Source: Candidatus Latescibacterota bacterium (lineage in GTDB: Bacteria; Latescibacterota; UBA2968; UBA8231). From it: a stretch of 64,000 nucleotides of DNA. The translations under genes were made by a program, and so were the position numbers. The stretch spans positions 896,001 to 960,000 of the forward strand of contig CBDFJF010000001.1 in the NCBI GenBank assembly GCA_965248265.1, given 5' to 3'. Each line of letters opens with the position of its first letter. Within the stretch, counting starts at the first letter, position 1. Below are positions 1-64,000 of the stretch, piece by piece. Under the pieces are notes generated by a model. That model was not told the DNA's origin and ran no database searches. It was given only the letters and a program-made list of their open reading frames with translations.

Positions 1-504
1 CAATATCGTTTCCCACCTCCTGAAGCGGACAAGACGCGACTGGCAGGGGAGGGTACCGTTCTGGCCAGTTTCGAGGACCAGAGCGATCTGCGCCGGATCG
101 TCGCGGAGAAGACCGTGCTCGAGAGCACAAGCAAGCGCCGGCTCACAGTGGAAAATGAGCAAGCGATAACTCATGGGGTGACGAACGGCCACGACGCGGT
201 GCTTTGCGAATTCGCCGACGGCGGGCATATCGTCCTGCCTGCCTTGTTCCCGCCGGGGGGACGATGGCAATGGATCGCCGCGGACCTGACGATTCCAGTA
301 GACCGGGAGGCCCGGATTCGCCTGAGCGCGCGCCGGGGCACGAAATCCGTGAGCCGAGATTTTACTCTTTATCCCGGCACGCCGCGCCGGTGCGTGCTGC
401 CGCTGGGTCTACTTGCGGATTCAAACGAGGCGCTGGATCTGATCGTCGAGCCGGCGGACGGCAAGGCGACGCTGGCGCAGATGGACTGCCTGTCGGCGTT
501 CTGA
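1..504 (+). CDS. Hypothetical protein, 3' part (runs off the window start)
   Basis: Frame 1 is open from base 1 (QYRFPPPEADKTRLAGEG...) through ORF 115..504 to TGA; no family recognised. Confidence 0.55.
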   Translation, partial: QYRFPPPEADKTRLAGEGTVLASFEDQSDLRRIVAEKTVLESTSKRRLTVENEQAITHGVTNGHDAVLCEFADGGHIVLPALFPPGGRWQWIAADLTIPVDREARIRLSARRGTKSVSRDFTLYPGTPRRCVLPLGLLADSNEALDLIVEPADGKATLAQMDCLSAF

Positions 505-730
505 GTCTCGGAGAGCGCGGGCTGGGGCGCGCGTAGACCCATCCGAATCGAAGACTTGCCAGGACGCCGCCGCCGCGCTCATGGAACTCGTGAGGGGAGC
601 CTGTCGGGGAATGAGCACAAAGACATCCCGTCCAGGTACTCGTGTTATATTGGGCAGCAGCACAGAACCCGACCGAGCATCGGAGTAGCAGTGAGATGGT
701 CACGGGGTCAAGAACGAAAAGGAGGTCTGG

Positions 731-1402
731 ATGCACGAACTTGATCTTGTCGTGTTCGATATGGCAGGAACTACTGTGCGAGCAACAGATCAGGTGCCTG
801 CCGCTTTTCGCGAAGCCTTCGAACAGGTGGGAGTGATATTGTCCGACGAGGAAATTCAGTCTGTCAGAGGCAGGTCAAAGCGTGAGGCAATCTCAGATCT
901 TTTGACCCGCCATCCCAGTGCAGAAGACGAGCGGCGGGTCGCAACTAGCATATACGACAACTTCCAGCGCATTCTGATAGAGTGTTACGAGGAACATGGA
1001 GTTGAATCAGTCGATGGTGCCGATGGAACGCTTGAGTGGTTAAAGACACAAGGTGTGAAGGTCGCACTAAGCACAGGATTTGACCGAGCCTTAGCGGATC
1101 TGTTGTTACGAATGATTGGCTGGGACAAGTCAGTAGACGTGGTTGTATGTAACGAAGACGTACCTCGAGGACGTCCAGCGCCCTATCTGATATTTCGTGC
1201 AATGGAATGGACGAGCTCCGAGTGTATCCACCGTGTTGCCGCTGTAGGCGATACAATTTCTGATCTGCAAGCTGCTTTTAACGCCGGGGCGCGTTGGAGC
1301 ATTGGAGTGTTATCGGGAGCCCATTCCGAAACGCAGCTTAAATCCTGCCCTCATAGCGAGATCATCGAGAGTGTCAAAGAGTTGCCCTCCGTGTTCAAGT
1401 AA
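731..1402 (+). CDS. HAD-family hydrolase, phosphonatase (PhnX)-like
   Basis: Motif I FDMAGT, GRPAPYLIF, motif IV VGDTISD; GGAGG RBS upstream. Confidence 0.9.
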   Translation: MHELDLVVFDMAGTTVRATDQVPAAFREAFEQVGVILSDEEIQSVRGRSKREAISDLLTRHPSAEDERRVATSIYDNFQRILIECYEEHGVESVDGADGTLEWLKTQGVKVALSTGFDRALADLLLRMIGWDKSVDVVVCNEDVPRGRPAPYLIFRAMEWTSSECIHRVAAVGDTISDLQAAFNAGARWSIGVLSGAHSETQLKSCPHSEIIESVKELPSVFK

Positions 1403-1451
1403 AAGGACGATCCTGGTTGAAGGAAGTGCGGCCATACTCGCGCATGGCGAC

Positions 1452-1645
1452 GCCGAGTAGAGCAGAGGAATCTCACCCCCACTCCCTCACAGATCCGGAC
1501 GTGAGCCTCTCGGCTCATCCGGCTCGTATCGTCCAGCCGTAGGCGGGACAAGGCTCCAATGCACAAACAGGTCGAGTTGGCGACGAGCAAGCCGCTTCAG
1601 CCACCCCCGCGCCCGTTTGTCAGAAAGCCTGTACGTCCGCCGTAA
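1452..1645 (-). mobile_element. Group II intron 3' remnant (end of maturase ORF, domain V, domain VI)
   Basis: Minus strand GAGCCGGATGAGCCGAGAGGCTCACGTCCGGATC (domain V, 1492..1525) followed by TGTGAGGGAGTGGGGGTGAGATTCCTCTGCTCTACTCGGC (domain VI/3' end); preceded by RRTYRLSDKRARGWLKRLARRQLDLFVHW, resembling an intron-encoded protein C-terminus. Confidence 0.85.
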
Positions 1646-1715
1646 GATCGCTTGCGGCTGGGGCAGGTCGTCAGCCACGACCGCGATGGGTCGGATCTTG
1701 CTCTGACCGCGATCG

Positions 1716-2678
1716 CTACGCGTCGAATACCAGCGTTGCTTCCCCCACACCGGTCAATCGGCCCAGCTGATTCACGCCTATGATGTCGACGTCGACCAGA
1801 CGCACGCTGTCGGTCTCTCGTTTCGTCACCACGGTGCCTCGGTAGGTGTTGGTGTCCCCCGGGCGAAAGTTGTTGATCGATTTGAATAGCAGGCGGCCGC
1901 CCCCGTAGAGCGTGCTCGTCGGTGCCCAACGTTCGAGCATCTGGTCGACGAACCCCATGATCGTGATGCCCCCCACACCGTGGAGTGCGCCCCAGGGGAA
2001 CTTTCCCGCCTCATGGTTGAAGGCGCTGCTCTGCTTCTCCGCATCTTTCGCGTCGATGTCATGTCCTTCGACTTCCGTCTTCAGCGCGGAGTGAATGGTG
2101 AACGGGCAAACTGTATCACCGGCGGCGATGTCGTCGTAGATGACCGTCGCCACCGCCTCTTTCGGATGGGTCTCTTCCAACCGCGACGGCTCGAGCCCCT
2201 CGGACGGTTTTCTGGCTCCCGCGCCGGAGGCTGCTTTCCCTTTCTCGGGTTTGCTGCCGAATTCGAAGATCGAGGTGTGGTCTATCTCGGCGACTTTCTC
2301 ACCTCTCTGGTTTGTCGGCTCGATTCGAACGGTGACGAACTTGTTGCCTCGGCGTTCGTACTTTTCGAGTACGCGGGCGACGCTGGTGATCGTATCGCCG
2401 AGCCGAATGGGTGCGAACCATCGTCCCTCGCATTTGGCGAACGGCGTCGCGTGTCCGGTGACGACGGCCATCCCGTTGTTTTCGGCGATGCCGCCGCGGT
2501 TTTTTGGTGCCAGGCTGAAGATCTGGGTTGGCATGGTGATGGTGCTGTCGGAGTTCGGATTCCTTACGACTCCCGCATGTTTGGCCATCGACTCGACGGT
2601 GACTTCCCGCACGAACGGTCCTGCCTCTTGTCCCACCTCGACCGCTTCGTAGTCCCACACTCTCGTTTCTGTCGTCAT
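1716..2678 (-). CDS. MaoC-like double hotdog-fold dehydratase
   Basis: Two hotdog units (WFAPIRLGDTIT...EKYERRGNKFVTV; FRPGDT...VDVDIIGVNQLG); divergent from a CoA-transferase. Confidence 0.75.
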   Translation of the reverse strand: MTTETRVWDYEAVEVGQEAGPFVREVTVESMAKHAGVVRNPNSDSTITMPTQIFSLAPKNRGGIAENNGMAVVTGHATPFAKCEGRWFAPIRLGDTITSVARVLEKYERRGNKFVTVRIEPTNQRGEKVAEIDHTSIFEFGSKPEKGKAASGAGARKPSEGLEPSRLEETHPKEAVATVIYDDIAAGDTVCPFTIHSALKTEVEGHDIDAKDAEKQSSAFNHEAGKFPWGALHGVGGITIMGFVDQMLERWAPTSTLYGGGRLLFKSINNFRPGDTNTYRGTVVTKRETDSVRLVDVDIIGVNQLGRLTGVGEATLVFDA

Positions 2679-2804
2679 GCAGACGCGCTCTTCCTTTCTT
2701 GCTCCGTGGGCGAAGATTTGCTACCTAAAGTGGCTCAGATGTAGTAGGCAGCACAAGACGGAGCCTGCCGCATTCCAGTTTCATCCGATCGAAAAGGCCA
2801 ACCA

Positions 2805-5225
2805 GTGACGCAAGCGCTCAACGGACTCCAGGTGGTCGAGCTGGCGGAGGGCTTAGCCGGACCCTTCTGCGGCAAGCTGATGGCTGGTCTGGGCGCCGAC
2901 GTCGTCAAGGTCGAACCGCCGGCGGGTGACGCTGCCAGGAGACGGGGACCCTTCCCCGGGGACGACCCCGATCCGGAGGCCAGCGGGCTCTTCCTTTATC
3001 TCAACACAGGCAAGAAAGGTGTCATCCTCGACCTCGACAGAGAAGGCGGTACCCGTCACCTGATCGAAATGGTTCGAACGGCGGACGTGTTCATCTGCGC
3101 GCACGGATCCTCCTTTCTCGGGCGGCACGGCCTCCATTACGGCGACCTTGTGGTTGTCAATCCCTCGCTGGTCATGCTGTCCATTACCCCGTTCGGGCTG
3201 AGCGGACCGTACAGCGAGTTTCACGCCACCAATCTCATCGTCCATGCCCTGAGCGGCGAGATGCATCTGGCCGGCGTCAACAGTCTTCCGCCGCTCAAGA
3301 AAGGCGGCAACCTGGCCGACTATCACGCCGGCATGCAGGGATTCATCGGGGCGATCGCGGCCTTGTTCACGCGCCATAGCAGCGGTTGCGGACAACACGT
3401 CGAAGTCTCCCACCTGACCAGTCTGACGTCCATCCTCGGGGCAACCTTGAACGGGTGGCTCTACGACGAAAAGGTGTCCGGGCGCGGTGATGCCGATCCC
3501 TGGAGCCTCGGCACGGCGGCCCAACGAGGCGCCGATGGGACTCGCTGGGGGCCTGGAGGCGTCTGGCAGGCGCAGGATGGATACGTCCTCGCCTACGGAA
3601 GGGCGTCAGCCGACTGGGAGGGACTGCTCAAGGACATGGGAGGCGAGCTGGCCGACCCTCGATTTGCCACGACGGAAGGCCGTGATGAGCATGTCGATGA
3701 ACTCAACGAGCTGTTCCGATCGTGGATATCCACTCACGCCAAAGAGGAAACCTATCGGCTGGCCCAGCGCCATCGGCATTCGTACGGATTCGCCGCCGAC
3801 GCCGGAGATCTGTTGCGCTCGTCGCAATTGGAGGCCAGGGGATTTTTTGTCGAGATCGACCATCCTGCCGCCGGCACTCTGCCGTTTCCCGGTGCTCCCT
3901 TCATCATGAGCCGCACCCCATTCCAATTCGGGAGGGCTCCCCGGCTCGGAGAGCACGGCCTCGAGGCGCCGTCCGCCAGCGGTAGTTCCGGCAGCGAGCG
4001 GCCGCTTCAGCAGATTGATTCACCACCCGACAGCGACAAGCCACTCGCCGGCGTCCGCGTGCTGGATTTTACTCACGTGTGGGCCGGGCCGTATTGCACC
4101 AGAATCCTCGCCGATCTCGGGGCGCAGGTGATCAAGGTCGAGTCCATCACCCGAGGCGACGGCGGTCGCGGAAAAGGGATCGGCCGGTTTTACGCCTATA
4201 ACCGCAACAAACTCGGGTTGACCCTCGACCTGCAGGCGGAAGAAGGTGCTGCGCATATCCGTCAACTCATCGGCAACGCCGATATCGTCGTCGAGAACTT
4301 CAGCGTCGGAGTCATGAAGCGGCTCGGCATCGATTACGACGAATGCATGACCATCAAACCGGACATAGTGTATTTGTCGATGCCCGCCTTTGGCAGAACG
4401 GGCCCGGAGTCGTCGTTCACCGGGATGGGTGCCACACAGGAGGCCCTGTCGGGGCTTCTCAGCATCACGGGCCATCCCGGGACGCTGCCCAATCCCACGG
4501 GCGTCAAGTACGGCGATCCAAACGCCGGGGTGCTGGGGGCCATCGCCGCACTGACGGCGCTGTGGCACCGACGCCATACTGGTGAGGGACAGCTGATCGA
4601 CCTGTCCCAGCGTGAGGCCAACATCTGTACGTTGCCGGAGATCGTCCTCGACTATGCTATGAACGAGCGAACGATGTGCGCAGTCGGCAACAAGCACCCC
4701 GACCGCGCCCCGAGAGGTTGCTACCGCTGCGCTGGAGAAGACCGGTGGATCGCCATCGACGTCGAGACCGATGCGCAGTTTCAGGCGCTGGCCGATGCAA
4801 TGGGCCGATCCGATCTGGCCACCGATTCGCGCTTTGCCGCCGCCAGTGGCCGAAAGCGGCACGAGGAAGAGATCGACTCGATCATCGAGAGTTGGACATT
4901 GACCACAGATTCATATCGGGCAATGCACACCCTCCAGAGCGCCGGAGTGCCTGCCGGGGCCGTGCTGACCAATCAGCAGGTCGTCGAGGATCCCCACTTC
5001 GCTGCTCAAGAGTTTTTCGTTGAGGTCGACGCCAACGTGCACACCGCGCCACCGTGGCGGTTCTCGGAGACCAGGCTCGACATCCGGCGTGCCCCCTCGC
5101 TCGGCCAGCACAATGAGTACATCCTCGGCGAGATACTGGGACTCGAGGATCGCGAAATCGAGCTGTTGAAGAGCAACCACGTCATCGGCACAGAGCCCTT
5201 AACCCGGAGCGCCACAAATCATTGA
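2805..5225 (+). CDS. Tandem (double) CaiB/BaiF family III CoA-transferase
   Basis: Two repeats: ALNGLQVVELAEGLAGPFCGKLMAGLGADVVKVEPP and PLAGVRVLDFTHVWAGPYCTRILADLGAQVIKVES; NTGKKG/NRNKLG. Confidence 0.92.
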   Translation: MTQALNGLQVVELAEGLAGPFCGKLMAGLGADVVKVEPPAGDAARRRGPFPGDDPDPEASGLFLYLNTGKKGVILDLDREGGTRHLIEMVRTADVFICAHGSSFLGRHGLHYGDLVVVNPSLVMLSITPFGLSGPYSEFHATNLIVHALSGEMHLAGVNSLPPLKKGGNLADYHAGMQGFIGAIAALFTRHSSGCGQHVEVSHLTSLTSILGATLNGWLYDEKVSGRGDADPWSLGTAAQRGADGTRWGPGGVWQAQDGYVLAYGRASADWEGLLKDMGGELADPRFATTEGRDEHVDELNELFRSWISTHAKEETYRLAQRHRHSYGFAADAGDLLRSSQLEARGFFVEIDHPAAGTLPFPGAPFIMSRTPFQFGRAPRLGEHGLEAPSASGSSGSERPLQQIDSPPDSDKPLAGVRVLDFTHVWAGPYCTRILADLGAQVIKVESITRGDGGRGKGIGRFYAYNRNKLGLTLDLQAEEGAAHIRQLIGNADIVVENFSVGVMKRLGIDYDECMTIKPDIVYLSMPAFGRTGPESSFTGMGATQEALSGLLSITGHPGTLPNPTGVKYGDPNAGVLGAIAALTALWHRRHTGEGQLIDLSQREANICTLPEIVLDYAMNERTMCAVGNKHPDRAPRGCYRCAGEDRWIAIDVETDAQFQALADAMGRSDLATDSRFAAASGRKRHEEEIDSIIESWTLTTDSYRAMHTLQSAGVPAGAVLTNQQVVEDPHFAAQEFFVEVDANVHTAPPWRFSETRLDIRRAPSLGQHNEYILGEILGLEDREIELLKSNHVIGTEPLTRSATNH

Positions 5226-5337
5226 GACGGGCGCCTGTCTCTTGCTACTGCTCATTATGTGGCTGATTTTGACATGAAACCACCACCACACAGCGTCTTG
5301 CGAAGCTGGCTCATCAGTGAAGGCCAGAGTTGGTTGT

Positions 5338-5799
5338 ATGGCAAGAGAACCACTTCAGGTAATCGTGATTCCCTTCCGACGGAAAAGTGAGCGTGAGTTC
5401 GAGTTCGCCGTTTTCCATCGGAGTGACGGATCGATGTGGCAGTTCATCTCAGGCGGAGCCGAAGACCAGGAAGACGCGTTGCAGGCCGCACAGCGGGAGG
5501 CTGAAGAGGAAGCCTTTATTCCAAGCGATGCACCACTGATTCGGTTGGATTCTCGGGCTTCTGTACCGAAGACCGCATTTACACCAGTCGATCACTGGCC
5601 GGAGGACATTTTTGTTGTGCCGGAATTTTCGTTCGCGGTCGAGCTAAGGGACCGAGAATTGGTCCTGTCTCACGAACACGACGAAGTAAGGTGGTTGTCC
5701 TTCAAGGAGGCCACCGAGCTCCTTACCTGGGACAGCAACCAAACCGCTCTTTGGGAGCTCAACGAGCGCTTGGTCAACAATCGTGTTCGGCCGGTTTAG
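5338..5799 (+). CDS. NUDIX hydrolase
   Basis: Nudix box GGAEDQEDALQAAQREAEEEA; LSHEH motif. Confidence 0.88.
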   Translation: MAREPLQVIVIPFRRKSEREFEFAVFHRSDGSMWQFISGGAEDQEDALQAAQREAEEEAFIPSDAPLIRLDSRASVPKTAFTPVDHWPEDIFVVPEFSFAVELRDRELVLSHEHDEVRWLSFKEATELLTWDSNQTALWELNERLVNNRVRPV

Positions 5800-5903
5800 C
5801 GCCCATCGTCTCTACAGCGTGTTACTCGGAGAAACAGGGCTCGACGAACCATCTGGATTTCTTCGCATTCAACCAGGTAGAACATAGTCAGAGAGGTACT
5901 GTG

Positions 5904-6932
5904 ATGGCGACACGCATGCAACTGGCCGATCTCGAGATGGCCGATGAAAACGACCCGAATTCACAGAAGGTGGCTTTGCTGGAAGCGCCTTATCGGATAT
6001 CTACGGCCTGGGCGAAGATACCGGAACCGTGCGAAAACGAAGTGCGAGTCAAGGTCAAGTGGGTCGGCGTGTGTGGCTCAGATGTCGAGGTCTATCGCGG
6101 AACGCGCAACCCCGACTACCTGTCGATGCCGACGCGGCTGGGACACGAGGTTGCGGGCGTTATCGACAAGCTGGGCACAAACGTGCAGGGCATCAACGTC
6201 GGCGACCAGGTAACCTGTCGCTACGTTTGGGGAGCCTTTGCGGAGTACATTGTCTGCCGGCCGTTCAATGTAATGAGACTACCGGATGATTTCCCGCTGA
6301 AGGAAGTAAGCCTCATCGAAATACTTCCCGGCATTATCCATGCGGCCGAGCTGGCTGAGATTGATTCGACTAAGACGGTGCTTGTCATCGGCCAGGGCGT
6401 CAGCGGATTGACCCTGACACAAGTCCTGTCCCTGTATAGCCCCAAAAGCCTGGTGGTGACTGACCTGAAAGATCGCAACCTGCAACTCGCCCATAAGTAT
6501 GGGGCAACCCACACCTACAAGATTCCCACACCTCAGACGCCCACCATGGAGGTGGTGGGCAAGGACTTCCCCGAAGGGTTCGACGTGGTCATCCCATGCC
6601 TGATAGAAGGAAGCGGCATGGTGGACGCCATCGACACAGCTGCAGTTTGCGGGCGCATCGTCATGTATGGTTGCATAGAGGTCTGCAACGAGCCGTTTGA
6701 TTTTTACAAAGTTCACTACAAGCGTTTGAGTATCCACTCAACCGAGCCTCGGCGGGATATCGATATGAGGCGTTTCTTTCAAGAGGGCGTCCATCTGGTG
6801 TTGGACGGTTTGGTTAATACCGCCGAGATCGTCACACATGAGGTGCCGCTGAGCGACATCGACCGAGCACTCGCGTTGCGCGACGACCAGACGAATAACG
6901 CGATCCATGTTCTCGTCGATTGCGAAATATAG
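5904..6932 (+). CDS. Zinc-binding (MDR) alcohol dehydrogenase
   Basis: GVCGSD, GHE, Rossmann GQGVSG; GAGG RBS before GTG/ATG at 5901/5904. Confidence 0.88.
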   Translation: MATRMQLADLEMADENDPNSQKVALLEAPYRISTAWAKIPEPCENEVRVKVKWVGVCGSDVEVYRGTRNPDYLSMPTRLGHEVAGVIDKLGTNVQGINVGDQVTCRYVWGAFAEYIVCRPFNVMRLPDDFPLKEVSLIEILPGIIHAAELAEIDSTKTVLVIGQGVSGLTLTQVLSLYSPKSLVVTDLKDRNLQLAHKYGATHTYKIPTPQTPTMEVVGKDFPEGFDVVIPCLIEGSGMVDAIDTAAVCGRIVMYGCIEVCNEPFDFYKVHYKRLSIHSTEPRRDIDMRRFFQEGVHLVLDGLVNTAEIVTHEVPLSDIDRALALRDDQTNNAIHVLVDCEI

Positions 6933-7074
6933 GAATCCTCTGACCTGGTACGAGAATGCGTACCGGGCTCGCCTCCGTCGAGGACGACTGTGCGCAACCC
7001 AGCCCGTCGAAATTCTGGACCGTGGCACCTACTTGATTAAGCCGGAAAGACCCGGGTTTCCGGAAGGTCGAGAA

Positions 7075-7875
7075 ATGGACTGCAGTTCGCCCAGACCACG
7101 ACAGTATTGGAACGACTACGCGTCCCGATTCAAGAATCGCAGTTTGGCGGAGGCTTATGAGCTCCGTCCTCCCTATCCAGATGAGATGTACAAGATCCTT
7201 CTGAACCTTCTAGGAGAGCAGAAGAGGGTTTTAGATGTCGGGTGTGGTCCAGGAAAGATTGCACGACCGCTCGTCAATCACGTAGGCGGTGTTGATGCAG
7301 TCGATTTCTCACACGAGATGATTCGGGTGGGCAAGTCGCTCATCAATGGCGACCATCCAGGCCTTCAATGGATCCATGGACGAGTCGAGGAGGTGCAGTT
7401 GAACGCGACCTACGGCCTGGTGACAGCTGGAGCAAGTATCCACTGGATGGAATGGGGCGTAGTGTTCCCGAGATTCAAGGAAGTGCTGGCAGAAGATGGG
7501 TTCGTTGTGATCATAGATGGCGACCGTCCGATCGGGTCGACGCCGTGGCGCGATGCAGAGCTGCCTTTGATTCGAAAATACTCGACCAATCGGCACTACG
7601 AAGAGATCGATCTGATACAGGAGCTCGTGGACAGAGGACATTTTCAGCCAGCTGGTGACAGGCTGACGAAGCCGGTTTCATTCTCCCAGTCCGTTTCGGA
7701 CTATATCGCCTCATTCCATTCGAGAGAAAGCATGTCCCTGGAGCACATGGGCGAGGATAAGGCCCTGGCCTTCGACACCGAGTTGTCGGGCATCCTCTCT
7801 GAGTTTGCCGATGACGTCGGACGGCTCTGCTTCCTGGTGCAGACGAGAGTAGTCTGGGGTAGGCCACTCGCTTAA
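7075..7875 (+). CDS. Class I SAM-dependent methyltransferase
   Basis: VLDVGCGPG, AVDFSHEMI, YELRPPYP, AGASIHWM. Confidence 0.88.
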   Translation: MDCSSPRPRQYWNDYASRFKNRSLAEAYELRPPYPDEMYKILLNLLGEQKRVLDVGCGPGKIARPLVNHVGGVDAVDFSHEMIRVGKSLINGDHPGLQWIHGRVEEVQLNATYGLVTAGASIHWMEWGVVFPRFKEVLAEDGFVVIIDGDRPIGSTPWRDAELPLIRKYSTNRHYEEIDLIQELVDRGHFQPAGDRLTKPVSFSQSVSDYIASFHSRESMSLEHMGEDKALAFDTELSGILSEFADDVGRLCFLVQTRVVWGRPLA

Positions 7876-8061
7876 GTAATCGCACAGCTACGGTTCTCAC
7901 TACCAAGCAACTGAGCGATGTGGAGGACAAGCGATGTCCTGCGGATCCTATGACTGATGATCCGTTGTGGTGATTGCCCGTCAGACTTGGGAACAGAAGG
8001 CATCGAGCGACCTACAAGCGCGTCGCGAAGCGCACCTACGGCCAACGAGAGTGGTGCTTCG

Positions 8062-9174
8062 TCAGTCCTTTACCTGCGCAGCGATCTGGGTCATGTACGC
8101 TTCCCGGCCCATTTGTGGCTTCTTGTACTGCCAGCGCGACCGGCTGGGGATCATTCGCAGACTGCGGTCCTCCAGAGGAAGGCGTACGGGCGCGTGCCCT
8201 TGTCGGTGGGACTCCCTTATCGCGATGGCCATCTCCAGAACGCGACGCCCATTGTCCCCGCTACCTATCGGCTCAGTGTCGTTCTCCAGTGCGTCGACGG
8301 TGCCATCAACGCTCGCCAGGTTTCTGTCGCCGGGCCACTTCCAGCCGTCGGGCTCGTACGAGGCGCTCGTCCTCATGGGCGTCTCGCGGAACCCCGCATC
8401 GACCTTCTCATACCCCCCGGACCCGTCGGCCTTCCAGAGACTGACCATGGTGTTAGCGTATCTGATGAGCCCTCCGGTGAGAGCGACTTCGAGGCCGGTC
8501 CTGGAATCGCTCTCCCGGTGAATGAACCCCTCAACGCCGTTGACGAATCGAACGTACCCCGCCCCGCCCTGGTCGTAGTCGCTCCAAGCGTCGTTTGCAA
8601 CCCACCCTGTCATCCAGGAAACGTCGACGCTTCCGGCATAGAATCTCATGAGGCTGAATAGCTGGCAGCCCCCACCCGACATCTCCGCGCCGCTGCCACC
8701 GTAGAACGTAATACTCTTCACGTCTCCAAATTCGCCCGAGTCGACCATCCCTCGCGCTTTCCCATGGTCGGGCAGGTTGACGTCGAGGTCACCCGAGCCG
8801 AACTTGATGCCTCTCGATTTACATGCGGTCACCATGCGGTCAGCGTCCTCCAGGCTGGCGGCGATGGGTTTCTCGCACAGGATGGCCTTGACGCCAGCCT
8901 CGGCGCAGTCAATGACAACGCCCGGGTTCGGCTGCACCGGCAGGATGGGGGCCGCGATATCTATCTCTTCCTTCTCGAGCATCTCCCGGTGGTCGGCGTA
9001 ACCGGGAATATTGAACCTGCGGCAGAATATCTTCAGATTTTCTTCGTCGGTGTCGGCAGCCGCGACGATCCTCGTCAACGGGTGGATGCGGTAGGCCCTC
9101 GCATGCTGGGCCCCTTTCCTACCGATGCCTATGGCTCCGACTCGGTACTTGCCTTCGGCGTTCGGGTCAGACAA
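8062..9174 (-). CDS. Gfo/Idh/MocA family oxidoreductase
   Basis: N-terminal VGAIGIGRKG and ILCEKPIA motif. Confidence 0.9.
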   Translation of the reverse strand: MSDPNAEGKYRVGAIGIGRKGAQHARAYRIHPLTRIVAAADTDEENLKIFCRRFNIPGYADHREMLEKEEIDIAAPILPVQPNPGVVIDCAEAGVKAILCEKPIAASLEDADRMVTACKSRGIKFGSGDLDVNLPDHGKARGMVDSGEFGDVKSITFYGGSGAEMSGGGCQLFSLMRFYAGSVDVSWMTGWVANDAWSDYDQGGAGYVRFVNGVEGFIHRESDSRTGLEVALTGGLIRYANTMVSLWKADGSGGYEKVDAGFRETPMRTSASYEPDGWKWPGDRNLASVDGTVDALENDTEPIGSGDNGRRVLEMAIAIRESHRQGHAPVRLPLEDRSLRMIPSRSRWQYKKPQMGREAYMTQIAAQVKD

Positions 9175-9470
9175 AGTCGTTTCTCCTGGTTAAGGTGATT
9201 TCGATGCGCATTGCGGCCCGCGTGTCGCATCACCCTTAGTGGGAGCACAGGTGCGCCGAGTCGTCGTTTTACCGACACAGCATCTGCGTTTTCTGCGCTC
9301 CGACCGTCAGCACTATAGAGGCTATTATCGATCTCTGTCAAGGTCTGGGGCGCATGAGCGTGTTAAGAGGGTGAGTCCTTGATGATCGTTTGAGGCCTCG
9401 CAGAGTTCTGACCATCGTTTGCATACCGTGATGGTCGGTCCGGTTTTTCCACGAACGGAGGACCGCACAG

Positions 9471-11222
9471 ATGAAAGCTTGGTGTCGAATTGGCTTGGCA
9501 TTGCTGGCACTCGCAAGTACGGTCGTACGGGTCGGGGCCGGCCAAAGCAATCTCCAGGACAAGAAGATCATCATGGGAGGTGGGATGGGCATGCCCCACG
9601 TGCGGGATTTGGCAGAGCACGTCGCCGCCATGGAAGCGCACGCGTCGTTTGACGGGGTGGCCATCTATCCGCCATACGTGACCAAGGGCGACGATGTGAT
9701 CAGCATCGGGCATCCCTTCTACGAGGGCCGGCGGCTCGACATCGAGGATTTCAAGGAAGCGGCTGCGCGTCTGCAAGCGGCCAGGGCCACACGCTATCGG
9801 CACAACTTCCTGTGGACCTACGTGACCACTGGCGACGTCGACGTCGAAACGCCCGACTGGTTCGACCCGGAGTTCGACACGGTCGTCCACAACTGGAAGG
9901 TCGAGGCCGAGTTCTGCAAGCGGGCCGGCCTGGCCGGCATCATGTTCGACAGCGAGCAGTACTACGGCCGGAAGATGTTCAGCTATCAGGGCGCGAAATA
10001 CCGGGACACCAAGACAGCTCAGGAGTATGCCGAGCGGATGTTCGACTACGGGGCGCAGATCATGCGGGCCGTCAACACCGTCCACCCAGACATCAAAATC
10101 ATGTTCCTCAACGGCCCGACCATCTACGCGTGGGAAGGCGATGAGGCAGCGTACGGTATGACACGTCACTTCTTCGATGGCATGCTCTCCCAGTGCACGG
10201 GCATGGCTCAGGTGATCGACGGTTTCGGACACGCATACGGATTCCGCCATGGGATTTCCTACTCGTCGAGCCGGCGGATGATGAAACAGAGACTGCGTGG
10301 CTTGAGTCGCGTCCCCGGCAAGTTCGACCGGCATTTCCGCGCCGCATTCGGCGTCATCATTGGGCCGAACTGGCCGTACCGGATCTCGGATGTCCCCTTT
10401 CCCGAGGACGTGTCACGCAGTTACTACACGCCTGCCGAATTCGAATACGCCCTAAACCAGGCGCTCGAGTACAGTGACGAGTATGTCTGGACGTACTCCT
10501 TGGGCTGCACCTGGTGGGAAGGTGGGGCGAAGAAGCCCGGGGACGTCATCCCCCAAGCCTACCGCGACGCCCTGCTCGCGGCCAAGCAGCCCCACCCCTA
10601 CATACCGGTGCTGCGCAATCTGGACGCCCACGTCGCCCTGCGTCCGGGCAGCGCCCTGCCTCCCCGCAAGTTGAGCCAGCCGGTGAGAGGTTACGCAGAG
10701 GCGGACGAATTCCAGACGTATGACGAGGAAGCGACGTTCGGTGCCCTGTGGACGGAGTACCGATTCCTGGCCGACCTGCCGCATCTGTGGCGGTTTCGCA
10801 TTGACCCATACGACACCGGGGTGAAGGAGGGATGGTTCGGTCCCGTAGTGAACGAACGGAACTGGTTATGGATCACCAGTGAGCTGCCCTGGGACAATCA
10901 AGGGTACCGTCTCTACGACGGTTACGGATGGTATCGACAGGAGTTCGATGCTCCCGCCCTGCCCGATGACACGAAGGTCTTTCTCGCTTTCGGGGGCGTG
11001 GCGCATGGCGCAGAGGTTTACCTGAACGGTACCAAGGTAGGCGAACACAACATGGACAGCTCACCCTGGGAGAGCCGCAGGTTGCCAGACACGTGCTTCC
11101 TGATCGACGTCAGCGGCTCGCTCAAGAGCGGCCAAGAGAACCTGCTGGCCGTCCGCGTCGTCGACTATGGCATGTACGGTGGCGGAATCTGGAAACCCGT
11201 CAAGCTGATCGCCAGGAAATGA
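9471..11222 (+). CDS. Secreted protein: uncharacterised barrel domain plus C-terminal GH2-type sugar-binding domain
   Basis: Signal-peptide-like N-terminus; C-terminal WRFRIDP..G..EGWF, YDGYGWYRQEF, FGGV..GAEVYLNG, GGIWKPV. Confidence 0.7.
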   Translation: MKAWCRIGLALLALASTVVRVGAGQSNLQDKKIIMGGGMGMPHVRDLAEHVAAMEAHASFDGVAIYPPYVTKGDDVISIGHPFYEGRRLDIEDFKEAAARLQAARATRYRHNFLWTYVTTGDVDVETPDWFDPEFDTVVHNWKVEAEFCKRAGLAGIMFDSEQYYGRKMFSYQGAKYRDTKTAQEYAERMFDYGAQIMRAVNTVHPDIKIMFLNGPTIYAWEGDEAAYGMTRHFFDGMLSQCTGMAQVIDGFGHAYGFRHGISYSSSRRMMKQRLRGLSRVPGKFDRHFRAAFGVIIGPNWPYRISDVPFPEDVSRSYYTPAEFEYALNQALEYSDEYVWTYSLGCTWWEGGAKKPGDVIPQAYRDALLAAKQPHPYIPVLRNLDAHVALRPGSALPPRKLSQPVRGYAEADEFQTYDEEATFGALWTEYRFLADLPHLWRFRIDPYDTGVKEGWFGPVVNERNWLWITSELPWDNQGYRLYDGYGWYRQEFDAPALPDDTKVFLAFGGVAHGAEVYLNGTKVGEHNMDSSPWESRRLPDTCFLIDVSGSLKSGQENLLAVRVVDYGMYGGGIWKPVKLIARK

Positions 11223-11313
11223 GAAGCTCGGCATCGAGGAGGTATCCCTATTTGCCACTCCTCGCTTGCTTCGTCTTGTTCAGGTGAAGGAGTGCCCATG
11301 CTCGGGATCCATA

Positions 11314-12828
11314 TCAACGGAGCAAGAAGCCAGAGAAGTCATAGGACAGGACGGCCGTGAAAGCCGCGCCTTCTCCCGGCTTGCTCTGTACCAGAATCTC
11401 GCCGTTGTGATCGCGCATGATTTGATAGCAAATCGACAGTCCGAGCCCTGATCCGACCCCCACGCCTTTCGTGGTGAATCCAGGCTCGAAGATCTTTTCG
11501 AGGTTCTCATCGGAGATACCGATACCGGTGTCTTGGACCGTCACGTGCAGTTTGTCGCCCTCTTTCGATGTGGTCAGGGTAATCCTTCCGGTGCCCTCAA
11601 TGGCCTCGATCGCATTGACCAGAAAACAGAGGAAAACCTGGTTCAAGCGGCCAGGGTAGCAGACAATCGGCGGGACCTCGCCGTAATTTCTGATCACCTC
11701 AATGCGATCTCCCAGATCGTGTTGGACGAGCCTCAGTGTGTCATCGAGGCCGGAGTGGATGTCTACCTTGTTCAATTCCGCCTCATCCAGACGGGCAAAA
11801 TTCTTCAGACTCTGCATAACGGTAGACACGCGTTCCGACCCGTTCCTGATCACGTCCGCGCTGTCGGCAACGACCCGCAGGATCGCATCTGCTCTGCTGC
11901 GTCCGCGACTATCGGTCGAAAGTGATTCCTCCAGCAGGACCTTGAGCTTTTCCGCTGCCCGGCCAAGTGTGTCGTGAACGCTCGACATCGCCCCGATCGG
12001 GGTGTTGATCTCGTGGGCGATCCCGGCTACTAGATTGGCCATCGCAGCCATCTTTTCGGACTGGACCAGTTGCACTTGTGTCTCCTGCAGTTCCCTGTTC
12101 GTCTTCTCCAGTTCGGTCAAACTGTCCTGGAGTTGCTTTTGAAGCTTCTTGAGTTGGGTAATATCGTGGGCGTAGATACGCACGAGATTGTTCGACGCCA
12201 TATAGGTCGTCTTCTGTTCATAGATATGGCCCTCAACCTCCAGCTCGCGCAGATACGATTCTTCCTCACCCTCCTCAAGCGAGCGAATGATCGCCTCCAG
12301 ACCATCGAGCATGGGATGCTGCAGTCCGGCCGCCGACAGATCCGGAAACCTCTCCTGGGCAACAGGATTGATGTAGGTCACCTTGCCGCCCAGATCCGTC
12401 TCGATAACTGGGTTAGGATTCTGCTCTGGAAACGTCGCCAGCCGACGGAGTGCCTCCTCCGCACGCTTGAGCTCGGTAATATCGTAGGCGTAAATGCGCA
12501 CGAGATTGTTCGACGCCATGTAGGTCGTCTTCTGTTCGTAAACATGACCTTCAACTTCGAGCTCGCGCAGATTCGACTCTTCCTCACCTTCCTCCAGCGA
12601 ACCAATGATCGACTCCAGATCGTTGAGCATGGGATGGGCAAGTCCGGCCGTCGACAAGTCCGGAAACCGCGCCCGGGCAACAGGATTGAGATAGGTCACC
12701 TTGCCTGCCAGATCCGTTTCGATAACTGGATTAGGATTCTGTTCCGGAAACGTCGCCAGCCGACCCAGGGCCTCCTCCGCGCGCTTGAGCTCGGCCTCTC
12801 TCGCTGCCAGTTCGGCCGATTCATTCAT
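11314..12828 (-). CDS. Histidine kinase with two tandem PAS-like repeats
   Basis: H-box AGIAHEINTP, G boxes DTGIG and GSGLGL; AGGAG RBS before ATG 12828. Confidence 0.92.
   Translation of the reverse strand: MNESAELAAREAELKRAEEALGRLATFPEQNPNPVIETDLAGKVTYLNPVARARFPDLSTAGLAHPMLNDLESIIGSLEEGEEESNLRELEVEGHVYEQKTTYMASNNLVRIYAYDITELKRAEEALRRLATFPEQNPNPVIETDLGGKVTYINPVAQERFPDLSAAGLQHPMLDGLEAIIRSLEEGEEESYLRELEVEGHIYEQKTTYMASNNLVRIYAHDITQLKKLQKQLQDSLTELEKTNRELQETQVQLVQSEKMAAMANLVAGIAHEINTPIGAMSSVHDTLGRAAEKLKVLLEESLSTDSRGRSRADAILRVVADSADVIRNGSERVSTVMQSLKNFARLDEAELNKVDIHSGLDDTLRLVQHDLGDRIEVIRNYGEVPPIVCYPGRLNQVFLCFLVNAIEAIEGTGRITLTTSKEGDKLHVTVQDTGIGISDENLEKIFEPGFTTKGVGVGSGLGLSICYQIMRDHNGEILVQSKPGEGAAFTAVLSYDFSGFLLR
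12158..12793 (-). repeat. Intragenic tandem duplication, 318-bp unit (106 aa)
   Basis: gtaatatcgt(g/a)ggcgta... recurs at 12158 and 12476; protein repeat ELKRAEEAL.RLATFPEQNPNPVIETDL...LVRIYA.DIT. Confidence 0.92.
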
Positions 12829-12902
12829 TGACTTTCTCCTTGCTCGCACACTTCGCTTTGAGGTCTGCCGAATCCCAGTCTGACACGGACCGTGGGCTGT
12901 AC

Positions 12903-13577
12903 TTAACAACCAGGCTTTTCCATTCCCGCGAGGGCGGTGTCCACCAGCCCCAACAGCCTAACCAGCTTAGCAGATAGAATATCGATAATGTTTCTGTGAA
13001 CCTTGGCCTCCAAGGCAGGTTCGCTTTTGAGCAGCTGTTGAAAGTGGGAATAGCCAAGGCAGAGAACCTTGCTCTTTTCGGTTGCTTCGAGAACCACCGG
13101 TCGCGGCCGGTTGGCTATGAATCCGAGTTCACCGACCGTCGTTACCGGCGCAACCGTGACGCTCTGCGATCCGTTTTTCGCCGTCGCTCTCAACCCACCA
13201 GATAGCAGGATGTACATATGATCGCTGCTGTCGCCGCCGCATACCTGCTGCCCGGGATCATATGAGTCGACGTGGCAAATTTTGAGGATCTTGCGGATCT
13301 GGCCATCATGAATCCCATCAAGGAAAGGGAGCTGATGGAGCACGGATGTGGGCGATCGCTCAGACTTGCTTGGCTTCGCTTCGGGTTCCTGTCCGTCTGA
13401 CGTGCCCTTTGCTTGAGGTTCGAATGGGGACTCCACTTGCCGCAGGTCGAGCAGCCACTCATACCGTTTGTCTATGTGGCCTTCTCGCATGCGCAACTCC
13501 GTGTTGAAATCGAACAAACACAAACCTGTGGCACGTGCCAGTCGCAATATAAACGGAGACTCTCGCCGTGCCCACAC
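12903..13577 (-). CDS. Cyclic nucleotide-binding domain protein (start uncertain)
   Basis: LPFLDGI, HMYILLSGGL, VGELGFIANRPRPVVLEA resemble the cNMP-binding fold. Confidence 0.7.
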   Translation of the reverse strand: MWARRESPFILRLARATGLCLFDFNTELRMREGHIDKRYEWLLDLRQVESPFEPQAKGTSDGQEPEAKPSKSERSPTSVLHQLPFLDGIHDGQIRKILKICHVDSYDPGQQVCGGDSSDHMYILLSGGLRATAKNGSQSVTVAPVTTVGELGFIANRPRPVVLEATEKSKVLCLGYSHFQQLLKSEPALEAKVHRNIIDILSAKLVRLLGLVDTALAGMEKPGC

Positions 13578-13773
13578 CCTTACGTTCGACGATCAACGGT
13601 GTCTCTTTGACAGCTGCCACCGTCGAAGGTGAAGAAGAATCTCGATCTGAATCCATTGACAGATTGGTCCGGGTTTCGTTTTCTATGCCGCAGATACTGC
13701 CCTTTAGTCCGTCGACCACAGCTCATTTGTGCAAGGATGATAGCAAATAGGCAACCCACGCCGGTCAGGAACA

Positions 13774-13789
13774 TGGAACTGTAGTTGCA
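13774..13789 (+). promoter_or_regulatory. Putative sigma-54 promoter
   Basis: TGGAAC-TGTAG-TTGCA (GG-N10-GC), 30 bp upstream of ATG 13820. Confidence 0.65.
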
Positions 13790-13819
13790 GCACATAGTTT
13801 TACATGAAGGGAGTCGCAC

Positions 13820-14299
13820 ATGATTCCAGGCAGCATAAAGAGTTTCTTAGAGGAGGAGGCGACCGTGGCCGTCGCTGGCACTCGAAACGGGGACAATATT
13901 CCCCAGGTTCATCGAGTGTCCGGGTGGAGGGTAGATCCAGATGGTCAGGCCATAAGCTGTTTGATTCCCGCCAGCTACGCTGAGGAACTTGCGGCCAACC
14001 TTCAGGACAACGGTCGACTTGCGCTTACTCTGGAGCAGCTCGGCTCACACAAAACCTACCAGTTCAAAGGGGATTTTCTGGACTCCAGACCAGCTGACGA
14101 CGACGACCGCACAATTGCCGAGCAGCAGGCACAAGTGTTCGGAACAACGCTCGGCAGCCTTTTTGGCGTACCGGACGAGATAGGCCAGGCTTTCATGCCA
14201 CCTCCCAGCTTGGTCGTTCGTTTCACCGTGCGTGAAATTTTTCTCCAGACGCCTGGGCCAGGTGCCGGCCAGCGGCTCGTACCACCGGAGGAACAGTAA
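13820..14299 (+). CDS. Pyridoxamine 5'-phosphate oxidase-like FMN-binding protein
   Basis: VAGTRNGDNIP, NLQDNGRLAL, TYQFKG, FLQTPGPGAG. Confidence 0.75.
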   Translation: MIPGSIKSFLEEEATVAVAGTRNGDNIPQVHRVSGWRVDPDGQAISCLIPASYAEELAANLQDNGRLALTLEQLGSHKTYQFKGDFLDSRPADDDDRTIAEQQAQVFGTTLGSLFGVPDEIGQAFMPPPSLVVRFTVREIFLQTPGPGAGQRLVPPEEQ

Positions 14300-14709
14300 T
14301 GGCAGATGTCGAGCTTCCCGAGGAAATCAAGGAAGTGATGCAGAACGGGATCCCGGCGATTATCGTGACTTCCTCCGCTGCCGGAGTTCCCAACGCGACC
14401 ATCATCTCCCAGGCCTACTATGTGGACTCCAGCCACATAGCCCTCTCCTTCCAGTTCTTCAACAAGACCGTACGCAACGTCCGAGAAAATCCGCACGCCT
14501 GTCTCTGTCTTAACGATATCGTCGGAGGCGCCAACTGGATTCTTCATATCCGTTACGATCACTCCGAGAGCGAAGGCGGTATCTTCGATGAGATGGACAT
14601 GCAGATCGAGGCGATTGCCTCAGCAACTGGCATGGCCGGCATCTTCAAGTTGAAGGCCGCGGATATGTACGACGTGACCTCGGTCGAGAAGAAAGCTACC
14701 ACCCGGTAG
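14299..14709 (+). CDS. Pyridoxamine 5'-phosphate oxidase-like FMN-binding protein
   Basis: IVTSSAAGVPNAT, VDSSHIALSFQFFNKTVRNVRENP; TAATG coupling to upstream gene. Confidence 0.78.
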   Translation: MADVELPEEIKEVMQNGIPAIIVTSSAAGVPNATIISQAYYVDSSHIALSFQFFNKTVRNVRENPHACLCLNDIVGGANWILHIRYDHSESEGGIFDEMDMQIEAIASATGMAGIFKLKAADMYDVTSVEKKATTR

Positions 14710-14728
14710 CTCTAAGGAGTCCCCTCGG

Positions 14729-16192
14729 GTGAACGAAGAAGAGCTCGGCGAGGAGCTACGTCGAAAAGCCGCTGAAGTAGAAATTCTGCGGCGAGCTTCG
14801 CTCAATATCAACACAACCCTCGATCTGCGGGAAATCTTCGACGTCGTGCTGCACACGATGGACGAGCTCTTCGACTTCCAGCATTCGATCATCCTCCTGC
14901 CGGAGGGGGCATCGCTGCAGGTCGTGGCCAGTCGCGGGTACGAGGACCAAGCGTTGGGGGGCAAGGTGGCTGTTGGCACCGGAGTGGTCGGTATGGTCGC
15001 GAAGCGGCGCAAGCTCATGCGCGTGAGCAACCTCGGCCAACAACGAGCGTATGCCGCGACGATCCGCGAGCAGATGGAGGAGGCTGGACGAACCAGCGAA
15101 CTGCGTGATGTCGTTCCAGTGCCCGGCCTGCCCGATGCAGAGCATCAGATCGCCATTCCCCTCGTCATCGACGACTCCCTCATCGGTGTGTTCTCGGTAG
15201 AGAGTCCCATACAGAAGGCCTTCAGCGAACATGATGAGCTGCTGGTTACGATTGTCGCCAATCAGGCTGCCAGTGCTATCCAGAATGCCCAGCTGTACGC
15301 TGCCGCGGAGCGGCGGCAACAAGAGCTGACCACGGCCCACGCGAGCTTGAAATCGCTGAATGAAACGCTGGAGGATCGCGTCCAGTCGCGTACGGCAGAG
15401 TTGGAGCGGGCCAACCATGAGCTGCGGGAAACACAGGCACAGCTGGTGCAGTCAGACAAAATGGCCTCTCTAGGCATGTTGTCTGCCGGTATCGCCCATG
15501 AGATCAACACGCCCATCGGCGCCATCAAGTCCAGTACCGACGTTGGTAGCCGTGCGCTCAAAATCATCCAGGAATCCTTTCAGGAGCCGTCGCTGGCCGA
15601 CCTCCTGCAGGAGCACCCGCGCCTGAGCCGCGCCCTGCACGCGATCAAGGACACTGGGGAGACGACGCTGGAGGCGACCGAGCGTGTCCGCTCCATCGTC
15701 CAATCACTCAAAGATTTCGCCAACCTGGACCAGGCCGAGTTACAGCTCGTCGATCTGCACGTGGGCATCGACAGCACACTCACACTGATACAACACTTGC
15801 TCAGGGAGCGGGTCGAGGTCGTTCGCAACTACGCATCGCTGCCTGAAGTGCAGTGTTTCGTGAGTCAGATCAATCAGGTGTTCATGAACCTTTTGACGAA
15901 TGCCGTACAGGCCATCGAGGGTGAGGGCAAAATCACGATCACGACCCGCCGGGAGGATGCGTTGGCGGTCGTCGAGATTGCCGAGACAGGGCGTGGGATC
16001 AAGCCTGAACAACTGGAGCGAGTGTTCGATCCTGGCTTTACCACCAAGGGAGTCGGCGTCGGTGTTGGTCTCGGGTTGTCGATCGCTTATCGCATCATCG
16101 AGGAGCACAATGGCACGATCGATCTCCGAAGTGACGTGGGCAGGGGAACAACATTCACGCTCAGGCTCCCCTTCGCATCACCGCCAGGTTAG
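14729..16192 (+). CDS. GAF-domain histidine kinase
   Basis: GAF (GTGVVGMVA, IAIPL, IVANQAASAIQNAQLY), H-box AHEINTP, NQVFMNLLTNA, GLGL. Confidence 0.92.
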   Translation: MNEEELGEELRRKAAEVEILRRASLNINTTLDLREIFDVVLHTMDELFDFQHSIILLPEGASLQVVASRGYEDQALGGKVAVGTGVVGMVAKRRKLMRVSNLGQQRAYAATIREQMEEAGRTSELRDVVPVPGLPDAEHQIAIPLVIDDSLIGVFSVESPIQKAFSEHDELLVTIVANQAASAIQNAQLYAAAERRQQELTTAHASLKSLNETLEDRVQSRTAELERANHELRETQAQLVQSDKMASLGMLSAGIAHEINTPIGAIKSSTDVGSRALKIIQESFQEPSLADLLQEHPRLSRALHAIKDTGETTLEATERVRSIVQSLKDFANLDQAELQLVDLHVGIDSTLTLIQHLLRERVEVVRNYASLPEVQCFVSQINQVFMNLLTNAVQAIEGEGKITITTRREDALAVVEIAETGRGIKPEQLERVFDPGFTTKGVGVGVGLGLSIAYRIIEEHNGTIDLRSDVGRGTTFTLRLPFASPPG

Positions 16193-16297
16193 ACTCGGAT
16201 GTCAATCGCATATTGGGCCTTGCTCGATCTGTGGCTGATTCCGACGGGTTGCCTAGCAATCGATAGGGAAAAGATCGCTAACATTGAGTGAGGTCTT

Positions 16298-17812
16298 GTG
16301 ACCGGATCACATCTTCACATCTCTCTGCAGCAACTGACCAACTGCATCAGCCGGATCACTGACCCACCGGATGGACAGGCGGGTTCGTTGCACGAACTGG
16401 CCGGAAAGGTTGTTCGCGATCTGAACGAAACGTTGCGCGATCCGGAAAGTGGAGAGTCGACGGCTGCGCTTGTCCGCTTCTTCATGACCATCGAACACGA
16501 GAGTCTTGACGACTCCGTGTCGAGTTCCATCGCCGATCGTTTCCCGGGTCTTGCACCCCAACCAGAGACTAAATGTCTGACTCTCATGGGCACCGCCGGA
16601 GACGAGCTTGACTGGTGCGACATTGAAAGATCCCAAGGGCATCGCTCGGTTCCACTGATAAGCGAGAAGTGGGTGAATCAGATCCCCATGATCGCTCGTC
16701 TCGTGTTGGAACTAGGGTTGGAGATCCACCAGGTCATAACACCTGCTGCAGACCAAGCGATGGAACAAGAGAAACAGGACTTTCGCGTCTTTCACGTCGA
16801 GGAAGCACTCGACAGTGAGTACATACCGGACCAGGAGTTCGTCGTGTCTCACGGGATCCGTTCGGTTCTGGGTTTCGGGGGCATGCTGCCCACTGGTCAC
16901 CTGTTTGTTGTGATCGTGTTCTCGAAGGCAAAAATTTCGCTGGAGACAGCGCTTTTGTTCCGTACTGTCGCCCTGGGCGTACGGATGATGATGCTTCCCC
17001 TCCTGAAGAAGAAGATCCTCGCCGGGGAGAAGGGGGTCTACGAAGAGGTTGAAAGTCTGCAGGCAGTTACCAGGGCCCAGGCGCAGTTGCTGGCAGTGTT
17101 CCGCACCACCGTGATCGAGCAATCCGACAAGCTGGATCAGACCCTGGCTGAACTGCAGACGACGAACGCCGACCTGCGCACCACTCTCGACGAGCTGAAG
17201 GATGCCCAGTCGCGACTCGTCGATTTCGAGGCAAAGCTCGTGTCGAAGTATGCCGTTGAGAAGCTCAGGGATCCCTCCACCTACAAGGTTGCCTTTATAG
17301 TGGGGACCTTGATCAATCTCTTCGGCCATATCCTGGTTCCTTTCTTGCGTGACCGGCCGAATGTGGGGGAAGCGTTTATCAGCGAGTTGGATGCGCGTCC
17401 CGCACTTGCCGCGATTTCGATCGCCATCGCCTACCTGTTTCCCATCATCGTCCAGGTTCATTCGGCGGTAACGGGCCGTCTCCGTGGTCACGGAACCGAG
17501 ATGCGCGCTGCGTTCGCGGACAGTACGCCGGACCCGGTGTTTCGAGCGGCCGTAGACGGCCGTATCATAGATGCCGGCGCCGGCACTCGTGCCTTGCTGA
17601 CCCGATACGACTTGGACACTGCCCAGGACGTTCTCGGCGTCCAGTTATGGGGAAAGATTCTCGAAGCGCAGCGCGGTGGCAGTCAGCTCCAACGCGAGAC
17701 GTACGTCCGCGTCGAAGCACTCAACGATTCGTTCTTTGTGGCATACTCCAGAGCGGCTAACGGTGCGGTGAACATCTATCTTACGGCGGCTGAACCCCGA
17801 GGAACTTCATAA
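16298..17812 (+). CDS. Multidomain sensor: uncharacterised GAF-like domain, coiled coil, NrtS-like membrane segment, PAS-like fragment
   Basis: N-terminal ~235 aa align by eye with 53326..54078; YKVAFIVGTLINLFGH...IAYLFPIIVQVHSAV resembles 29561..29869; AFADSTPDPVFRAAVDG resembles the FPEQNPNPV PAS start. Confidence 0.72.
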   Translation: MTGSHLHISLQQLTNCISRITDPPDGQAGSLHELAGKVVRDLNETLRDPESGESTAALVRFFMTIEHESLDDSVSSSIADRFPGLAPQPETKCLTLMGTAGDELDWCDIERSQGHRSVPLISEKWVNQIPMIARLVLELGLEIHQVITPAADQAMEQEKQDFRVFHVEEALDSEYIPDQEFVVSHGIRSVLGFGGMLPTGHLFVVIVFSKAKISLETALLFRTVALGVRMMMLPLLKKKILAGEKGVYEEVESLQAVTRAQAQLLAVFRTTVIEQSDKLDQTLAELQTTNADLRTTLDELKDAQSRLVDFEAKLVSKYAVEKLRDPSTYKVAFIVGTLINLFGHILVPFLRDRPNVGEAFISELDARPALAAISIAIAYLFPIIVQVHSAVTGRLRGHGTEMRAAFADSTPDPVFRAAVDGRIIDAGAGTRALLTRYDLDTAQDVLGVQLWGKILEAQRGGSQLQRETYVRVEALNDSFFVAYSRAANGAVNIYLTAAEPRGTS

Positions 17813-18080
17813 CCCGACCGCGTTCCGTTCTATTGACACGGAGACACCATAGAGGCCGTGTTGTGAGAGATGCAGACGCCGCCAAACGAACTGGCGGCCT
17901 CCGTCTTGAAGTAACGGCCTTCTCCTCTCCCAGCAATCTCGACGGTGATGTCGCTGGACGGGCTGACGGCCCCTTAAGACCAGACGGTGAGCGCGTACTA
18001 TCGCCGACCGACCTCACAGAGTCCGATGATCGCATTCACAGAGTGCTCGAAGCCAGACCTGAGCGATCCAGCCCTGTAGA

Positions 18081-20039
18081 TCAGCCCATAGCCCAGGGAA
18101 ACGCGTAGCTGGGAGCGTTCACGAAGCGCCGCATCTGGGCATCAATCCTCACGGCGGTGGAAGGCGGAAGCTCCACGACGAAGTGCTTCCCATCTGCCGG
18201 CAGCACCCGGTCGATCCGAGTGACGTTGTCGTCACGGGTCCAGGTGTGGGGGGTATCCTCCGGACCCTCACGCGTCTCTTCCTGGAATGCGACCTCAGTG
18301 AACCGGTGCTCACCGAACACCCCGGCCTGCACAATCACCTTGCGAGTGTCCTTGAGACTGGTGTTGACGAGCTGTATGCCTGCGCGGTCGGCGCCAAGCT
18401 CGTCGACGAGAGTGCCAACGTCCGGCGGCAAGCCTGGGCGTGCGCGATCCTGGTCGAAGTACCGCACCTGCCCGCGCACGAGGCCTCCCCTATAGATGTT
18501 TGCGGGCATCCCCAGAGCTACCATTGTCAGTGCATTCTTGAACACCGGGTTTGGCGGCCAACGGTTGTCGCGGATTATCTCTTCCATGTTCCTGGAATCC
18601 CGCCGCATCGATTCCAGGTACGCGAGCACACTCTGGTACTCCGCTTCCAGTACCATCAAGGGCCAGCCGGGATTCTTGCCGTCGTAGTACTGAAAGCGGG
18701 CGTACTCGGACTCCTCGCCACCTCTGCCTTGCTGACCTCCCGTATGGTTCCAGTCGTGGGAGGTGCTGGCATCCCTCACCCTGGCGATCAGCTCGTAGTC
18801 CTCGGGGGCCATCGACGCATGGTAGAGGTGAGTCAGGGTCTGAAACTCCCTGATGCTCATGGGCTTCCAGTCTTCCCAGCCATTCGGCCCGTGGCGGTGA
18901 GGCACGTGAAACTCTCCGTCGCGCTCGACGGCGTTCTCCATCAGGAGCTCAATCTGTGAACGAGGAAGCTCCAGATAGTCGAAGTCACCGCTGAGGAGCA
19001 CCGCGTTTTCCGCGGCGACGGCAAGCGGGCTCAACAGTAGATGCAGGTCCGGCATCCAGCGGTCTCGCATGTTCCAGCCCCACGGACCTCCCCACCACCG
19101 ACCCTGGCGCAGCTCCCCGATTATTCCGGCAGGCCCTACGTTGTCCGGTACGATGCCGTTGTTGCGCCGCATCCGGTCTATCCATGCTTCGACATACTCA
19201 AGGACCCACCGCCGGTACTTATCTTCTCCCGTATAGAGGTACGCGGTTGTGACGAGGGATGTAGTAGCCAGATTCAGGGGTACATCCCCGTTCAGCACCA
19301 TCTGGTCGAACAGTCCCAGGATCTCGTCGCGCCGCTGGGGGGTATCGAACCAGTCAGGCTCCAGGCTCTCGATGACCGGATCGAGGCTGGTCCAGCGTTC
19401 GAGACACGGGCGCACGAATTCCACTGCCGTCCCCTTGCCCCGCTTCTGCTCAGCATGGAAGACGGGGCCCTGACTGCTGGTAAAGGGCGAGCGGATGATC
19501 TTATGCCGGGGGTCGTAGTTGGGAGCATCCGGATCCTCACCGGTGAACATCTCGGCGAATCGCCTCGCACGCCGTACATTCTCCACGATGGTCGGATCAG
19601 CCAGCCCGAACTCGTAGAAGTCCTGATTGCCTTCGCCCTGATGGAAACCGTCATTGGGCGTCGCCTGGTTGTAGTACTCGTTATGGACCTGCGCCCAGTA
19701 ATGGGGATGGACCGGATCGTCCTTTCGGCGCAATGTGCCGTCGTCGTAGTAGCGTGTGACCCCATTCCACTGCCGCAGCGCCATCTGAAGCAGTCTGTCG
19801 TCACCACCCATGGCGTAGAGGATCGGTTTCATCGACAGACTCTCGTATGTGTCGTCTAGATCGAAAACGGTGCAGGGCGTCCCATCTTTGTGCCAGTACC
19901 TTCTATCAGCCCAATCGGCTCCCTCCTCCATGGCCGTCATGAGGCGACGCTCCATGATCGCCCACGCCGGAGGAGTCGTTATCCGGGACGCCTTTATCTC
20001 GATCAGTCCGGGGATGGTTGTCGGGTCTGTCTCCGCCAT
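18081..20039 (-). CDS. Conserved uncharacterised ~650-aa protein (paralog 1)
   Basis: Long ORF with GGAGG RBS; shared motifs with the neighbour (FH/HHxGEGN, ENVRRxRRFA, GIxPDNVGP, WWGG). Confidence 0.8.
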   Translation of the reverse strand: MAETDPTTIPGLIEIKASRITTPPAWAIMERRLMTAMEEGADWADRRYWHKDGTPCTVFDLDDTYESLSMKPILYAMGGDDRLLQMALRQWNGVTRYYDDGTLRRKDDPVHPHYWAQVHNEYYNQATPNDGFHQGEGNQDFYEFGLADPTIVENVRRARRFAEMFTGEDPDAPNYDPRHKIIRSPFTSSQGPVFHAEQKRGKGTAVEFVRPCLERWTSLDPVIESLEPDWFDTPQRRDEILGLFDQMVLNGDVPLNLATTSLVTTAYLYTGEDKYRRWVLEYVEAWIDRMRRNNGIVPDNVGPAGIIGELRQGRWWGGPWGWNMRDRWMPDLHLLLSPLAVAAENAVLLSGDFDYLELPRSQIELLMENAVERDGEFHVPHRHGPNGWEDWKPMSIREFQTLTHLYHASMAPEDYELIARVRDASTSHDWNHTGGQQGRGGEESEYARFQYYDGKNPGWPLMVLEAEYQSVLAYLESMRRDSRNMEEIIRDNRWPPNPVFKNALTMVALGMPANIYRGGLVRGQVRYFDQDRARPGLPPDVGTLVDELGADRAGIQLVNTSLKDTRKVIVQAGVFGEHRFTEVAFQEETREGPEDTPHTWTRDDNVTRIDRVLPADGKHFVVELPPSTAVRIDAQMRRFVNAPSYAFPWAMG

Positions 20040-20092
20040 GTGGAAACCTCCTGTCGTGTTCTGTGTGGCCAGTCGACGAAACGGGCAAACTC

Positions 20093-22108
20093 CTACGATT
20101 GGAATGGTACGGGTATCCTGTCACCGTGCCACGGAAAGGCGTAACCGGGGTCGTTGACGAAGCGCTTCATGCCCATGTCGAGGCGAATTGAGGACGAAGG
20201 CCCGAGCGTTACGGCGACGTGTTTGCCATCGACTGGCACCTCCGTCAGCGATTCGCCATCGCGGTACCAGATCGTCGTGAATGCGTGCTCGCCGAAGGCA
20301 CCTGCCTGGACGATGAGGCTGCGGGACTCGCTGGCGCTCATGTTGACGAGCTGCACCCCAGCGCGGTCAGCCTGCAGGTCGTCGACGAGGGCCGCCACGC
20401 TCGGCGGCAGTCCGGTCCGCTGTCGCTCTCGATCGAAGTAGCGCACCGTCGCCCGCAGCAGGCCGCCGCAATAGACGGTCTGGGGCGCCCCCATCGTGAC
20501 CTGCGTCAGACCATTCGTGTAAACGCCGTTGGGTATCGCCGCGTTGTCGAGTATCAGGGTTTCGGGGTCGCGGGATTCGTTTCTCAGAGCTTCGAGATCG
20601 CGCAGGGCGAGTGCGTAGTCGGCACGCAGCGCCCTTTCGGGCCAGTCGGGCAATCTGCCATCGTAATAGCTGAAGCGGCCGGTTTCCGGCACGTCGCCAT
20701 CCGTGATATAGTTGATGAGCTCGTAGTCGTCCTTCGACATCGACATGTGATAGAGATGGACCGGCTCCAGCATCCGCATGGGCTTGGGAGGACCCGTGGT
20801 ACCGTGATCCCAACCGTCGGGGGTGTAGCGCGTTGGCACGATGAGCTGGCCATCTTCGTCGCGTCGGAATCCCTGGTCGACGACGACCTTGATCTGCGAC
20901 CGTAACAGATCGACGTAGCTGTCGTCCCCGGTCAGAAGCTGCGCGCATTCGGCAGCGATGGTCGCTCCGTGGAAGATCACTTTGTAGCCCAGGTAATAGT
21001 TCCATCCATACAGGCCACCCCACCACTGACCCTCACGGTGCTCACCGATCTTGCCCGTGGGCCCGACATTGTCGGGAATGATGCCGTCGTTCTGCTCGAT
21101 GCGATCCATCCAACCACCGACGTACTCGATCACCCATTCCTTGAACTTGGGATCGCCGGTGTAGAGGTAGGCGTTGGTCACGAGGGCGGCGGCAGCCAGG
21201 CTGTTGGCCACGTCACCGTCGAGGATGATGTGATTGAACAGCCGCAGGATTTCCTGGCGCCGGTTCCACCTCTCGAACCAGTTGGGCTCCAGGTTCTGGA
21301 CGACCGGATACAGACTGCAACGCAGGCCCCTCGGCACTGGTTGGTCCGGGTACCAGCCTACCTTCCAGCGCCGGCCACCGCCTTGGAGCCACGCCTTGGC
21401 GAAATCGACACTGGCATGCTTGTAGGGCCCGACGCTGGTCTGAATGGGCGAACGGAAAATCCTGTACTTGCGGTCGTAGTTGTCGGCCTCGGGATCCTCG
21501 CCCATGAACATGGCCGCGAAGCGCCGCGACCGCCGGACGTTTTCCGAGATCGTCGGCTCGGCCACGCCGAAGTCATAGAACTGTCGATTGCCCTCACCCA
21601 TGTGGTGCCAGTCGGCACCACCGGGCGTGGCGAGATTGTAGTACTCGTTGTGTACCTGTTGTGCGAAATCGCGCAGGTCGACGTGCCAGTACTGGCCGTG
21701 TTTGCGGCGGCTGACGATGGAGTCGTCGCCCCAGCGCGTCGTCGCGTTCCACGTTCGCAGCGAGTATTCGAGCAGCTTGTCGCCACCGCCGATGGCGTAG
21801 AACAGCCCCCAGTTGTAGAACCGCTCATACTGATCGTCGAGATCGTCGGCAAAGAACAGGGTTCCGCTGCGTTCGGTGTGCTTCTCTATCACCAGGTCGG
21901 CCGCCTCGTTCATCAAATCGATGAGCTGCCGCTGCAGCAAAGCCCATCCCGGGGGTGCCGAGATTTGAGTGGCCTCGATGGAAGGAATAGCCAAGGTGAA
22001 TCCCTTTGCCTGTACAGGCATCCTGTTGAAAGGACGCCAACCCTGTTGCCCTAGTATAGATCGAATGACGTGTTGTCGATAGTTTGGATCGGAGTTGGCT
22101 CGGCGCAC
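20093..22108 (-). CDS. Conserved uncharacterised ~650-aa protein (paralog 2; true start probably near 22021)
   Basis: Collinear similarity to 18081..20039 from PPGWALLQR to YAFPW. Confidence 0.8.
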   Translation of the reverse strand: MRRANSDPNYRQHVIRSILGQQGWRPFNRMPVQAKGFTLAIPSIEATQISAPPGWALLQRQLIDLMNEAADLVIEKHTERSGTLFFADDLDDQYERFYNWGLFYAIGGGDKLLEYSLRTWNATTRWGDDSIVSRRKHGQYWHVDLRDFAQQVHNEYYNLATPGGADWHHMGEGNRQFYDFGVAEPTISENVRRSRRFAAMFMGEDPEADNYDRKYRIFRSPIQTSVGPYKHASVDFAKAWLQGGGRRWKVGWYPDQPVPRGLRCSLYPVVQNLEPNWFERWNRRQEILRLFNHIILDGDVANSLAAAALVTNAYLYTGDPKFKEWVIEYVGGWMDRIEQNDGIIPDNVGPTGKIGEHREGQWWGGLYGWNYYLGYKVIFHGATIAAECAQLLTGDDSYVDLLRSQIKVVVDQGFRRDEDGQLIVPTRYTPDGWDHGTTGPPKPMRMLEPVHLYHMSMSKDDYELINYITDGDVPETGRFSYYDGRLPDWPERALRADYALALRDLEALRNESRDPETLILDNAAIPNGVYTNGLTQVTMGAPQTVYCGGLLRATVRYFDRERQRTGLPPSVAALVDDLQADRAGVQLVNMSASESRSLIVQAGAFGEHAFTTIWYRDGESLTEVPVDGKHVAVTLGPSSSIRLDMGMKRFVNDPGYAFPWHGDRIPVPFQS

Positions 22109-22377
22109 CGCCCATGAATCTCAACCAAGCAATGTGGCGTTGGCATTCATCGCCAAGGCTTCATCGAGGTTGTCTGAAGGGCGTGTATCCGGGGCTGGGA
22201 GTTGTGTGAATACAGTTCTCTTCATATACAACCTTTCGGGAGCTGAGTGCTGAAGGCCCAACCTGCTGCGCAGGTTCGCAAATGGCTGAATCTGTATGCG
22301 TAAGTGCAGATTTCCCCTTTACCTGGCTGGGCGGTGCCCGAACAGGGTTTGCCCGACCCGTCTAAGCAACTGAAAAA

Positions 22378-23811
22378 ATGTCCAATACTCTGATTCCACG
22401 AAGCCAGGCCTCCGCCACGAATGCGGCCACGGTACTTTTGGCAGAGCGCGAAGGACGCGCCCTACGCTGGACAGCAATTGCGAGGATCGCCGGCCTTACG
22501 TTGGCGATCGTGGTCGCCGTGCCTGTAATGGACAGCGTCGATGAAGTGATTGCCACGTTGGTCCTATGCGCTATCGTCCTCTGTGCCCAAGTCGCCATTT
22601 TGCGGTCGGTGCGCAACCGGCCGGGCGGGGTCTCGATTGGTCTGCTGGGCGTCATCACCGATGCTTTGTTCTTGTGCGCGCTACCCGTGATCTGGCACCT
22701 GGTCTACACCACGGAAGACAGGCCCCTCGTTCATCTGTCGCGACACAATCTCACGGCAGTGTGCCTGACAGTTATCGCGCTGAACGGGCTGACCCTGCGA
22801 CCCTTGTATCCTGCGCTGCTCACGGCCCTCGGAGTGGTCCTGCACGCCACTCTGGCTTGGTTGGCCCTCAGCGATCCACGCCTCGATCAATTTGATGGGG
22901 GACTTCAGCGTGCGATCGGTGTCGGTTTCAGTGACCTGGACCTGATGTTCGTGGCACCGTTCTTCGTGGGGCTTGCAGGCGTCTTCGTGACGCTTGCAGC
23001 GCGTGCAGCGCGTGCAACGGTTCGGGAAGCGGTTGCTCGCGAACATTCGGAGCATCAGCTACGTGAACAGCAACTGCAAGTAGTTATGCGTACAAAAATG
23101 GAGGCCGTTGGAGACTTGGTCGCTGGCGTTCAACACGAGGTGAACAGCCCTCTAGGCGCATTGCACAGCGCTGCTGATACGGCGGAGAAGGCCTTGGGTC
23201 GCTTACGCTCTGCACTCACGGCTGAGGACGCCGGCACGGGGAACCCGGAACAACGTGCACTCGCCGCAGCCGAGGGTTCCCTGGCGCTTATCGTACAGGC
23301 AAGTCAGCGCCTTTCGAAGGTGATGGCAACGATCCGGAATTTCGCCCAGCTCGACCGCGCTGTGCAGCAGCTCATGGATCTCGGCGAGATCTTGCGAACG
23401 GCACTCGATATTCAACGACCTTCATTGCGCGCTGACACAGAGGTCGTAGTCGATGTCGCAGATGGGGTTATGGTCGAGGGCGACCCGCGACGAATCGCGG
23501 AGGCGCTCTCGACGGTGCTGCGCAACGCCGCAGAGTCCCTCGACGGCCCTGGTGCGCTCACGGTTCGATTGCGGAGTGAAGATGGCAGGGCGTGCATCGA
23601 GATCCAGGACAGCGGACGGGGCATGTCACCCGAGTTGGTCGAGCAGCTTTTTGAAATCGATTTTGCACAAAGAGAGCGCACGCAGACACGGTTTGGTCTG
23701 CCGCTGTGTCACAGCATTCTTGTGGAGCACGGTGGGGACATTGAAGTGGCAAGCGAGCTCGGGCGGGGCACAACGGTCACGATGCAATTGCCACTAATGA
23801 GCCTGTCATGA
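22378..23811 (+). CDS. Membrane-bound histidine kinase
   Basis: Multiple hydrophobic helices, H-box AGVQHEVNSP, DSGRG, FGLPL. Confidence 0.85.
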   Translation: MSNTLIPRSQASATNAATVLLAEREGRALRWTAIARIAGLTLAIVVAVPVMDSVDEVIATLVLCAIVLCAQVAILRSVRNRPGGVSIGLLGVITDALFLCALPVIWHLVYTTEDRPLVHLSRHNLTAVCLTVIALNGLTLRPLYPALLTALGVVLHATLAWLALSDPRLDQFDGGLQRAIGVGFSDLDLMFVAPFFVGLAGVFVTLAARAARATVREAVAREHSEHQLREQQLQVVMRTKMEAVGDLVAGVQHEVNSPLGALHSAADTAEKALGRLRSALTAEDAGTGNPEQRALAAAEGSLALIVQASQRLSKVMATIRNFAQLDRAVQQLMDLGEILRTALDIQRPSLRADTEVVVDVADGVMVEGDPRRIAEALSTVLRNAAESLDGPGALTVRLRSEDGRACIEIQDSGRGMSPELVEQLFEIDFAQRERTQTRFGLPLCHSILVEHGGDIEVASELGRGTTVTMQLPLMSLS

Positions 23812-23954
23812 TGGCCCATGCTTAGCATTGGGGTGTTGATCTTCAGCCTCACCGGCAAATGGTATGTGATGCCGCGGTAGAGATCTCCAGAATGAGCTGA
23901 GAGATACCACATTTGCGCGATTCGATCACTGGGTTATGTGACTGAGAGGCACTC

Positions 23955-24407
23955 GTGGAATATAAAGGCAAACCGTATCCGCCAATCTATTTTGCCGTCT
24001 CGCTTGCTCTGATGGTCACGTTGCACTATCTCGCTCCAATCCATCAACTGCTTCCAATGCCTTTCAAATATGCCGGGGTACCGCTTGTACTTGGCGGCAT
24101 TTGCATTGCTGCGGTCGCGGCTAGGGCATTTACGAGGGTTGGAACACCCGTAGTTCCTTTTGAGAAATCAACCGTAGTTGTAACAAATGGGTTGTTCCGG
24201 TTTAGCCGCAATCCAATGTATCTGGGTATGATCATGGCACTTCTTGGCGTAGCAATGCTTCTTGGTAGTGCGGCTGCGTTCGGTCCAATTCCTATTTTCG
24301 CGTGGCTAGTCTACCACCAATTCATTCACCCTGAGGAACAGTTTCTAGAGGAGCTTTTTGGCGAGGAATATTCGGCGTATAAGCGTAAAGTACGGCGATG
24401 GGTATGA
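23955..24407 (+). CDS. Isoprenylcysteine carboxylmethyltransferase-family membrane protein (gene cassette)
   Basis: GLFRFSRNPMYLG, EEQFLEELFGEEYSAYKRKVRRWV; visibly more AT-rich than flanks. Confidence 0.9.
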   Translation: MEYKGKPYPPIYFAVSLALMVTLHYLAPIHQLLPMPFKYAGVPLVLGGICIAAVAARAFTRVGTPVVPFEKSTVVVTNGLFRFSRNPMYLGMIMALLGVAMLLGSAAAFGPIPIFAWLVYHQFIHPEEQFLEELFGEEYSAYKRKVRRWV

Positions 24408-24414
24408 GTTATGC

Positions 24415-24492
24415 CGCTAACCCGGGCATCGAGCGGATAGGCTGCTGTGAATGCCAACGCCGCGGCCGCACCACTCATGCCCGTCGTTAGTC
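24415..24492 (+). mobile_element. Integron attC recombination site
   Basis: CGCTAAC-C-CGGGCAT-C-GAGCGG ... CCACTC-ATGCCCG-TC-GTTAGTC: paired R and L arms with an extrahelical C, 7 bp after the stop; GTTATGT core at 23933 upstream of the gene. Confidence 0.75.
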
Positions 24493-24513
24493 TAAAAGAC
24501 AGGTCGTCCGGCT

Positions 24514-25050
24514 ATCATCGGTGCCGGCGGAGGTATCGGGACCTTCGCTGTGCAGATCGCCAAGGCGTTCGGCGCGGAAGTCACCGGGGTCTGCAGCACA
24601 TCGAAGACGGACTTGGTCCGCTCGATCGGCGCTGACCATGCCATTGACTACTCTCGGGAGGACTTCGCCAACGGGCTGCAGCACTACGACATCATCCTGG
24701 ACACTGCGGGCAATCGCTCGCTTTCACACCTTAGACGCGCCCTCACCTCCCATGGGATTCTCGTGATCATCGGAGGAGAAGGGGGCGGACGATGGTTTGG
24801 AGTGGGCCGCCAACTACGGGCACTCATGTTGTCACCGTTTGTGAGCCAGAAACTCTGCTCGCCGGTCTCTCTGGAACGTTCCAGGCAGGATCTACAGTTC
24901 TTGAAGGAACTCGTCGAAGCCGGGAAGGTCACGCCAGTCATTGACAAGACCTTCACACTGGGCGAGGTCGCCGAGGCTATCCGGTATTGGGAAGAAGGTC
25001 ACGCTCGAGGAAAAATCGTCATCAACGTGTTAGGTGCGGGTCCCAGGTGA
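24514..25050 (+). pseudogene. 5'-truncated NAD(P)-dependent (zinc-type) alcohol dehydrogenase / quinone oxidoreductase
   Basis: Begins at Rossmann motif IIGAGGGIGTFAVQIAKAFGAEV; in-frame TAA at 24493; N-terminal GroES-like domain absent. Confidence 0.8.
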
Positions 25051-25158
25051 CCGGCGAGATCAGCCGAAGGTTGCGACCCTGCGCTGATGACCCTCAGTCC
25101 CTATGTCTGATGGGCGGCAACGTGCGATCTTCTGAAAAGATCCATCGAGACTGATGAT

Positions 25159-26136
25159 TTGAATCTCACGTTACCCCACACCCCGTCCTCTCTAACCCAG
25201 TGGAATGCCCTCCACGGACAACCGCTACAGTTTTGGCAGCCCCTTCTTCGAGCCATAAGCGAACAGCACCAGCTGCCCACACTTGGTTATGAGCGTGTGG
25301 GAATGGGCCGCAATGTTGTTTTTTCTTTGGCAGGGAAATGGGCTGTGAAAGTGGTACCTCCACAGTGGTTGGCTGAAGCCAAGAGGGAAATGTCTGCGTT
25401 GAATTTCGTTGCTGGCCGGATACGCCTCTCGACTCCCGACCTCGTATACCAGGGGGAGCTGCACGGATGGTACTATCTCGTAACACGGTGGCTTGCGGGC
25501 CACGAGCTTTATAAGCTGTGGCCAGTTCTCAAGTCGGACCAGAAGATGCACGTCGCCTACCAGATGGGAGAAGCGGCGGGTGTTTTCCACTCTCTTCGCT
25601 TGACCGAAAATCCAAGGAATCTTGAAGTCCATTGGAGTGATTGGCTCGCAGACCAAAGAAGGGATTCAGTCGAGAGCTTGCAGCGTTCTGGATTGTCAGC
25701 CCAGTTGGTGGAAGACCTGCCACGTTTCCTCGAGGCCGTAGGTCCCCTGCCAGTCCCGGATTTACCGAATGTTTTTCTTCACGGAGATCTAAACATTGTC
25801 AATATGCTGGTAGCGGAAGACGGTAACCACTGGAAAGTCACCGGAATCTGTGATTTTGGTGATGCAAAGATTGGCCAAGCTGCCCATGATTTCATTTCTC
25901 CTGCGATTCATGTTTTCCTAGGGGACGCAACACAACTCAAGGCCTTCTACGAGGGATATGGGCTCACTAAAGCGGAGATGACCCGAGAATTTGAGAGCCA
26001 TCTGATGGCGCGTACGATACTCTGGTATGGTGGGGAGTATCTGAACAAACGGTTGGACCAGGTTCCTCAGACCGGACCACGGGACACCTGGGAGCAGGTG
26101 GCGTACCAGTATTGGCACATGTCTGAGGCCGCATGA
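25159..26136 (+). CDS. Aminoglycoside phosphotransferase (APH)/choline kinase-like protein
   Basis: FLHGDLNIVNML (Brenner motif) and GICDFGDA. Confidence 0.85.
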   Translation: MNLTLPHTPSSLTQWNALHGQPLQFWQPLLRAISEQHQLPTLGYERVGMGRNVVFSLAGKWAVKVVPPQWLAEAKREMSALNFVAGRIRLSTPDLVYQGELHGWYYLVTRWLAGHELYKLWPVLKSDQKMHVAYQMGEAAGVFHSLRLTENPRNLEVHWSDWLADQRRDSVESLQRSGLSAQLVEDLPRFLEAVGPLPVPDLPNVFLHGDLNIVNMLVAEDGNHWKVTGICDFGDAKIGQAAHDFISPAIHVFLGDATQLKAFYEGYGLTKAEMTREFESHLMARTILWYGGEYLNKRLDQVPQTGPRDTWEQVAYQYWHMSEAA

Positions 26137-26350
26137 GGGACCTGAAATAAGGACAATGGAGTCGTCTGACTGCGCAGCTGCCGGTCTCTTGGTGTGCGCA
26201 TCCTACGAGTGGGCATCCAGACAGAGCGGCCTTGCCGCTGGAGTTTGTAGACCGACTGGCCGAGCGCATTGCAGCCGGTATCCGGTGCTCTGAGCTGCGG
26301 ACTGAAGGCGGCGGATGCACGTCGAGAGCAAGGGTCACGCCCGAGGCTGG

Positions 26351-27157
26351 TTACGGCGCGGCAACCGTTTCATCTGAGGCCCACACCGGCAGCGGCCGTC
26401 CCTGAAAAGTCCGCAGCCTTTCGAGATCCGCAAGGGGCGGTCGCTGAAACATGCCCAACCGGCTCACCGGCGGCAGGCCGGCGGCCTTCAACGTCGCCAT
26501 CGTCTCCGCCATCTTGAACCCCGGCAGCATGCCGTCGACGATGGGCGCGGGCTGATCCTCCGGAGCCTCCCGAGCCGCCTTCGAGAGCACGGATCCCGCC
26601 AGCGTACACCCGGCGATGAGAACTTCGGCGCCGTCCTCTTCGACGCAGCGACGGGCGACGTCCAGGACCTGCGCGCGGATCTCCTCCTCAGAGCTCCTGT
26701 GGAGATAGAGATCGGACGCGTCGATGCCGAAGCTTCGCACGGACATGAGACCCCGCGCCAGCTGGTACTGCTCGAGCAGCATCTTCTGGATCTGGCCATT
26801 CTGATCGTCGACGCTCAAGAGCGAAAAGCGCCGGCCCATCATATGGGCGGTCAGGGCGGCGGACTCCAGTGTGGCAGTCACGGGAATATCGCACAGCTGC
26901 CGGCACTCATAGAGCCCGATATCGAGGTTGCAGGAGATGAACACCGCATCGTATCCCTCGCGCTCGGCCTCGACGGCCCGATCGATCGTCGGTCCCGTGC
27001 ACGAGTGCTTGAAGTAGAGCCACTGGTTGTTGTCGAGTGGGTAGTCGGCGCCGATATCGACGACGTCGAATTCGGTCCCCGGCGACGCTATGGCCGTCAG
27101 GTTACCACGCCCGAAGTGCTCAGTTCCCGAGAACGGATTGATCACGCAGATACGCAT
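26351..27157 (-). CDS. Asp/Glu/hydantoin racemase family protein
   Basis: MRICVINP, DAVFISCNLDIG, LIAGCT (two catalytic Cys). Confidence 0.88.
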   Translation of the reverse strand: MRICVINPFSGTEHFGRGNLTAIASPGTEFDVVDIGADYPLDNNQWLYFKHSCTGPTIDRAVEAEREGYDAVFISCNLDIGLYECRQLCDIPVTATLESAALTAHMMGRRFSLLSVDDQNGQIQKMLLEQYQLARGLMSVRSFGIDASDLYLHRSSEEEIRAQVLDVARRCVEEDGAEVLIAGCTLAGSVLSKAAREAPEDQPAPIVDGMLPGFKMAETMATLKAAGLPPVSRLGMFQRPPLADLERLRTFQGRPLPVWASDETVAAP

Positions 27158-27416
27158 GGCATGTGCTCCTGATGTCGCCGCGACGAGCGAGCGCTGCGCC
27201 GTGAGTTGCAAACGTCCCGTGCGTGTGAGAATATAGCCCGAGTTCGATTTCGCGGCCTGTCTCCCAGTCCGACAGGCTAGATGCGCAATGCCAGCCCCCA
27301 CCGGACAGGCCGGTCATGGCCACGCGGGTGCGATCAGCGTTCCGGTGCGCTGTGATCCGACCCCCTGACGCAGCGGCATTGACCTACCTGATCCGCTTGA
27401 GATGCCTGTAGCGTTC

Positions 27417-28175
27417 TTATCCGACAAGGGCGTTGCGGAGGGAATCGATCTCGGCCTGGCTCAGACCGATATGCAGCGCATAGCCCTCGACGCCGCAGTG
27501 GCGCTCATCCAGGTCCCGGAGCACGCCGAGCATCACGTCGGGATGGCAGGTGTCCCGCTGGAAGTCCTGCCAGGTGTAGCTGGCAGCATCGATCTCCGGA
27601 TGGGCCTCGAGGTAGCGGGGCAGGTTGAAACGAGCTGTGAGGGCGTAATCCTGGGCGATGGTCTCTGTCGGTACCCCGGCGATCCCGAGAGCGAGAGCGG
27701 TGATGAGACCTGTCCTGTCGGCACCGCCCGCGCAGTGGATGAGCGCGGGAAGCGCGTCCGGGGCAGCCAGCGTGCACAGTGTGTCGCGCACTTCAGACAT
27801 TCGCTTGTCGAGCACGACCGAGTATCCCCAGCGCTTCCTTTCGACTTCCTCGAGCCCCCGGGGAAGGTTCTGCCGTTCGCGCATCGGCATATCGCCGGCC
27901 ATGTTTTGATGGTAGTAGGTCACCTTGTCCGAACCGAAGAAGACATTGCGTTCGTCCTGTATCTCCACACTCCTTCTCAGGTCGATGATTGTCCGGACGC
28001 CGTAATCCAGGAGATCCTGCTGGCCTTTGGCCGACAGTCGATGCAGGGAATCGGAGCGCAGGAATTGGCCCCAGCGCGTCTGTCGCCCGTCCCGGGTGGC
28101 GTATCCACCGATGTCGCGCGTGTTGAAGGTATCTTCGAGCCGCAGATGCCGTCTCGGGTCCAGTTCGGCAGTCAT
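27417..28175 (-). CDS. Tyrosine-protein phosphatase (PtpB/IphP type)
   Basis: NTRDIGGY, IIDLR, P-loop HCAGGADRTG, DYALT. Confidence 0.9.
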   Translation of the reverse strand: MTAELDPRRHLRLEDTFNTRDIGGYATRDGRQTRWGQFLRSDSLHRLSAKGQQDLLDYGVRTIIDLRRSVEIQDERNVFFGSDKVTYYHQNMAGDMPMRERQNLPRGLEEVERKRWGYSVVLDKRMSEVRDTLCTLAAPDALPALIHCAGGADRTGLITALALGIAGVPTETIAQDYALTARFNLPRYLEAHPEIDAASYTWQDFQRDTCHPDVMLGVLRDLDERHCGVEGYALHIGLSQAEIDSLRNALVG

Positions 28176-28640
28176 ATCAACTTCACGGGTTGTCACTCCT
28201 GGACCGACCTTGTGGATCAACCAAGATCCGACCTGGACGCGAGATTGCGAGTCTTTTCCGTAGGCAGGATTTGCGTCGCCTGAGATTTCGACCTACGGGA
28301 TTCCCCACTCCACAGCACATGCCAGTGATCCTTAACGACTCGAGGGCAGATACGTCCAAATGATACACCATTTGCGCCCTGAGCACCCGCGGGTTTCAGG
28401 CACTAGAGCAGATTGGTCTTGTCGATCGAGCCCTATCCTAGGAAATGCCGCCGAAAACTGGCGGCACTTTGAGACCACGAACACTGGTAGCCGTTTATCC
28501 TACTTGTTCCAGCCGTAGATTTTCGCCAACGCTTGCCGCGCTCACAACCACCGTCTCTCCGCTTTGACGGAGGCCGCCAGCGTTCACGGTCCAAGCCAGC
28601 CTCGACCTCGTCTTCCACCATTCCTCCTATGCCCAACTCG

Positions 28641-29021
28641 CTAATCCTCGGCGTGCAGATGGAAGACCTTGTTCATGATCTTCCACTCCCCGTCGACTTT
28701 GAGCAGCGTGAACAGGTCGGTGTACCGGTGACTGGTCCAGTTATCGAGTTCAAGTCGCATGGTGGCGACTGTGCCAATGACGTCGATGCTGGCGATCCGT
28801 GCTTGGAGCCCGGTCGCTGGACCGTTGTTGTCATTCCACGCAAAGAGTTGCTGGATGGGGCCGGCGAACAGGTCAGTGCCGGCATAGCCGAAGATCGTCG
28901 CACCCTCGTGGAAGGCAAGTTTCATGTCGTCGCCTCTGCCGGTCTTGGCGCCATCGATATAGTGCTGAACGACCTTGGCGATCGCGTCATGCTCGGTCAC
29001 ATTGCTCACTTCAGTACTCAT
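28641..29021 (-). CDS. NTF2-like (putative lumazine-binding family) protein
   Basis: AIAKVVQHYIDG, AFHEGA, RYTDLFTLLKVDGEWKIMNKVFH; AGGAG RBS. Confidence 0.88.
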   Translation of the reverse strand: MSTEVSNVTEHDAIAKVVQHYIDGAKTGRGDDMKLAFHEGATIFGYAGTDLFAGPIQQLFAWNDNNGPATGLQARIASIDVIGTVATMRLELDNWTSHRYTDLFTLLKVDGEWKIMNKVFHLHAED

Positions 29022-29238
29022 GGGTCTCTCTCCTTACTTGGATATGTATGATCTCATGTCCTTGGTCGTTATATACGACCGGTCGTCTTAAATTCAGTCA
29101 AGAAAACACTCAGGCACGGACGAGCCCTCCACGACGGAAGGGGTCAGGCTTGCCAGGAAGGATGCCCTGTGTGGCTTGATCACGTCGTCAGCTCAATGTG
29201 GATGCACGAGCGGGACGCGCGGCTTATTTCAACTTTTC

Positions 29239-29535
29239 TCATACGGCTGCTCCAGGCGTTGATTCGTCCGCATCTCCAATGAGCTCGCGTAGAAAGGACG
29301 AACAGGACGATAGAATGACCCCATGTTTAACCAGATCCCGGAGAAGGTCGAGCCCTTGCTCGCTTGCGAATCCCACGGCTACCGCATCCAGGATGATTGG
29401 TCCATTCTCTTCGAGTTCCCCTTGATAGGCTCGGCACATCTCATCCAGTAGGTCTACCCACGGCCCCACCAACCGTCCTTCCAGTTTGAGGACAACCCGT
29501 CCGTCATGGCGGTTCGTCCGAGTAATTCGCAGCAT
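29239..29535 (-). CDS. STAS-like (anti-anti-sigma type) protein
   Basis: MLRIT..VLKLEGRLVGPWV..ILDAVAVGFASEQGLDLL; paralog of 54151..54417. Confidence 0.8.
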   Translation of the reverse strand: MLRITRTNRHDGRVVLKLEGRLVGPWVDLLDEMCRAYQGELEENGPIILDAVAVGFASEQGLDLLRDLVKHGVILSSCSSFLRELIGDADESTPGAAV

Positions 29536-29560
29536 ACTCTGCGCTCCTTCGTCTGCTTCT

Positions 29561-29869
29561 CTATCGGGTCTTACGAGATTCACACGCCTGGCATGATTCC
29601 TCGGTAGCGCTTGTAGCAGGCCACGCATGCGAAACCTCACCCTGCCTAGAGCGGGGTTCTAGTCGCCGCTCACACACAGCTGACATGGTCGAAACCACAT
29701 AGGGAACGATCACTGTCAGGCCAATTGAAAGCAGTCGACCGCCGCCTAGATCCCCCTGCAGAATCGCGTCTCCGTGATTAATGGCTACGAGGATCGCACC
29801 TACGACAATTGCATATTTGAGCGCGCGCCGTGCGACCGATGGCTCGAGGTAAATGCGAACCCATTTCAC
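29561..29869 (-). CDS. nrtS: NrtS-family small membrane protein (nitrate/nitrite transporter-like)
   Basis: RRALKYAIVVGAILVAINHGDAIL...LTVIVPYVVST; GGAGG before GTG 29869. Confidence 0.75.
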   Translation of the reverse strand: MKWVRIYLEPSVARRALKYAIVVGAILVAINHGDAILQGDLGGGRLLSIGLTVIVPYVVSTMSAVCERRLEPRSRQGEVSHAWPATSATEESCQACESRKTR

Positions 29870-29903
29870 TAGCCGCTGCCTCCGCTGAAGGATCACGTTT
29901 CTC

Positions 29904-30134
29904 TCATAGCTTGTCTGAGTAACTCGACAGCACCATATATCGATCGCCAGACCACGGCCCTCCTTGACGAACCACGAGCAAGTGATCCCCTTCGTGGCCG
30001 CCTCGGATCTCCTCCACCTCTCCGATTATCCAATCCCGCTTGCTGGTAAACCGGACCGTGTCGCCCGGTTCGAATCGCGTATTCGCAAGCCGCCGTGTGA
30101 CGCTGTCTGGTTGAACCGCTGGTAATCTTCGCAT
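29904..30134 (-). CDS. Small uncharacterised 'QGGPWSGDRY' protein, copy 1
   Basis: AGGAGAGG RBS; paralogous to 57808..58026 and 60373..60594. Confidence 0.75.
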   Translation of the reverse strand: MRRLPAVQPDSVTRRLANTRFEPGDTVRFTSKRDWIIGEVEEIRGGHEGDHLLVVRQGGPWSGDRYMVLSSYSDKL

Positions 30135-30170
30135 TGCAGTCCTCTCCTGTGTTTCGGTGTGACGCCTCGT

Positions 30171-30186
30171 TGCAACATCCATACCA
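30171..30186 (-). promoter_or_regulatory. Putative sigma-54 promoter
   Basis: TGGTAT-GGATG-TTGCA on the minus strand, 36 bp upstream of ATG 30134. Confidence 0.72.
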
Positions 30187-30276
30187 CCATACCGCGAGTG
30201 TCCTTAAGTCGTTTTGATTCCAGCAACTTGACAGCTGCCTGACAAGATTCGCTGCGCGCGCAACTCGCTGGCTAGG

Positions 30277-30311
30277 CCCCGAGATTTCGGGAATGTCCGG
30301 AAATATCGGGA
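30277..30311. promoter_or_regulatory. Tandem palindromic upstream activator sites between divergent sigma-54 promoters
   Basis: CCCCGA-GATT-TCGGGA (30277) and TCCGGA-AATA-TCGGGA (30296), starts 19 bp apart. Confidence 0.6.
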
Positions 30312-30411
30312 GCGACACCTGAGCACCGTGGCCCAATAATTTCGATGCGGCGTGCGTAAACGATTGAAAGGAAGCCACTTAAGACCTACCCGGGGGAGCT
30401 TTTTGCACCGG

Positions 30412-30427
30412 TGGCACAGAAGTTGTA
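30412..30427 (+). promoter_or_regulatory. Putative sigma-54 promoter (variant -12)
   Basis: TGGCAC-AGAAG-TTGTA, 23 bp upstream of ATG 30451. Confidence 0.6.
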
Positions 30428-30450
30428 TCACCAGCATCAAGGAGTTCAAC

Positions 30451-32175
30451 ATGGCGACAGGCAACGACAGATCGGAATTCGACATGGGCAACATCAACAC
30501 ACAAGAAACCACCGTAGCGCCGGAATGCCTTCTGAGGACGCCTGCTCTCGTCGGAATATTGGGCGTGCTCGTGGGAGCCGCGGTCGGCCTGTATGCCTAT
30601 TACGGCAGCCGAGCCGCCCTCGTGGATGTCGTCAGCGAGAGCAATCTGAATCTGGCTCGAAGCATCGCCGTGCACGCCGATGCTCTCAACGCCTCGATGT
30701 CAAGACGGGACGTGTTGCGCACGCTGGAAGAGCGGTGGGAGGCAACCGAATCACGATACGCTGGACGTCACCTGTGTGTCATCGACTCGGATGGCACGCT
30801 AGTGCTGGACAGCTCACATCCCGATAACGTCGGCATGGCTGCCGGCGCCGAGCGATTAGTGCACGACGTGAGCGGTGGACCCGAGACGATACAGCAGCTC
30901 ATCGACAGGGGGCGAGATTGGTCGGGTCTGTACAGCACTGATAGCGCTGAAAGAGTCGGTGCTTTCGCCATGAGCTCACGCTCAGGCATGTTGGTAAACA
31001 TCTTCACTCCCGGTGTCGAAATCGATCGCGATGTGCAATCGACGGCGTTGCCATGGGCTCTGGGAGTGGGATTCATGACGCTCGTCGTGCTCCCGATTGT
31101 ACTGTGGCTACCCTATCGGGCGTATGTGCGGTCGCACCGAAACCTCGAGGGCAGAACCGAACAGCTGCGCAGAGAGAATGCCGAACGCAGGCGTCTCGCC
31201 GCATTCCCGAGGGAGAATCCCAACCCGATCATGGAGTGCGATGCCGAAGGAGAGGTCATCTACCACAACCCGACCGCCATGGAGTTGATCGGACAACACG
31301 CCACCGGCCTCACCTCGGCTTTGATCCCGGAGAATCACGCAGCCCTGGTGCAGCGCTGTCTGGCCCAGGGCGAACGAATCGATCCAGTGGAGGTCGTGGC
31401 TGACGGCCGCACGTTCTGCTGGATATATCACCCGATAGCCGTCACCGATACCGTCCACCTCTACGGGCTCGACATAACCGAGCGCAAAGCGGCGGAGGAC
31501 CAGATCAAGAGGTCGCTCAAGGAGAAGGAAATCCTGCTGCAGGAGGTGTATCACCGGGTCAAGAACAACCTGCAAATCGTCTCGAGCCTGCTCCGGCAGC
31601 AGGCGGCAGCGACGGAAGACGAGAAAGCGCGGACCGTTCTCGAGGACAGCCGAAACCGGATTCACTCGATGGCGCTGGTTCACCAGCAGCTGTATCAGTC
31701 AGACAGTCTGGCCCGAGTTGATATGGGCAGATACACCCGGAACTTGGCCAGCTTTCTACTGCCTCAAGGATCCGGTCCAAACGAAATCCGACTGGATCTG
31801 GATGTGGACTCGATCCAGGTCGACCTGGCCACCGCGATTCCGGCGGGGCTCATACTCAACGAACTGCTAGCCAACGCAATGAAGTACGCCTACCCCGAAT
31901 CGTCCAAAGGTGACATCGCTGTCGCCATTCGAGAAGTGACGCCGGGCACCCTCAGCCTGACAGTACGGGACAAAGGCGTCGGTATTCCCGCGCACGTCGA
32001 CCTGAGCGAGCCAAAGTCGCTTGGGCTCCGGCTGGTGCGAGACCTGGCACAGCAACTAGAGGGAAAACTTCAAATCGACAACGACGACGGCACGGCTGTG
32101 ACGCTCACGTTTTCGACAAACGGCCACGACAGCGAAAGCGGGTCGGAGGCGAACAGCGAGGGAGGAAGAAGATGA
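30451..32175 (+). CDS. Membrane sensor histidine kinase, HisKA_2 type, with PAS
   Basis: Two TM segments, FPRENPNP PAS, EVYHRVKNNLQIVSSLL, LILNELLANAMKYA, SLGLRLV. Confidence 0.92.
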   Translation: MATGNDRSEFDMGNINTQETTVAPECLLRTPALVGILGVLVGAAVGLYAYYGSRAALVDVVSESNLNLARSIAVHADALNASMSRRDVLRTLEERWEATESRYAGRHLCVIDSDGTLVLDSSHPDNVGMAAGAERLVHDVSGGPETIQQLIDRGRDWSGLYSTDSAERVGAFAMSSRSGMLVNIFTPGVEIDRDVQSTALPWALGVGFMTLVVLPIVLWLPYRAYVRSHRNLEGRTEQLRRENAERRRLAAFPRENPNPIMECDAEGEVIYHNPTAMELIGQHATGLTSALIPENHAALVQRCLAQGERIDPVEVVADGRTFCWIYHPIAVTDTVHLYGLDITERKAAEDQIKRSLKEKEILLQEVYHRVKNNLQIVSSLLRQQAAATEDEKARTVLEDSRNRIHSMALVHQQLYQSDSLARVDMGRYTRNLASFLLPQGSGPNEIRLDLDVDSIQVDLATAIPAGLILNELLANAMKYAYPESSKGDIAVAIREVTPGTLSLTVRDKGVGIPAHVDLSEPKSLGLRLVRDLAQQLEGKLQIDNDDGTAVTLTFSTNGHDSESGSEANSEGGRR

Positions 32176-33152
32176 GTAAGTCCACCAACAAGACACGAAT
32201 TCTGGTCGTCGAAGATGAAATTCTGGTTGCCCGCGACCTGCAGCACCAGTTGACGGAGATGGGCTACGATGTCCCCGACATCGCCGGCGCGGGCGCCGAG
32301 GCGCTTGAAAAAGTCGAAGTCATCAAACCGGACCTCGTGCTCATGGACATTCGCATTCGTGGCGACATGGACGGGGTCGCGGTGGCCGAACAGGTGCACA
32401 GTCGCTTCCGCATCCCGGTCGTCTACCTGACAGCCTACGCCGACGACGCGACGGTTCAGCGGGCTAAGATTACCGAGCCTTTTGGGTATATCCTGAAGCC
32501 GTTTCAGGAGCGCGAGCTGGAAACGACCATCGAGATCGCGCTCTACAAACATGCCGCCGAGCGCCGCATCGCCGCCGCCCACACGCAGCTACAGCAGGCC
32601 CACGCGAGACTGGGTCGCCAATTCAAGGAGCTCCAGGGACGAGATCGATTAGTGCGATTCGAGATACGGTGCAACGGCCTAGCCGAAGGGCAGACGGAAA
32701 TTCTGGAGGTGGTCGCAGATGTGATGGGTGCGAAGAACGCCGTCCTCTACGAGCCGGACGCCGGGTTGTTGCACCTCGAGGCTGTCGCCACCAGGGAGGT
32801 CGAGTCGGACGAACCGGGGTCACCAGCGCCATCGACTCTCTCGATTCACGGCGACGACCATATCGCGGTCCAGGCCTTTGCCACATCACAACCCCGGCGC
32901 GACGGAGACATGGACGCCATCGCGGTACCCATGACGTTCGGCGAAGCGACGATCGGCGTCATATGGGCCGGCGGCTTCGCCGCAGGGGAGAATGTCAACG
33001 AGGAGGCACCCTACACCTTGTGGCGGCTGGCACAGCAGGCCTCGCTTCTGCTGCGGATGGCGCGCGTCAACGAGGCGATAGAGTGCGAAAACGTCCCAGT
33101 GAGTGAGCTTTTGGAACTCGATGCAGAGGTCTTTGACAACCATGACGCCTAA
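32172..33152 (+). CDS. Response regulator with C-terminal GAF-like region
   Basis: ILVVEDE, LVLMDI, YLTAY, YILKPF; C-terminus paralogous to 45962..46948. Confidence 0.88.
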   Translation: MSKSTNKTRILVVEDEILVARDLQHQLTEMGYDVPDIAGAGAEALEKVEVIKPDLVLMDIRIRGDMDGVAVAEQVHSRFRIPVVYLTAYADDATVQRAKITEPFGYILKPFQERELETTIEIALYKHAAERRIAAAHTQLQQAHARLGRQFKELQGRDRLVRFEIRCNGLAEGQTEILEVVADVMGAKNAVLYEPDAGLLHLEAVATREVESDEPGSPAPSTLSIHGDDHIAVQAFATSQPRRDGDMDAIAVPMTFGEATIGVIWAGGFAAGENVNEEAPYTLWRLAQQASLLLRMARVNEAIECENVPVSELLELDAEVFDNHDA

Positions 33153-34986
33153 CACGATGGAACGGCACAGTGAAGAGGCACCGTATCTCGCTACAAACGC
33201 AGGTGACGTGGCCTCCTTTCTCGCGGAGGTGGAGGATCTGACCGAAGAGACTCCAGCTGCGGAGCCGTCGAGGATGCCACCTCCAGGGAAGGGTTGGGGA
33301 AACGTCGAGCTCCTCGACCCTCGCAAGCCGGGTGAAAGCCTGTCATTCGAAGAGCTGGCAAGCACGTCGATCGGGCTCGAGGTCCTGTACGGCGCTGACA
33401 AGATAGACCCACAGGCGATCGGTCCGGTAAAGGCGATGGCCGCGGCACAGGGAGAGATTCTGGCGCGAGCGGCCGAGGCTGCGGGTAATACACCTGAACC
33501 AGGAGAGCGCGTCGTGCTGACGCGGGAAGGGGAGTACCGCGCCGAGCGCTACGGCTATGTCTGCCTCGTCGACGGCGCTGTGTCGGTGCGCTCGCCAGTG
33601 TGGATGGATGACAACCACATGCATGCCTACTGGCTCGTCCTGGATCCCGAACCACATCCGGTACGGGAGGAGATGATCCGTCAGTGGCTGGATGATTTGG
33701 GGATCGTCGTTGGTATCCGCGCGGATAAGATCGCCGACCTGGTGACGTCGATCCGCTCCGGGTCTCACAAGCGAGGCCTCTACCTCATCGCTGTGGGCCA
33801 GGAGCCCCGGCACGGCGAGGATGCCCAAGTCGAAGTGCTCGTGGACACGCAACGGCGGGCGGGGAAGGTGCGCGCAGATGGCTCCGTCGACTTTCGCGAG
33901 GTCAATTTCACTCCAACCGCGGGGCCCGGGCAGCTCATCGCCTGGCGAACGCCGGCTACGCAAGGCACGGCAGGACTGGATGTCAGAGGCAACGCTCTGC
34001 CCGCAGAGGACGGGGAAAACCGCGAGCTGAGAGCGGGTGGGAACGTGGAAGTGAAACAGAGCGCGGACAAAGAGGAGTATTACTCCAAAATTGCGGGGAT
34101 GCTGCGACTCGCAGAGAATGTCCTTACGGTGGCGGAGCTGCTCAGCATCGGCGGGGATGTCGATTTCCACACAGGCAACCTGAAATTCTCCGGCGAGGTC
34201 TACGTCAGCGGCTCGATCGCGCGGGGGTTTTCGGTAAAGGCGGGGGCGGATGTCACCGTGGGTGGCGCTTTAGAGCCCGGTGCGACCGTGTCGACAAGGG
34301 GAGATATCGCGGTGGGACAGGGAATCGTGGGCCGCAAGACGCGCGTCTTCGCCGGAGGCAGCGTGAGTGCCCAACACGCGCAGGAAGCGACGATCACGGC
34401 GGGAAAGGATATCTCCCTGGGGAGCTATGCCTACCACGCTAATCTTCGCGCCGGCGGCAAGGTCGTCATCGCCCGCAGTCAGGGAGATCGCGGAGGCAGT
34501 ATCATGGGGGGAAAGACGTGGGGGCGCCAGGGTATCGAGACCCACACGGCGGGCACATTGCACGGCATGGCTTCCGTCCTCGTGGCAGGGCTGAGCCCTG
34601 CTCAAGCGAAAGAGCTCGACCGAATCCACACGAGCATCACGGTGAGCAACACCCAGATGGAGCGCATTCTCAACCGGTTCGAGATGCAGACGATCGACCT
34701 CACTCAGATCAAGAACCTCATCAAGGCGGCAACGGGCCCCGCCCGCAAGGTACTGGCCCGTCGGGCGCATCAGCTGGGCCAGGTGGTACAGTCGCATCAA
34801 CAACTGCTCGCCAGGCAGAAGGAGATGCGAGAGCAGCTCGGGGCGGGCCGCAAGACCGAGATTAAAGTGTGGGACCGGGCATTCCCCGGCGTCACCGTCC
34901 GTCTCCGCGAGCACCAGCGGGAGCTCGTCGAGGAGCTCGAGGCACCGCGCTTCCGTATAGTGGAAGAGAAGCTTGTCGCGAAATGA
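33142..34986 (+). CDS. FapA (DUF342) family protein (start uncertain)
   Basis: GSVDFREVN, ATQGTAGLDVRG, GDVDFHTGNLKFSGEVYVSG, AFPGVTV. Confidence 0.85.
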   Translation: MTPNTMERHSEEAPYLATNAGDVASFLAEVEDLTEETPAAEPSRMPPPGKGWGNVELLDPRKPGESLSFEELASTSIGLEVLYGADKIDPQAIGPVKAMAAAQGEILARAAEAAGNTPEPGERVVLTREGEYRAERYGYVCLVDGAVSVRSPVWMDDNHMHAYWLVLDPEPHPVREEMIRQWLDDLGIVVGIRADKIADLVTSIRSGSHKRGLYLIAVGQEPRHGEDAQVEVLVDTQRRAGKVRADGSVDFREVNFTPTAGPGQLIAWRTPATQGTAGLDVRGNALPAEDGENRELRAGGNVEVKQSADKEEYYSKIAGMLRLAENVLTVAELLSIGGDVDFHTGNLKFSGEVYVSGSIARGFSVKAGADVTVGGALEPGATVSTRGDIAVGQGIVGRKTRVFAGGSVSAQHAQEATITAGKDISLGSYAYHANLRAGGKVVIARSQGDRGGSIMGGKTWGRQGIETHTAGTLHGMASVLVAGLSPAQAKELDRIHTSITVSNTQMERILNRFEMQTIDLTQIKNLIKAATGPARKVLARRAHQLGQVVQSHQQLLARQKEMREQLGAGRKTEIKVWDRAFPGVTVRLREHQRELVEELEAPRFRIVEEKLVAK

Positions 34987-35019
34987 CGGATCATATAGTC
35001 CGGTGTGGGATATTCGCTA

Positions 35020-36175
35020 GTGCTCTGTTAAGAAATCGAGCTTGTACTTTGTCGTAAGTCGTGGTATCATGGATACATATGGTGAATCCGTCAGGAGGGT
35101 CATGCTATGTGTCTCCATGCTCGTTCGCCGAACGCGGCGGAGTCTAAGGAACTGGGACGGTGGCTGAAACGGCCTCGCAACGCCGTGCAGATGCGCCGTG
35201 GGCAGTTGATCTCGTTCAGCGCCCAGGGCATGCGCGTCCAGGAGATCTCGGATACACTGCATCTGCATGAGGAGTACGTTCGCCAGTTGATCCGCCAGTA
35301 CAACGAAGGGGGATTGACGGTTTTGCGCACTCGGGCACGTCCGGGGCGTCCTTCGAAGTTGACGCCGGAGGACGAATCCGTGGTGGTGGAAATTGCCACG
35401 ATGCCCCCCCGTGCATTCGGCCAGCCGTTCAACCAGTGGTCGTTGCGCAAGCTGACCGACTGCCTGGTGGGACGGCAGATGATTCCCGAGGTTTCGCATG
35501 TGACCATCGGAAAAATCCTGGATCAACATAAGGTTACCTATCAACGGACGCGCACCTGGAAAGAATCAAAGGACCCGGAGTTTGTCTCTAAAAAAAACGC
35601 ATCAGCCGACTCTACAAGCGGGCGCCGAAAGACACGGTCGTAGTCTGTTTCGACGAACTGGGACCAGTCCAGATCAAGCCGCATGCCGGTGCTTCCTGGG
35701 CCCCACACAAGCGCCCGGTCCGGCATCGGGCAACCTATAGCCGCCACGGCGGCGTCAGCTATTTCTTTGGAGCCTATAACGTCCATGAGGACATCCTGTG
35801 GATGCATCACAAACCCAAGAAACATGCGTCGGTCGTACTCGATTTCCTCAAGGCCATTCGGCTCCGCTATCGCACGGCGGAGCGGATCTATGTCGTCATG
35901 GATAATCTGTCGACGCACAAGACACCGCCGATCCTGCAGTGGTGCCGACGAAACCGGGTCTCGCCGGTCTTCACCGCCACCAACGCGTCATGGATGAATC
36001 GGCTCGAATGTCACCTCACCGCAGCCCATTATTTCGTCATTAAAAACAGCGATCCCAACGATCATCGAGAAGTCGGCCAGCGCATGCAGGAGTACCTGAG
36101 GTGGCGAAACAAGAACACGGACAACGCCAAGCTGGCCAAAGTCCAAAACTCAATGCCCACTCTTTAACAGAGCAC
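35020..36175 (+). mobile_element. IS630-family insertion sequence
   Basis: 12-bp terminal inverted repeats GTGCTCTGTTAA / TTAACAGAGCAC, flanked by TA at 35018-35019 and 36176-36177. Confidence 0.92.
35107..36167 (+). CDS. IS630 transposase, two ORFs joined by a -1 frameshift
   Basis: HTH ORF (RPGRPSKLT, WSLRKL) to A8 run at 35590..35597; -1 frame gives KRISRLY..VVCFDELGP..VMDNLSTHK..ASWMNRLE. Confidence 0.88.
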
Positions 36176-36269
36176 TAGCTCTGTGATATTTGACTTCAGC
36201 GCGGCACAGGCAGTACGCTGTTGGGAGGTAAGACCCAATTGATCAACGCTAAGTGTTCAGCGCCGTCCG

Positions 36270-37991
36270 ATGGCCGAGGCTGCAAAAAAATCCGCTCAGA
36301 AAGCAAGTGCCCTCGCAAGGCTGGCCTCGTTTCCGGAGCAAAACCCCGATCCGGTAATCGAGGTCGATCTCAAGGGCACGGTCACCTATCTCAATCCGGC
36401 CGCCGAGCAGAGGTTTCCGGATCTGAGACAGAAAGGGCTGTCGCACGCGATGCTGGAGGGGTTGCCGTCGATCGCTGCCGCTCTCAGAGATGGCCGGGAG
36501 GAAGCCCTCCACCGTGAGCTCGCGCTCGAGGGTTTCACCTACGAACAAAAGATCACCTATGTAGCGGATAGCGATCTCGTGCGCATTTTTGCCCACGACC
36601 TGACCGAGCATGTGAAGGCCGAGGAGGCAGTGCGCGAAAGCGAGGCGCGGTTCCGCGGTATCTTCGAGCACTCCAACGACGCCATTTTCCTCATCGACAT
36701 TTCGCAGGACGAGATTCTCGACGCCAACTCCAGGGCATGCCGCATGCTCGGATACGAGCCCGAAGAGTTGCTGTCCTTGCCGGTTTCTGCTATTCATCCA
36801 GACGAAATGCCCCGCCTCCAGGCATTCGGCGAATCGGTTCTCAGCGAAGGACGTGGTTGAACCGATGAATTGACCTGTTTGATGAAGACAGGCCAGGTTC
36901 TCTCCGCGGAGATATCAGCTTCCACCGTCGACATACATGGACGTTCGTGCATAATCGCCATTGTGCGTGATCTGACCGAGCACAAGCGAGCCGAGCTCGT
37001 CATCGCGGATGAGGTTCAGGCCAAGTACAATTTCGAGGAGATCATCGGCCACAGCACGAGCCTGGAAGACGCGCTCAAGCAGGTGGAGCTCGTGGCTCCG
37101 ACGGATACGTCCGCGCTCATCGTCGGCGAAACAGGCACCGGCAAGGAGCTGATTTGTCGTGCCATTCATCATCTGAGTCAACGCAGCAAGAAGCCGCTCG
37201 TGAAACTGAACGTTGCGGCCATTCCTTCGGGGTTGATCGAGAGCGAACTGTTCGGTCACGAGAAGGGCGCTTTCACTGGGGCAATCTCTCAGAAGCGTGG
37301 CAGGTTTGAGCTGGCTCACGAGGGCACGATTTTCCTGGACGAGATTGGCGATCTGCCCCTGGATACGCAACCGAAGCTGCTGAGACTGTTGCAGGAGCAG
37401 GAGTTCGAGCGGGTCGGCGGCACACGCACGATCGAAGTCGACATCCGCGTGATCGCGGCGACCCACAGGAACCTCGAAGAGATAGTGCGGCAGGGTGAGT
37501 TCCGCGAGGATCTCTTCTATCGCTTGAATGTGTTTCCCATCTCCCTCCCGCCGCTGCGCCAGCGCCGGGAAGACATTCCCGTTCTCGCCAAATACTTCGA
37601 CAACCGCATTGGCGCCCGCTTTGGACGAGCGCCATGTGGATTCAGCGAGGAGGCCATGGAACGCCTGCTGGACTACCGCTGGCCCGGAAACGTGCGCGAA
37701 CTGGAAAACATCGTCGAAAGAGCAGCCATTTTAAGCGGCGGCATAACGATCCAGCGTGATCAGGTCCAGGTGGACAGCGGCGGCTCGGCTTCAGTGGCTG
37801 ACGACCAATTAAAACCGCTGCAAGAGATCGAGCGAGAGCATATCGTGGCGGCCCTGCGAGCGAGCAAAGGAAAAGTGAGTGGTAAGGGTGGCGCTGCAGA
37901 GCGCCTCGGCCTGAAGCCGAGTACACTGGACTCGAGGATGAAGAGGTTGGGGATCAGCCGCGAGAGCCTGTGGACACATCCATCGACCTGA
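36270..37991 (+). pseudogene. PAS-PAS sigma-54-dependent activator (AAA+/Fis HTH) with in-frame TGA at 36858..36860
   Basis: ORFs 36270..36860 and 36870..37991 share a frame; GRG*TDELTC corresponds to GTGWTDECTC in 46970..49303; GETGTGKE, GAFTGA, WPGNVREL. Confidence 0.85.
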
Positions 37992-38082
37992 TCGCTAAAG
38001 CTCTGGGAACCCACAGAAACGTCGACGAACGCGAATTCCCTCAGCAACGACTGGGTCCTGCCAGTTGGCCAGCCATCTGCGT

Positions 38083-40356
38083 CTACCTCTCCGCCAATTT
38101 CCCGTCGACAAGGTGAAACCTCGGCGCTTTTACTAGTTCTTCGAGGGTTCTCTGATGTTCGCCAACGCGCACGACTACGCCTGGAAAGGCCTTATCGGCC
38201 ATTGTGATCTCCGCCTTCTCAGCTGCTGAGCTGATTTTCTTATCCAGCTCCTGGCGCTGCCCCGCAAGTGTCTGATACGCTTGGGCGAGTTGTCCCAGCT
38301 GTTGCGCGCGATTGGCCAGCAATTTTTGCCGCGGACCGGTCGTAGCCTTGATCATATTTCGTATCTGTCCCAGATCGACTCGTGTCAGTCCGAACACCCT
38401 CAAGATTCGCAGGATATGCTCGTGACTGGTGTCAATGCCTTTTTTCAGTTTGTCGAGCTGCTGCGCTTGGCCGGGCTCCAATCCGACTACGAGGGTGGTC
38501 GTTGTTCCAGTTGGCGTGCCCGCGGTGTGACCTCTTATTCCCTCGCGCGCCAAAATGCGGCCCCCCATCACACTACCACCGCGGCCACCGCTGCCCCTCT
38601 CAACCGTCAGCCCGCCCCCTGTCTGAATCCTGGCGTGATAGGCAAAATTCCCGAGCGTGACATCCGTTCCAGCCAGAAGGGTGGCGTCCTGGATGAATTG
38701 AGCGCGCACATTTTGCTTTGCCATGATCTTCGTCTTCTGGCCGACGATCCCTCTACCGACGGTGACATCCCCCTCGGCGATAATCGTCGAACCAGGCTCT
38801 ACGGTTCCCGTAACGGTAACTGACCCCCCGGCTTTGACCGTAAATCCCTGCACTATTGAGCCGTCTATGCATACCTCGCCTCCGAAGCTGAGGTTTCCCG
38901 TGTTGAACGAGACATCCCCTGTCACCGCCAAGAGTTCCACGACCGAAATCTCACCGCTCTCCAATCTGGCTGCGCCGTCTATGTTGGCGATGAACTCTTC
39001 TACTTCACCCTCTCGCCCGACCCGGACATTATCCCCTGCCTCCAATGTCTGCTCTTCACCGTCCTCTGCGGCAAGACTCTTTGCCTTGAGATCTTTGCCC
39101 GGCGTACCCTTTGTCGCAGGCACCCGACGCGCCACCACCTGGTCAGCCCGAACATCGGGGGAGAAGTTCACATCGCGGAAGTCGATGGAACCGTCCTCCC
39201 TCTCGATGCCCGGTCGGCGTTCGAGGTCCACGAGGATCTCTATCTGGGCATCCCTCCCCCTTATGGGCTCTGTCCCCCTGACGACTTCGTACAACCCACA
39301 CTCGTGGCTGCCGTCACGGATTGAGGAAGTCAGGAGCCCGATTTCTTTATCTTGAATGTCACTGCGCACTTCTAGGTCTTGCATACACTGGCGGATCATT
39401 TCGGGTGTCAAGGGCTGCGGGTCCTCGTCGAGCACCAGCCAGGACAGGCACATGTATTTTTCATCGATCCACAGCGGCGACAAGACCGAGAGCCGGCCTT
39501 CCAAGAGACAGATGTATCCATAGCGTTCCGACTTGAATTCTCCGTCAGCCGAGAGCGCAACATTCAGCCCGGCCTCCAGCTTGCCTCCCTTCGCGTCGAA
39601 CGATGGAGATATCGGCCGACCAAACACGTCCTTCCCCGGTTTCCCTTCTTCGGCGCCCTTCATTCGCGCTAGCACTTCACCGGGACAAACCGCGAGTCCC
39701 CGGGTCTGCTTGACGCTGGCCTCATCCAGAGCTTCGGCGTGCAATACCTCATACAACTCCATGGACATGAGGCTGAGCGTTTCTGACGACATGCTGTGGC
39801 CCGGTTGACCCGGATGGAGATACTCGATCCGTTCAGCTTTTCCGGAGACGGGGCATTCACCCTCGGCCACCTTCAGCCACGGTGCCGGTGGACGAAAAGC
39901 TTTCGAGATGTCTAGAGCAGACGCGTCGACTCGTGTCAGCCCGTGTCGCTCGCAGATCTCCTCGAGTTTTCCCTCAGCAATTGCGTCGTCGGAAAGCTCA
40001 ATGAGATAGGCGCAGAGCCCGTCATGACTGAGCGCCAGCGTAATGCCCGACAACGAGACAGTGTAAAACGTCTGACCTTCATCTTCACACGAGCCTCGCG
40101 GCGCCTGAGCTTGCCTGAGACTGCTCACAGGCTGCCCAAAACCCGCGGCGATCCAACGCGCTTCAGGGTCGCTTTCACCGCGCAGCTCCGCAGAGGCCTC
40201 CGCCACCCGTTCTTCAACCGTGGTAGGCTCATCCCTCGTGACCGCCTCGACTTCCTGCAGAAAATCCTCCACCTCCTGCAGATCTGCAGCTACTGGTGCT
40301 TTGCCGTTTCCACGATGCTGGGCCGCTCTCTTCGTCGCTCGCGCCCGTCTGTTCAT
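38083..40356 (-). CDS. FapA (DUF342) family protein
   Basis: GSIDFRDVN, GDVSFNTGNLSFGGEV, AFPGVVV; paralog of 33142..34986. Confidence 0.87.
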   Translation of the reverse strand: MNRRARATKRAAQHRGNGKAPVAADLQEVEDFLQEVEAVTRDEPTTVEERVAEASAELRGESDPEARWIAAGFGQPVSSLRQAQAPRGSCEDEGQTFYTVSLSGITLALSHDGLCAYLIELSDDAIAEGKLEEICERHGLTRVDASALDISKAFRPPAPWLKVAEGECPVSGKAERIEYLHPGQPGHSMSSETLSLMSMELYEVLHAEALDEASVKQTRGLAVCPGEVLARMKGAEEGKPGKDVFGRPISPSFDAKGGKLEAGLNVALSADGEFKSERYGYICLLEGRLSVLSPLWIDEKYMCLSWLVLDEDPQPLTPEMIRQCMQDLEVRSDIQDKEIGLLTSSIRDGSHECGLYEVVRGTEPIRGRDAQIEILVDLERRPGIEREDGSIDFRDVNFSPDVRADQVVARRVPATKGTPGKDLKAKSLAAEDGEEQTLEAGDNVRVGREGEVEEFIANIDGAARLESGEISVVELLAVTGDVSFNTGNLSFGGEVCIDGSIVQGFTVKAGGSVTVTGTVEPGSTIIAEGDVTVGRGIVGQKTKIMAKQNVRAQFIQDATLLAGTDVTLGNFAYHARIQTGGGLTVERGSGGRGGSVMGGRILAREGIRGHTAGTPTGTTTTLVVGLEPGQAQQLDKLKKGIDTSHEHILRILRVFGLTRVDLGQIRNMIKATTGPRQKLLANRAQQLGQLAQAYQTLAGQRQELDKKISSAAEKAEITMADKAFPGVVVRVGEHQRTLEELVKAPRFHLVDGKLAER

Positions 40357-40372
40357 GATCTTGCCAGTCCTT

Positions 40373-41911
40373 TCATCTCAACGGCTCAACCACAGCCAAC
40401 TCCTCATTCTTCGGCTCCTTGCTCTGGCTGGGATAATTTGGTACGGACTCTATTTCAGAGCTAGTAGAGGACAACGTGAAGTAGAAGGTAGCTCCAGCAT
40501 CCGTCGCCCCGTGCGCCCAGATCCGGCCCCCGTGTCGCGTAACGATGCGATTCACCGTTGCCAGGCCGATCCCCGTCCCACTGAATTCTTCACCCGAATG
40601 CAGACGTTGGAACGGTTTGAACAGCTTACTCGCAAACTCCATATCGAAACCAGCGCCGTTGTCACGAACGAAGAATGCCTCCTCCTCCTGATGGTGGGTG
40701 ACGCCGAACTCGATGACAGCTCCGGCTTTTTTCTGGGTAAACTTCCATGCATTCCCGATCAGGTTGTTCAGAACGATCAACAGCAGGTTGGCATCAGCAT
40801 GGGCGTTGAGCGACGGAGCAATCGAGAACTCGAGTTGCCTGGGTGAATTCTCCTGGCGCAGTTTCTCCACAACCTTCTGGGCCATAGCCGACACGTCCAC
40901 GATTTCCCGATTCATCCCGGCCCGAGTCACGCGCGAAAGCTTGAGCAGGGAGTCGATGATGCGCTCCATGGTGCTCGCTGCGGTTATGATCTTGTTGAGG
41001 TATTCCTGCGCCTTTTCAGGTAGGTCGTCGACGCGCCTCACCACGAGCTGGGAGAGGCCGGCGATATGCCTGAGCGGTGCCCTGAGGTCGTGGGATGCAG
41101 AGTAGTTGAAGGCCTCCAGCTCCTGGTTTGCGGCCTGCAGAGCTGCAGTTCGTTCCGCAACCCGACGTTCCAGGTGTTCGTTGAGCCCCCTGACTTCCTC
41201 TTCCGCGTCGTCTCGCTCTCTTTCTCGCCTCTGGATCTCGTCAAGCATGACATTGAAACCATCGTAGAGCACGCCGATCTCGTTTTCTCCCACATGCGGA
41301 GCCCTCAGGTGATAGTCCCCTTCAGAAACCCTCCTCGCCAGCGCTGTCAACCTCAGAATAGGGTCCGATATAATCCTTTGAAGACCGACAGCCGCGAGCG
41401 CCGCCAGGAGACACAGTATGAGTGTCAGGATCCCCATCTCTGTGGCCAGATCTATGACTCGATCGTCCAGGCCCTGCGTAGAGGCACGAAGGTACAGAGC
41501 TCCGTACTGGTGACCATCCTGCTCTACGGGAATGATCACGTGCAGCTGATTGGTTGAAAACCAGGTGGCGGGGGTTAAATCGTCCGGCGGTGCGAATTCG
41601 ATGTCCTCCGTCCCAAAATACGAGAAAAGTTCGCGGTCCTCGAAAAGGGCCACCACCTCGATAGATGGCTCTACGGTAATTCTGGAGAGCGTACGGGTCG
41701 ATGCCTTCCGATCGCTGAACGCCAGATCGGTCACGCTGTAATCGGCCAGGATGCGTGCGGTCGTCTCCGTTTGATAGACCATGTCCTGTTGCAACGTTCG
41801 ATAAGTCCTAATGCCGGATATGCTCAAGCCTACCAATAGGAGGGGCACGGCAACGACGAGGATCATCCACAGCAGCTTGGCTCTGATGGAAACGTTCTTC
41901 AGTCGGTTCAT
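40373..41911 (-). CDS. Membrane HAMP histidine kinase
   Basis: Two TM helices, HAMP (PILRL..NEIGVLYDGFN), YSASHDLRAPLR, NLIGNAWKF, GTGIGLA. Confidence 0.92.
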   Translation of the reverse strand: MNRLKNVSIRAKLLWMILVVAVPLLLVGLSISGIRTYRTLQQDMVYQTETTARILADYSVTDLAFSDRKASTRTLSRITVEPSIEVVALFEDRELFSYFGTEDIEFAPPDDLTPATWFSTNQLHVIIPVEQDGHQYGALYLRASTQGLDDRVIDLATEMGILTLILCLLAALAAVGLQRIISDPILRLTALARRVSEGDYHLRAPHVGENEIGVLYDGFNVMLDEIQRRERERDDAEEEVRGLNEHLERRVAERTAALQAANQELEAFNYSASHDLRAPLRHIAGLSQLVVRRVDDLPEKAQEYLNKIITAASTMERIIDSLLKLSRVTRAGMNREIVDVSAMAQKVVEKLRQENSPRQLEFSIAPSLNAHADANLLLIVLNNLIGNAWKFTQKKAGAVIEFGVTHHQEEEAFFVRDNGAGFDMEFASKLFKPFQRLHSGEEFSGTGIGLATVNRIVTRHGGRIWAHGATDAGATFYFTLSSTSSEIESVPNYPSQSKEPKNEELAVVEPLR

Positions 41912-42483
41912 GGGCCGTCTCCCGTGACTACGAGCCGCGCCCGTGGGAGTAAGCGCCGAGAGATCTCCAGTCCAACGTCCTCCAGCTCGTTTCGATTGAT
42001 CTCGAAACGGAGCAGCTCTGCGTCGAGGAAAAAGTTGATCATCACCCCGCGCTCGCCGAAGCCCGGAGTGTCCCCGATTGTCAACACAGGTCGCCCCTCA
42101 GTCGTCGCCAAAATTAGAGGCAGCTCATTATCCTCCGAAGCTGAGATGAAAAGAACCTGACAGTTGCCGATCTCCACCGCACTGCCTATGTACCGAACCC
42201 TGACCGGCCGGCCTTGGATAGGCGTGATCTGAGCCAGTTCGTCCAGTCTGCTGCCGAACGAGTGTGCTCCAATCACCTCGATCATGAAGGGGGATGATTC
42301 GTCGCCCTCCCCCTCGGGCCAGGTGATGAAGCGCGTAAGCCGCTCGATAAAAGTGACCTCGAGAGTCAACCGATCGGTCTGGGCGTAGATCGGATTCAGC
42401 ATTACCAGCAGTACTAAGCCGGCGGTAACTCGCGCAGCTCCAAGGACGTTCGTCCGAACTCCACTTTTCATCCGTGGCACCAT
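41908..42483 (-). CDS. yfiR: YfiR (DUF4154) family periplasmic regulator
   Basis: RFITWP, CQVLFIS, PVLTIGD, GVMINF, RFEIN, GLEISRRLL; lies between a TonB receptor and a HAMP kinase. Confidence 0.85.
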   Translation of the reverse strand: MVPRMKSGVRTNVLGAARVTAGLVLLVMLNPIYAQTDRLTLEVTFIERLTRFITWPEGEGDESSPFMIEVIGAHSFGSRLDELAQITPIQGRPVRVRYIGSAVEIGNCQVLFISASEDNELPLILATTEGRPVLTIGDTPGFGERGVMINFFLDAELLRFEINRNELEDVGLEISRRLLPRARLVVTGDGP

Positions 42484-43760
42484 TACGCGGGCAGCCGGAC
42501 CCTTCCCTTAGAGTCCAACAGATATCATTCCATACACAGCTCGCCCGGAATGATGCGGAATTGTATTTACAACCTTCCGGTTGAACTCAGGGAAATCAAT
42601 ATCTTCATCCAACAGATTATCGGCATATAGAGATAGTGTCGTTTCAGGCATGGTTGGCTTACCTAATAACTTGGGAATATCAAAACTGATATTGGCCGTT
42701 AGAAGATCATAGGAATCCGCCGCGGGATTTACTTCCTGCGTACCGAGATTGAATTTCTCGACTTTGCTTGCCTCTCCAAAGTGGCTATTAAATAGACTCA
42801 CAGTGTATCCTTTATCCGCTTCGTATGAAGCTCCCACTTTTGCCATCAAGTTGGGACTGAACGTGACATCCTTTTGCCCTTTGTCATCCTCGTTAATCTG
42901 ATAACTGATGGAACCTAACAGGCGGAGCTCTTTGGCAAACTGCGCATTACCTTCGAATTCAAGACCCTGAAAATCCACTTCTCCCGCATTGACATACGTA
43001 TTAACTCCGTCGACAAAAGTCCTAGCATGACTATCTGAGAGCTTACTGCTGTAGTAGGTAAATGCCGCGAAATGTCGTGAAGTATGGTAGAAAATCTGGG
43101 CGTCAAAAGTTGCAATTCTTTCAGGTTGTAACTTGCTGTTCCCTTTCAGAAAAGGGGCGTCGATAAATGATTCAGCGCCAAACGCTGCACGGTATGCCTC
43201 ACCGTAAAGAACTTTGGCGCCCCACGCCTTATGGAAGTTGGTAACGGCCCCTATACGTGGCGAGATATCGGAAGCTACGCCTTCGGGCTTATTCCATTGA
43301 AAACCACCGACCAGTTTTAACCAGTCCAAAGGCGTGTAATTCCCTTGCAAGTAAATACTCTCACGCCACATGTCATAATTACTGACCCGACCCACACCCA
43401 ATTTCCCATGAAGCTGGTCAAAAACTCCACCAGCGACAATATCTACATTATCCGATATTTGACCATGAGTCGTTAGCTCAATCAAATATCCACTTGAGTC
43501 AAACTCCCTTGTGATTCCGCCAATGGGGAAATCGAAACTGTGGCCGTTGTAGGTAGAATTGATAGCGACATCCCAATTTCCGGTAACAGGATGGGTATAA
43601 CCAACATCAATGAACTGCCGCTTGAGACCCAAAATTCCGCCTGGAAATAAAAATGCGCTTCCTATATTTCGATTAGACGTGTTCGAGAGGATACTATTTA
43701 CTGTGAGACCTTTATAGGATGCTTGAAATACGGCCTGTGTACCGGACTCCTCATTTTTAA

Positions 43761-45203
43761 GGCTCGTCAGTAGAATTCGTGGGTAAATTGTGGCTCGGGT
43801 AGATGGCCAAGCTGATGGAATGAAGCGATTTGGAGTGCATTGAAGGTGCGGAATCCGAATGCTTTTCTCACCGTCAGATTCCATTTCAGGTTCAAGCCCT
43901 CGACGATGCCGTTGTTGAACTGCTTCTTGGCCCTGAACCAATTGAGGATGAGCTCTCGATGACGACGGAGCATCCTGGCGATGTCTTTCATCGGTTCGAT
44001 CTTGCTCCTCATCGTGCGGAAACACCAGCGGTCGAGGAATTTGCCGGCCCAGGCGGGGTAGGTATAGTTCCAGAAGCGCTGGAAGTCTTCCTTCAGTAGA
44101 TAGGCTTTGACGGTACGCAGGTTCATCTTCAAGAGCTCGGACAGCTTCAAGCCTTGGGTGTCGCTGAGGTTCTCCTTGCGCTTGAGGAAGCACCAGCGGC
44201 TCTTGCACAGGACGGGATCTTGGCCCTCTTCTTTGAGTCTGCGGGCCTCTTCGGCACGGACTTTGTCGAGGGCCTTGCTGAAGTGCTGCATGATGTGAAA
44301 GCGGTCGAGAACGTGTACCGCCGCCGGGAGCCGCTGGTCGATGACGGTGAGGTAGGCTTTCCAGATATCACTGCAGATGACGGCAATCTGGCCGAGGAAG
44401 CTTCTCGGCTCCTGCTCGCCGGCCGCATCTTGCTTGCGCTGGTGCTCTTGCTCCAGCTCAGTAAAGCCGTCGTCCAGGGTCTTCATCGTCCGCCCTTCGC
44501 CCATCCATAACAGGCGGCGGCGGTGGGTGTCGATCTGGTACAGCAAGGTCAGATAATGATGGCCTTTCCGATACTGGATTTCATCCACGCCGAGGGCGGT
44601 GACCTGGTCGAGACCGCGATGAGCGATGCCATATTCCACCACGTACTGGACGGACTGGTAGATCTTGTCCCAACTGGTGCGGAAGGAGCGGGCTACCTCC
44701 GTCCACGACAGCTTCTTGGCCCATTGCGCTAGGAAGCACCGGTAGATGTCGGTCAGGTGGTGCTTACCCGTGCTCCAGGGGACCTTCTCGACGACCACCC
44801 GGCCGCAGGCGTTGCAGGCCACCCGACGCATGGGATACACCAGAAAGACCGGGAACCCCCAGAGCGGAACGAACTCGAACCGCCGTGCATCGGTGGCCGT
44901 GTCATAGGTGGGTGACAACTGACCGCAGCCGCTGCACTCCGCCCTGGAGTTCTTTCGGGGCCGGAGGCTCACCATAATCCTTCCGTGTTCGTCAAAATGA
45001 CTGCCCTCAAACACAAAACGCTTGAACTTCGTGCATCGGTTCAGTACTGTGATCAGGCGCATCATTCCCTCCAAGGTAGGTCGGGATCGGTCTTGGTCGA
45101 TTGTCCCAACATACCGGGAATGATGCGCCTGTGCTATCCTCGGTCTCCTCTATGCCCGTGGGCGCAGCCGGGCTCTTTCACCCACAGATTCTCCGGAGGA
45201 GCC
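43761..45203 (-). mobile_element. ISL3-family insertion sequence
   Basis: Imperfect IRs GGCTCGTCAGTAGAATTCGTGGGT / GGCTCCTCCGGAGAATCTGTGGGT; 8-bp target duplication ATTTTTAA at 43753..43760 and 45204..45211. Confidence 0.93.
43767..45065 (-). CDS. ISL3 transposase
   Basis: Zn finger CSGC/CNAC, LGVDE, CSDIWKAY, LDRFHI, NGIVEGLN, RKAFGFR. Confidence 0.93.
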   Translation of the reverse strand: MMRLITVLNRCTKFKRFVFEGSHFDEHGRIMVSLRPRKNSRAECSGCGQLSPTYDTATDARRFEFVPLWGFPVFLVYPMRRVACNACGRVVVEKVPWSTGKHHLTDIYRCFLAQWAKKLSWTEVARSFRTSWDKIYQSVQYVVEYGIAHRGLDQVTALGVDEIQYRKGHHYLTLLYQIDTHRRRLLWMGEGRTMKTLDDGFTELEQEHQRKQDAAGEQEPRSFLGQIAVICSDIWKAYLTVIDQRLPAAVHVLDRFHIMQHFSKALDKVRAEEARRLKEEGQDPVLCKSRWCFLKRKENLSDTQGLKLSELLKMNLRTVKAYLLKEDFQRFWNYTYPAWAGKFLDRWCFRTMRSKIEPMKDIARMLRRHRELILNWFRAKKQFNNGIVEGLNLKWNLTVRKAFGFRTFNALQIASFHQLGHLPEPQFTHEFY

Positions 45204-45961
45204 ATTTTTAATAATGTCATGTACCCCAGCTTCATCCGTTGCCTCAAAATCCCAGCCCTGGCTGTCCAGATAGTCTATGCCCCCATAAAAGCTGAAATCT
45301 CCATGGTGCTTGCCACCAGATACGGTTATCTCTTTCGTATCAAATGAACCGTACCGGGTTGAGATTACCACATCTATATCCTTATTTGCCTTTTTGGTAA
45401 TAACATTGATGACACCTGCAAACGCATTCGTGCCGTAAAGGACAGAGCCAGGACCTCGAATTATCTCTAATCTCTCGATCGTTTCTAGAGGAAATGACCT
45501 GTAGATGTCGCCGTTAATTCCTCCGCCATGCGCTTCTCGGATAGGTCTGCCATTGAGCAATAGGAGTATGTGATTATCGGCGTGGGTTTGTGCACCGGCT
45601 CTGATAGCCGTTACATTGTGAGGAAAGACATTGGACCCTATTACTTGGGTATTGGTTACTCTATCGAGTACGTCTCTAAGATTTCGAGCCCCAAACCGTT
45701 TTATTTCATCTTGTGTGACAGTACTGACAATCCCCGGAGCATGAGAAATTCTCTCAGCTTTCTTCGATGCCGTGGTCACTTTCAGATTAAATAGGTCGTC
45801 CAGGGAAAGTTGGACCAGCTCTCCCAGCGAAGACTCCTCATCCTCGTTTCTGTCCTCATAAGCCGAGAGATGGTTGTTACATAAAAGCAGTATAAAACAG
45901 CAAATGGATAGAATTTGGGATGCCGCAAACTTCTGGTTTGTTTCCCTGGTACGTCTGGCCA

Positions 45962-46948
45962 TCACAGGCTCCTTTCACTCAGTTCCAGCAACTCGTCGAC
46001 CTGGATCTGCCCGCTCTCCAGGTCCTCTGCCACCCCCGCGCTCCACAACACGAGAGCCGCCTCCTGGCCCAAACGCCGCAGGGCGTTGCCAGCCTGCTCT
46101 CTGTCCGCTTCTGGCAGGCCATCCACCCAAAGGACGCCCATCGCTTCGTCTTGGTACAGAAGGGAGACCGCGGCCTGGCTTCCAGTATCTTGCTTTGGCT
46201 GTCCATCCCGGAATACTTGCTCGACCAGGGAAGTTTCTTCACCCAAAGAGACAGCCGGCAACCCATCGCCTTGCTGACCGTCTTCCAGGGCGGCTACTGC
46301 CTCCAGCTGGTCACCCGTTTCATTGGGCCGGTACATAATGACGCGCTTTATTCCCAGGACTTGCTCTACTACCTGCAGAATTTCTTGTTGGGCCTGCCGG
46401 ACGCTGTGTCCAGACATCTGGAAATGGACCAGCCGATCGCGGCCCTCGAGTTCTTTCACCTGACGTTCTAACTGGTGGTAGGCATGCCGTAGGTCTCGGG
46501 TTTGAACCTCCACCTTCAGTTCCAGCTCTTGCTGATATGAGCGGTTCTCGGCCACGAGCCGCTGTCGGGCCATTGCCTGCTCGATCTCCGCCTCTACCAG
46601 AGCCAAGTCGAAGGGCTTAATGAGGTAATTGTATGCCCCCAAGCGCATAGCTTTGATGATCGTGTCCGTATCCTCAGTAGCAGTGGCCATAACCACTCCG
46701 AGATCGGGATATTTCCCTCTAATCCATCGTAGGACCTCCAAGCCATCCATCTCGGGCATGAGAATGTCCAATGTTACCAGGTCATAGGCCTCCTGCTGCA
46801 GCAGAAGTTGCATGTCGGTGAATCGAGTGGCCGTGCGGACGTAGTAGCCCCGCTTGGCCAAACCGCGCTGCAGAATAGCGCCCACGGCGTCTTCATCATC
46901 CACCACCAGAATCCTCCCTTTATCTGAACACCCGAGTTCCGTCCCCAT
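45962..46948 (-). CDS. Response regulator with C-terminal GAF-like region
   Basis: ILVVDDE, LDILMPEMDG, YLIKPF; KELEGRDRLV shared with 32172..33152. Confidence 0.88.
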   Translation of the reverse strand: MGTELGCSDKGRILVVDDEDAVGAILQRGLAKRGYYVRTATRFTDMQLLLQQEAYDLVTLDILMPEMDGLEVLRWIRGKYPDLGVVMATATEDTDTIIKAMRLGAYNYLIKPFDLALVEAEIEQAMARQRLVAENRSYQQELELKVEVQTRDLRHAYHQLERQVKELEGRDRLVHFQMSGHSVRQAQQEILQVVEQVLGIKRVIMYRPNETGDQLEAVAALEDGQQGDGLPAVSLGEETSLVEQVFRDGQPKQDTGSQAAVSLLYQDEAMGVLWVDGLPEADREQAGNALRRLGQEAALVLWSAGVAEDLESGQIQVDELLELSERSL

Positions 46949-46969
46949 ATGAATTCTCTCCTCGTTATC

Positions 46970-49303
46970 TCATTGCGAGTTGTTTGAAGACGCCTCAGCC
47001 GTTTGCTTCTCGATCGGCAGCTCGATTACAAATCGTGCGCCGGTGGGCTGGGACTCCAGTCTGAGATGGCCGCCATGATCCTGCATAATGCCATTACACA
47101 CACTCAATCCCAATCCGGAACCCGAGCCGATTTCTTTGGTTGTGAAAAACGGTTCGAACACCCGTTCTCGAATTTGCTCAGGCACTCCTGGCCCGCTGTC
47201 TTCCACGGCCAGTACGACCTTGTCAGCGCAAACGCACGTCCGCACGGTGATGCGTTTCTCTTTCTCTACACTCTCCCGCAGTGCATCTTGGCTGTTCTGC
47301 ACCAGGTTCAAAACCACCTGCTGAATCTGACCCGCGTGGACGTGTAAACGCGGCAGATCCTCATCGAAGCTTTCGGTCAACTCAATATGATTCAGCTGTA
47401 ACAGCCGTCGCATCAGGGCAAGCGCTTCGCGCACGACCTCATTGAGATCCATGGCCTGCTTTTCCAACTTTTGACGCCGCGCGAAAGTCAATAGACGCCT
47501 GGTGATCTCGGCCGCCCGAGATCCTGCCTGATAGATTTGGTCAATATCCTGCTGCATCCCTTCTTCCAGTGAATCGTCCAGCAGGAGCTGGCAAAGTCCT
47601 GTGATTGTGGTAAGCGGGTTGTTGATCTCGTGAGCAATACCCGCAGCCAACTGGTCGATCATCTCTACCTTTTGAGCCTGGCGCAGCTGCTGTTCCTTAA
47701 GCGCCAGAGCGTTCAGATCGTCCAGGCGCCGAAAGCCAACGGATAGGACGTCTGTCAGCTCCTGCATGAATGCGAGGTCCCGGTCCGTGAACGCTTCGGG
47801 CTCAGGGCTGTTGGCCGACAGTGTCCCATGAGAGAAAGGAACATCGAGCACCGACCGCACTTCAGGGTACCAAGCCTCTGCGACATCCCCATACTCGTGG
47901 TACGGATCCTCTTTGGCGAGATCGCGACGATACGCTGGCACGTCGGTTCGCCAAATCTGCACGACGACGTTCCTTGCCGTACTGTCATCTCTCATCCGCC
48001 AATTCCCTTCCCTGGTCATCTCGTGGGAGCTAACCGTGGGTGGATCGCTGGATTCGTCGATCACATTGATCGCGTAGTGTTGGGGCAGCACCGGCAGTGC
48101 ATCTAAGCCCTCCCTGACAGCCATCAGCACCTGCACGATCTCCTTGGCGTGGGTCATTTTCCACACTTCCTCTCGTACCCGGTGCAGCATTCGCTCCTCG
48201 GCTTGTCGCCGCCTGCGTTCGGTAATGTCACGGACCATGGCGATCATGCAGGCCCTTCCGTCTCTGTCCATGGTCGAAGCTGAAATCTCGGCGGGTAACT
48301 CCCTGCCCGACTTCGTTCGGCAAGTGCATTCGTCCGTCCATCCTGTCCCCCGTTCAAACACGGACTGTGCGAAAGCTCGAAATTTGGACATCTCATGCGG
48401 GTGAATGGCGGATATCGGGATGGACAGCAAGTCCTCTTGAGCATATTCCAGCAGGTCGCACGCACGGGAATTGGCATCGAGGATTCGATCCAGTTCCGGA
48501 TCGATGACAAAGATCGCATCATTGGAGTGGTCGAAGATTTTGCGGAAACGTTCCTCACTCTCCTGCAGCACCGCTTCTGCCCGCTTGCGCTCCGTGATAT
48601 CGCGAAGCGATGCGAGATAAGCCGCTTCACCATTCCATTCGGTCTCCACCACACGCATTTCGGCCACCGCTGTTTCACCGTCTCTGCGTAGGACATCGAG
48701 TTCTGTTGTTGCCTCCCCCACTGGAAAGCCGAATACTTCGTCCAGGAGTTGCTCTTTACTGCGAGACAAAAGAGCCTCCGCTGCTGGATTTACGAAACGC
48801 ACGATGCCGTTCCGGTCCATGATGATCACGCCATCCGAATTTCTCTCTATGATGTGGCGAAGCCGGGCTTCGCTGAATTGCACCTCATTCATGTGTTGGA
48901 CCAATTCCAACCGCAACCGCTGTCGTTCAATCGCGTAGCGAATGGCCCGTACCAACACACCGTTGTCTGCTTGACCCTTAATCAGATAATCCTGTGCGCC
49001 TCTCTGCATAGCTCTGCTGGCGAGCGCTTCGTCGTCTAGGCCTGTGAGTACTACAATGGGTATTTCTGGTATTTGACTGTGTAATCGGCTAAACGTCTCA
49101 AGGCCCTTGCTGTCCGGCAGCGAGAGATCCAATAGTGCCACATCAAAGTGCCTTTGGCCGAGACGTTTCAGCGCTTCACTGAGCCGTTCTACGTGCGTCA
49201 ATTGAAACGTAGACGGCGTTGACTCCGTCAGTGTCTCACGCATCAAGTCAGCATCGTCGGGATTGTCTTCAACCAGCAGGACTTCGACGGGAATCTTGTC
49301 CAT
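46970..49303 (-). CDS. Hybrid histidine kinase (receiver-PAS-PAS-GAF-like-HK)
   Basis: VLLVEDN, LLDLSLPD, two PAS domains, AHEINNP, QVVLNLVQNS, GSGLGL. Confidence 0.9.
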   Translation of the reverse strand: MDKIPVEVLLVEDNPDDADLMRETLTESTPSTFQLTHVERLSEALKRLGQRHFDVALLDLSLPDSKGLETFSRLHSQIPEIPIVVLTGLDDEALASRAMQRGAQDYLIKGQADNGVLVRAIRYAIERQRLRLELVQHMNEVQFSEARLRHIIERNSDGVIIMDRNGIVRFVNPAAEALLSRSKEQLLDEVFGFPVGEATTELDVLRRDGETAVAEMRVVETEWNGEAAYLASLRDITERKRAEAVLQESEERFRKIFDHSNDAIFVIDPELDRILDANSRACDLLEYAQEDLLSIPISAIHPHEMSKFRAFAQSVFERGTGWTDECTCRTKSGRELPAEISASTMDRDGRACMIAMVRDITERRRRQAEERMLHRVREEVWKMTHAKEIVQVLMAVREGLDALPVLPQHYAINVIDESSDPPTVSSHEMTREGNWRMRDDSTARNVVVQIWRTDVPAYRRDLAKEDPYHEYGDVAEAWYPEVRSVLDVPFSHGTLSANSPEPEAFTDRDLAFMQELTDVLSVGFRRLDDLNALALKEQQLRQAQKVEMIDQLAAGIAHEINNPLTTITGLCQLLLDDSLEEGMQQDIDQIYQAGSRAAEITRRLLTFARRQKLEKQAMDLNEVVREALALMRRLLQLNHIELTESFDEDLPRLHVHAGQIQQVVLNLVQNSQDALRESVEKEKRITVRTCVCADKVVLAVEDSGPGVPEQIRERVFEPFFTTKEIGSGSGLGLSVCNGIMQDHGGHLRLESQPTGARFVIELPIEKQTAEASSNNSQ

Positions 49304-49358
49304 TGGCACCTCGCCTTCGGAACAGTCCGATATTGCAAGACCGCAGTTTCTGACTTCC

Positions 49359-50891
49359 TTACTCACCTACGCCTTGTGCCTCTTGGAAAAGGCCCCTGAA
49401 ACGCTCAGTTTCACCGGGGGCGGCATAGCTCGGACTACCCGACAGGATCCCGGTGACATTGGAGAAGGCTCGCCCGATATGCATGCCGTCCCCATCGATG
49501 CTGAATTCGCGGATTTCCTTATCGTGTAGGGATCCTCGCATCTTGAGGACGGTAAGGCCCCGGCGCATTTCCCCGTACATCTCCACGTAGCGCAGCAGGA
49601 TGATCGAGTCAGTGATCGTGGAAATGTGGGCTTCCGTGACCGACGTACCGCCCATCAACGACTCCGTTGTGGACGTGAAGAGACCGGCCGCTTCCTTATG
49701 CTTGATAAAGGCCGTGAGTGCTATAACGAATTCACGGAATCCTTTTCTCGTGGAAACACGCTCCAGGGCGGACAGACTGTCCACGGCGATCCGGTTGGGT
49801 TGGAATTCATCGATGATCTCCTTTATGCGAATGAGATGATCTTCAAGGCCGGCGGCCTCCGGGTACTCGCACACCACCTTCAGTCTCTCTTCCCGTTCCA
49901 TTTGCTCGAAATCCACTCCCCAACCGGTAGCGTTGCGAAAGAGTTGCTCGCGGCTCTCCTCGAAGGCAAAGAGCAGGCAGCGCTCGTCAGTAAGCGCACC
50001 TCCGTCCATAAACTCAGTCACCATGAGAGTCTTACCGGTCCCGGTCGCCCCTGACACCAGGATGACGGAATCGCGGAAGAAGCCGCCACCGCACATCTCG
50101 TCTAGCTCTGCACTGCCCGAGGTGATGCGGATAGCCGAGGACTTCTGTTTCAGTTCAATGGCGGACAGCGGGATCGCGATGATGCCTTTGTCTGGCATGA
50201 CCGTAAAAGGGAATTCGCCCTTCTGATGCTGGGTCCCGCGAAATTTGAGGATCTCCAAGGTTCTGCGGCGTTTCTCATCCTCCAGCACGTTGCGCAGGAT
50301 GACGACGTTGTCGGCGACAAACTCCTCGATGCCGTAGCGGGCGATATCGCCGTATTCCTGGGTTCGCTCCGCCGTCATGACGGCCGTGACCCGCATCTCC
50401 CGCAATGCTGCGGCCACCCGAAACAGTTCACTGCGCACGGTGCTGGTATCGGAGAATTTGGTAAAGATGGCGCCCAGCGAATCCAGAGACACCCGTTGCG
50501 CACCTACCTTCTGAATGGCGTATTCGACACGCGTCAGGAGGGCACCCAGATCGTATTTTCCCGCTTCGGTGACGTCATCTTCTGGCCGCGGAGATGCATC
50601 GACGAAGATCCATTTGCCTTCGCTTTCCCATTTCTGGATATCCCAACCAAAGCCCAACATGTTCTTGCGGATATCGCGGGGCGACTCCTCGAAGGTGATA
50701 AAGACCCCCGGCTGATCTGTCGCCCTAATCCCCTCGGCCAGGAACTGCACCGCAAAGACCGTCTTGGCGCTGCCAGCGGTGCCGGCGACCAGTGTAGTGC
50801 GTTCCCTCGGCAGGCCACCTTCAGAGATCAGGTCAAAACCCTGGATTCCCGTTTCGAGTTTTTCAATCAAACGCTGCTCTTTCATGTCCAT
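49359..50891 (-). CDS. kaiC: Circadian clock ATPase/kinase KaiC
   Basis: Two RecA-like domains (GTAGSAKT, GATGTGKT), FEES twice, phosphosite region HISTITD, C-terminal GILSGSP. Confidence 0.96.
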   Translation of the reverse strand: MDMKEQRLIEKLETGIQGFDLISEGGLPRERTTLVAGTAGSAKTVFAVQFLAEGIRATDQPGVFITFEESPRDIRKNMLGFGWDIQKWESEGKWIFVDASPRPEDDVTEAGKYDLGALLTRVEYAIQKVGAQRVSLDSLGAIFTKFSDTSTVRSELFRVAAALREMRVTAVMTAERTQEYGDIARYGIEEFVADNVVILRNVLEDEKRRRTLEILKFRGTQHQKGEFPFTVMPDKGIIAIPLSAIELKQKSSAIRITSGSAELDEMCGGGFFRDSVILVSGATGTGKTLMVTEFMDGGALTDERCLLFAFEESREQLFRNATGWGVDFEQMEREERLKVVCEYPEAAGLEDHLIRIKEIIDEFQPNRIAVDSLSALERVSTRKGFREFVIALTAFIKHKEAAGLFTSTTESLMGGTSVTEAHISTITDSIILLRYVEMYGEMRRGLTVLKMRGSLHDKEIREFSIDGDGMHIGRAFSNVTGILSGSPSYAAPGETERFRGLFQEAQGVGE

Positions 50892-50892
50892 C

Positions 50893-51198
50893 TCATTCAT
50901 CTCCTTGATTAGCGTCGGGATACACATCCAGCCCCAACAGGACCTTCTCGGTATCGGACAGATCGCCGATGACGCGTCGAATGGGCGAAGGCAGCTCTTT
51001 GATCAGGGCCGGCGTCGCCAGGATCTTCTCATCCTCAGCCAATTGCGGTCTTTCCAGGATATCGATGACCCTTATCTCGTAGCGGCCTCCCAGCTCCTCC
51101 CTGCAGATCCGCTGCAGGTTGGCAATGGCGCGCTCCGATTTCGGCGTCTGTCCGGTGATGTATAGTTTCAGTAGCACTTCATCCATGATCATCCTCAC
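50893..51198 (-). CDS. kaiB: Circadian clock protein KaiB
   Basis: LKLYITGQTPKSERAIANL, IDILERPQLAEDEKILATP, PIRRVIGDLS. Confidence 0.96.
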   Translation of the reverse strand: MRMIMDEVLLKLYITGQTPKSERAIANLQRICREELGGRYEIRVIDILERPQLAEDEKILATPALIKELPSPIRRVIGDLSDTEKVLLGLDVYPDANQGDE

Positions 51199-52049
51199 TC
51201 TGTATCGGTGGTCATTCCGACAGAACGGTTGCGGTAGAACGAGACCAGATGGCCCATTAGCTCAAAAGCCATCAACCGCCCCTCTTCGATATAGGCCTGG
51301 GCTTTTTGCGGCCCTGTTTCGCTGCTTTTTTTCTGCAGGGCAGTGCTATGCACCTCCACTACGCTGCGCGGACCGGCTTTCAAGAGACCTATCTGTTCGG
51401 CCAGGCAGTAAAGACCTTCCGAAGTATTGTGCTCTACTCTGTAGGCTTGTTGCTCCAGCGCCCGATCCAGGAGCGCTTCGTAGCGCTCAACCAGTTTCGT
51501 GAACGTATCCGGTATACTCTCCTGGAGGGACGTGGTGCCATAAAGCCGAGCCGTAACAGCCGCCCCGTTAGAACCGGAAGCCCGCTCAAATGAGCGCATC
51601 TCGCGCTCGTGACGTTCCCGCTGCCGAGTCATCTCCAGTTCCGCTTGCAGCCGGTGGCGCTCAATCGCATAGCGGATCGCCCGCACCAAAACGCTATTAG
51701 CAATCTGCCCCTTCACCAGATAATCCTGTGCCCCTTCATGAACAGCTCTGATGGCCAATCTTTCATCGTCGAGACCTGTAAGCACCACAACGGGCACGTC
51801 GCGCGCTTCAGCGTGTATCCTGGCAAGCGTGGCCAATCCCTGGCTGTCGGGCAGAGAGAGGTCCAGTAACACCACATCAAATCCATTTTCCCGCAGGCAT
51901 CGCACCGCCTCATCCAGTCGCTCAACCTGCGTCAGCTGGAACGGAACAGAGGCAGTGGCTGCCTCTGTCAACACCTCGCGCAGCAGGTCTGCGTCACTGG
52001 GGTTGTCCTCCACCAGCAGGACATGGATGGGTCGGGATTCCCTTTTCAT
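51195..52049 (-). CDS. Receiver-domain protein with KaiA-like C-terminus (KaiA3 type)
   Basis: Receiver VLLVEDN/LLDLSLPD/DYLVKG; C-terminal VVEVHSTAL...EEGRLMAFELMGHLVSFYR resembles the KaiA C-terminal helix; overlaps the kaiB start. Confidence 0.8.
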   Translation of the reverse strand: MKRESRPIHVLLVEDNPSDADLLREVLTEAATASVPFQLTQVERLDEAVRCLRENGFDVVLLDLSLPDSQGLATLARIHAEARDVPVVVLTGLDDERLAIRAVHEGAQDYLVKGQIANSVLVRAIRYAIERHRLQAELEMTRQRERHEREMRSFERASGSNGAAVTARLYGTTSLQESIPDTFTKLVERYEALLDRALEQQAYRVEHNTSEGLYCLAEQIGLLKAGPRSVVEVHSTALQKKSSETGPQKAQAYIEEGRLMAFELMGHLVSFYRNRSVGMTTDTE

Positions 52050-52496
52050 TCAGTTTGTGGGCAACTTAACGACGGTGAACCAGAAGTCCTCGATGGATTT
52101 GACCACCTTGATGAACTGGTCAAAGTCCACCGGCTTCGTGATGTAGCAGTTGGCGTGCAGCCTATACACTTGGAGAACATCCTCTTCCGCCTCCGAGGTG
52201 GTCAGGATGACCGTGGGAATCAGCTGTAGGGATTCGTCCGCCTTTATTTCTGCCAGTACCTCTCGGCCGTCCTTCTTGGGCAGGTTCAAATCGAGTAGGA
52301 TCAGATCTGGACGTGGTACATCGCCGTTCGGACCCTCGCGCCGCAGAAAAGTCAGCGCTTCCACACCATCCTCTGCAACGTGAAGATGGTTGTGTATCTT
52401 GGCATCCTTGAGCGCTTCTATGGTCAACTCTACGTCGTTCGAGTTATCTTCGACCATCAGGATCTCGATGGGTCTGCATACCTCTGCAAAGCTCAT
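52050..52496 (-). CDS. Single-domain response regulator, Rcp1-like
   Basis: ILMVEDN, PDLILLDLNLPKKDG, ANCYITKPVD, FW motif. Confidence 0.92.
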   Translation of the reverse strand: MSFAEVCRPIEILMVEDNSNDVELTIEALKDAKIHNHLHVAEDGVEALTFLRREGPNGDVPRPDLILLDLNLPKKDGREVLAEIKADESLQLIPTVILTTSEAEEDVLQVYRLHANCYITKPVDFDQFIKVVKSIEDFWFTVVKLPTN

Positions 52497-53320
52497 GATG
52501 CGGTAACTCCTTTGTCCGGGATGGTGAAGTAGAACGTCGACCCAACCTGCGGTACTGATTCGACCCAAATCCGGCCGCCGTGTCGTTCTATAATTTTTCT
52601 GCATGTCGCCAGGCCAACACCGGTGCCTTCGTATTCCTTTTGAGTGTGCAGTCGCTGAAAAATGAGAAAGATGCGCTCGCTATGTTCCCGATCTATCCCG
52701 ATGCCGTTGTCTTGGACGAAGAATACCCACTCAGTATCCTCGCGACTCGCCCCTACATGTATTTTTGGCTGGTGATTACCGCAGAATTTGATGGCATTCC
52801 CGATCAGGTTCTGGAATAACTGCACTAGCTGTACATCATCGGCCAGAACAGTTGGCAGTACGCCATGTGTTACCAAGGCGCCGCTCTCTTCAATGGCGAC
52901 TTGCAGGTTGTCAATCCCCTGGCTTAGGGCCTCAGAACATTTAGTCGGCTCAAAGGCGTTACCCCGCGTGCCGACCCGCGAATACGTTAGCAATTCGGCA
53001 ATGAGCCTTTTCATCCTCGCTGCCCCATCTACTGTACGGGCGATAAATCTGCGGGCATCCGCATCGAGTCGGTCTTTGTAACGTCGATCGAGCAGCTGCA
53101 AATAACTCGTTATTACACGCAGCGGCTCTTGCAGGTCGTGTGAAGCGACAGAGGCAAACTGTTCCAGCTCGTCGTTGGAGCGCTCCAACTCTGCCAGGAG
53201 CTGTTCCAGCTCTATAGATTGGTCGATCACTGTTTGCTCGTGCACTTCGAGCAGTTGTTCGAGGGTAGCCACCTGGGACCCAAGCTGCTCAACTGTTTCA
53301 TTTCGGCTGTTGTCGTCCAC
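52493..53320 (-). CDS. Cytoplasmic histidine kinase (Cph1-type kinase module) lacking its own sensor domain
   Basis: ASHDLQEPLR, QLFQNLIGNAIKF, FQRLH, GTGVGLA; only a ~50-aa helical N-terminus. Confidence 0.92.
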   Translation of the reverse strand: MDDNSRNETVEQLGSQVATLEQLLEVHEQTVIDQSIELEQLLAELERSNDELEQFASVASHDLQEPLRVITSYLQLLDRRYKDRLDADARRFIARTVDGAARMKRLIAELLTYSRVGTRGNAFEPTKCSEALSQGIDNLQVAIEESGALVTHGVLPTVLADDVQLVQLFQNLIGNAIKFCGNHQPKIHVGASREDTEWVFFVQDNGIGIDREHSERIFLIFQRLHTQKEYEGTGVGLATCRKIIERHGGRIWVESVPQVGSTFYFTIPDKGVTAS

Positions 53321-53325
53321 AACGA

Positions 53326-54078
53326 TTACTTCACCTCAACAGAAGAGTCGCATCGGGTGAATACCGATCCTCCAACGAAGGGCAACACTGCCACCTTCGC
53401 ACTCAGTGCCAGGATCCTGAACATATCAGCAGTCTTGCGCGGGATGTGGACCTTGGAGAACAGGATTACCGCGAAGAGATCCCCTGAAGGAAGCATGCCA
53501 CCGAACCCCAGCGCCGATTGAATGCCGAATGGAATCACGAATTCCGCTTGGGCTGGGATGTACGGACTGCCCATTGCTTCGGGCACGTAGAACACGTTGT
53601 AGGATCTCTGATCCAGATCCACGATTATCGTTCGATCCGGCTGCAGTACTGCGTTCACGTCCAGTCCGAATTGATGAACTAATTGAGAGATCATCGGAAA
53701 TTGTGCGACAATGTCCTCGCTCGGGAGAGGAATCGCCTTATGACCGATCGAGTTCGCTCTGGAATTCCACTCGGACCTCTCACCGGCAGTCCCCAGCAGT
53801 ATCAGACACCTCATCGCAGGCGATTGGGCTCGGTTACCCACTAACTGGCAGGCGAATTCGCTAAGATCTCTGTCCAGATCCTGGAAAGGGTGCGTTTTGT
53901 AGAAACGGACGAGGACACAGGATCTGGCGCCGGTCTCCTGGTCGACGATGTGCTCTTGGAGATAGCGAACAATCCTTCCAGCCACCGTCTCCATGCTTTC
54001 AGCGCCGGCACCCATGCTGCGCAATGCCGAGGAGCATTTGCTCATGTCGCTCAGGGTAAAGTTTGTGAGATCGTACAT
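53326..54078 (-). CDS. Uncharacterised stand-alone GAF-like sensor protein
   Basis: Homologous to the N-terminus of 16298..17812 (LVRF, CLxLxGTAG, GHxxxPL, YIPxQ, LGFGGMLP); 5 bp upstream of the kinase. Confidence 0.75.
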   Translation of the reverse strand: MYDLTNFTLSDMSKCSSALRSMGAGAESMETVAGRIVRYLQEHIVDQETGARSCVLVRFYKTHPFQDLDRDLSEFACQLVGNRAQSPAMRCLILLGTAGERSEWNSRANSIGHKAIPLPSEDIVAQFPMISQLVHQFGLDVNAVLQPDRTIIVDLDQRSYNVFYVPEAMGSPYIPAQAEFVIPFGIQSALGFGGMLPSGDLFAVILFSKVHIPRKTADMFRILALSAKVAVLPFVGGSVFTRCDSSVEVK

Positions 54079-54150
54079 GGAACTATTCTCTCATCCCTCT
54101 ACCCGAAAATGGTTCTTCTCCATCACGGCTCCAGATACAGTCGGTTTTCT

Positions 54151-54417
54151 TTATGGTGCGTTTTGCACCAATTTCTTCAGAAACTGCGACCAGGCAACAC
54201 ATTGTACCCCTTCTATCTCAAGCTGACGTAGGAGCTCAGTACCGTGCGTGTCGGCGAAACCGACATCGGACAGATCCAGAACCAAGGACGACCCGATCTC
54301 TTCTTGGTGTTCTGAGCACGTTCTCCGAAGTAGCCGCACCCACTGACCTACGAGCTCTCCTTCCAATTTGAGGACAGTCTCTCCGTGTCGGTCTACAAGC
54401 TTGGTAATTCTGAGCAT
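54151..54417 (-). CDS. STAS-like protein
   Basis: MLRIT..VLKLEGELVGQWV..LDLSDVGFADTHG; paralog of 29239..29535. Confidence 0.8.
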   Translation of the reverse strand: MLRITKLVDRHGETVLKLEGELVGQWVRLLRRTCSEHQEEIGSSLVLDLSDVGFADTHGTELLRQLEIEGVQCVAWSQFLKKLVQNAP

Positions 54418-54450
54418 CGATTTTTTTTCTCTGGTCTGGAAAGGGGATCT

Positions 54451-54466
54451 TGCAATCTCCGTGCCA
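54451..54466 (-). promoter_or_regulatory. Sigma-54 promoter of the kai-containing operon
   Basis: TGGCAC-GGAGA-TTGCA matches TGGCAC-N5-TTGC; 33 bp upstream of ATG 54417. Confidence 0.85.
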
Positions 54467-54508
54467 CAACAATAAAAGCCACTCAAGGCTCCCGCCTAAG
54501 TGGCTTCA

Positions 54509-54521
54509 CATCAACTGCTTG
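54509..54521 (+). promoter_or_regulatory. IHF-like site
   Basis: CATCAACTGCTTG vs WATCAANNNNTTR (one mismatch), between promoter and upstream palindromes. Confidence 0.45.
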
Positions 54522-54569
54522 TTCAAAAAATGAGGTGACTATTTATGTGTGAGTTCGCATGTTTATGGC

Positions 54570-54616
54570 TCCCAATATGTTGGGAATTCCCAATCGGAAT
54601 CCTTAATATTTTGGGA
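54570..54616. promoter_or_regulatory. Palindromic upstream activator sites
   Basis: TCCCAA-TATG-TTGGGA (54570) and CCTTAA-TATT-TTGGGA (54601), ~105-150 bp upstream of the sigma-54 promoter. Confidence 0.65.
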
Positions 54617-54633
54617 AGTTGGGAAGTGAGTCT

Positions 54634-56649
54634 CTAAGAAACGCCGCGCTTCACTGCGAGTTTCTTCATCCTTGCCTCCAGCGTGGTGGGCTTGAGACCT
54701 AGCAGCGCCGCCGCTCCTCCCTTGCCGCTTACTTTTCCATTTGTCGCCTTTAGGGCAGCGAGAATGTGGCGCCTCTCCAGCTCATGCAATGGTAGCAGGC
54801 GGTGTTCATCAGGCGTCAGCCGGTGGTCTTCAAGCTGGATATGCTCTTCCTCAATCCGGCCTCCACCAGATAGGATGACGGACCGTTCAACTAAGTTCTC
54901 CATCTCACGCACATTTCCCGGCCACGCATAACTGTTGAGTCTCTCGATAACCTCTTCACTGAAGTCTGCAGGTGGAAGACCCAATCGGGCACACTTTTGC
55001 CGAGCGATAAAGCTGGCGAGCAGAGGGATGTCCTCTGTACGATCTCGAAGCGGTGGAACGTTGACAGGAAAAACGTTCAACCGAAAGAAGAGGTCTTTCC
55101 TAAATTGACCATCATTGACCATCTGTTCCAGGTTTCGATGTGTCGCGGCGACAATCCGAACATCAGCCTTGATTGTCCGAGTGCCACCCACGAGCTCGAA
55201 CTCCTGTTCCTGGAGCACTCGCAACAGTTTCGCCTGTGTTTCTAGCGGAAGGTCCCCAATTTCGTCGAGAAAAATCGTACCCTCATGTGCGAGTTGAAAC
55301 CGTCCTTGTTTTCTCGCAAATGCGCCTGTAAAGGCCCCCTTTTCGTGGCCGAACAGCTCGCTCTCAATTAACCCAGAAGGGATGGCTGCACAGTTGAGTT
55401 TGATCAAGGGCTTCGAATTCCGTTGACTCATCTGGTGTATTGCGCGGCAGATTAGTTCCTTCCCTGTTCCTGTCTCTCCCACAACCAGTACTGTAGTGTC
55501 CGTGTTTGCTACCAGCTCAACCTTGCGCATCACATCCTGCAGACCTTTGCTCTTTCCGATCACTTTGTCATAGCTGTATGTGCCGCGGACCTCATCTGCA
55601 AGGGCCTGCTCCGTTCGCCTGCGTTCGTTGATTTCTCGCTGAAGACGCTCGTTGGCTATTCTCAGGTCAGTGGTACGCTTCTCAACGCGGTGTTCCAACT
55701 CGGCTGAATCGCGCTGCACCTGTTCGAACAGCCGCGCCTGGCTGACCGCGATTGCGAGCTGATCAGCCACCTGGCGAGCAATCTCGATGTGTTCGGGCGA
55801 GAAACTCTTCGGTGATACAGCCGCTATGTTGAGGGCGCCAATTAGCTGGCCCCGTGGGGCGAGGGGTATGTTGATATAGGATCTCATCCCTTCAGCGAGT
55901 AGCTTCCGATGAACCGATGAGTCGGAGAAACCCGAAATGTCGTCGACTATGTGAACGTCCCCATTCCGCAGTGCCTGAGGGACTTCGTAGTCGTCTAGTG
56001 CGAACCGTGAGCCCGCACTAATACTGGTTTCGCCGTCTACCCGAATCGCGAAAACCTCAGCTTGTTCGGCTAGTAAGTCGAACAGGACAACACTCGCCCG
56101 CGCGTGTGGCAGCAACTGAGAAAGCTGATCGAGCGCCGCCTGGCCGATGTCTTCAGGGGACTGGGCGGCCAGAATAGCACGTTCAATCTCCAGAAGGCTC
56201 TGCAAACGTGCAACAACATTTCGTAGTTGCAGCTCTGCACGGTTGCGCTCTGTAACATCCGAAAGAACGGCAAGACTTCTCTCGTAGACGCCATCCGCAT
56301 CTCGTTGCACTACGGCTGATAACAGGACATCTATGATCTCCCCATTTTTCTTGACGAACTGATAGGGGACATCCTTGGCATAACCAGTCTGCATAAATGC
56401 AGGTAGCGTGACTGTTGTAGCGTGCTGTCGCGATTCCTCCGTGAGGAAATCCAGCGACCTGCGACCGATGACTTCATCCCGGTCGTATCCAAGTACCTCA
56501 AGCCAATGATCGCTGACCCCCACTATACGTCCACTCGCGTCGATCGAGTGCAACATGGCAGGCGCTCTATATAGCGCGTGCAACCGGTCATCGCTCTCTT
56601 GCAGCGCTTCTTCCGGGTCGTCGCGGGTCTCTAAACTGATGTCGTGCAC
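54634..56649 (-). CDS. PAS-GAF sigma-54-dependent activator (FhlA-like AAA+/Fis HTH)
   Basis: GETGTGKE, GHEKGAFTGA, FLDEIG, WPGNVRE, HTH GGAAALLGLKPTTL. Confidence 0.93.
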   Translation of the reverse strand: MHDISLETRDDPEEALQESDDRLHALYRAPAMLHSIDASGRIVGVSDHWLEVLGYDRDEVIGRRSLDFLTEESRQHATTVTLPAFMQTGYAKDVPYQFVKKNGEIIDVLLSAVVQRDADGVYERSLAVLSDVTERNRAELQLRNVVARLQSLLEIERAILAAQSPEDIGQAALDQLSQLLPHARASVVLFDLLAEQAEVFAIRVDGETSISAGSRFALDDYEVPQALRNGDVHIVDDISGFSDSSVHRKLLAEGMRSYINIPLAPRGQLIGALNIAAVSPKSFSPEHIEIARQVADQLAIAVSQARLFEQVQRDSAELEHRVEKRTTDLRIANERLQREINERRRTEQALADEVRGTYSYDKVIGKSKGLQDVMRKVELVANTDTTVLVVGETGTGKELICRAIHQMSQRNSKPLIKLNCAAIPSGLIESELFGHEKGAFTGAFARKQGRFQLAHEGTIFLDEIGDLPLETQAKLLRVLQEQEFELVGGTRTIKADVRIVAATHRNLEQMVNDGQFRKDLFFRLNVFPVNVPPLRDRTEDIPLLASFIARQKCARLGLPPADFSEEVIERLNSYAWPGNVREMENLVERSVILSGGGRIEEEHIQLEDHRLTPDEHRLLPLHELERRHILAALKATNGKVSGKGGAAALLGLKPTTLEARMKKLAVKRGVS

Positions 56650-56714
56650 ACTTTCCCTCCCGTGGTGTATGAACGGTGCTCACTAGGATGGAGCAGAACG
56701 GAGGAAAAGTGCTA

Positions 56715-57110
56715 CTAAATCAGAAGGGCTTGCTTTAGATCTAGCAGTGTAGGACCGGGCTTGTGCGTACGATCCGTGGTATGGCGGGCATCAAAAAACA
56801 GAACTTCGAGATAAGAGATCCTGTTGTGTGGCTGACCAAGCAAGCCTTGTGATAGTGAAGAAGCCTTGATTTGCCATTTGTCGAGGTTTACGGCCGGTCG
56901 ACTAGATTCCTTGATTTCGCAACAGCATCCGTCAGCAACAAAAGCCGAACGGCAGCACTCATCGAAGTGCACAGTCTGTTCACTGGCGGGACAGTATAGC
57001 AACAACCCATCAACCCCAATACTTGGTAGCAATATCAATGCTGCCAAGATGAGCCTGAGCACGGTGCTGGCCCTATTCACTATGGACTTTCGGTTTCGCA
57101 TGTCTCGCAT
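56715..57110 (-). CDS. Small Cys-rich membrane/exported hypothetical protein
   Basis: Hydrophobic N-terminal segment, then YC..ECCR..GCCCE. Confidence 0.5.
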   Translation of the reverse strand: MRDMRNRKSIVNRASTVLRLILAALILLPSIGVDGLLLYCPASEQTVHFDECCRSAFVADGCCCEIKESSRPAVNLDKWQIKASSLSQGLLGQPHNRISYLEVLFFDARHTTDRTHKPGPTLLDLKQALLI

Positions 57111-57811
57111 GTTTCTCGAGTGGCCTTCCGTTCAGGCCAGATGTTCCAAAGCGAAGCTCCGAAGAGAAGAACAAAACCGGCTCCTGTGAATATTGCATTA
57201 TCTAACAGATACCGACTGGTAAGAATTGCCGCAGAAGCGATAAGACCAACCACAAGTGGCTTTAACCCACGTCGCCGACGGCGAGCTTGATAGGCCAGAC
57301 CAAGGATGGACATTGTGAGGAGTACAATAATCCCTGGTGTGACGTACGGGGTATAGTCAACAAAACCAAGACCTACAGATCCCAGCAGTCCAGCATATGC
57401 CGGCCAACATAGAGAACAACTGAGGGCCGGCAGCAATGTCGCGCCGAATGCGGGGAAGCTCGCCAAGCCACCAATCCAACTGACAGCTGACGACTTCGGT
57501 TTCGATGGATTCTGATCCAACGATGAGGATATCGTCTCAATGGAGGGAACGCCCTGAAAGCCTCCATCCTCCGCCTTGTAAATTCGACAGTTGTTCGCGT
57601 CAGCGTCTTGAGAGACGCCGGAAACATCCGTTCCGTTGAACAAAATGGTAGGTGAGCCATACCGGTGGACATGACCAGGCGCCTCGGGATCTTCCTGGTT
57701 CCACTCCGTCCATTCTGTTGGTCGGTCTGCAAGTGTTAAGGCGTGGTTGAGGCGTTTTCTAGCGCTGTCCACATTTGGACAATCCGGGTCGTATATCAGT
57801 TCAACACTCAT
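57080..57811 (-). CDS. Thioredoxin-like domain fused to MerC-like membrane domain
   Basis: ELIYDPDCPN, YGSPTIL, CRIY, then LSCSLCWPAYAGLLGSVGLGF and further TM helices; CETC at the C-terminus. Confidence 0.78.
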   Translation of the reverse strand: MSVELIYDPDCPNVDSARKRLNHALTLADRPTEWTEWNQEDPEAPGHVHRYGSPTILFNGTDVSGVSQDADANNCRIYKAEDGGFQGVPSIETISSSLDQNPSKPKSSAVSWIGGLASFPAFGATLLPALSCSLCWPAYAGLLGSVGLGFVDYTPYVTPGIIVLLTMSILGLAYQARRRRRGLKPLVVGLIASAAILTSRYLLDNAIFTGAGFVLLFGASLWNIWPERKATRETCETCETESP

Positions 57812-58026
57812 TGTCTCCACCCTTTCCCATGGGCCACTCTCAGGCGGCCAGAGGATGTAGCGAGCTTCTCCGAACAACTGGACAGAACGATGTATCGGTC
57901 CCCGGACCAAGGTCCGCCCTGAGTAGATGGTCCCTTCGTGACCTCGTCGTCCTCCACTTCGCCGATTATCCAGTCTCCCTTGCTCGCAAAATGGACTGTG
58001 TCGCTTGGCTCAAATCGCGTCATCAT
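57808..58026 (-). CDS. Small uncharacterised 'QGGPWSGDRY' protein, copy 2
   Basis: RFEPSDTVHF..WIIGEVE..QGGPWSGDRYIVLSS; AGAGG RBS; ATGA coupling to the next gene. Confidence 0.72.
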   Translation of the reverse strand: MMTRFEPSDTVHFASKGDWIIGEVEDDEVTKGPSTQGGPWSGDRYIVLSSCSEKLATSSGRLRVAHGKGWRQ

Positions 58027-58089
58027 GTTCCTCTTTGAATTCACTCGCTCAACCGGGCGTTCATCATATATGTGCTTGGCCTAACTTGG

Positions 58090-58107
58090 TAGTTGTATAT
58101 ACAACTA
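58090..58107. promoter_or_regulatory. Perfect 18-bp palindrome, putative MarR operator
   Basis: TAGTTGTATATACAACTA; core repeated at 58611..58624. Confidence 0.75.
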
Positions 58108-58124
58108 ATGCCAACAAGAGAGTC

Positions 58125-58571
58125 TTATTGCTCCTCGCACGATGACCTTACAGATTCGGCGATTCTCATAACCTCCTTTATGCCATTCTTGCCAAGTATG
58201 GACTCCGCCTTGTGCTGGGCGTTTTCCCATAAGGGCATCGCTTTACGAAAGACTTCGCGACCCTTGGCGGTGAGTTCCAAGGTATTCGTGCGGCCACTCT
58301 CTTCACGTATTACGTCAAGCCAACCACGCTCACCGAGCAGTCTAAGATTTCTGCTCATTGTAGATTTCTCCATGTATAGAAACGCACCAATTTCGGCTGG
58401 GCTGGCTGTTCCATGTCTGGCTATGACCCCCAGTATGTTCATTTGACTCGTGGTAATCCCCAATGGGCTAATAGCTTGATCGTAAATATTTGTAATTACA
58501 CGATTTAGAAGCCGTATCTTATCTGCAATACAGACCTGGTTCACGTGCGCGGCCTCAGCTTGAGTAACCAT
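58125..58571 (-). CDS. MarR-family transcriptional regulator
   Basis: CIADKIRLLNRVITNIYD, GITTSQMNIL, MEKSTMSRNL, LTAKG. Confidence 0.9.
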   Translation of the reverse strand: MVTQAEAAHVNQVCIADKIRLLNRVITNIYDQAISPLGITTSQMNILGVIARHGTASPAEIGAFLYMEKSTMSRNLRLLGERGWLDVIREESGRTNTLELTAKGREVFRKAMPLWENAQHKAESILGKNGIKEVMRIAESVRSSCEEQ

Positions 58572-58608
58572 CCAATTGCCCTTTGCCTGAGTAACCAAGA
58601 TATTCCTG

Positions 58609-58641
58609 TAGTTGTATATACAACGGCCTGGGCTTCGTCAA
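58609..58641 (-). promoter_or_regulatory. Second operator copy overlapping a sigma-70-like promoter of marR
   Basis: GTTGTATATACAAC at 58611..58624; minus strand TTGACG-N17-TATACA. Confidence 0.65.
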
Positions 58642-58753
58642 GGGGTAATTCTTGTGTCTCCGTCTATCTGTCCTTGGGTCGCATGTTAGTTAGATGCCGA
58701 AGCGCTAGGCCGCATCCCGAATGGATGGATGGGCTCGTCAACGGGCTGCTAGA

Positions 58754-59233
58754 TCAAAGCCGTCCTTCCTCTACATCGAACACATCAAACAGGGTGACAA
58801 TTGATTTGTCCGGCGGTTGGATCTGCGGGATGTAATCCTCCAGGTAGAGCTGCGACTCGACCGGGAGGTCGCTGATTCGCAACTCGCGCATCTGGTTGTT
58901 CCATTTCACAATCTCAGATCGCTCTCGCTGGATGGCATATTCCCGTATCCACCGATCCATCTCACTGTCGTCCGCACCGGTGGCTACAAACTGCATGAAG
59001 TCGAGGACGTTGATGGTGGTGAAGTCGAAAAACCTGCGGTCGAGCTTGCAGTTGAACTCGTAGTCACCGAGCGTGCCGGCGAGATAGGCACGGCCCTTGT
59101 CGAGAGTCCGAGCGGCAAACACGTAGTCTGCGATCTTTTCTCTGGGGCCTCGCGGTGGATCGATGTTCAGATCCGTTGCCAGTCCGTCCAGGCCCTCGTG
59201 GTTGATCTCAAATGGAAAGGTCGTAGCGGTCAT
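58754..59233 (-). CDS. DUF5069-family protein
   Basis: PRGPRE, ARTLDKGRA, GDYEFNCKLD, FDVEEGR; GAGGAG RBS. Confidence 0.78.
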   Translation of the reverse strand: MTATTFPFEINHEGLDGLATDLNIDPPRGPREKIADYVFAARTLDKGRAYLAGTLGDYEFNCKLDRRFFDFTTINVLDFMQFVATGADDSEMDRWIREYAIQRERSEIVKWNNQMRELRISDLPVESQLYLEDYIPQIQPPDKSIVTLFDVFDVEEGRL

Positions 59234-59291
59234 CGTGTACTCCTCGTTTTTGACAATCTCGTGAAATCGGTGCGCTTGATGGTCATGCGGA

Positions 59292-60326
59292 TCAAGCAGC
59301 CCAGGGTAGCAGGACGACGTTACCAACCACCTGGCCGGAAGGCAGTAAGCGGTGCGCTTGAGCGGCTTCGCTGAGAGGAAGGGTTCGGTCCAGCGCTGGT
59401 TTGATTCTCCCGGCGTTGACCTGTTCCAAACCCCACCTGAGATCCTCAATGTCGCCGCCCATCGACCCACGTAGTTGCTTTTGACCGAAGAAGAAGTTGC
59501 GGATATCGAAGGTTACCTCGGTCCCGGCGACGAAGCCGAAAGCGACAACGGTGCCGAGTCCCTTCACGGCGTCGATGCTCTTGGAGAGGACATCGCCGCC
59601 CAGGTTGTCGATGACGACATCAGCGCCACTACCATCGGTCCACTGTTTTACGACCTCGACGAAATCCTCTTGGCGCGTGTTGATCGCGAGGTCTGCGCCC
59701 AGTTTTTTCGCGAACTGCCCCTTGTCGTCGCTGCGGACCGTAGTGGCGACTTCGGCACCGAGTGCCTTTGCCACCTGAATCTGCATGCTTCCAGAGCCGG
59801 AAGCTCCGGCGTGGACCAGGACCTTGTCCCCGGCCTCAACTTCGCCGACGCCCCTGACGGCACGGACGGCAGTCGTCAAAACCATGGGCAAGGTCGCTAC
59901 TTCCTCCGGCTTCAGGCCGGTGTCATCCTTGATCACCCACCGCGCGGGGATCTCGATGTACTGGGCGTAGGTACCCGGAATTCCCAGACCGGGCAACGTG
60001 AAGCTCGACGCGCTGGCCGCGGGCCGGATGTCGTATTCTTCCTCATCGAGAGGAAATCCCGGTACGGGGATAACGCGTTCGCCGGTTTCAAAGCCCGTGA
60101 CTCCTGCCCCCAACTTCGCCACCTCACCGGCGGCGTCGGCGCCCAGGATGTGTGGGAAGGAAAGTTCCGGCACCACCGAGCCTTCGCGGATGTAGTACTC
60201 CAAGCGATTTATTCCGGCGGCGAGCACCTTGATCAGGATGTGTCCGGGCCTCGGCTCGGGTGTGCTGACTTCATCGACCGTGAGCACATCGGGGTCTCCG
60301 AATTGATGGATCAAAGCAGCTTTCAT
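59292..60326 (-). CDS. NADPH:quinone oxidoreductase-like MDR enzyme
   Basis: MKAALIHQFGDPDVL, PHILGADAAG, VLVHAGASGSG; zinc ligands absent. Confidence 0.88.
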   Translation of the reverse strand: MKAALIHQFGDPDVLTVDEVSTPEPRPGHILIKVLAAGINRLEYYIREGSVVPELSFPHILGADAAGEVAKLGAGVTGFETGERVIPVPGFPLDEEEYDIRPAASASSFTLPGLGIPGTYAQYIEIPARWVIKDDTGLKPEEVATLPMVLTTAVRAVRGVGEVEAGDKVLVHAGASGSGSMQIQVAKALGAEVATTVRSDDKGQFAKKLGADLAINTRQEDFVEVVKQWTDGSGADVVIDNLGGDVLSKSIDAVKGLGTVVAFGFVAGTEVTFDIRNFFFGQKQLRGSMGGDIEDLRWGLEQVNAGRIKPALDRTLPLSEAAQAHRLLPSGQVVGNVVLLPWAA

Positions 60327-60372
60327 GATCTCACCTGTCCTTTCTGGGACGAATTCAATCCTGGTTTGATTG

Positions 60373-60594
60373 TCAATTCAATTTTGGAGACGCGTGAGTA
60401 GACGCTACCTTGTCTGCGTAGCTGGACAACACGACATATCGGTCTCCTGACCACGGTCCCCCCTGTCGGACCACCAGCAGATGGTCCCCACCGTGTCCTT
60501 TCCGGATCTCCTCCACCTCGCCTACGATCCAGTGTTCCTGTTCTCCGCGATACGTAAAACTGACTGCATCTCCTGGCTTAAAACCGGTCATCAT
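60373..60594 (-). CDS. Small uncharacterised 'QGGPWSGDRY' protein, copy 3
   Basis: GFKPGDAVSF..WIVGEVEEIR.GH.GDHLLVVRQGGPWSGDRYVVLSSY; AAGGAGG RBS. Confidence 0.78.
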   Translation of the reverse strand: MMTGFKPGDAVSFTYRGEQEHWIVGEVEEIRKGHGGDHLLVVRQGGPWSGDRYVVLSSYADKVASTHASPKLN

Positions 60595-60727
60595 ATCCTC
60601 CTTCGATTGATCAAATCTTCTGAACGGTCCCGCGGTACATGGCCGAAGTCCGCGGGATTGACGACGGCTCTCATCTCCGCGCCTGCGGAGTACACATCGC
60701 CATGAGGCTCTTGACATCTCGACCGAT

Positions 60728-60743
60728 TGCAAGGTCGATGCCA
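60728..60743 (-). promoter_or_regulatory. Putative sigma-54 promoter
   Basis: TGGCAT-CGACC-TTGCA on the minus strand. Confidence 0.75.
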
Positions 60744-60844
60744 TAGGCAAGACCACGCGATCCACAGCGACCTACCTTGCTCTACGACAGATACTTAGGA
60801 GATCACCCAGGACTTAGGCCTCGTGTGGAACGTTGGAGAGATAT

Positions 60845-60879
60845 CCTTGACATATCGTGGGTCTCACGACATATCACGA
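60845..60879. promoter_or_regulatory. Tandem upstream activator-like sites
   Basis: CCTTGA-CATA-TCGTGG (60845) and TCACGA-CATA-TCACGA (60864), starts 19 bp apart as at 30277/30296. Confidence 0.5.
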
Positions 60880-61044
60880 AAATCTCCAATTCGAACACGA
60901 TCAATTTGATCGAGGCTTGGGGATCGCGGCCACACCGACTGTGTGACCTGAGTCCGGCACGGGGAAAACGATATGGTTGAAATGGTCGAAGAAGTGTTGA
61001 AAGAGGGCGCGCCTAAAGAGGTTCTTGCGGAACGGGTGTTCAGC

Positions 61045-61374
61045 CTACTGTGCGCATACCCGGAGGGTGGCAGAATGTGGCGCCCGAGTGTAATGGACCA
61101 AATCAAGGAAGCCGGTCAGTCGGGGGAAACAGGTTTCGCCAAGGCACTGGAGCTCCCCCGCGTAGCGACACACCAAGGCGGGGGCCGCCTCCTTTTTTTG
61201 CGCTAGGTTATAGCAAATCGTGATCAGCACGATCCCGGCTACCAGCACGACCCCTGTTGGAATTTTCGCCCCGTCGGTCCGCCCGAAATTCATCGAAGAC
61301 CTGAAGCGTTTCTTCAGGTTATTTCCAAGCTTATGGCCAAGAAACGAACTTTCATTCGTCTGTTCACTGGCCAT
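61045..61374 (-). CDS. Small hypothetical membrane protein
   Basis: AAGGAG RBS; one TM segment (VVLVAGIVLITICY); competes with overlapping ORF 60973..61206. Confidence 0.4.
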   Translation of the reverse strand: MASEQTNESSFLGHKLGNNLKKRFRSSMNFGRTDGAKIPTGVVLVAGIVLITICYNLAQKKEAAPALVCRYAGELQCLGETCFPRLTGFLDLVHYTRAPHSATLRVCAQ

Positions 61375-61476
61375 GTTGCATTCTCCTTTCAGAAGGCCTC
61401 ACCATTGGCGACGACGCTAATGCACTGCTCTGTGCCTCGTTAACCGTCGCGAACCAGAGCACAATCGCCCGATCTT

Positions 61477-61512
61477 TACGAAGTTTTTCGTTGATCTACG
61501 GCGAGTTTCGTA
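61477..61512. promoter_or_regulatory. Tandem imperfect palindromes, putative BlaI operators
   Basis: TACGAAGTTTTTCGTT and TACGGCGAGTTTCGTA upstream of blaI, overlapping TTGATC...TATATT. Confidence 0.6.
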
Positions 61513-61569
61513 TATATTCCTTATTACAGTATTTCAGCCCTGAAAACCCGCATTTTGCGAGATGTGATC

Positions 61570-61953
61570 ATGGCACGAAAACGACCGCCGAAACCGACTG
61601 ATGCCGAACTGGCGCTACTCCGGGTACTGTGGTATCACGGCCCGGCTACCGTGCGCCAGATTCGTGACGAGCTGGATAGCAAGCCGACTGCGGGTTACAC
61701 CACCGTCCTCAAGACGCTCCAGATCATGACGGTGAAAGGCCTCGTTCTGCGGGACGAAAGCCAGCACGCCCACGTCTATCAAGCAGCCTTCGCTCGGGAG
61801 CAGACTCAAAGGCAGCTGGTCTCCGAGCTCTTGGAGCGGGCCTTCAGCGGCTCTGCTTCTCACCTCGTTGTGCAGGCGCTTACGGAAAAGCCGGCATCCC
61901 GTGAAGAGGTCGCTGAGATCCGCAAGCTGCTGGACCAACTGGAGGGGCCATGA
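61570..61953 (+). CDS. blaI: BlaI/MecI/CopY family repressor
   Basis: PTDAELALLRVLW, GYTTVLKTLQIM..KGLV, FSGSASHLV. Confidence 0.92.
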   Translation: MARKRPPKPTDAELALLRVLWYHGPATVRQIRDELDSKPTAGYTTVLKTLQIMTVKGLVLRDESQHAHVYQAAFAREQTQRQLVSELLERAFSGSASHLVVQALTEKPASREEVAEIRKLLDQLEGP

Positions 61954-63833
61954 GCGGCATGGCGCAGTTGCCCGATCATGTGACCCATGTCCTGGGCTGG
62001 ACGTTGATTCACTTTCTCTGGCAAGGGACCGCCGTCGCGGCGCTGCTCGCGGTGGCTAACGCCACGATTTGTAGCCGACGAGTCGATCTACGCTATGGCC
62101 TTGCATGTACCGGTATGGTGCTGCTGGTACTCCTCCCGACTATCACGGCCTGGGCGATAGGTCAGGCAGCGGAAACCGGACCTCGACCTGCGCCTCCAGC
62201 GCTGTTCGCGGATGCCTTTGCCGGCCGGTCCGAGCCGCTGGTATCTCTGATGAAAAAAGCGGACAGTGATGCCGTTAACTGGCCGATCGCCGCGCGGACC
62301 GTCGAGGAATACCTGCCGTGGGCAGTTCACCTCTGGATGGTTGGTGCAGCCCTGTTCCTGTTTCGCATGGCCGGTGGATGGACACACCTGCAATCCCTGC
62401 GCAGGATCAGTCGGCCGATGGGAGATGGCCAGTGGCAGCGAATCGTCTGGGCCCACGGCCGGCGTCTGGGTATGCACGCGGTCCCACTCCTGGAGTCGAC
62501 GCGAATCGCGGTCCCCATCGTGGTCGGCTGGCTGCGTCCGGCCATTCTCGTGCCCGTCGGCTTGTTCGCGGGCATGGCGCCGCGACACATCGAGGCCATC
62601 CTGCTGCACGAACTCGCCCACATCCGTCGGGGAGATGGTCTTGTCAATGTGCTGCAGGCGCTGGCGGAGTCTGTGTTGTTCTTCCATCCCGCCGTCTGGT
62701 GGGTATCGCATCGCATACGCATCGAAAGAGAGTTCTGTTGCGATGACGCAGTGGTCTCCACGTTCGGTGACTCCAGGACTTATGCGCGTGCGCTGTCGAT
62801 TGTGGGCGAACGACGCAACGACATGCTGGCAGTGGCGGCAACCAGCGGCCGGCTGTTAGCGCGAATTCATCGCTTGCTGCGAACCGAATCCCGGAGGTTG
62901 CCTGGGGATTGGGTGGCACCACTCGTGGCGTTCTCGCTGGCGTTGGCGGTTCTGGCGATCACGCTTCCCTCTCTCCAGGTGCGCGTAGAAGAGAGCCTGA
63001 TAGGTACTGCATCTCGTTTGAAGGTCGAGCCTGGGGATATCCTCTCCCTCACTCGGTCACTCGGCGAACGGCCTCAACTTGGGTCAGACAGCGCAACCGA
63101 TTCACTACCCACCTGGCAAAGCGCCGTCCTCGCCGATATCTCGCCTGCAGACATCCTACATCCGGGCCCGGCGCAAGGTATGTCCAAAGCGACACAAGTA
63201 TTCAGTCCGACCATACCCGCCAGGGTGAGCTCGGTGGCAGATCCGCCTCGAGAAAAAATATGGCCGCGCTCCGATCCGAGATTTTGGATCGGCGAGTACT
63301 ATGGTACCGCAGATATTCATAGGTATCGAGTTAACCCGACGTGGCCGGATTCAAACACGGTCAGAGAGCAACTCTTGGAAGACAGAGGTTTCACGGTCCG
63401 AATCAGACGGCCGGTGCTGATAGGCGGTAATCCTAACATCCTTGCCGCGAACGCCGACATCGAGGTCAATTTTGGCACCTTGCGGGACGGATGGGTACCG
63501 GAGCGATTTGAGCGATTACATTGGGAGAGATTCTACGGTAACAGCAACAGCTGCTCGTCTTTCCTGGTCGACCTCGATTTGAGTTCGCGCATTGACGGCA
63601 AGTTCCGCAGTAGTTGGCCTGGGCCGGAGAATGTGATAGCCCGCATGACCAAGAAGGGCGACCGATTGGTCGGCACCTTCAAGCCCTACTGCCGCGATTG
63701 GCGCGCACGTTCTGACAGTCTCGATAGTCCTGCTTTGCCCATGGCTGAATACCGGTTCGATGTGAGGAAGCGAATGTCGCGCAACGGTGAGTCGACATCT
63801 CAATTGTTGTCGCGCTCGGCATCGGCTGACTGA
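61950..63833 (+). CDS. BlaR1-like M56 metallopeptidase sensor with uncharacterised C-terminal domain
   Basis: LGWTLIHFLWQG, LLHELAHIRRGD, FFHPAVWW, EREFCCD; ATGA overlap with blaI. Confidence 0.9.
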   Translation: MSGMAQLPDHVTHVLGWTLIHFLWQGTAVAALLAVANATICSRRVDLRYGLACTGMVLLVLLPTITAWAIGQAAETGPRPAPPALFADAFAGRSEPLVSLMKKADSDAVNWPIAARTVEEYLPWAVHLWMVGAALFLFRMAGGWTHLQSLRRISRPMGDGQWQRIVWAHGRRLGMHAVPLLESTRIAVPIVVGWLRPAILVPVGLFAGMAPRHIEAILLHELAHIRRGDGLVNVLQALAESVLFFHPAVWWVSHRIRIEREFCCDDAVVSTFGDSRTYARALSIVGERRNDMLAVAATSGRLLARIHRLLRTESRRLPGDWVAPLVAFSLALAVLAITLPSLQVRVEESLIGTASRLKVEPGDILSLTRSLGERPQLGSDSATDSLPTWQSAVLADISPADILHPGPAQGMSKATQVFSPTIPARVSSVADPPREKIWPRSDPRFWIGEYYGTADIHRYRVNPTWPDSNTVREQLLEDRGFTVRIRRPVLIGGNPNILAANADIEVNFGTLRDGWVPERFERLHWERFYGNSNSCSSFLVDLDLSSRIDGKFRSSWPGPENVIARMTKKGDRLVGTFKPYCRDWRARSDSLDSPALPMAEYRFDVRKRMSRNGESTSQLLSRSASAD

Positions 63834-64000
63834 AGAACTCGGACCGTCGTTGGCGGAATCCGATGGGCGGGTTGCTAGTCCCCTCTGAAATACGTAATGT
63901 TTCAGAGGAAATAAGTCCGACGCAACTGGCGAGTACGCGTGGAACTGACCACGGGGAAGTGTCGGACTAAAATGGCTGGCCGATCGCCTGGGCCCACACT

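Follow-up and report, generated by a model that had tools for sequence, protein, structure and literature searches.

A small protein family of Latescibacterota with a predicted SH3/Tudor-like fold, encoded promoter-proximally behind sigma-54-type promoters or MarR-type operators

The window, i.e., the whole stretch of 64,000 nt of Latescibacterota DNA analyzed here, contains three related small open reading frames on the minus strand, all found where the original prediction had placed them (Table 1). They belong to a protein family of about 60 residues with the motif QGGPWSGDRY, for which the working name S is used in the following, copies 1 to 3 in the window being referred to as w1 to w3. 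A search of the whole genome revealed a fourth copy on contig 2 (139888-140076) and thereby exactly four copies. The gene following copy 1 was identified as nrtS as proposed (NF038050, 50.7 bits at a cut-off of 25), while the next open reading frame, for which a STAS domain had been suggested, matches no Pfam or NCBIfam model. The protein encoded after copy 2 was described as a thioredoxin-MerC fusion; of this, the MerC domain was recovered, and the N-terminal thioredoxin-like 'DF family' part stays below its threshold (44.7 bits at a cut-off of 70). Both the quinone reductase, which is of the Zn-ADH quinone-oxidoreductase type, and the DUF5069 protein named for the unit of copy 3 were matched.

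Table 1. Features of the window at and around the three S copies.
Feature	Position	Strand	Remark
S copy 1	29904..30134	-	76 aa
S copy 2	57808..58026	-	72 aa; stop overlaps ATG of next gene (ATGA)
S copy 3	60373..60594	-	73 aa; copy used for the structure model
Sigma-54-type -24/-12 motif TGGTAT-GGATG-TTGCA	30171-30186	-	36 nt before start of copy 1
Sigma-54-type -24/-12 motif TGGCAT-CGACC-TTGCA	60728-60743	-	~135 nt before start of copy 3
Imperfect 12-6-12 inverted repeat (TGATATGTCGTG N6 CACGATATGTCA)	60848..60876		~105-135 nt upstream of the -24 element of copy 3
Perfect 18-nt palindrome TAGTTGTATATACAACTA	58090-58107	.	between MarR gene and copy 2
MarR-family regulator gene	58125..58598	-	directly upstream of copy 2
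PAS-GAF sigma-54 activator (enhancer-binding protein)	54634..56649	-	end of the copy 3/copy 2 gene string
NrtS-family small membrane protein	29561..29896	-	start 8 nt after stop of copy 1
133-aa ORF	29239..29640	-	no library match
Thioredoxin-like 'DF family' + MerC fusion	57080..57811	-	downstream of copy 2
Zn-ADH/quinone-oxidoreductase-type gene	59292..60326	-	downstream of copy 3
DUF5069 protein	58754..59233	-	159 aa from ATG; second gene after copy 3

Copies 2 and 3 show 74-75% identity to copy 1, and the alignment of the three sequences contains 30 invariant columns, including F-P-D-V-F, WI-GEVE and QGGPWSGDRY-VLSS. Each start codon is preceded by a purine-rich stretch resembling a ribosome-binding site, as had been claimed (GGAGAGG for copy 1, AAGAGG for copy 2 and AAGGAGG for copy 3). 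Copy 1 carries an N-terminal extension of 17 residues, and such an extension is present also in the homologue P0012. Copy 2 is the most diverged copy; its shortened middle, pointed out before, is explained by 7 residues missing in the 'GDHLLVVR' region, with which the predicted strand 3 is lost. Among 5.8 billion proteins 32 homologues of S were identified with E-values from 2.7e-36 to 3.5e-6, and all named records come from Latescibacterota, where S was found in 8 of the 168 genomes of the phylum. Sequence searches against Pfam, NCBIfam, PHROGs, PADLOC and the PDB sequences resulted in no match reaching any cut-off, in agreement with the view of an unrecognized family. Nor did the full-text library searched hold publications on the S motif GGPWSG, on DUF5069, on sigma-54 in Latescibacteria or on small SH3-like sigma-54 proteins. 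The expectation that such small genes are missed by annotation did not quite hold, as gene callers do predict S open reading frames (with matches to copies 1 and 2), only without assigning a name.

A profile search of 1.84 billion representatives yielded 12 matches at E<=0.001, nine of which are small proteins of 40-99 aa, and no convincing S fusion. The three longer matches, i.e., a 448-aa repeat protein, a sushi-repeat protein of 816 aa and a 696-aa tandem-repeat protein that was aligned eight times, each time to profile positions 36-53 only, are read as chance or partial motif matches rather than as fusions or longer forms of S. A match in Tistlia consotensis (L025, 37% identity) was dropped because it lies antisense to a solute-binding-protein gene, and another one (L051) was rejected as an S locus, the match spanning 22 residues only. 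At L030 (genome G162), next to a peptidase M61 gene, no intact S open reading frame was recovered and an internal TAG is present, and this locus was left out of the promoter and dN/dS counts.

The evolution of the coding sequence was analyzed for 60 core codons in 12 S copies. In all pairs except the near-identical L022/L023, dN amounts to 0.12-0.47, with dS either saturated or no lower than 1.39, and wherever dN/dS was computable it lies between 0.066 and 0.214. Since the synonymous sites are saturated while dN is only 0.12-0.47, the S open reading frames are genes and not DNA or RNA elements; the comparison between the copies suggested in the original prediction thus revealed purifying selection at the codon level instead of bare nucleotide conservation. 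Moreover, the 32 homologues with low E-values together with this selection show that the S copies are related far beyond chance, and the paralogues of this genome are old. It is hardly credible that S is a leader or coupling open reading frame of which only the translation matters, or a conserved DNA/RNA element: the tight junctions at copies 2 and 1 would fit translational coupling, but at some loci at least 47 nt separate S from the next gene, at others S stands alone, no Rfam family overlaps the S open reading frames, and the saturated dS is accompanied by strongly conserved amino acids and a confident fold prediction. S is therefore almost certainly a genuine protein family standing under sigma-54-type or MarR-type regulation. 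It is lineage-restricted and mildly acidic, often with a disordered tail.

The evidence for this regulation comes from the DNA upstream of the S genes, which was searched on the sense strand up to 250 nt for the motif GGYAY-N5-TTGC. Such a sigma-54-type motif was found at 8 of 13 S loci in genomes and at 8 of 9 metagenome loci having upstream sequence (L050, which comes without upstream DNA, was left out). Counted over distinct loci, 11 of 17 S genes have the motif compared to 2 of 157 control open reading frames; these controls were open reading frames of at least 100 aa of the same DNA, in which 3 of 158 carried the motif, one of them being S copy 3 itself. The background is 16 matches per 371,918 nt, and the genome encodes rpoN (contig 1, 559941-560414). 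Both sigma-54-type motifs predicted for the window are present, ahead of copies 1 and 3. Copy 2 and L020 lack the motif and have a putative MarR-type operator instead: the MarR palindrome anticipated ahead of copy 2 was found as a perfect one beside a MarR gene, and at L020, where a MarR gene is also present, a similar palindrome (GTTGCATATACAAC) lies upstream of S. Hence each copy of the window is the promoter-proximal gene of a putatively regulated unit, as had been proposed, and S genes are promoter-proximal cistrons behind a sigma-54-type promoter or, in two loci, a MarR-type operator, as judged from the DNA motifs.

The genes following S are heterogeneous. By their domain assignments S-headed operons encode redox, thiol and small-solute functions, i.e., quinone oxidoreductase, DUF5069, thioredoxin-like/MerC, DUF899, NrtS and 3-hydroxyisobutyrate-dehydrogenase-like proteins. 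Further genes at S loci encode an HMA-domain protein, a T4-deiodinase-like protein, a rhodanese, a P-type ATPase fragment and an Rrf2 regulator, and ADP-ribosylglycohydrolase, SBP_bac_5, peptidase M61 and SnoaL genes also occur after S. At three distinct loci (L022/L023, L028 and L046) no same-strand gene follows, so that a partner encoded in the operon is not needed by S.

For S copy 3 a structural model was calculated with AlphaFold2 from an alignment of 33 rows (pLDDT 81.3, pTM 0.67). The model shows strands at residues 10-16, 20-31, 39-44 and 51-56 and a short fifth strand after a 3-10 turn, so that S probably folds into a five-strand barrel of the SH3/Tudor type, and the original assignment to the SH3/KOW/Tudor-like small barrels agrees with this predicted fold. 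Comparison with known structures gave 180 chains at Z>=5, of which almost every one is a barrel of the SH3/Tudor class, with the PHF19 Tudor domain as the best neighbor (Z 8.4, rmsd 1.9 A, 56 residues aligned), next to Ssl0352/NdhS (Z 8.1, rmsd 4.9 A, 63 aligned) and SAWADEE (Z 8.0, rmsd 2.4, 63 aligned). A Foldseek search of the model against the PDB found nothing at E<=0.001. The likeness to Tudor, SH3, NdhS and KOW domains should thus be read at the level of the common fold only, a Z-score of about 8 being typical of a common arrangement; S is new as a sequence family, whereas its predicted fold is known. The predicted barrel superposes on members of the Tudor 'royal family' (PHF19, SGF29, TDRD3 and SMN; for SGF29 Foldseek E 1.1e-2 and TMq 0.59). 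However, there is no sequence match to this family, and S is a stand-alone bacterial protein of stress operons. Moreover, a conserved cage for methyl-lysine or methyl-arginine is not evident, because among the 33 members the positions of the aromatic residues W22 and W48 (numbering of copy 3) are variable (W/L/F/E/R and W/L/I/F/G, respectively).

The original prediction offered two functions for such a barrel, adaptor or RNA-binding regulator, and the second one is disfavored. NusG KOW domains (Z 6.9 and 6.8) and the ribosomal protein bL19 are among the fold neighbors, and a promoter-proximal cistron, with a leader of ~135 nt in the case of copy 3, would suit a KOW/Sm-like protein that regulates its own mRNA. 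However, the NusG KOW domains score no higher than unrelated barrels, and neither a KOW nor an Sm/Hfq model is present among the 13 Pfam families listed at E<=1 for the 33 S members. Furthermore, the 60-residue core is acidic, with a pI of 4.6-6.2 in 12 of 12 copies, unlike typical RNA binders, making RNA binding very improbable. The acidic core fits protein binding rather than binding of nucleic acids.

The best neighbors of S in the sequence libraries, DUF3553 (PF12073) and the HAS-barrel (PF09378), match only the N-terminal 'PGDxVxF...GEVEEI' hairpin of about 25 residues. The HAS-barrel is matched by 15 of the 33 members (best E 0.0035; window copies 13.1-13.4 bits at a cut-off of 25.2) and DUF3553 by 5 of 33 (best E 0.015; copy 1 15.2 bits, E 0.017, at a cut-off of 20.3); all scores are below the gathering cut-offs and membership of S in either family was rejected. 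The orphan small proteins DsrB and DUF3104 are of similar size and reach 0.90-0.91 to S by language-model features (0.90-0.92 when other orphan small proteins are included), a range that is also reached by chance, and no alignment or E-value backs a kinship.

These orphan proteins serve as leads only for a further reading, namely that S works alone as a stress-induced binder of small molecules or metals or as a holdase, and that the operon context reflects no more than a common stimulus of thiol, electrophile or metal stress. Many genes around S are related to thiols and metals (MerC fusion, HMA, DUF899, T4-deiodinase-like, rhodanese, P-type ATPase fragment, and Rrf2 and MarR regulators), and the loci without a downstream same-strand gene would be in line with it. 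However, the 33-member alignment contains no conserved Cys or Met, the likeness to CusF is below threshold (3 of 33 members, best E 0.031) and neither His position is conserved (H/F/Y and H/N/F/D), for which reason a metal site at 'HEGDH' was rejected. A stand-alone binder therefore appears quite unlikely.

The main rival to the reading preferred below is feedback: S, the first protein made from the operon, would modulate its own regulon by binding to the cognate GAF/PAS activator or to RNA polymerase/sigma-54, thereby damping or boosting sigma-54 activation. PspA and HycA, which act on PspF and FhlA, respectively, are feedback regulators encoded first in sigma-54 operons. S resembles them in its promoter-proximal position at a sigma-54-type promoter and in its proximity to an activator gene, but shares no similarity in sequence or fold with them. 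S is promoter-proximal in every case; it is found ahead of unrelated genes, and in L022/L023 and L046 no other gene shares its sigma-54-type motif. In L041-L043 the gene directly ahead of S encodes an activator, and the clusters of w2/w3 and L020 contain activator genes as well, genes with a Sigma54_activat domain being located at L020:1604-3577 and L041:2366-3766. Furthermore, each S paralogue type keeps its own operon type, as would be expected if every copy matched its own activator; in the S tree w3 groups with L026 (support 81/91), L019 with L021 (91/94) and the c4-type sequences form a clade (91/94).

Bacterial domains of the Tudor-like type that bind RNA polymerase are among the weak neighbors of S, by fold (Tudor of PcrA/UvrD) and by sequence (Tudor_RapA, 2 of 33 members, best E 0.014). 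The latter is far below threshold, and w2 and L020 have a MarR-type operator in place of the sigma-54 motif. A kinship with the CarD/TRCF domain (PF02559) gained no support: S has no Pfam match to it, and hhalign against 11 RNA-polymerase-interacting domains of Mfd from this phylum gave a probability of 0.18% (E 0.33), both alignments being shallow. Overall the feedback function appears rather unlikely. Its most far-reaching form is an unlikely one: S would be a new class of small Tudor/SH3-like sigma-54 modulators with operon-specific feedback, each paralogue binding the sensory/AAA+ part of its own activator or RNA polymerase-sigma-54, and duplication of a unit of promoter plus S would have drawn new operons into the regulon in Latescibacterota.

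We tentatively prefer a reading in which S is an induced protein-binding accessory of the operon products, which is possible rather than probable. S would be made whenever its operon is induced and would bind a protein partner, acting as a small accessory or adaptor subunit. Comparable proteins are NdhS/Ssl0352, PetP and PsaE, stand-alone barrels of about 60 residues that belong to cyanobacterial electron-transfer complexes as accessory subunits; ferredoxin docks at NdhS and PsaE. S is likewise encoded among redox genes, and its model superposes on 6hum_S (Z 7.1, rmsd 2.6 A, 53 aligned, 21% identity) and on PetP (Z 6.5, rmsd 2.7 A, 57 aligned). However, there is no relation at the sequence level and S is acidic; moreover, no NDH genes were seen beside the S copies and the S loci show no photosynthetic link.

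Where present, DUF5069 would be the best current candidate partner of S. It is found above the Pfam cut-off at most two genes downstream of S in w3, L020 and L026; the genome contains 11 DUF5069 matches, only 2 of which adjoin S. The predicted S-DUF5069 complex reached the level 'weak support' with a median score of 0.35 (runs 0.01, 0.35 and 0.38), the best of three controls scoring 0.00. The runs share at least 70% of the contacts, and the partner has a pLDDT of 65-76. In the calibration with 157 solved complexes and 215 mismatched pairs, 116 and 2, respectively, came up to the mark; when scores of up to 0.60 are considered, only 18 of the 157 solved complexes did so, together with both mismatches. 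By this calibration a prediction at the level of S-DUF5069 is wrong in the majority of cases, except for pairs that are likely beforehand. For the neighbor of the c4-type S a sub-threshold DUF5069 match was obtained (E 2.5e-4 and 1.2e-5), and a shallow profile comparison did not bear out its assignment as DUF5069 (hhalign probability 0.14%).

If true, an unnamed family, so far from a phylum without cultured representatives, marks operons of redox, thiol and small-solute functions under sigma-54 or MarR control and might serve as a handle for defining a stress regulon of Latescibacterota from sequence alone. S would moreover give a route into the function of DUF5069, a protein of solved structure with no assigned role, and allow a test of whether small barrels can act in an operon-specific manner, as accessory or as feedback factors. 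As a narrow family, S would be of value mainly to specialists in small proteins, sigma-54 regulation and candidate phyla.

Finally, two features accompany the promoters. The inverted repeat upstream of the copy 3 promoter is a candidate activator-binding site, and its 12-6-12 architecture is common to w3 and the metagenome locus L041. Furthermore, a hairpin with a T-run lies ahead of the promoter in c4, L047 and L048.

The three small ORFs that the original prediction placed in the window are real, their coordinates and minus strand being verified, and searching the complete 7.3-Mb assembly with a profile brings the copies of this protein family (S) to four, the last one on contig 2. With copy 1 as reference, copies 2 and 3 show 74-75% identity; the alignment of the window copies has 30 invariant columns, among them the motifs quoted in the prediction, and a purine-rich Shine-Dalgarno-like stretch precedes each of the three starts, in line with the predicted ribosome-binding sites. 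The shortened middle ascribed to copy 2 corresponds to the loss of seven residues at the position of GDHLLVV in the other window copies. Copy 2 is the most diverged (dN 0.175-0.45 compared to the others), and no orthologue among the sequences found shares its deletion; it may be a decaying or a specialised copy.

Positions and gene neighbourhoods of S copies and operator-like sites. Gene orders are given along the S strand; flanking ORFs were scanned with Pfam and NCBIfam. L numbers denote loci from other genomes or metagenomes.
Feature	Position	Strand	Description
S copy 1 (w1)	29904-30134	minus	ORF, 76 aa; S, NrtS, 133-aa ORF without library match
w1, opposite strand			divergent HisKA_2 kinase, receiver, FapA
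S copy 2 (w2)	57808-58026	minus	ORF, 72 aa
S copy 3 (w3)	60373-60594	minus	ORF, 73 aa
w3 and w2, one string		minus	S3, quinone-oxidoreductase-type ADH, DUF5069, MarR, S2, DF-like/MerC fusion, 131-aa Cys-rich ORF, PAS-GAF activator
S copy 4 (c4)	G000:C2:139888-140076		contig 2; 60 aa, from profile search; CoxS/L/M-type dehydrogenase, S, 171-aa protein, 3-hydroxyisobutyrate-dehydrogenase-like
Inverted repeat	60848-60876		imperfect, 12-6-12, on TGATATGTCG; ~105-135 nt upstream of the w3 -24 element
Palindrome	58090-58107		perfect, 18 nt; between MarR gene and w2
L020			activator, NmrA, deiodinase-like, S, DUF5069, NrtS, MarR, HisKA_2 kinase
L026			S, DUF4136, DUF5069, ADH, HMA-domain protein
L027			Rrf2, S, DUF899, MMPL
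L019			S, ADP-ribosylglycohydrolase, SBP_bac_5
L021			S, SBP_bac_5
L041-L043			activator, S, SnoaL, ADH
L030			S, peptidase M61
L022/L023, L028, L046			no same-strand gene after S

S is a protein constrained at the amino-acid level. Over 60 core codons of 12 copies (four from this genome, eight from other genomes) dN amounts to 0.12-0.47, dS is at least 1.39 or synonymous differences are saturated in all pairs but the near-identical L022/L023, and dN/dS is 0.066-0.214 where computable. Together with a nucleotide identity of just 68-71% among the window copies this shows that the paralogues are old and their amino acids under purifying selection. By the test that the original prediction set, this codon-level signature speaks for a protein rather than a DNA/RNA element, and no Rfam family overlaps the S ORFs; that S acts purely as a leader ORF is less likely.

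Among 5.8 billion proteins, a word-indexed search found 32 matches (E 2.7e-36 to 3.5e-6), none bearing a functional name and one labelled 'hypothetical protein' only. When 1.84 billion cluster representatives were searched exhaustively with a profile, 12 matched at E<=0.001, nine of which are small proteins; three long repeat proteins were read as partial or chance matches. The family is indeed unrecognised, as no model of Pfam, NCBIfam, PHROGs or PADLOC was reached at its curated cut-off and the best PDB sequence match has only E 1.2. Below threshold, HAS-barrel (15 of 33 members, best E 0.0035) and DUF3553 (5 of 33) come closest, and a full-text literature search found no publication. All named genome records encoding S are Latescibacterota MAGs, barring a Tistlia match that was rejected because it lies antisense to a real gene. 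S is present in 8 of 168 genomes of the phylum (4 of 52 high-quality ones), spans three of its families and is multi-copy in three genomes. New in sequence and familiar in fold, S is detectably a member of no known family; as an observation it is solid.

What is unusual is its genomic habit: one genome holds several old paralogues, and each of them stands first in a regulated operon. The sigma-54-type motif GGYAY-N5-TTGC was found on the sense strand within 250 nt upstream of the S start in 8 of 13 genome loci (w1, w3, c4, L019, L021, L022, L023 and L024; negative are w2, L020, L026, L027 and L028) and in 8 of 9 metagenome loci with upstream DNA (L049 negative), or in 11 of 17 distinct loci after collapsing L022/L023, L041-L043 and L021/L044/L045. 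Of 158 control ORFs (at least 100 aa, chosen greedily without overlap from the same DNA) 3 carry it, and one of these is w3 itself in extended form; the background is 16 matches in 371,918 nt on both strands, eight of these being S promoters. The genome encodes rpoN, and activators with a Sigma54_activat domain are found in the w2/w3 string (54634-56649), in L020 and directly upstream of S in L041-L043. These motifs suggest that S units are under sigma-54-type or MarR-type control, and the elements predicted for the window, sigma-54-type promoters ahead of copies 1 and 3 and a MarR palindrome ahead of copy 2, just after the MarR gene, were recovered. Similarly, L020 combines a similar GTTGCATATACAAC site with a MarR gene in one cluster. 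In c4, L047 and L048 a hairpin and T-run lie between the preceding CoxM-like gene and the motif, and therefore S heads a new unit there. The inverted repeat upstream of w3 has a near-identical 12-6-12 counterpart in the unrelated metagenome locus L041, placed some 105-137 nt ahead of the -24 motif, which would suit a site for activator binding. Within S copy 3 (60430-60441, encoding RYVV) the half-site recurs with one mismatch, probably by coincidence. Two further GGYAY-N5-TTGC motifs occur at 54465 (minus), preceding an ORF at 54151-54486, and at 24096 (plus).

The operons are redox/thiol-flavoured. The scan found nrtS behind copy 1 and the quinone reductase and DUF5069 behind copy 3, as expected; of the thioredoxin-MerC fusion proposed behind copy 2 the MerC part stands, while the N-terminal part matches the thioredoxin-like DF family below threshold only. 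The Cys-rich ORF between this fusion and the activator (56715-57110, minus) has clustered cysteines (CC..CCCE) and no library match. The c4 gene order recurs, in whole or in part, in L024, L047, L048, L049 and L050. A tree of 18 copies, with the strong-support mark reached at one fork only, groups w3 with L026 (81/91), L019 with L021 (91/94) and the c4-type copies (91/94), and thus each S paralogue type stays with its type of operon in different families of the phylum. In L020 (genome G099) activator, DUF5069, NrtS, MarR and HisKA_2 kinase form one cluster, which in our genome is split over two places; the split points to a rearranged ancestral locus. DUF5069 lies at most two genes downstream of S in three distinct loci above the Pfam cut-off (w3, L020, L026). 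The c4-type neighbour matches it sub-threshold only (E 2.5e-4 and 1.2e-5), unconfirmed by comparison of the shallow profiles. The genome has 11 DUF5069 matches, two of them adjoining S; elsewhere, G000:C1:303712-304959 (plus) carries three tandem DUF5069 domains in one 433-aa open frame.

The AlphaFold2 model of S (33-row alignment; pLDDT 81.3, pTM 0.67) has strands at residues 10-16, 20-31, 39-44 and 51-56, then a short turn and a short last strand, residues 67-73 being disordered; the deletion in copy 2 removes predicted strand 3. With Foldseek nothing in the PDB matched at E<=0.001; the top rows are Tudor domains (SGF29, E 1.1e-2), ribosomal bL19, PcrA/UvrD Tudor and nitrile hydratase beta. 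A second, Foldseek-independent search returned PHF19 Tudor (Z 8.4, rmsd 1.9, 56 aligned), Ssl0352/NdhS (Z 8.1, rmsd 4.9, 63 aligned) and SAWADEE (Z 8.0, rmsd 2.4, 63 aligned), followed at Z 6.5-7.5 by R67 DHFR, NusG KOW, PetP and others; as Z 7-8 is typical of a common arrangement, the fold class and no function was taken from it. Model and neighbours support the predicted SH3/Tudor-like small barrel as a fold class only. At most, S works like the small SH3-like accessory subunits NdhS, PetP and PsaE or similarly to Tudor-like interaction modules, but it is a detectable member of neither; stand-alone binding of a ligand or metal is less likely. The variable, probably disordered tails of S homologues differ strongly in length and often end in (F/L/I/S/K)-L-N before the stop (copy 3 at 60373-60381, L026, L027, P0004-P0007, P0010, P0011, P0016, P0017, P0022, P0037), the Leu codon varying by locus (TTG, CTA); this end may be a candidate C-terminal docking motif. 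The orthologue L021:6007-6162 stops after RYIVL, where all others run on SSY; L044 and L045 share this early stop, which makes them either pseudogenes or genuinely shorter versions.

In all 12 copies examined the core of S is acidic (pI 4.6-6.2), which speaks for protein binding and disfavours the RNA-binding regulator originally considered, leaving RNA binding as a less likely role. For S(w3) and its DUF5069, both entered as alignments, complex prediction returned the verdict 'weak support': the median score is 0.35 (runs 0.01, 0.35 and 0.38) compared to 0.00 for the best of three controls, on a scale whose mark 116 of 157 solved complexes attain, as do 2 of 215 mismatches; with scores up to 0.60, only 18 of the 157 and both mismatches passed. 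At least 70% of contacts are common to the runs and the partner has a pLDDT of 65-76. DUF5069 itself is modelled as an all-helical domain (pLDDT 85) whose only structural match is 3omd (E 3.4e-5), a structure of unknown function. Based on the acidic core and this prediction we tentatively choose a reading in which S would be induced and bind protein as an accessory of its operon products, DUF5069 being the leading candidate partner. Feedback of S on the sigma-54 activator or polymerase, the main rival, is somewhat less probable: stand-alone S loci and the invariable first position of S would suit it, but two loci carry a MarR-type site and no kinship of S to the RNA-polymerase-interacting domain of Mfd was detected when shallow alignments were compared. 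Among 13 Latescibacterota genomes searched (this one and 12 relatives) no stand-alone CarD-like gene was found; 11 have one CarD_TRCF_RID match each, always inside an Mfd-like open frame of 1130-1493 aa. Finally, the window contains a group II intron domain match at 1452-1527 (minus; RF00029, 54 bits, gathering 40) and, at 63912-64000 (plus) up to its end, a ZMP/ZTP riboswitch aptamer (RF01750, 65.4 bits, gathering 39).

Follow-up and report, generated by a model that had tools for sequence, protein, structure and literature searches.

A KaiA3-KaiB-KaiC module among two-component genes behind a candidate sigma-54 promoter in a Candidatus Latescibacterota genome

The KaiA3-KaiB3-KaiC3 module was published in 2024 as a system that occurs beyond cyanobacteria, and that paper states that its cognate kinase, inputs and outputs are not known (PMC11372060). 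The locus examined here raises the question of how such a module could be embedded in signal transduction and transcriptional control. The window, i.e. the whole stretch of 64,000 nucleotides that was analyzed, carries 13 co-directional, closely spaced genes on its minus strand (38083-54417), or 14 same-strand open reading frames if a transposase is counted. With moderate confidence, we read this string as a KaiA3-KaiB3-KaiC3-type protein-phosphorylation timer inside a two-component phosphorelay, for which sigma-54 control, an input and an output are inferred. The novelty lies only in the regulatory context: a published clock type is found in a new setting, where a Kai timer is combined with candidate input and output kinases behind a candidate sigma-54 promoter.

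Organization of the gene string

In order of transcription, the string comprises the following features.

54151-54417, minus: STAS-domain protein, 88 aa from the ATG at 54417 (Pfam STAS)
53326-54078, minus: U250, a 250-aa putative sensor with a GAF-like predicted fold (predicted structure)
52493-53320, minus: HK1, sensor-less histidine kinase, HisKA + HATPase_c, 275 aa (Pfam)
52050-52496, minus: RR1, Rcp1/RcpA-like single-domain response regulator, 148 aa (ATG at 52496, ATGA overlap with the HK1 stop)
51195-52049, minus: KaiA3-type protein, receiver plus KaiA-like four-helix C-terminal domain, 284 aa
50893-51198, minus: KaiB, 101 aa (Pfam KaiB E 1.2e-29; NF006798 112.9, cut-off 110)
49359-50891 (ORF to 50927), minus: double-domain KaiC (NF006799 740, cut-off 408; TIGR02655 665, cut-off 546)
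46970-49366, minus: hybrid kinase REC-PAS-PAS-HisKA-HATPase, 798 aa (Pfam)
45962-46948, minus: REC-GAF response regulator, 328 aa (REC E 2e-26; GAF E 4e-4, under cut-off)
42508-45965, minus: TonB-dependent receptor, split into a Plug part (ORF 45150-45965) and a barrel part (ORF 42508-44208) (Pfam)
43761-45203, minus: ISL3-family insertion sequence of 1,443 bp; its terminal inverted repeats are imperfect and begin with GGCTC
41908-42483, minus: YfiR/DUF4154-like periplasmic protein, 191 aa (Pfam DUF4154 E 2.9e-34; NF053591 103, cut-off 125)
40373-41911, minus: HK3, CHASE8-HAMP-HisKA-HATPase kinase, 512 aa (NF053592 139.7, cut-off 194)
38083-40356, minus: FapA/DUF342-family protein, 757 aa, the final gene (Pfam FapA E 3.3e-51, FapA_N E 2.5e-39)

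The reading frames and domain matches bear out the 13 minus-strand genes in the order given by the preliminary description. With the starts of RR1 and KaiC corrected, the junctions span -8 to +72 nt. Four of them are 4-nt overlaps of the ATGA type, including the one between the REC-GAF and TonB-receptor genes, and kaiC and the hybrid-kinase gene overlap by 8 nt. The likely start of kaiC is the ATG at 50891, 1 nt past the kaiB stop. A gap of 72 nt follows the STAS gene and every later junction measures at most 24 nt; beyond FapA comes a convergent gene on the plus strand. This tight packing is compatible with a single transcript, and the string may form one operon.

One of the 13 genes, that of the TonB receptor, is interrupted by the insertion sequence, which had been overlooked. 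The transposase frame (43767-45074, same strand as the string) matches Pfam DDE_Tnp_ISL3 with E 7e-69, and the element is flanked by an 8-bp target duplication, ATTTTTAA, at 43753-43760 and 45204-45211. When the element and one copy of the duplication were removed in silico, a single open receptor frame of 668 codons was restored. Contigs of three runs contain both junctions and those of a fourth the right junction, and a second copy, 100% identical, is present on contig 2. The insertion has recently disrupted the receptor gene in this strain, and it could exert polarity on the three genes that close the string.

The Kai proteins and their candidate partners

KaiB and KaiC score above NCBIfam equivalog cut-offs, which upholds the proposed KaiA3-type/KaiB/KaiC module in a non-cyanobacterial genome. 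KaiB aligns with solved KaiB chains (E 6e-29), and the top solved match of KaiC is the reconstructed ancestral KaiC-beta 8ZN5 (746 bits). KaiC retains both EE pairs, the CII Walker A motif, the T-x4-IST phosphosite motif, and the A-loop and tail. Its CI Walker A sequence is GTAGSAKT instead of GxxxxGKT; the same variant in three of seven other KaiC proteins compared marks it as a clade trait.

The KaiA3 receiver is well defined (Pfam REC E 2.1e-20), with the phospho-acceptor D63 and K113 invariant across 45 relatives. For the C-terminal part, the structure model gives a confident four-helix domain (helices 180-278). Alignment of this domain to a canonical KaiA by hhalign takes in the two hallmark segments of the latter, EIH and the C-terminal YRR (88 columns, E 0.0091), and this KaiA ranks highest among non-KaiA3 reading frames in a search with the domain HMM (E 0.042); with E-values of 0.009 and 0.042 the apparent KaiA-likeness is statistically weak. 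The Pfam KaiA model matched one of the 45 family members (E 0.052) and did not match the protein in the window. The full protein shares 51% identity, across 96% of its length, with the product encoded ahead of kaiB-kaiC in a Roseiflexus MAG, and KaiA3 orthologues have been published for the genus Roseiflexus (PMC11372060).

On the upstream side, the STAS assignment passes marginally (Pfam E 4.4e-5, 23.6 bits, cut-off 22.6; TIGR00377 under cut-off), and a longer TTG-start version of this frame would begin upstream of the promoter described below. U250 matches no Pfam family and no NCBIfam model, and belongs to a family of 2691 relatives at E<=0.001. Its structure model (pLDDT 87.9, pTM 0.88) has bilin-binding GAF/phytochrome domains as top Foldseek matches, which are weak (TM 0.39-0.45, E 2.5e-4). 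Among the partners scanned, most U250 relatives precede or are fused to signalling output domains, and in two loci (L086 and L095) the partner is a short sensor-less kinase resembling HK1. U250 is therefore the probable sensor partner of HK1. None of 80 metagenomic U250 loci contains kaiB or kaiC, so that U250 is a sensor of general use and not specific to Kai. Kinases that precede RR1-like genes share 45-67% identity with the HK1 core (61 of 80 loci), and kinases with this core bear many other sensor types in other loci. The closest solved relative of RR1 is the unnamed receiver 5te9, followed by RcpA (E 1.6e-42) and Rcp1 (E 5e-40). Downstream of kaiC, the receiver of the hybrid kinase is 65% identical to that of KaiA3, as compared to 31-36% for the other receivers.

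Comparison with eight other KaiA3BC loci separates recurrent genes from local ones. A kinase with an HK1-type core lies upstream of kaiA3 in seven of the eight, with RR1 between them in four, and a REC-PAS-kinase follows kaiC in four, the architecture being confirmed by Pfam for two. In 50 of 80 loci a kinase and then RR1 stand ahead of a KaiA3-type receiver. Because other phyla, too, have the kinase (with or without the Rcp1-like regulator) before kaiA3 and the REC-PAS-kinase behind kaiC, these are good candidates for KaiA3 input and output, and the notion of dedicated input and output arms is reasonable for these genes. The recurrence did not extend to the STAS gene, U250 and the distal block of TonB receptor, YfiR-like protein, kinase and FapA, each found in none of the eight clusters; at one locus a U250 relative lies 2.9 kb outside the cluster, beyond hisG. 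Together with the sigma-54 motif and adjacent activator, also found at none of the eight, these look like local additions, and the links proposed for them rest on one genome. Within the phylum, KaiA3-like genes occur in only 3 of 168 genomes; a full-length one is missing from all of 40 close relatives, so the cluster is sporadic and probably an acquired accessory.

Promoter region and activator

Upstream of the STAS gene the following elements were found.

54451-54466, minus: sigma-54 -24/-12 element TGGCACGGAGATTGCA, perfect match, 34 nt before the STAS ATG
54475-54507, minus: terminator-like hairpin with T-rich tail, 13-pair stem, between activator gene and promoter
54569-54625, minus: candidate activator-binding repeats (TTCCCAA three times, TTGGGAA, TTGGGAG; three palindromes)
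54634-56649, minus: sigma-54 enhancer-binding protein, PAS-GAF-AAA+(Sigma54_activat)-HTH_8, 671 aa (Pfam)

The claimed -24/-12 site with upstream palindromes and a neighbouring PAS-GAF activator was recovered by motif search, repeat analysis and Pfam, and the genome has one copy of rpoN. TGGCACGGAGATTGCA is the sole perfect match in the window, where shuffles predict 0.04. Four of the eight TTCCCAA/TTGGGAA heptamers of the window fall within 54569-54625, plus one TTGGGAG; this cluster sits about 105-160 bp ahead of the -24 element. The activator matches Sigma54_activat (E 2.5e-72), GAF (4.6e-15), PAS_9 (1.8e-14) and HTH_8 (1.2e-6); its top NCBIfam models are NifA and FhlA, both under cut-off, and no named equivalog cut-off is reached. 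The hairpin, the strongest site of a terminator scan that as a whole did not exceed shuffles (16 vs 16.8 expected), could be the end of the activator transcript, just before the promoter. Sigma-54 control of the string is suggested by motif, activator and rpoN in this genome. The contrast drawn with cyanobacteria agrees with a 2009 review, whose table lists six cyanobacteria, all without RpoN.

Mechanism, alternatives and relation to known systems

In view of the above, the following scheme can be considered. The activator would bind the TTCCCAA/TTGGGAA repeats and, on its own signal, cause RpoN-polymerase to fire from the -24/-12 site, so that the whole apparatus would be produced solely on demand. 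U250 would serve as the detached sensor of HK1, and HK1 could phosphorylate RR1 as well as two receivers that are nearly alike, one in KaiA3 and one in the REC-PAS hybrid kinase. If the core works like its tested Synechocystis homologue, the KaiA-like domain would stimulate KaiC to autophosphorylate at the conserved Ser/Thr pair, with KaiB acting against it. The hybrid kinase and the REC-GAF regulator may pass the state onward, and coupled translation would tie the distal module to the end of the Kai string.

The -24/-12 match might serve the first gene or genes only, or be a chance match, with kaiA3BC expressed from internal sigma-70-type promoters. The 72-nt gap after the STAS gene, the motif's absence from the other Kai loci and the four of 100 shuffles of the window that reach one perfect match agree with this. 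Yet the site is intergenic, correctly oriented and placed right after the activator gene and repeats; the consensus is enriched genome-wide (14 perfect matches vs 3 for the reversed control pattern), sigma-70-like matches in the region stay at shuffle level (9 vs 9.5), and the junctions beyond the STAS gap are all short. We regard this explanation as unlikely. The chances are evenly balanced for another, that the Kai genes do not oscillate and act as a stress or metabolic switch or as an hourglass, a role proposed for several non-cyanobacterial KaiBC systems, with sigma-54 induction marking a conditional signalling device. An inducible promoter would suit such a device better than a free-running clock, but the KaiA3-KaiB3-KaiC3 systems of Synechocystis and Cyanothece oscillate in vitro (PMC11372060, PMC12081879), and the KaiC studied here keeps all motifs examined and has a KaiA3 partner.

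The string could also be a mosaic, in which a nine-gene Kai/two-component unit and the four distal genes came to lie head to tail by chance gene gain, sharing at most a transcript and no signalling link. The distal genes are absent beside kai elsewhere and match a self-contained NCBIfam pair, a YfiR-like protein and its kinase; the G+C content falls to 0.47-0.48 in the receptor gene as compared to 0.55-0.59 around it, and a second HK-REC-FapA string without kai genes lies nearby. However, the REC-GAF stop and the receptor start overlap, with no terminator-like site found between them, the string contains no separate receiver for HK3, whose core shares 39% identity with that of HK1, and at one locus (L083) a similar TonB-receptor/YfiR/CHASE8-kinase trio directly precedes an RR1 and REC-kinase pair. 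We rate a mosaic slightly short of an even chance. Within the preferred phosphorelay reading, too, the distal genes fit the suggested FapA-terminated output cascade less well than an independent module for envelope sensing, of recognized type, that adjoins the Kai genes and lies outside their conserved neighbourhood. This module resembles the NF053591/NF053592 trios in gene order and domains (Plug plus barrel, DUF4154, CHASE8-HAMP kinase), but both models remain under cut-off, FapA follows, the Kai string is coupled to it and the receptor is disrupted.

Other parts of the string also have known counterparts. The activator shares with NifA/FhlA-type proteins the PAS-GAF-AAA+-HTH_8 architecture, upstream repeats and a -24/-12 consensus, whereas it falls under all named equivalog cut-offs and its presumed target here is a signalling operon. 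The Cph1-Rcp1 and CphA-RcpA pairs supply the best named solved relatives of RR1, and bilin-binding GAF domains the best fold matches of U250; here, however, PAS_2 and PHY are lacking, the GAF-like sensor is a separate protein and the fold match is weak (TM ~0.45). For the Leptospira proteins LvrA and LvrB (NF047465, NF047466), LvrA is the best NCBIfam model for the HK1 and HK3 cores and LvrB the second-best for the REC-kinase, and in both systems a kinase would feed a receiver-kinase without DNA-binding domain. All scores in the window are far under the model cut-offs. The Lvr system is not known to include a Kai module.

The Rhodobacter sphaeroides KaiB-KaiC hourglass (PDB 8DBA, 8FWI) is likewise a non-cyanobacterial KaiBC timer, but the KaiC of the window scores 308 bits against it and 613-746 bits against cyanobacterial-type KaiC, and has a KaiA-type partner. 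Synechocystis KaiA3-KaiB3-KaiC3 shares the receiver fused to a KaiA-like C-terminal domain, the conserved phospho-acceptor Asp, the gene position directly before kaiB and kaiC, and a cyanobacterial-type KaiC without the long C-terminal extension of KaiC2. In contrast to Synechocystis, the module here belongs to a string of 13 genes that lies behind a candidate sigma-54 promoter and also encodes a split sensor kinase, an Rcp1-like regulator, a hybrid kinase and a REC-GAF protein.

Organization of the gene string and its Kai core

ORF and domain calls place thirteen co-directional genes and one transposase ORF on the minus strand at 38083-54417. In the direction of transcription the thirteen genes encode:

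first gene (-): small STAS protein
53326-54078 (-): U250, a protein of 250 aa with a predicted GAF-like fold
52493-53320 (-): HK1, a HisKA/HATPase kinase with only about 50 residues N-terminal to HisKA
52050-52496 (-): RR1, a single-domain receiver
fifth gene (-): KaiA3, a receiver with a helical C-terminal domain
sixth gene (-): KaiB
seventh gene (-), start at 50891: KaiC
46970-49366 (-): hybrid kinase, REC-PAS-PAS-kinase
ninth gene (-): REC-GAF regulator
tenth gene (-): TonB-dependent receptor
eleventh gene (-): YfiR/DUF4154 protein
40373-41911 (-): HK3, a CHASE8-HAMP kinase
last gene (-): FapA/DUF342 protein of 757 aa

Two gene starts were re-set from their ribosome-site context, that of RR1 to 52496, which gives a protein of 148 aa, the same length as its relatives, and that of KaiC to 50891. 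With these starts all junctions lie within -8 to +72 nt. Overlaps of 4 nt are found at four junctions, REC-GAF/TonB receptor among them, kaiC and the hybrid kinase overlap by 8 nt, and the U250 gene ends 5 nt before HK1. The gene past FapA is convergent. The content, order and packing of the string are secure at the level of sequence and match the same-strand, tightly packed series of 13 genes in the preliminary description.

KaiC scores 740 bits against a cut-off of 408 (NF006799) and 665 against 546 (TIGR02655), with both RecA-like domains covered. Its closest solved structure is a reconstructed ancestral KaiC-beta (8ZN5, 746 bits), and the scores fall to 613 bits for Synechococcus KaiC and 308 bits for Rhodobacter KaiC2. 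The catalytic EE pair is present as FEES in both domains, the CII Walker A reads GATGTGKT, the motif VTEAHISTITD (T-x4-IST) aligns to the phosphosite motif of solved KaiC proteins, and the A-loop and C-terminal tail are kept (LSGSP plus tail). In the CI Walker A, GTAGSAKT (residues 49-56; window 50759-50782), an alanine replaces the conserved glycine before the lysine. An inactive KaiC could be suspected from this motif, but that reading was dropped on finding the same variant in orthologues. GTAGSAKT is shared by three of the seven other KaiC proteins compared and so may characterize this KaiC clade; a fourth has serine at that position. It may affect the CI ATPase. KaiB reaches 102.3 bits against 27 with the Pfam KaiB model and 112.9 against 110 with NF006798, and stays under the TIGR02654 cut-off (106.6 vs 145.3); its gene adjoins kaiC. 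The motifs examined in KaiC and KaiB thus appear intact.

The gene preceding kaiB, which it overlaps by 4 nt, encodes a protein whose N-terminal receiver is recognized by Response_reg at E 2.1e-20, with the phospho-acceptor Asp (D63) and K113 invariant in 45 relatives. The predicted model is confident (pLDDT 89.5); besides the receiver it shows a long helix and a C-terminal domain made of four helices, themselves confident, at 180-278. Fold searches with the whole model (Foldseek against pdb and a wider search) returned only receiver domains and were uninformative on the C-terminal domain, so likeness to KaiA was tested by sequence. The reference was the canonical short KaiA of a Fischerella locus, Pfam-verified at E 1.1e-47. 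In hhalign an alignment of 88 columns (E 0.0091) joined the KaiA3 family profile to this KaiA, with the EIH and the C-terminal ...LCELYRRS helix of KaiA falling on the conserved EIH and ...LVSYYRN of the family. An HMM of the C-terminal domain ranked Fischerella KaiA first after six orthologues among 8218 ORFs (E 0.042). Pfam matched RsbU_N in five and KaiA in one of 45 family members, and gave nothing at E<=10 for the C-terminal 145 residues alone. The statistics are weak and the pieces agree, which suggests homology of this domain to the four-helix domain of KaiA. Membership of the KaiA3 family itself is well founded in sequence: over 96% of its length the protein shares 51% identity with the product of the gene before kaiB-kaiC in a Roseiflexus MAG, and all six proteins with this C-terminal domain among the receiver-seeded loci described below precede kaiB-kaiC. 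The KaiA3-KaiB-KaiC module proposed earlier is thereby upheld, with KaiC and KaiB above equivalog cut-offs and KaiA3 directly before kaiB.

The TonB receptor gene (G+C lower, at 0.47-0.48) is in two pieces with a DDE_Tnp_ISL3 transposase (E 7e-69) between them, a feature overlooked in the preliminary description. The element measures 1,443 bp (43761-45203), has imperfect inverted ends starting GGCTC and is flanked on both sides by an 8-bp duplication, ATTTTTAA; its ends were fixed by a second, 100% identical copy on contig 2 of the same genome (L166, 504-1946). ISL3 elements generally make 8-bp target duplications. In silico removal of the element and one duplication copy gives one open frame of 668 codons. 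Both junctions are confirmed by three runs of one sample, whose contigs break off about 22-24 nt into the element at either end; a fourth run, of the same sample and study, has the right junction only. These four, none of RNA, are the sequencing runs listed for this DNA. Five joints that appeared to skip the element were disregarded, their sides being only 21-23 letters long. Among the contigs listed none bridges an IS-free site, which is no evidence that the insertion is fixed since contigs are blind to rare variants. Because the contigs confirm both junctions the insertion is judged real; it is also recent and inactivates the TonB receptor. The transposase runs in the direction of the operon, and the last three genes could be subject to polar effects. 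In contigs of three runs the right end of ISL3 is joined to the left end with a few bases between, at about chromosomal depth. A tandem copy or a circular form could account for this joint, and the element may be active.

Candidate sigma-54 promoters

The sequence TGGCACGGAGATTGCA at 54466-54451 is the sole perfect TGGCAC-N5-TTGCA in the window; shuffled sequences contain a mean of 0.04, and one match was reached in 4 of 100 shuffles. In the 7.3-Mb genome the perfect motif occurs 14 times vs 3 for a reversed control pattern, and there is one rpoN. The spacing within the element is the consensus one, and 34 nt separate it from the STAS ATG. Its surroundings comprise the following features:

54634-56649 (-): PAS-GAF-AAA+-HTH_8 sigma-54 activator gene, immediately upstream of the promoter and co-directional
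54569-54625: three TTCCCAA, one TTGGGAA and one TTGGGAG, arranged as three palindromes that lie some 105-160 bp upstream of the -24 element

The repeat region holds four of the eight perfect heptamer copies of the window, and a near-consensus IHF-type site lies between the repeats and the promoter. The region's strongest terminator-like hairpin is located 3' of the activator gene, in a scan that overall did not exceed shuffles. The combination of a perfect -24/-12 element with rpoN, an activator and repeats can be read directly from the DNA, so that the consensus element, upstream palindromes and adjacent PAS-GAF activator noted earlier were all recovered. As a candidate sigma-54 promoter it is in silico about as good as such sites get. 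Activator-dependent transcription of the whole string would be read from this one locus.

Three further places in the window carry related features:

30412-30427 (+): one-mismatch -24/-12 motif TGGCACAGAAGTTGTA, 24 nt 5' of an ATG with a good ribosome site
30451-34986 (+): string headed by that ATG, of a PAS-HisKA_2 kinase, a REC protein and a second FapA
60728-60743 (-): one-mismatch motif TGGCATCGACCTTGCA upstream of a zinc-dehydrogenase/DUF5069/MarR gene group, the nearest annotated start being about 400 nt away
35107-35643 and 35802-36167 (+): IS630-like transposase fragments (HTH ORF and DDE_3 ORF)
36270-36860 (+): PAS-only ORF, downstream of these fragments
36870-37991 (+): receiver-less sigma-54 activator, after a gap of 9 nt

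A second signalling operon driven by sigma-54 and ending in FapA may occupy 30412-34986, and a stop or frameshift may have divided a single gene into the PAS-only ORF and the activator at 36870-37991.

Conserved neighbourhood and candidate input proteins

Eight other KaiA3-KaiB-KaiC loci were compared, six from named genomes (Anaerolineaceae, two Chloroflexota including Roseiflexus, Ca. Magnetobacterium casense, Granulosicoccus and Vicinamibacterales) and two from the phylum of the window.

Table. Features of the string in the eight other Kai loci.
HK1-like-core kinase upstream of kaiA3: 7/8
RR1-like gene between kinase and kaiA3: 4/8
REC-PAS-kinase directly 3' of kaiC: 4/8 (architecture Pfam-confirmed in two of the four; a fifth locus has the gene before kaiA3)
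STAS, in-cluster U250, adjacent sigma-54 activator, TonB receptor, YfiR, FapA: 0/8
-24/-12 motif scoring 10/11, upstream on the cluster's strand: 0/8

Of the sensor, kinase, regulator and promoter motif named earlier for a synteny search, kinase (7/8) and regulator (4/8) recur; U250 inside the cluster and a -24/-12 motif were found in none of the eight. The putative link of sigma-54 to Kai genes is confined to one genome. KaiA3-like genes occur in 3 of 168 genomes of the phylum and, at full length, in none of the 40 nearest relatives, from which the Kai cluster appears to be a sporadic accessory. In a genome of the same phylum (L167, G061 contig 158, 7809-12923, minus strand) the order is kinase-RR1-KaiA3'-KaiC'-KaiA3-KaiB-KaiC-REC-PAS-kinase, with a duplicated KaiA3-KaiC pair of which the first lacks its own KaiB.

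A scan by receiver pattern gave 80 loci, only 6 of them with full-length KaiA3 relatives; the other 74 served the count of kinase, regulator and receiver. Across the 80 an HK1-core kinase is found in 61, an RR1-like gene in 60 and the two adjacent in 50, and the sensors of the kinases are very varied. The KaiA3 receiver belongs to a wider receiver type. A three-gene cassette (L006-L085) is widespread far outside Kai loci: an HK1-core sensor kinase, an Rcp1-like regulator and a protein that begins with a KaiA3-type receiver, mostly a REC-PAS-kinase. Its carriers include cyanobacteria, Chloroflexota, Nitrospirota and Verrucomicrobiota, and KaiA3 appears to be one of the cassette's output variants. 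The KaiA3 receiver and that of the hybrid kinase in the window share 65% identity vs 31-36% with the other receivers, and this identity suggests that one kinase serves both. The best solved relatives of RR1 after the receiver 5te9 are the phytochrome regulators RcpA (E 1.6e-42) and Rcp1 (E 5e-40), which bears out its designation as Rcp1-like; Pfam found no PAS_2 or PHY domain in U250, HK1 or RR1.

U250 has no Pfam or NCBIfam match. Its strongly conserved family counts 2691 relatives at E<=0.001 with a length of about 241 aa, and relatives about 60% identical are spread over Planctomycetes, Nitrospirae, Armatimonadetes and a Methanoregula archaeon; Cys91, His113, Trp104 and Arg107 are invariant in 35 sequences. 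The confident predicted model (pTM 0.88) has a GAF-like fold. The best Foldseek matches, weak ones, are bilin-binding GAF/phytochrome domains (TM 0.39-0.45, E from 2.5e-4), and a protein atlas pointed to GAF clusters only, at lead level. From 80 metagenomic loci (L086-L165), none of which has kaiB or kaiC, 33 downstream partners and 8 fused forms were obtained. Among the partners, histidine kinases (bare or linked to PAS), PAS-GGDEF-EAL proteins and fragments of PAS or GAF domains predominate, next to one GAF-GGDEF, one PAS-GAF-HD and three small proteins without an informative match; the fused forms combine U250 with kinases, with an adenylate/guanylate cyclase and with SpoIIE-type (PP2C) phosphatases. 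Because partners and fusions span kinases, GGDEF-EAL proteins, a cyclase and phosphatases, U250 is probably a sensor module of general use that can be detached from its output, and the simplest view of HK1 is as its kinase half. The family looks like an undescribed general sensor domain; large and without annotation, it merits characterization in its own right. Of 19 ORFs just upstream of U250 relatives one encodes a receiver, three MHYT proteins and 15 have no Pfam family, and BLAST found no STAS homologue in any locus examined. A U250-Kai link in Ca. Magnetobacterium casense was considered and rejected as too loose, the U250-GAF-GAF-PAS-HD protein lying 2.9 kb beyond the Kai string, past hisG.

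Proposed circuit and relation to described Kai systems

For the distal genes, the best NCBIfam models of the YfiR-like protein and HK3 form a dedicated pair ('YfiR-like periplasmic protein' and 'YfiR-like protein-associated kinase'), with scores of 103.1 against a cut-off of 125 (NF053591) and 139.7 against 194 (NF053592) that make both non-members by NCBI thresholds; Pfam DUF4154 scores 118.7 against 24.9 for the YfiR-like protein. In a Gemmatimonadota locus (L083) the same trio of TonB receptor, YfiR and CHASE8 kinase directly precedes an RR1 and REC-kinase pair. Because of this adjacency, and of the 39% identity of the HK3 core to HK1, it is conceivable that HK3 converges on the same receivers as HK1. 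FapA had been regarded as the end of a Kai output cascade. This view is not sustained: FapA, YfiR and the TonB receptor are found in none of the eight other Kai loci, and a second HK-REC-FapA string lacking Kai genes lies nearby at 30451-34986. A FapA ending is therefore probably a habit of this genome and no Kai feature. Any link of the Kai genes to TonB receptor, YfiR, HK3 and FapA, like any role of the STAS protein, would derive from this single locus.

In view of these results one may consider a complete, self-contained circuit of input, timer and output. A cofactor-binding U250, possibly light- or redox-sensitive, would gate HK1, and HK1 would phosphorylate KaiA3 to set or reset KaiC; the twin receiver of the hybrid kinase would read the same signal for output, and the sigma-54 activator would decide whether the timer exists. 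We regard this circuit as a whole as unlikely. If true, it would be an inducible, phosphorelay-entrained Kai timer in a non-phototroph, and a cognate kinase pathway for KaiA3 would be defined for the first time.

The steps of the mechanism that we consider most likely draw on different sources. That KaiA3 would promote and KaiB oppose KaiC phosphorylation follows the tested Synechocystis system. Conserved neighbourhood and paralogy suggest the gating of HK1 by U250, phosphorylation of RR1, KaiA3 and the hybrid-kinase receiver by HK1, and the hybrid kinase and REC-GAF protein as outputs.

The KaiA3BC module itself is of an already published kind. The paper that defined KaiA3 describes it as a receiver::KaiA chimera with KaiA and RsbU-N as its relatives, names Roseiflexus among the genera and states that the cognate kinase, inputs and outputs are unknown (Koebler et al. 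2024, PMC11372060). The profile, HMM and Pfam results obtained here fit this description. The kinase core, the Rcp1-like regulator and the receiver-PAS-kinase adjoin kaiA3BC repeatedly, in at least five phyla, and so supply concrete proteins for phosphotransfer tests. A literature search combining KaiC with sigma-54 or RpoN gave, among titles and abstract openings, none describing such control of kai genes, in line with the earlier statement that no such system was known. Compared with the described systems, four traits appear to be new: a putative split sensor kinase (U250/HK1) at the head of the input side, the twin receivers of KaiA3 and the hybrid kinase, the physical coupling of the Kai string to an envelope-sensing module, and the placing of a Kai system behind a putative sigma-54 promoter and its activator. 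With its PAS-GAF activator, this promoter would provide a first example of a Kai system that is made on demand.

Follow-up and report, generated by a model that had tools for sequence, protein, structure and literature searches.

A stand-alone GAF-like sensor of an unnamed protein family in a gene row with a histidine kinase and KaiA3-like, KaiB and KaiC genes

Gene row from the sigma-54 site to kaiC

The window is the whole stretch of DNA that was analysed, 64,000 nucleotides from a Candidatus Latescibacterota bacterium. Its minus strand carries a 250-aa stand-alone sensor (ORF 54078..53326, minus strand), whose predicted structure is an enlarged GAF fold and whose family has no name. The ATG start of the sensor ORF is preceded by a GAGGGA-type ribosome-binding site, and 5 bases separate its TAA stop from the GTG start of a histidine kinase gene (52493..53320, minus strand). 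The kinase has 275 aa and is composed of HisKA (from residue 52) and HATPase_c (from residue 161), with H61 in the motif SHDLQEPL as the phospho-acceptor. An Rcp1/RcpA-type single-domain response regulator of 148 aa (52050..52496, minus strand; acceptor Asp D69) comes next, and its likely ATG start at 52496 overlaps the kinase stop. The layout of sensor, kinase and regulator given in the first-pass annotation was confirmed by these ORF coordinates. The short, purely helical kinase N-terminus described there was also found, residues 1-50 being helical or coiled-coil.

The row continues on the minus strand with genes for a KaiA3-like regulator of 284 aa (51195..52049), KaiB (50893..51198; PF07689, E 1.2e-29) and KaiC (49359..50927; PF06745, E 6e-117, in two stretches that correspond to two KaiC/RecA-type halves). 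From the sensor to kaiB, the intergenic gaps are only -4 to +5 bp. The sensor opens an operon running into a KaiA3-like/KaiB/KaiC clock module.

Next to the sensor gene lies a small STAS-like ORF (54151..54417, minus strand) with a likely ATG start at 54417; it scores 23.6 bits with PF01740 (E 4.4e-5; cutoff 22.6). This ORF is the first gene behind a promoter-like site, the exact sigma-54 -24/-12 consensus TGGCACGGAGATTGC (54452..54466, minus strand), which is the only zero-mismatch sigma-54 site in the window. With up to two mismatches allowed, the pattern occurred no more often than chance predicts (56 sites against 62); those matches were set aside and the exact site only was used. A PAS-GAF-AAA+ sigma-54 activator with an HTH_8 domain is encoded directly upstream (54634..56649, minus strand). 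The gene row appears to be transcribed from this predicted sigma-54 promoter.

The closest named solved relatives of the kinase were the bacteriophytochrome kinase modules 8sgk, 8uph and 8avv (E ~3e-36), consistent with a bacteriophytochrome-type kinase core. Behind one unnamed receiver, the top solved relatives of the regulator were RcpA (1k68, E 1.6e-42) and Rcp1 (1i3c/1jlk, E 5e-40). The sequence comparison thus agreed with the earlier label of a Cph1/Rcp1-type pair. Like Cph1/Rcp1 and the bacteriophytochrome pairs, the kinase core and the single-domain regulator belong to the same subfamily, and the input is GAF-folded according to its model. Unlike them, the input is a separate polypeptide, without a PAS-GAF-PHY module and without an invariant chromophore Cys.

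The sensor family, its predicted fold and its conserved residues

The sensor domain occurs in two copies only in the 7.3-Mb assembly, the 250-aa protein and a paralog of 504 aa (16298..17812, plus strand). The paralog has the sensor domain at residues 1-241 and shares 39% identity with the 250-aa sensor over 236 residues (E 3e-55). All motifs that had been claimed as common to the two proteins were present: an N-terminal Cys, C-L-x-L-x-G-T-A-G, S-x-G-H-x-x-x-P-L, PMI, YIPxQ and LGFGGMLP. The numbering of the N-terminal Cys as C16 was right for the paralog; in the 250-aa protein it is C15. After a conserved helix (residues ~249-311), the paralog continues with hydrophobic segments and ends in a C-terminal part that gave a PAS-like lead. 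A catalytic output domain was looked for in the paralog and none was found.

At a threshold of E <= 0.1, neither protein matched Pfam or NCBIfam, and the best Pfam match among 24 family members was no better than E 0.016. The expectation of an unnamed input domain with a weak or absent Pfam match was therefore borne out. A family search at E <= 1e-3 collected 2691 proteins of 137-438 aa plus 393 longer ones, forming at least 1793 clusters at 50% identity, 750 of them at E <= 1e-30. The family is spread over cyanobacteria, planctomycetes, acidobacteria, Nitrospirota and methanogenic archaea; it is frequent in Methanoregula and abundant in filamentous cyanobacteria. No published description of the family was found in literature searches, and the available part of an archaeal two-component census (PMC5847659) held no match to the sensor domain.

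In the AlphaFold2 model of the sensor (pLDDT 87.3, pTM 0.88), an antiparallel sheet lies between the N- and C-terminal helices and a helix/loop lid, which flank its opposite faces. The model was compared with 48,161 chains by VIA-align. The best match was the free methionine-R-sulfoxide reductase 3mmh (Z 12.4, rmsd 3.0, 159 aligned residues, 13% identity), followed by the PtsP GAF domain 3trc (Z 12.4), 1vhm (12.3), 3p01 (12.1) and PaBphP 3c2w (12.0). The best 50 matches listed were all GAF or GAF-like ligand-binding domains (Z 12.4-9, 130-170 residues aligned). Foldseek at E <= 0.001 gave 10 matches, every one a phytochrome-type GAF domain. An Atlas feature search returned unnamed clusters and a GAF lead at 0.86. 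Structure prediction, Foldseek and VIA-align all point to GAF domains, and the GAF-like fold proposed earlier was upheld for the predicted structure.

At the sequence level, hhalign detected no relationship between the family and 8 canonical GAF domains (probability 0.09). None of the 24 members matched the Pfam models GAF, GAF_2 and GAF_3 at E <= 1, and PDB sequence searches with the single protein and the family profile had no GAF chain among their matches. Because the profile-profile comparison with canonical GAF domains was empty, the assignment is made from predicted structure only. Going by the model, ~240 aa of the sensor form an enlarged and highly divergent GAF-fold domain.

The predicted fold resembles that of the GAF domains of PtsP, NifA, phosphodiesterases (PDE) and free methionine-R-sulfoxide reductase (clan GAF/GAF_2/GAF_3), and as in GAF domains the input is cytoplasmic and precedes kinase, cyclase and GGDEF outputs. 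The sensor differs in having no sequence-level similarity to any of them. Whereas a canonical GAF domain has ~150 aa, the sensor domain of ~240 aa has two N-terminal helices and an insert of ~60 residues, in which the best-conserved motifs lie. Sensor and output are linked by a variable spacer and a dedicated helix, or not at all, instead of by a continuous helix. Free methionine-R-sulfoxide reductase was rejected as an identity although it was the best structural match: the family has no invariant Cys, and in fused members the domain precedes signalling outputs.

Conservation was investigated over 151 diverse members. R58, W104, M129 and F180 were invariant, and S110, F163, Q177, S188 and F207 were 98-99% conserved. 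Position 113 was His in 124 members, Tyr in 24 and Phe in 3. C91 was kept in 143 members (lost in 8), C15 in 115 (lost in 36) and C54 in 110 (lost in 41). The most conserved residues, R58, W104, S110, H/Y113, M129, Q177, F163, F180 and F207, may form a putative small-molecule pocket, because in the model they lie on strands and in the insert between strands 3 and 5, the place of the ligand pocket in other GAF domains. For this reading the residues were placed by the secondary structure of the model, not by three-dimensional distances.

These counts also bear on a role of the sensor as a cofactor-based gas or redox sensor, in which haem or a metal would be held by H113 and/or M129, or oxidants would be sensed through C91/C54. 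O2, NO, CO or peroxide would then be reported to the kinase, as in DosS/DosT GAF-A or H-NOX. M129 and W104 are invariant, and H113 and C91 are retained in most members. The lone PDB match of the family profile was the haem-degrading IsdI, a non-significant match (E 0.017, 17 bits) to a protein whose fold differs from the model; in this alignment, W104 and H113 fell on a Trp and a His spaced like what we take to be the catalytic Trp and the haem-ligating His of IsdI. Among the neighbouring genes, 1-Cys peroxiredoxins were found in 2 of 51 downstream ORFs and a hemerythrin in 1 of 36 upstream ORFs, and a stand-alone sensor beside a kinase resembles H-NOX operons. Against this, Tyr or Phe can replace H113 and each of the three Cys can be lost. 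The upstream ORFs held no recurrent cofactor or pathway genes, and haem or cofactor-synthesis genes did not recur on either side. The family is also common in Methanoregula, which to our knowledge lacks cytochromes. A cofactor sensor is therefore considered rather unlikely. The first-pass emphasis on the conserved Cys and His as cofactor or redox ligands is not supported as it was worded: by the same counts no Cys or His is obligatory, although C91 and H113 are conserved in homologs to the extent given above. The result that the first-pass annotation named as a refutation, Cys/His not conserved in homologs, was thus partly obtained.

A bilin or another chromophore in the domain would instead give a light input to the Cph1/Rcp1-type output and the Kai clock. 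The top Foldseek matches (E 2.6e-4 to 1e-3), GAF domains that bind bilin in phytochromes and cyanobacteriochromes, are in line with this, as are the phytochrome-type kinase and regulator, the clock operon context and the abundance of the family in filamentous cyanobacteria. However, the TM-scores of these matches were low (0.34-0.46), and VIA-align placed non-photoreceptor GAF domains equal or higher. Two further results speak against a bilin-binding GAF: no Cys that could hold a chromophore is invariant over the 151 members, and a PAS-GAF-PHY or tandem-GAF architecture is lacking, the sensor domain being preceded by no PAS or PHY and standing alone as the N-terminal module in 147 of 150 representatives. 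The short helix before strand 5, presumably the position of the canonical phytochrome Cys-His, reads P-A-Q-x-x-F-V in the sensor. Haem oxygenase and bilin reductase were looked for in the 51 downstream and 36 upstream ORFs and were absent. Members also occur in MAGs from groundwater and in those of Methanoregula, which, to judge from their isolate names, come from sediment and from the water column of a deep lake. A photoreceptor is highly improbable on this evidence.

Split and fused forms and the conserved helix

In 147 of 150 representatives, no more than 50 residues precede the start of the domain. In the longer proteins it is followed by HisKA or HisKA_3 with HATPase_c, PP2C (PF07228), cyclase (PF00211), GGDEF (PF00990), PAS or REC domains. 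The family serves as an N-terminal input for kinases and PP2C phosphatases as well as for nucleotide cyclases and GGDEF proteins. Among 80 genome loci, the domain was stand-alone in 58 and fused in 22. A same-strand ORF lay just downstream at 51 of the stand-alone loci, and these ORFs included 28 kinases, 2 GGDEF proteins and 5 PAS proteins.

An HMM was built solely from the 70 residues behind the domain in 207 fused proteins. An amphipathic helix with the consensus ..LRSQVAxLEQLLEVHEQTVLEQSxxLEQ.. followed the domain in 206 of them, after a spacer of 1-67 residues (median 20). The HMM matched the N-terminus of 40 of the 51 downstream ORFs at split loci (E 2.7e-8 to 4e-24). The helix was absent from the other 11, two of which were the 1-Cys peroxiredoxins; no match was obtained to peroxiredoxin, cupin or other non-signalling neighbours. 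In the window, the helix was found at residues 5-54 of the kinase (SQVATLEQLLEVHEQTVIDQS..LEQ, 53159..53308, minus strand; E 2e-18) and behind the sensor domain of the paralog (E 2e-14). By BLASTP, the kinase from residue 12 onward aligned with the fused protein P0156 from residue 249 onward.

The reading of the sensor and the kinase of the next gene as a split sensor-kinase is strongly supported at the sequence level, because the helix of the fused proteins opens the next gene in 40 of the 51 split loci. The same claim in the first-pass annotation held: fused forms exist, and the N-terminus of the kinase is the helix that follows the domain in them. Helix 5 of the sensor model ends at residue 234 and P-F-x-G-G-x-V-F follows as coil; therefore, the conserved helix is no simple continuation of the last GAF helix. 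A docking or transmission element is proposed for kinase residues 5-54. A predicted complex of sensor residues 1-245 with kinase residues 1-62 scored 0.02 against a mark of 0.32, in a run without controls, and no conclusion is drawn from this score.

Stand-alone sensors beside histidine kinases or diguanylate cyclases are also found in the H-NOX and NosP systems. The likeness is a small soluble sensor gene directly before an input-less kinase, with fused versions elsewhere; the sensor fold differs, and there is no evidence of haem here. We know of no described counterpart of the family-specific docking helix.

The dedicated, conserved partner helix would also suit a ligand-free subunit, a constitutive adaptor or anti-kinase that sits on the kinase helix and is controlled by its abundance (through sigma-54) or by the STAS-like protein. 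The best 120 matches of the family across phyla had 57-68% identity, as expected for a contact-constrained surface, and the STAS-like ORF adjoins the sensor gene. However, a STAS-like ORF was found in none of the 80 family loci. From the secondary structure, the invariant polar and aromatic residues appear to cluster in the lid of the GAF fold and not on its helical face, and N-terminal use with many outputs is typical of ligand-binding input domains. A ligand-free subunit is thus very unlikely.

Link to KaiA3 and proposed signal path

The KaiA3-like protein has a receiver domain (REC, E 2.1e-20) with D63, a long helix and a C-terminal domain whose model shows four helices at 180-281. Its gene overlaps kaiB by 4 bp and kaiC comes next, in agreement with the synteny used for KaiA3 in the available text of PMC11372060 (a gene directly upstream of kaiB/kaiC). 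The predicted architecture resembles that of KaiA3 in the Synechocystis KaiA3-KaiB3-KaiC3 system, in which a receiver with its acceptor Asp is followed by a linker and by four helices that form the C-terminal domain; the protein of 284 aa was compared with Synechocystis KaiA3 of 299 aa by architecture and gene order (PMC11372060, available text). The sensor-kinase-regulator unit lies immediately upstream here, whereas the same available text describes none for Synechocystis.

The window protein had no Pfam KaiA match at E <= 0.1, and its C-terminal half had no match among PDB sequences. In a structural search with the full model, receiver-domain matches filled the matches listed. A homolog in a sister cassette (L092:10027-10923), with 40% identity overall and E 5.5e-10 over the C-terminal domain, passed the PF07688 KaiA threshold with 23.1 bits (cutoff 22.2).

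Two other genomes of the phylum encode a kinase of the same type (64% and 41% identity) directly before KaiA3-like, KaiB and KaiC genes. According to the available texts of PMC11372060 and of a 2026 review (PMC13421787), neither the signal nor the cognate kinase has been identified for KaiA3. Because the two other genomes share the kinase-KaiA3-like-Kai cassette, the window kinase is a candidate KaiA3 input kinase. The kinases of the two sister cassettes carry PAS inputs in place of the sensor. The earlier statement that the sensor replaces a photosensory module stands only to the extent that these related Kai-linked kinases have PAS inputs at that place; sequence homology to a phytochrome GAF was not detectable. 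Among the 80 family loci, a KaiC relative was found at none and a KaiB-like match at one. Linkage to kai genes does not characterise the family.

Overall, the 250-aa protein probably forms the input part of a cytoplasmic sensor kinase that is made of two polypeptides. The sensor pocket would bind a small molecule non-covalently, and its occupancy would alter how the sensor engages the N-terminal helix of the kinase. This engagement would set autophosphorylation at H61. The phosphoryl group would then pass to D69 of the Rcp1-type regulator, to D63 of the KaiA3-like receiver, or to both, and the transfer would couple the sensed signal to the KaiB/KaiC module of the same tightly packed gene row.

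A broader reading is possible but doubtful. The family would be a new, very widespread class of cytoplasmic GAF-shaped sensors that dock a dedicated helix in cis or in trans, with no continuous signalling helix involved, and bind a universal small molecule or cofactor new to GAF domains. The member described here would then entrain a KaiA3-KaiB-KaiC timer outside the cyanobacteria, and with its partner a cognate kinase would have been identified for a KaiA3-type protein for the first time.

The kinase encoded directly before the KaiA3-like gene, here and in two genomes, makes the question of the KaiA3 cognate kinase testable in vitro. The split-or-tethered design with a dedicated helix offers a simple two-piece system for GAF-type control of a kinase. 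Naming the family and finding its ligand would provide an annotation for thousands of signalling proteins.

Gene row from the sensor to KaiC

The minus-strand genes were tightly packed from a small STAS-like ORF (54417..54151) through KaiC. The 250-aa sensor (54078..53326) was separated by 5 bp from a 275-aa histidine kinase (53320..52493). Pfam placed HisKA from residue 52 and HATPase_c from residue 161 of the kinase; because HisKA begins there, the kinase N-terminus comprises merely 50 helical residues. Gene layout and Pfam thus agreed with the first-pass annotation, which had described a stand-alone protein before a kinase with a short helical N-terminus. A receiver-only regulator (likely ATG start at 52496, end at 52050), whose start overlapped the kinase stop, was followed by a 284-aa KaiA3-like protein (52049..51195) with a receiver and a C-terminal domain without Pfam assignment, KaiB (51198..50893; Pfam E 1e-29), and KaiC (50927..49359; Pfam E 6e-117). 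The best named solved relatives of the regulator were RcpA (E 1.6e-42) and Rcp1 (E 5e-40), and those of the kinase were bacteriophytochrome kinase modules (E about 3e-36), consistent with the earlier assignment of a Cph1/Rcp1-type pair with an Rcp1-like regulator after the kinase.

An exact sigma-54 consensus of the −24/−12 type, TGGCACGGAGATTGC, was found at 54466..54452 (−). The STAS-like ORF began about 35 nt further on, and a gene for a PAS-GAF-AAA+ sigma-54 activator (54634-56649, −) lay immediately upstream of the site. The pattern at two mismatches occurred at chance level, so the exact site alone was counted; it was the sole zero-mismatch site in the window. This predicted promoter likely drives the whole row from the sensor to the Kai genes.

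Genes further downstream on this strand, past kaiC (38083-42483 and 45962-49366, −), encoded a REC-PAS-histidine kinase, a REC protein, a YfiR-like DUF4154 protein, a CHASE8-HAMP kinase, and a 757-aa FapA-domain protein. A TonB-dependent receptor gene (42508-45965, −) was apparently split into plug (45150-45965) and barrel (42508-44208); an ISL3-family transposase ORF (43767-45074) lay between the two and overlapped the barrel ORF.

Fold, family and putative ligand of the sensor

The sensor was modeled by AlphaFold2 with 24 family members as input (pLDDT 87.3, pTM 0.88). Against 48,161 solved chains, the best structural match was free Met-R-sulfoxide reductase 3mmh (Z 12.4, rmsd 3.0, 159 aligned), followed by PtsP GAF 3trc (Z 12.4), 1vhm (12.3), 3p01 (12.1), and PaBphP GAF (12.0); among the matches listed, 50/50 were GAF or GAF-like ligand-binding domains. 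Foldseek gave 10 matches at E ≤ 0.001, to phytochrome-type GAFs, with low query-normalized TM-scores of 0.36–0.43. Model and comparison bore out the GAF-like input proposed earlier. By the model, the sensor is an enlarged GAF domain: it spans about 240 aa, has two N-terminal helices, and carries an insertion around residues 100-160. Pfam and NCBIfam gave 0 matches at E ≤ 0.1, as expected for the unnamed domain of the first-pass annotation, and a Pfam match was absent in all 24 family members examined. The hhalign probability between the family and eight canonical GAF sequences was 0.09, and PDB profile searches found no GAF chain among the matches.

The sensor family is large and without a name. 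At E ≤ 1e-3 it comprised 2691 proteins of 137–438 aa, with 393 longer proteins; clustering at 50% identity gave 1793 clusters (1487 at E ≤ 1e-10, 750 at E ≤ 1e-30). The best 120 of the 2691 were 57–68% identical to the sensor. Source labels, on the few proteins having one, were Planctomycetes, Nitrospirae, Armatimonadetes, and Methanoregula. The family was patchily distributed in genomes related to this one, with a match in 4 of the 40 others searched. The 150 best representatives included 45 of at most 320 aa and 105 longer, and the domain started within 50 residues of the N-terminus in 147. In the longer proteins it was N-terminal and followed by HisKA or HisKA_3 with HATPase_c, PP2C/SpoIIE, adenylate/guanylate cyclase, GGDEF, PAS, REC, or Hpt. 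Such placement ahead of varied outputs is a hallmark of signal-input domains.

The 7.3-Mb assembly held only two copies, the sensor and a 504-aa paralog (16298..17812, +), with 39% identity over 236 residues (E 3e-55). All motifs previously listed as shared were present in the paralog, but the N-terminal cysteine numbered C16 is C15 in the sensor. Residues 312-504 of the paralog contained hydrophobic segments and then a C-terminal part without Pfam match, for which an Atlas feature search gave PAS-containing clusters (0.94–0.95). A GAF-histidine kinase gene (14729-16192) lay 105 bp upstream.

Conservation was counted over 151 diverse members. R58, L68, G99, W104, M129, and F180 were invariant; S110, F163, S188, G193, and F207 reached 99%, and Q177 98%. 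The conserved Cys/His, proposed earlier to serve a cofactor or redox sensing, were mostly kept (C91 in 143/151, C15 in 115, C54 in 110; residue 113 His in 124, Tyr in 24, Phe in 3), but this variability means that none is obligatory. This weakens the case for a covalent chromophore, a fixed His/Cys metal ligand, or a thiol switch as a mechanism of the family at large. By secondary structure, the polar and aromatic residues among the invariant ones lay in strands 2-6 and in the stretch inserted between strands 3 and 5; in known GAFs these elements make up the pocket's lid and floor. This location favors a non-covalently bound small molecule as the putative ligand.

Weak leads pointed to a haem or redox signal. 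The family profile matched IsdI non-significantly (E 0.017), with W104 and H113 aligned to a Trp and His of like spacing, presumably that of the IsdI catalytic pair; two peroxiredoxins and one hemerythrin were neighbors of family genes. Members were common in Methanoregula, and also in MAGs with names suggestive of a groundwater, sediment, or deep-water origin; this distribution speaks against light and, to a lesser degree, against haem.

Split sensors and the partner helix

In 80 family loci, the domain was alone in 58 and fused in 22. Downstream partners were defined for 51 stand-alone loci as same-strand ORFs starting −60 to +300 bp from the sensor stop: 28 histidine kinases, 2 GGDEF and 5 PAS-only proteins, 2 1-Cys peroxiredoxins, 1 cupin, and 13 ORFs without Pfam match. 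No recurrent upstream gene was found among 36 ORFs.

In fused proteins the domain ended in the motif L-P-F-x-G-G-x-V-F. After a spacer of 1–67 residues (median 20) came a conserved helix (consensus ..ELEQLRSQVATLEQLLEVHEQTVLEQSDRLEQALEEL..), present in 206/207. An HMM built from the fused proteins alone matched the N-terminus of 40/51 downstream ORFs (E 2.7e-8 to 4e-24), namely all 28 kinases, 2/2 GGDEF, 5/5 PAS, and 5 short ORFs; peroxiredoxin, cupin, and other non-signaling neighbors gave no match. It also matched residues 5-54 of the window kinase (E 2e-18) and about residues 249-311 of the paralog (E 2e-14). By BLASTP, the kinase from residue 12 onward aligned with residue 249 onward of P0156, a fused family member. 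The existence of fused forms and of the shared helix opening the kinase corroborated the split sensor-kinase proposed earlier. An ortholog pair in a Planctomycetota MAG was split likewise (kinase 46% identical). The cut or never-made junction thus falls exactly between domain and helix, many times over.

The model was coil beyond residue 234, and the domain-end motif has Pro and Gly-Gly; from these we infer that no single continuous helix drives the output. The domain would instead dock on the conserved helix, tethered when fused and free when split.

In two loci of Bryobacterales MAGs (L022, 5755-6450; L080, 5723-6415), a 1-Cys peroxiredoxin gene followed the stand-alone sensor in place of one for a signaling protein. 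These neighbors may hint at an oxidant-related signal.

Kai cassettes and their input modules

In its model, the KaiA3-like protein comprised a receiver carrying D63, then a long helix, and four helices at the C-terminus (180-281). KaiA3 is described as having this architecture, with its gene immediately ahead of kaiB-kaiC (PMC11372060). Pfam gave no KaiA match for it. The KaiA3-like/KaiB/KaiC cluster (49359-52049, −) is a non-cyanobacterial occurrence.

The KaiA3-like C-terminal domain was rare, found in 2/167 other genomes of the phylum sample, both times inside a Kai cassette. The G061 cassette consisted of PAS (two ORFs) and kinase (64% identical), Rcp-type regulator (64%), KaiA3-like, KaiC, KaiA3-like, KaiB, and KaiC, with two KaiA3-like and two KaiC genes; the G052 cassette consisted of PAS-kinase (41%), KaiA3-like, KaiB, and KaiC. 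One G061 KaiA3-like homolog, 40% identical to that of the window, matched Pfam KaiA at 23.1 bits against a threshold of 22.2. The G052 homolog had a below-threshold Pfam match to RsbU_N, which is described as sharing the KaiA fold (PMC11372060). The PAS of the G061 kinase was spread over two overlapping ORFs (L092, 11313-12405, −), which could reflect a frameshift or assembly error.

Across the three cassettes, the KaiA3-like gene repeatedly has a phytochrome-type kinase ahead of it, and the input modules are interchangeable. Here the Kai-linked kinase would take the split GAF-fold sensor as its input module. KaiC was found in 0/80 sensor-family loci, so the Kai link is a trait of the cassette, not of the sensor family. 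PMC11372060 and a 2026 review (PMC13421787) both state that neither the signal nor the cognate kinase of KaiA3 has been identified. Overall, the sensor is best regarded as belonging to a new family of GAF-fold sensors, large and very divergent, that is paired with a dedicated partner helix; here a member of this family is used as the putative input of a KaiA3-like/KaiB/KaiC module.
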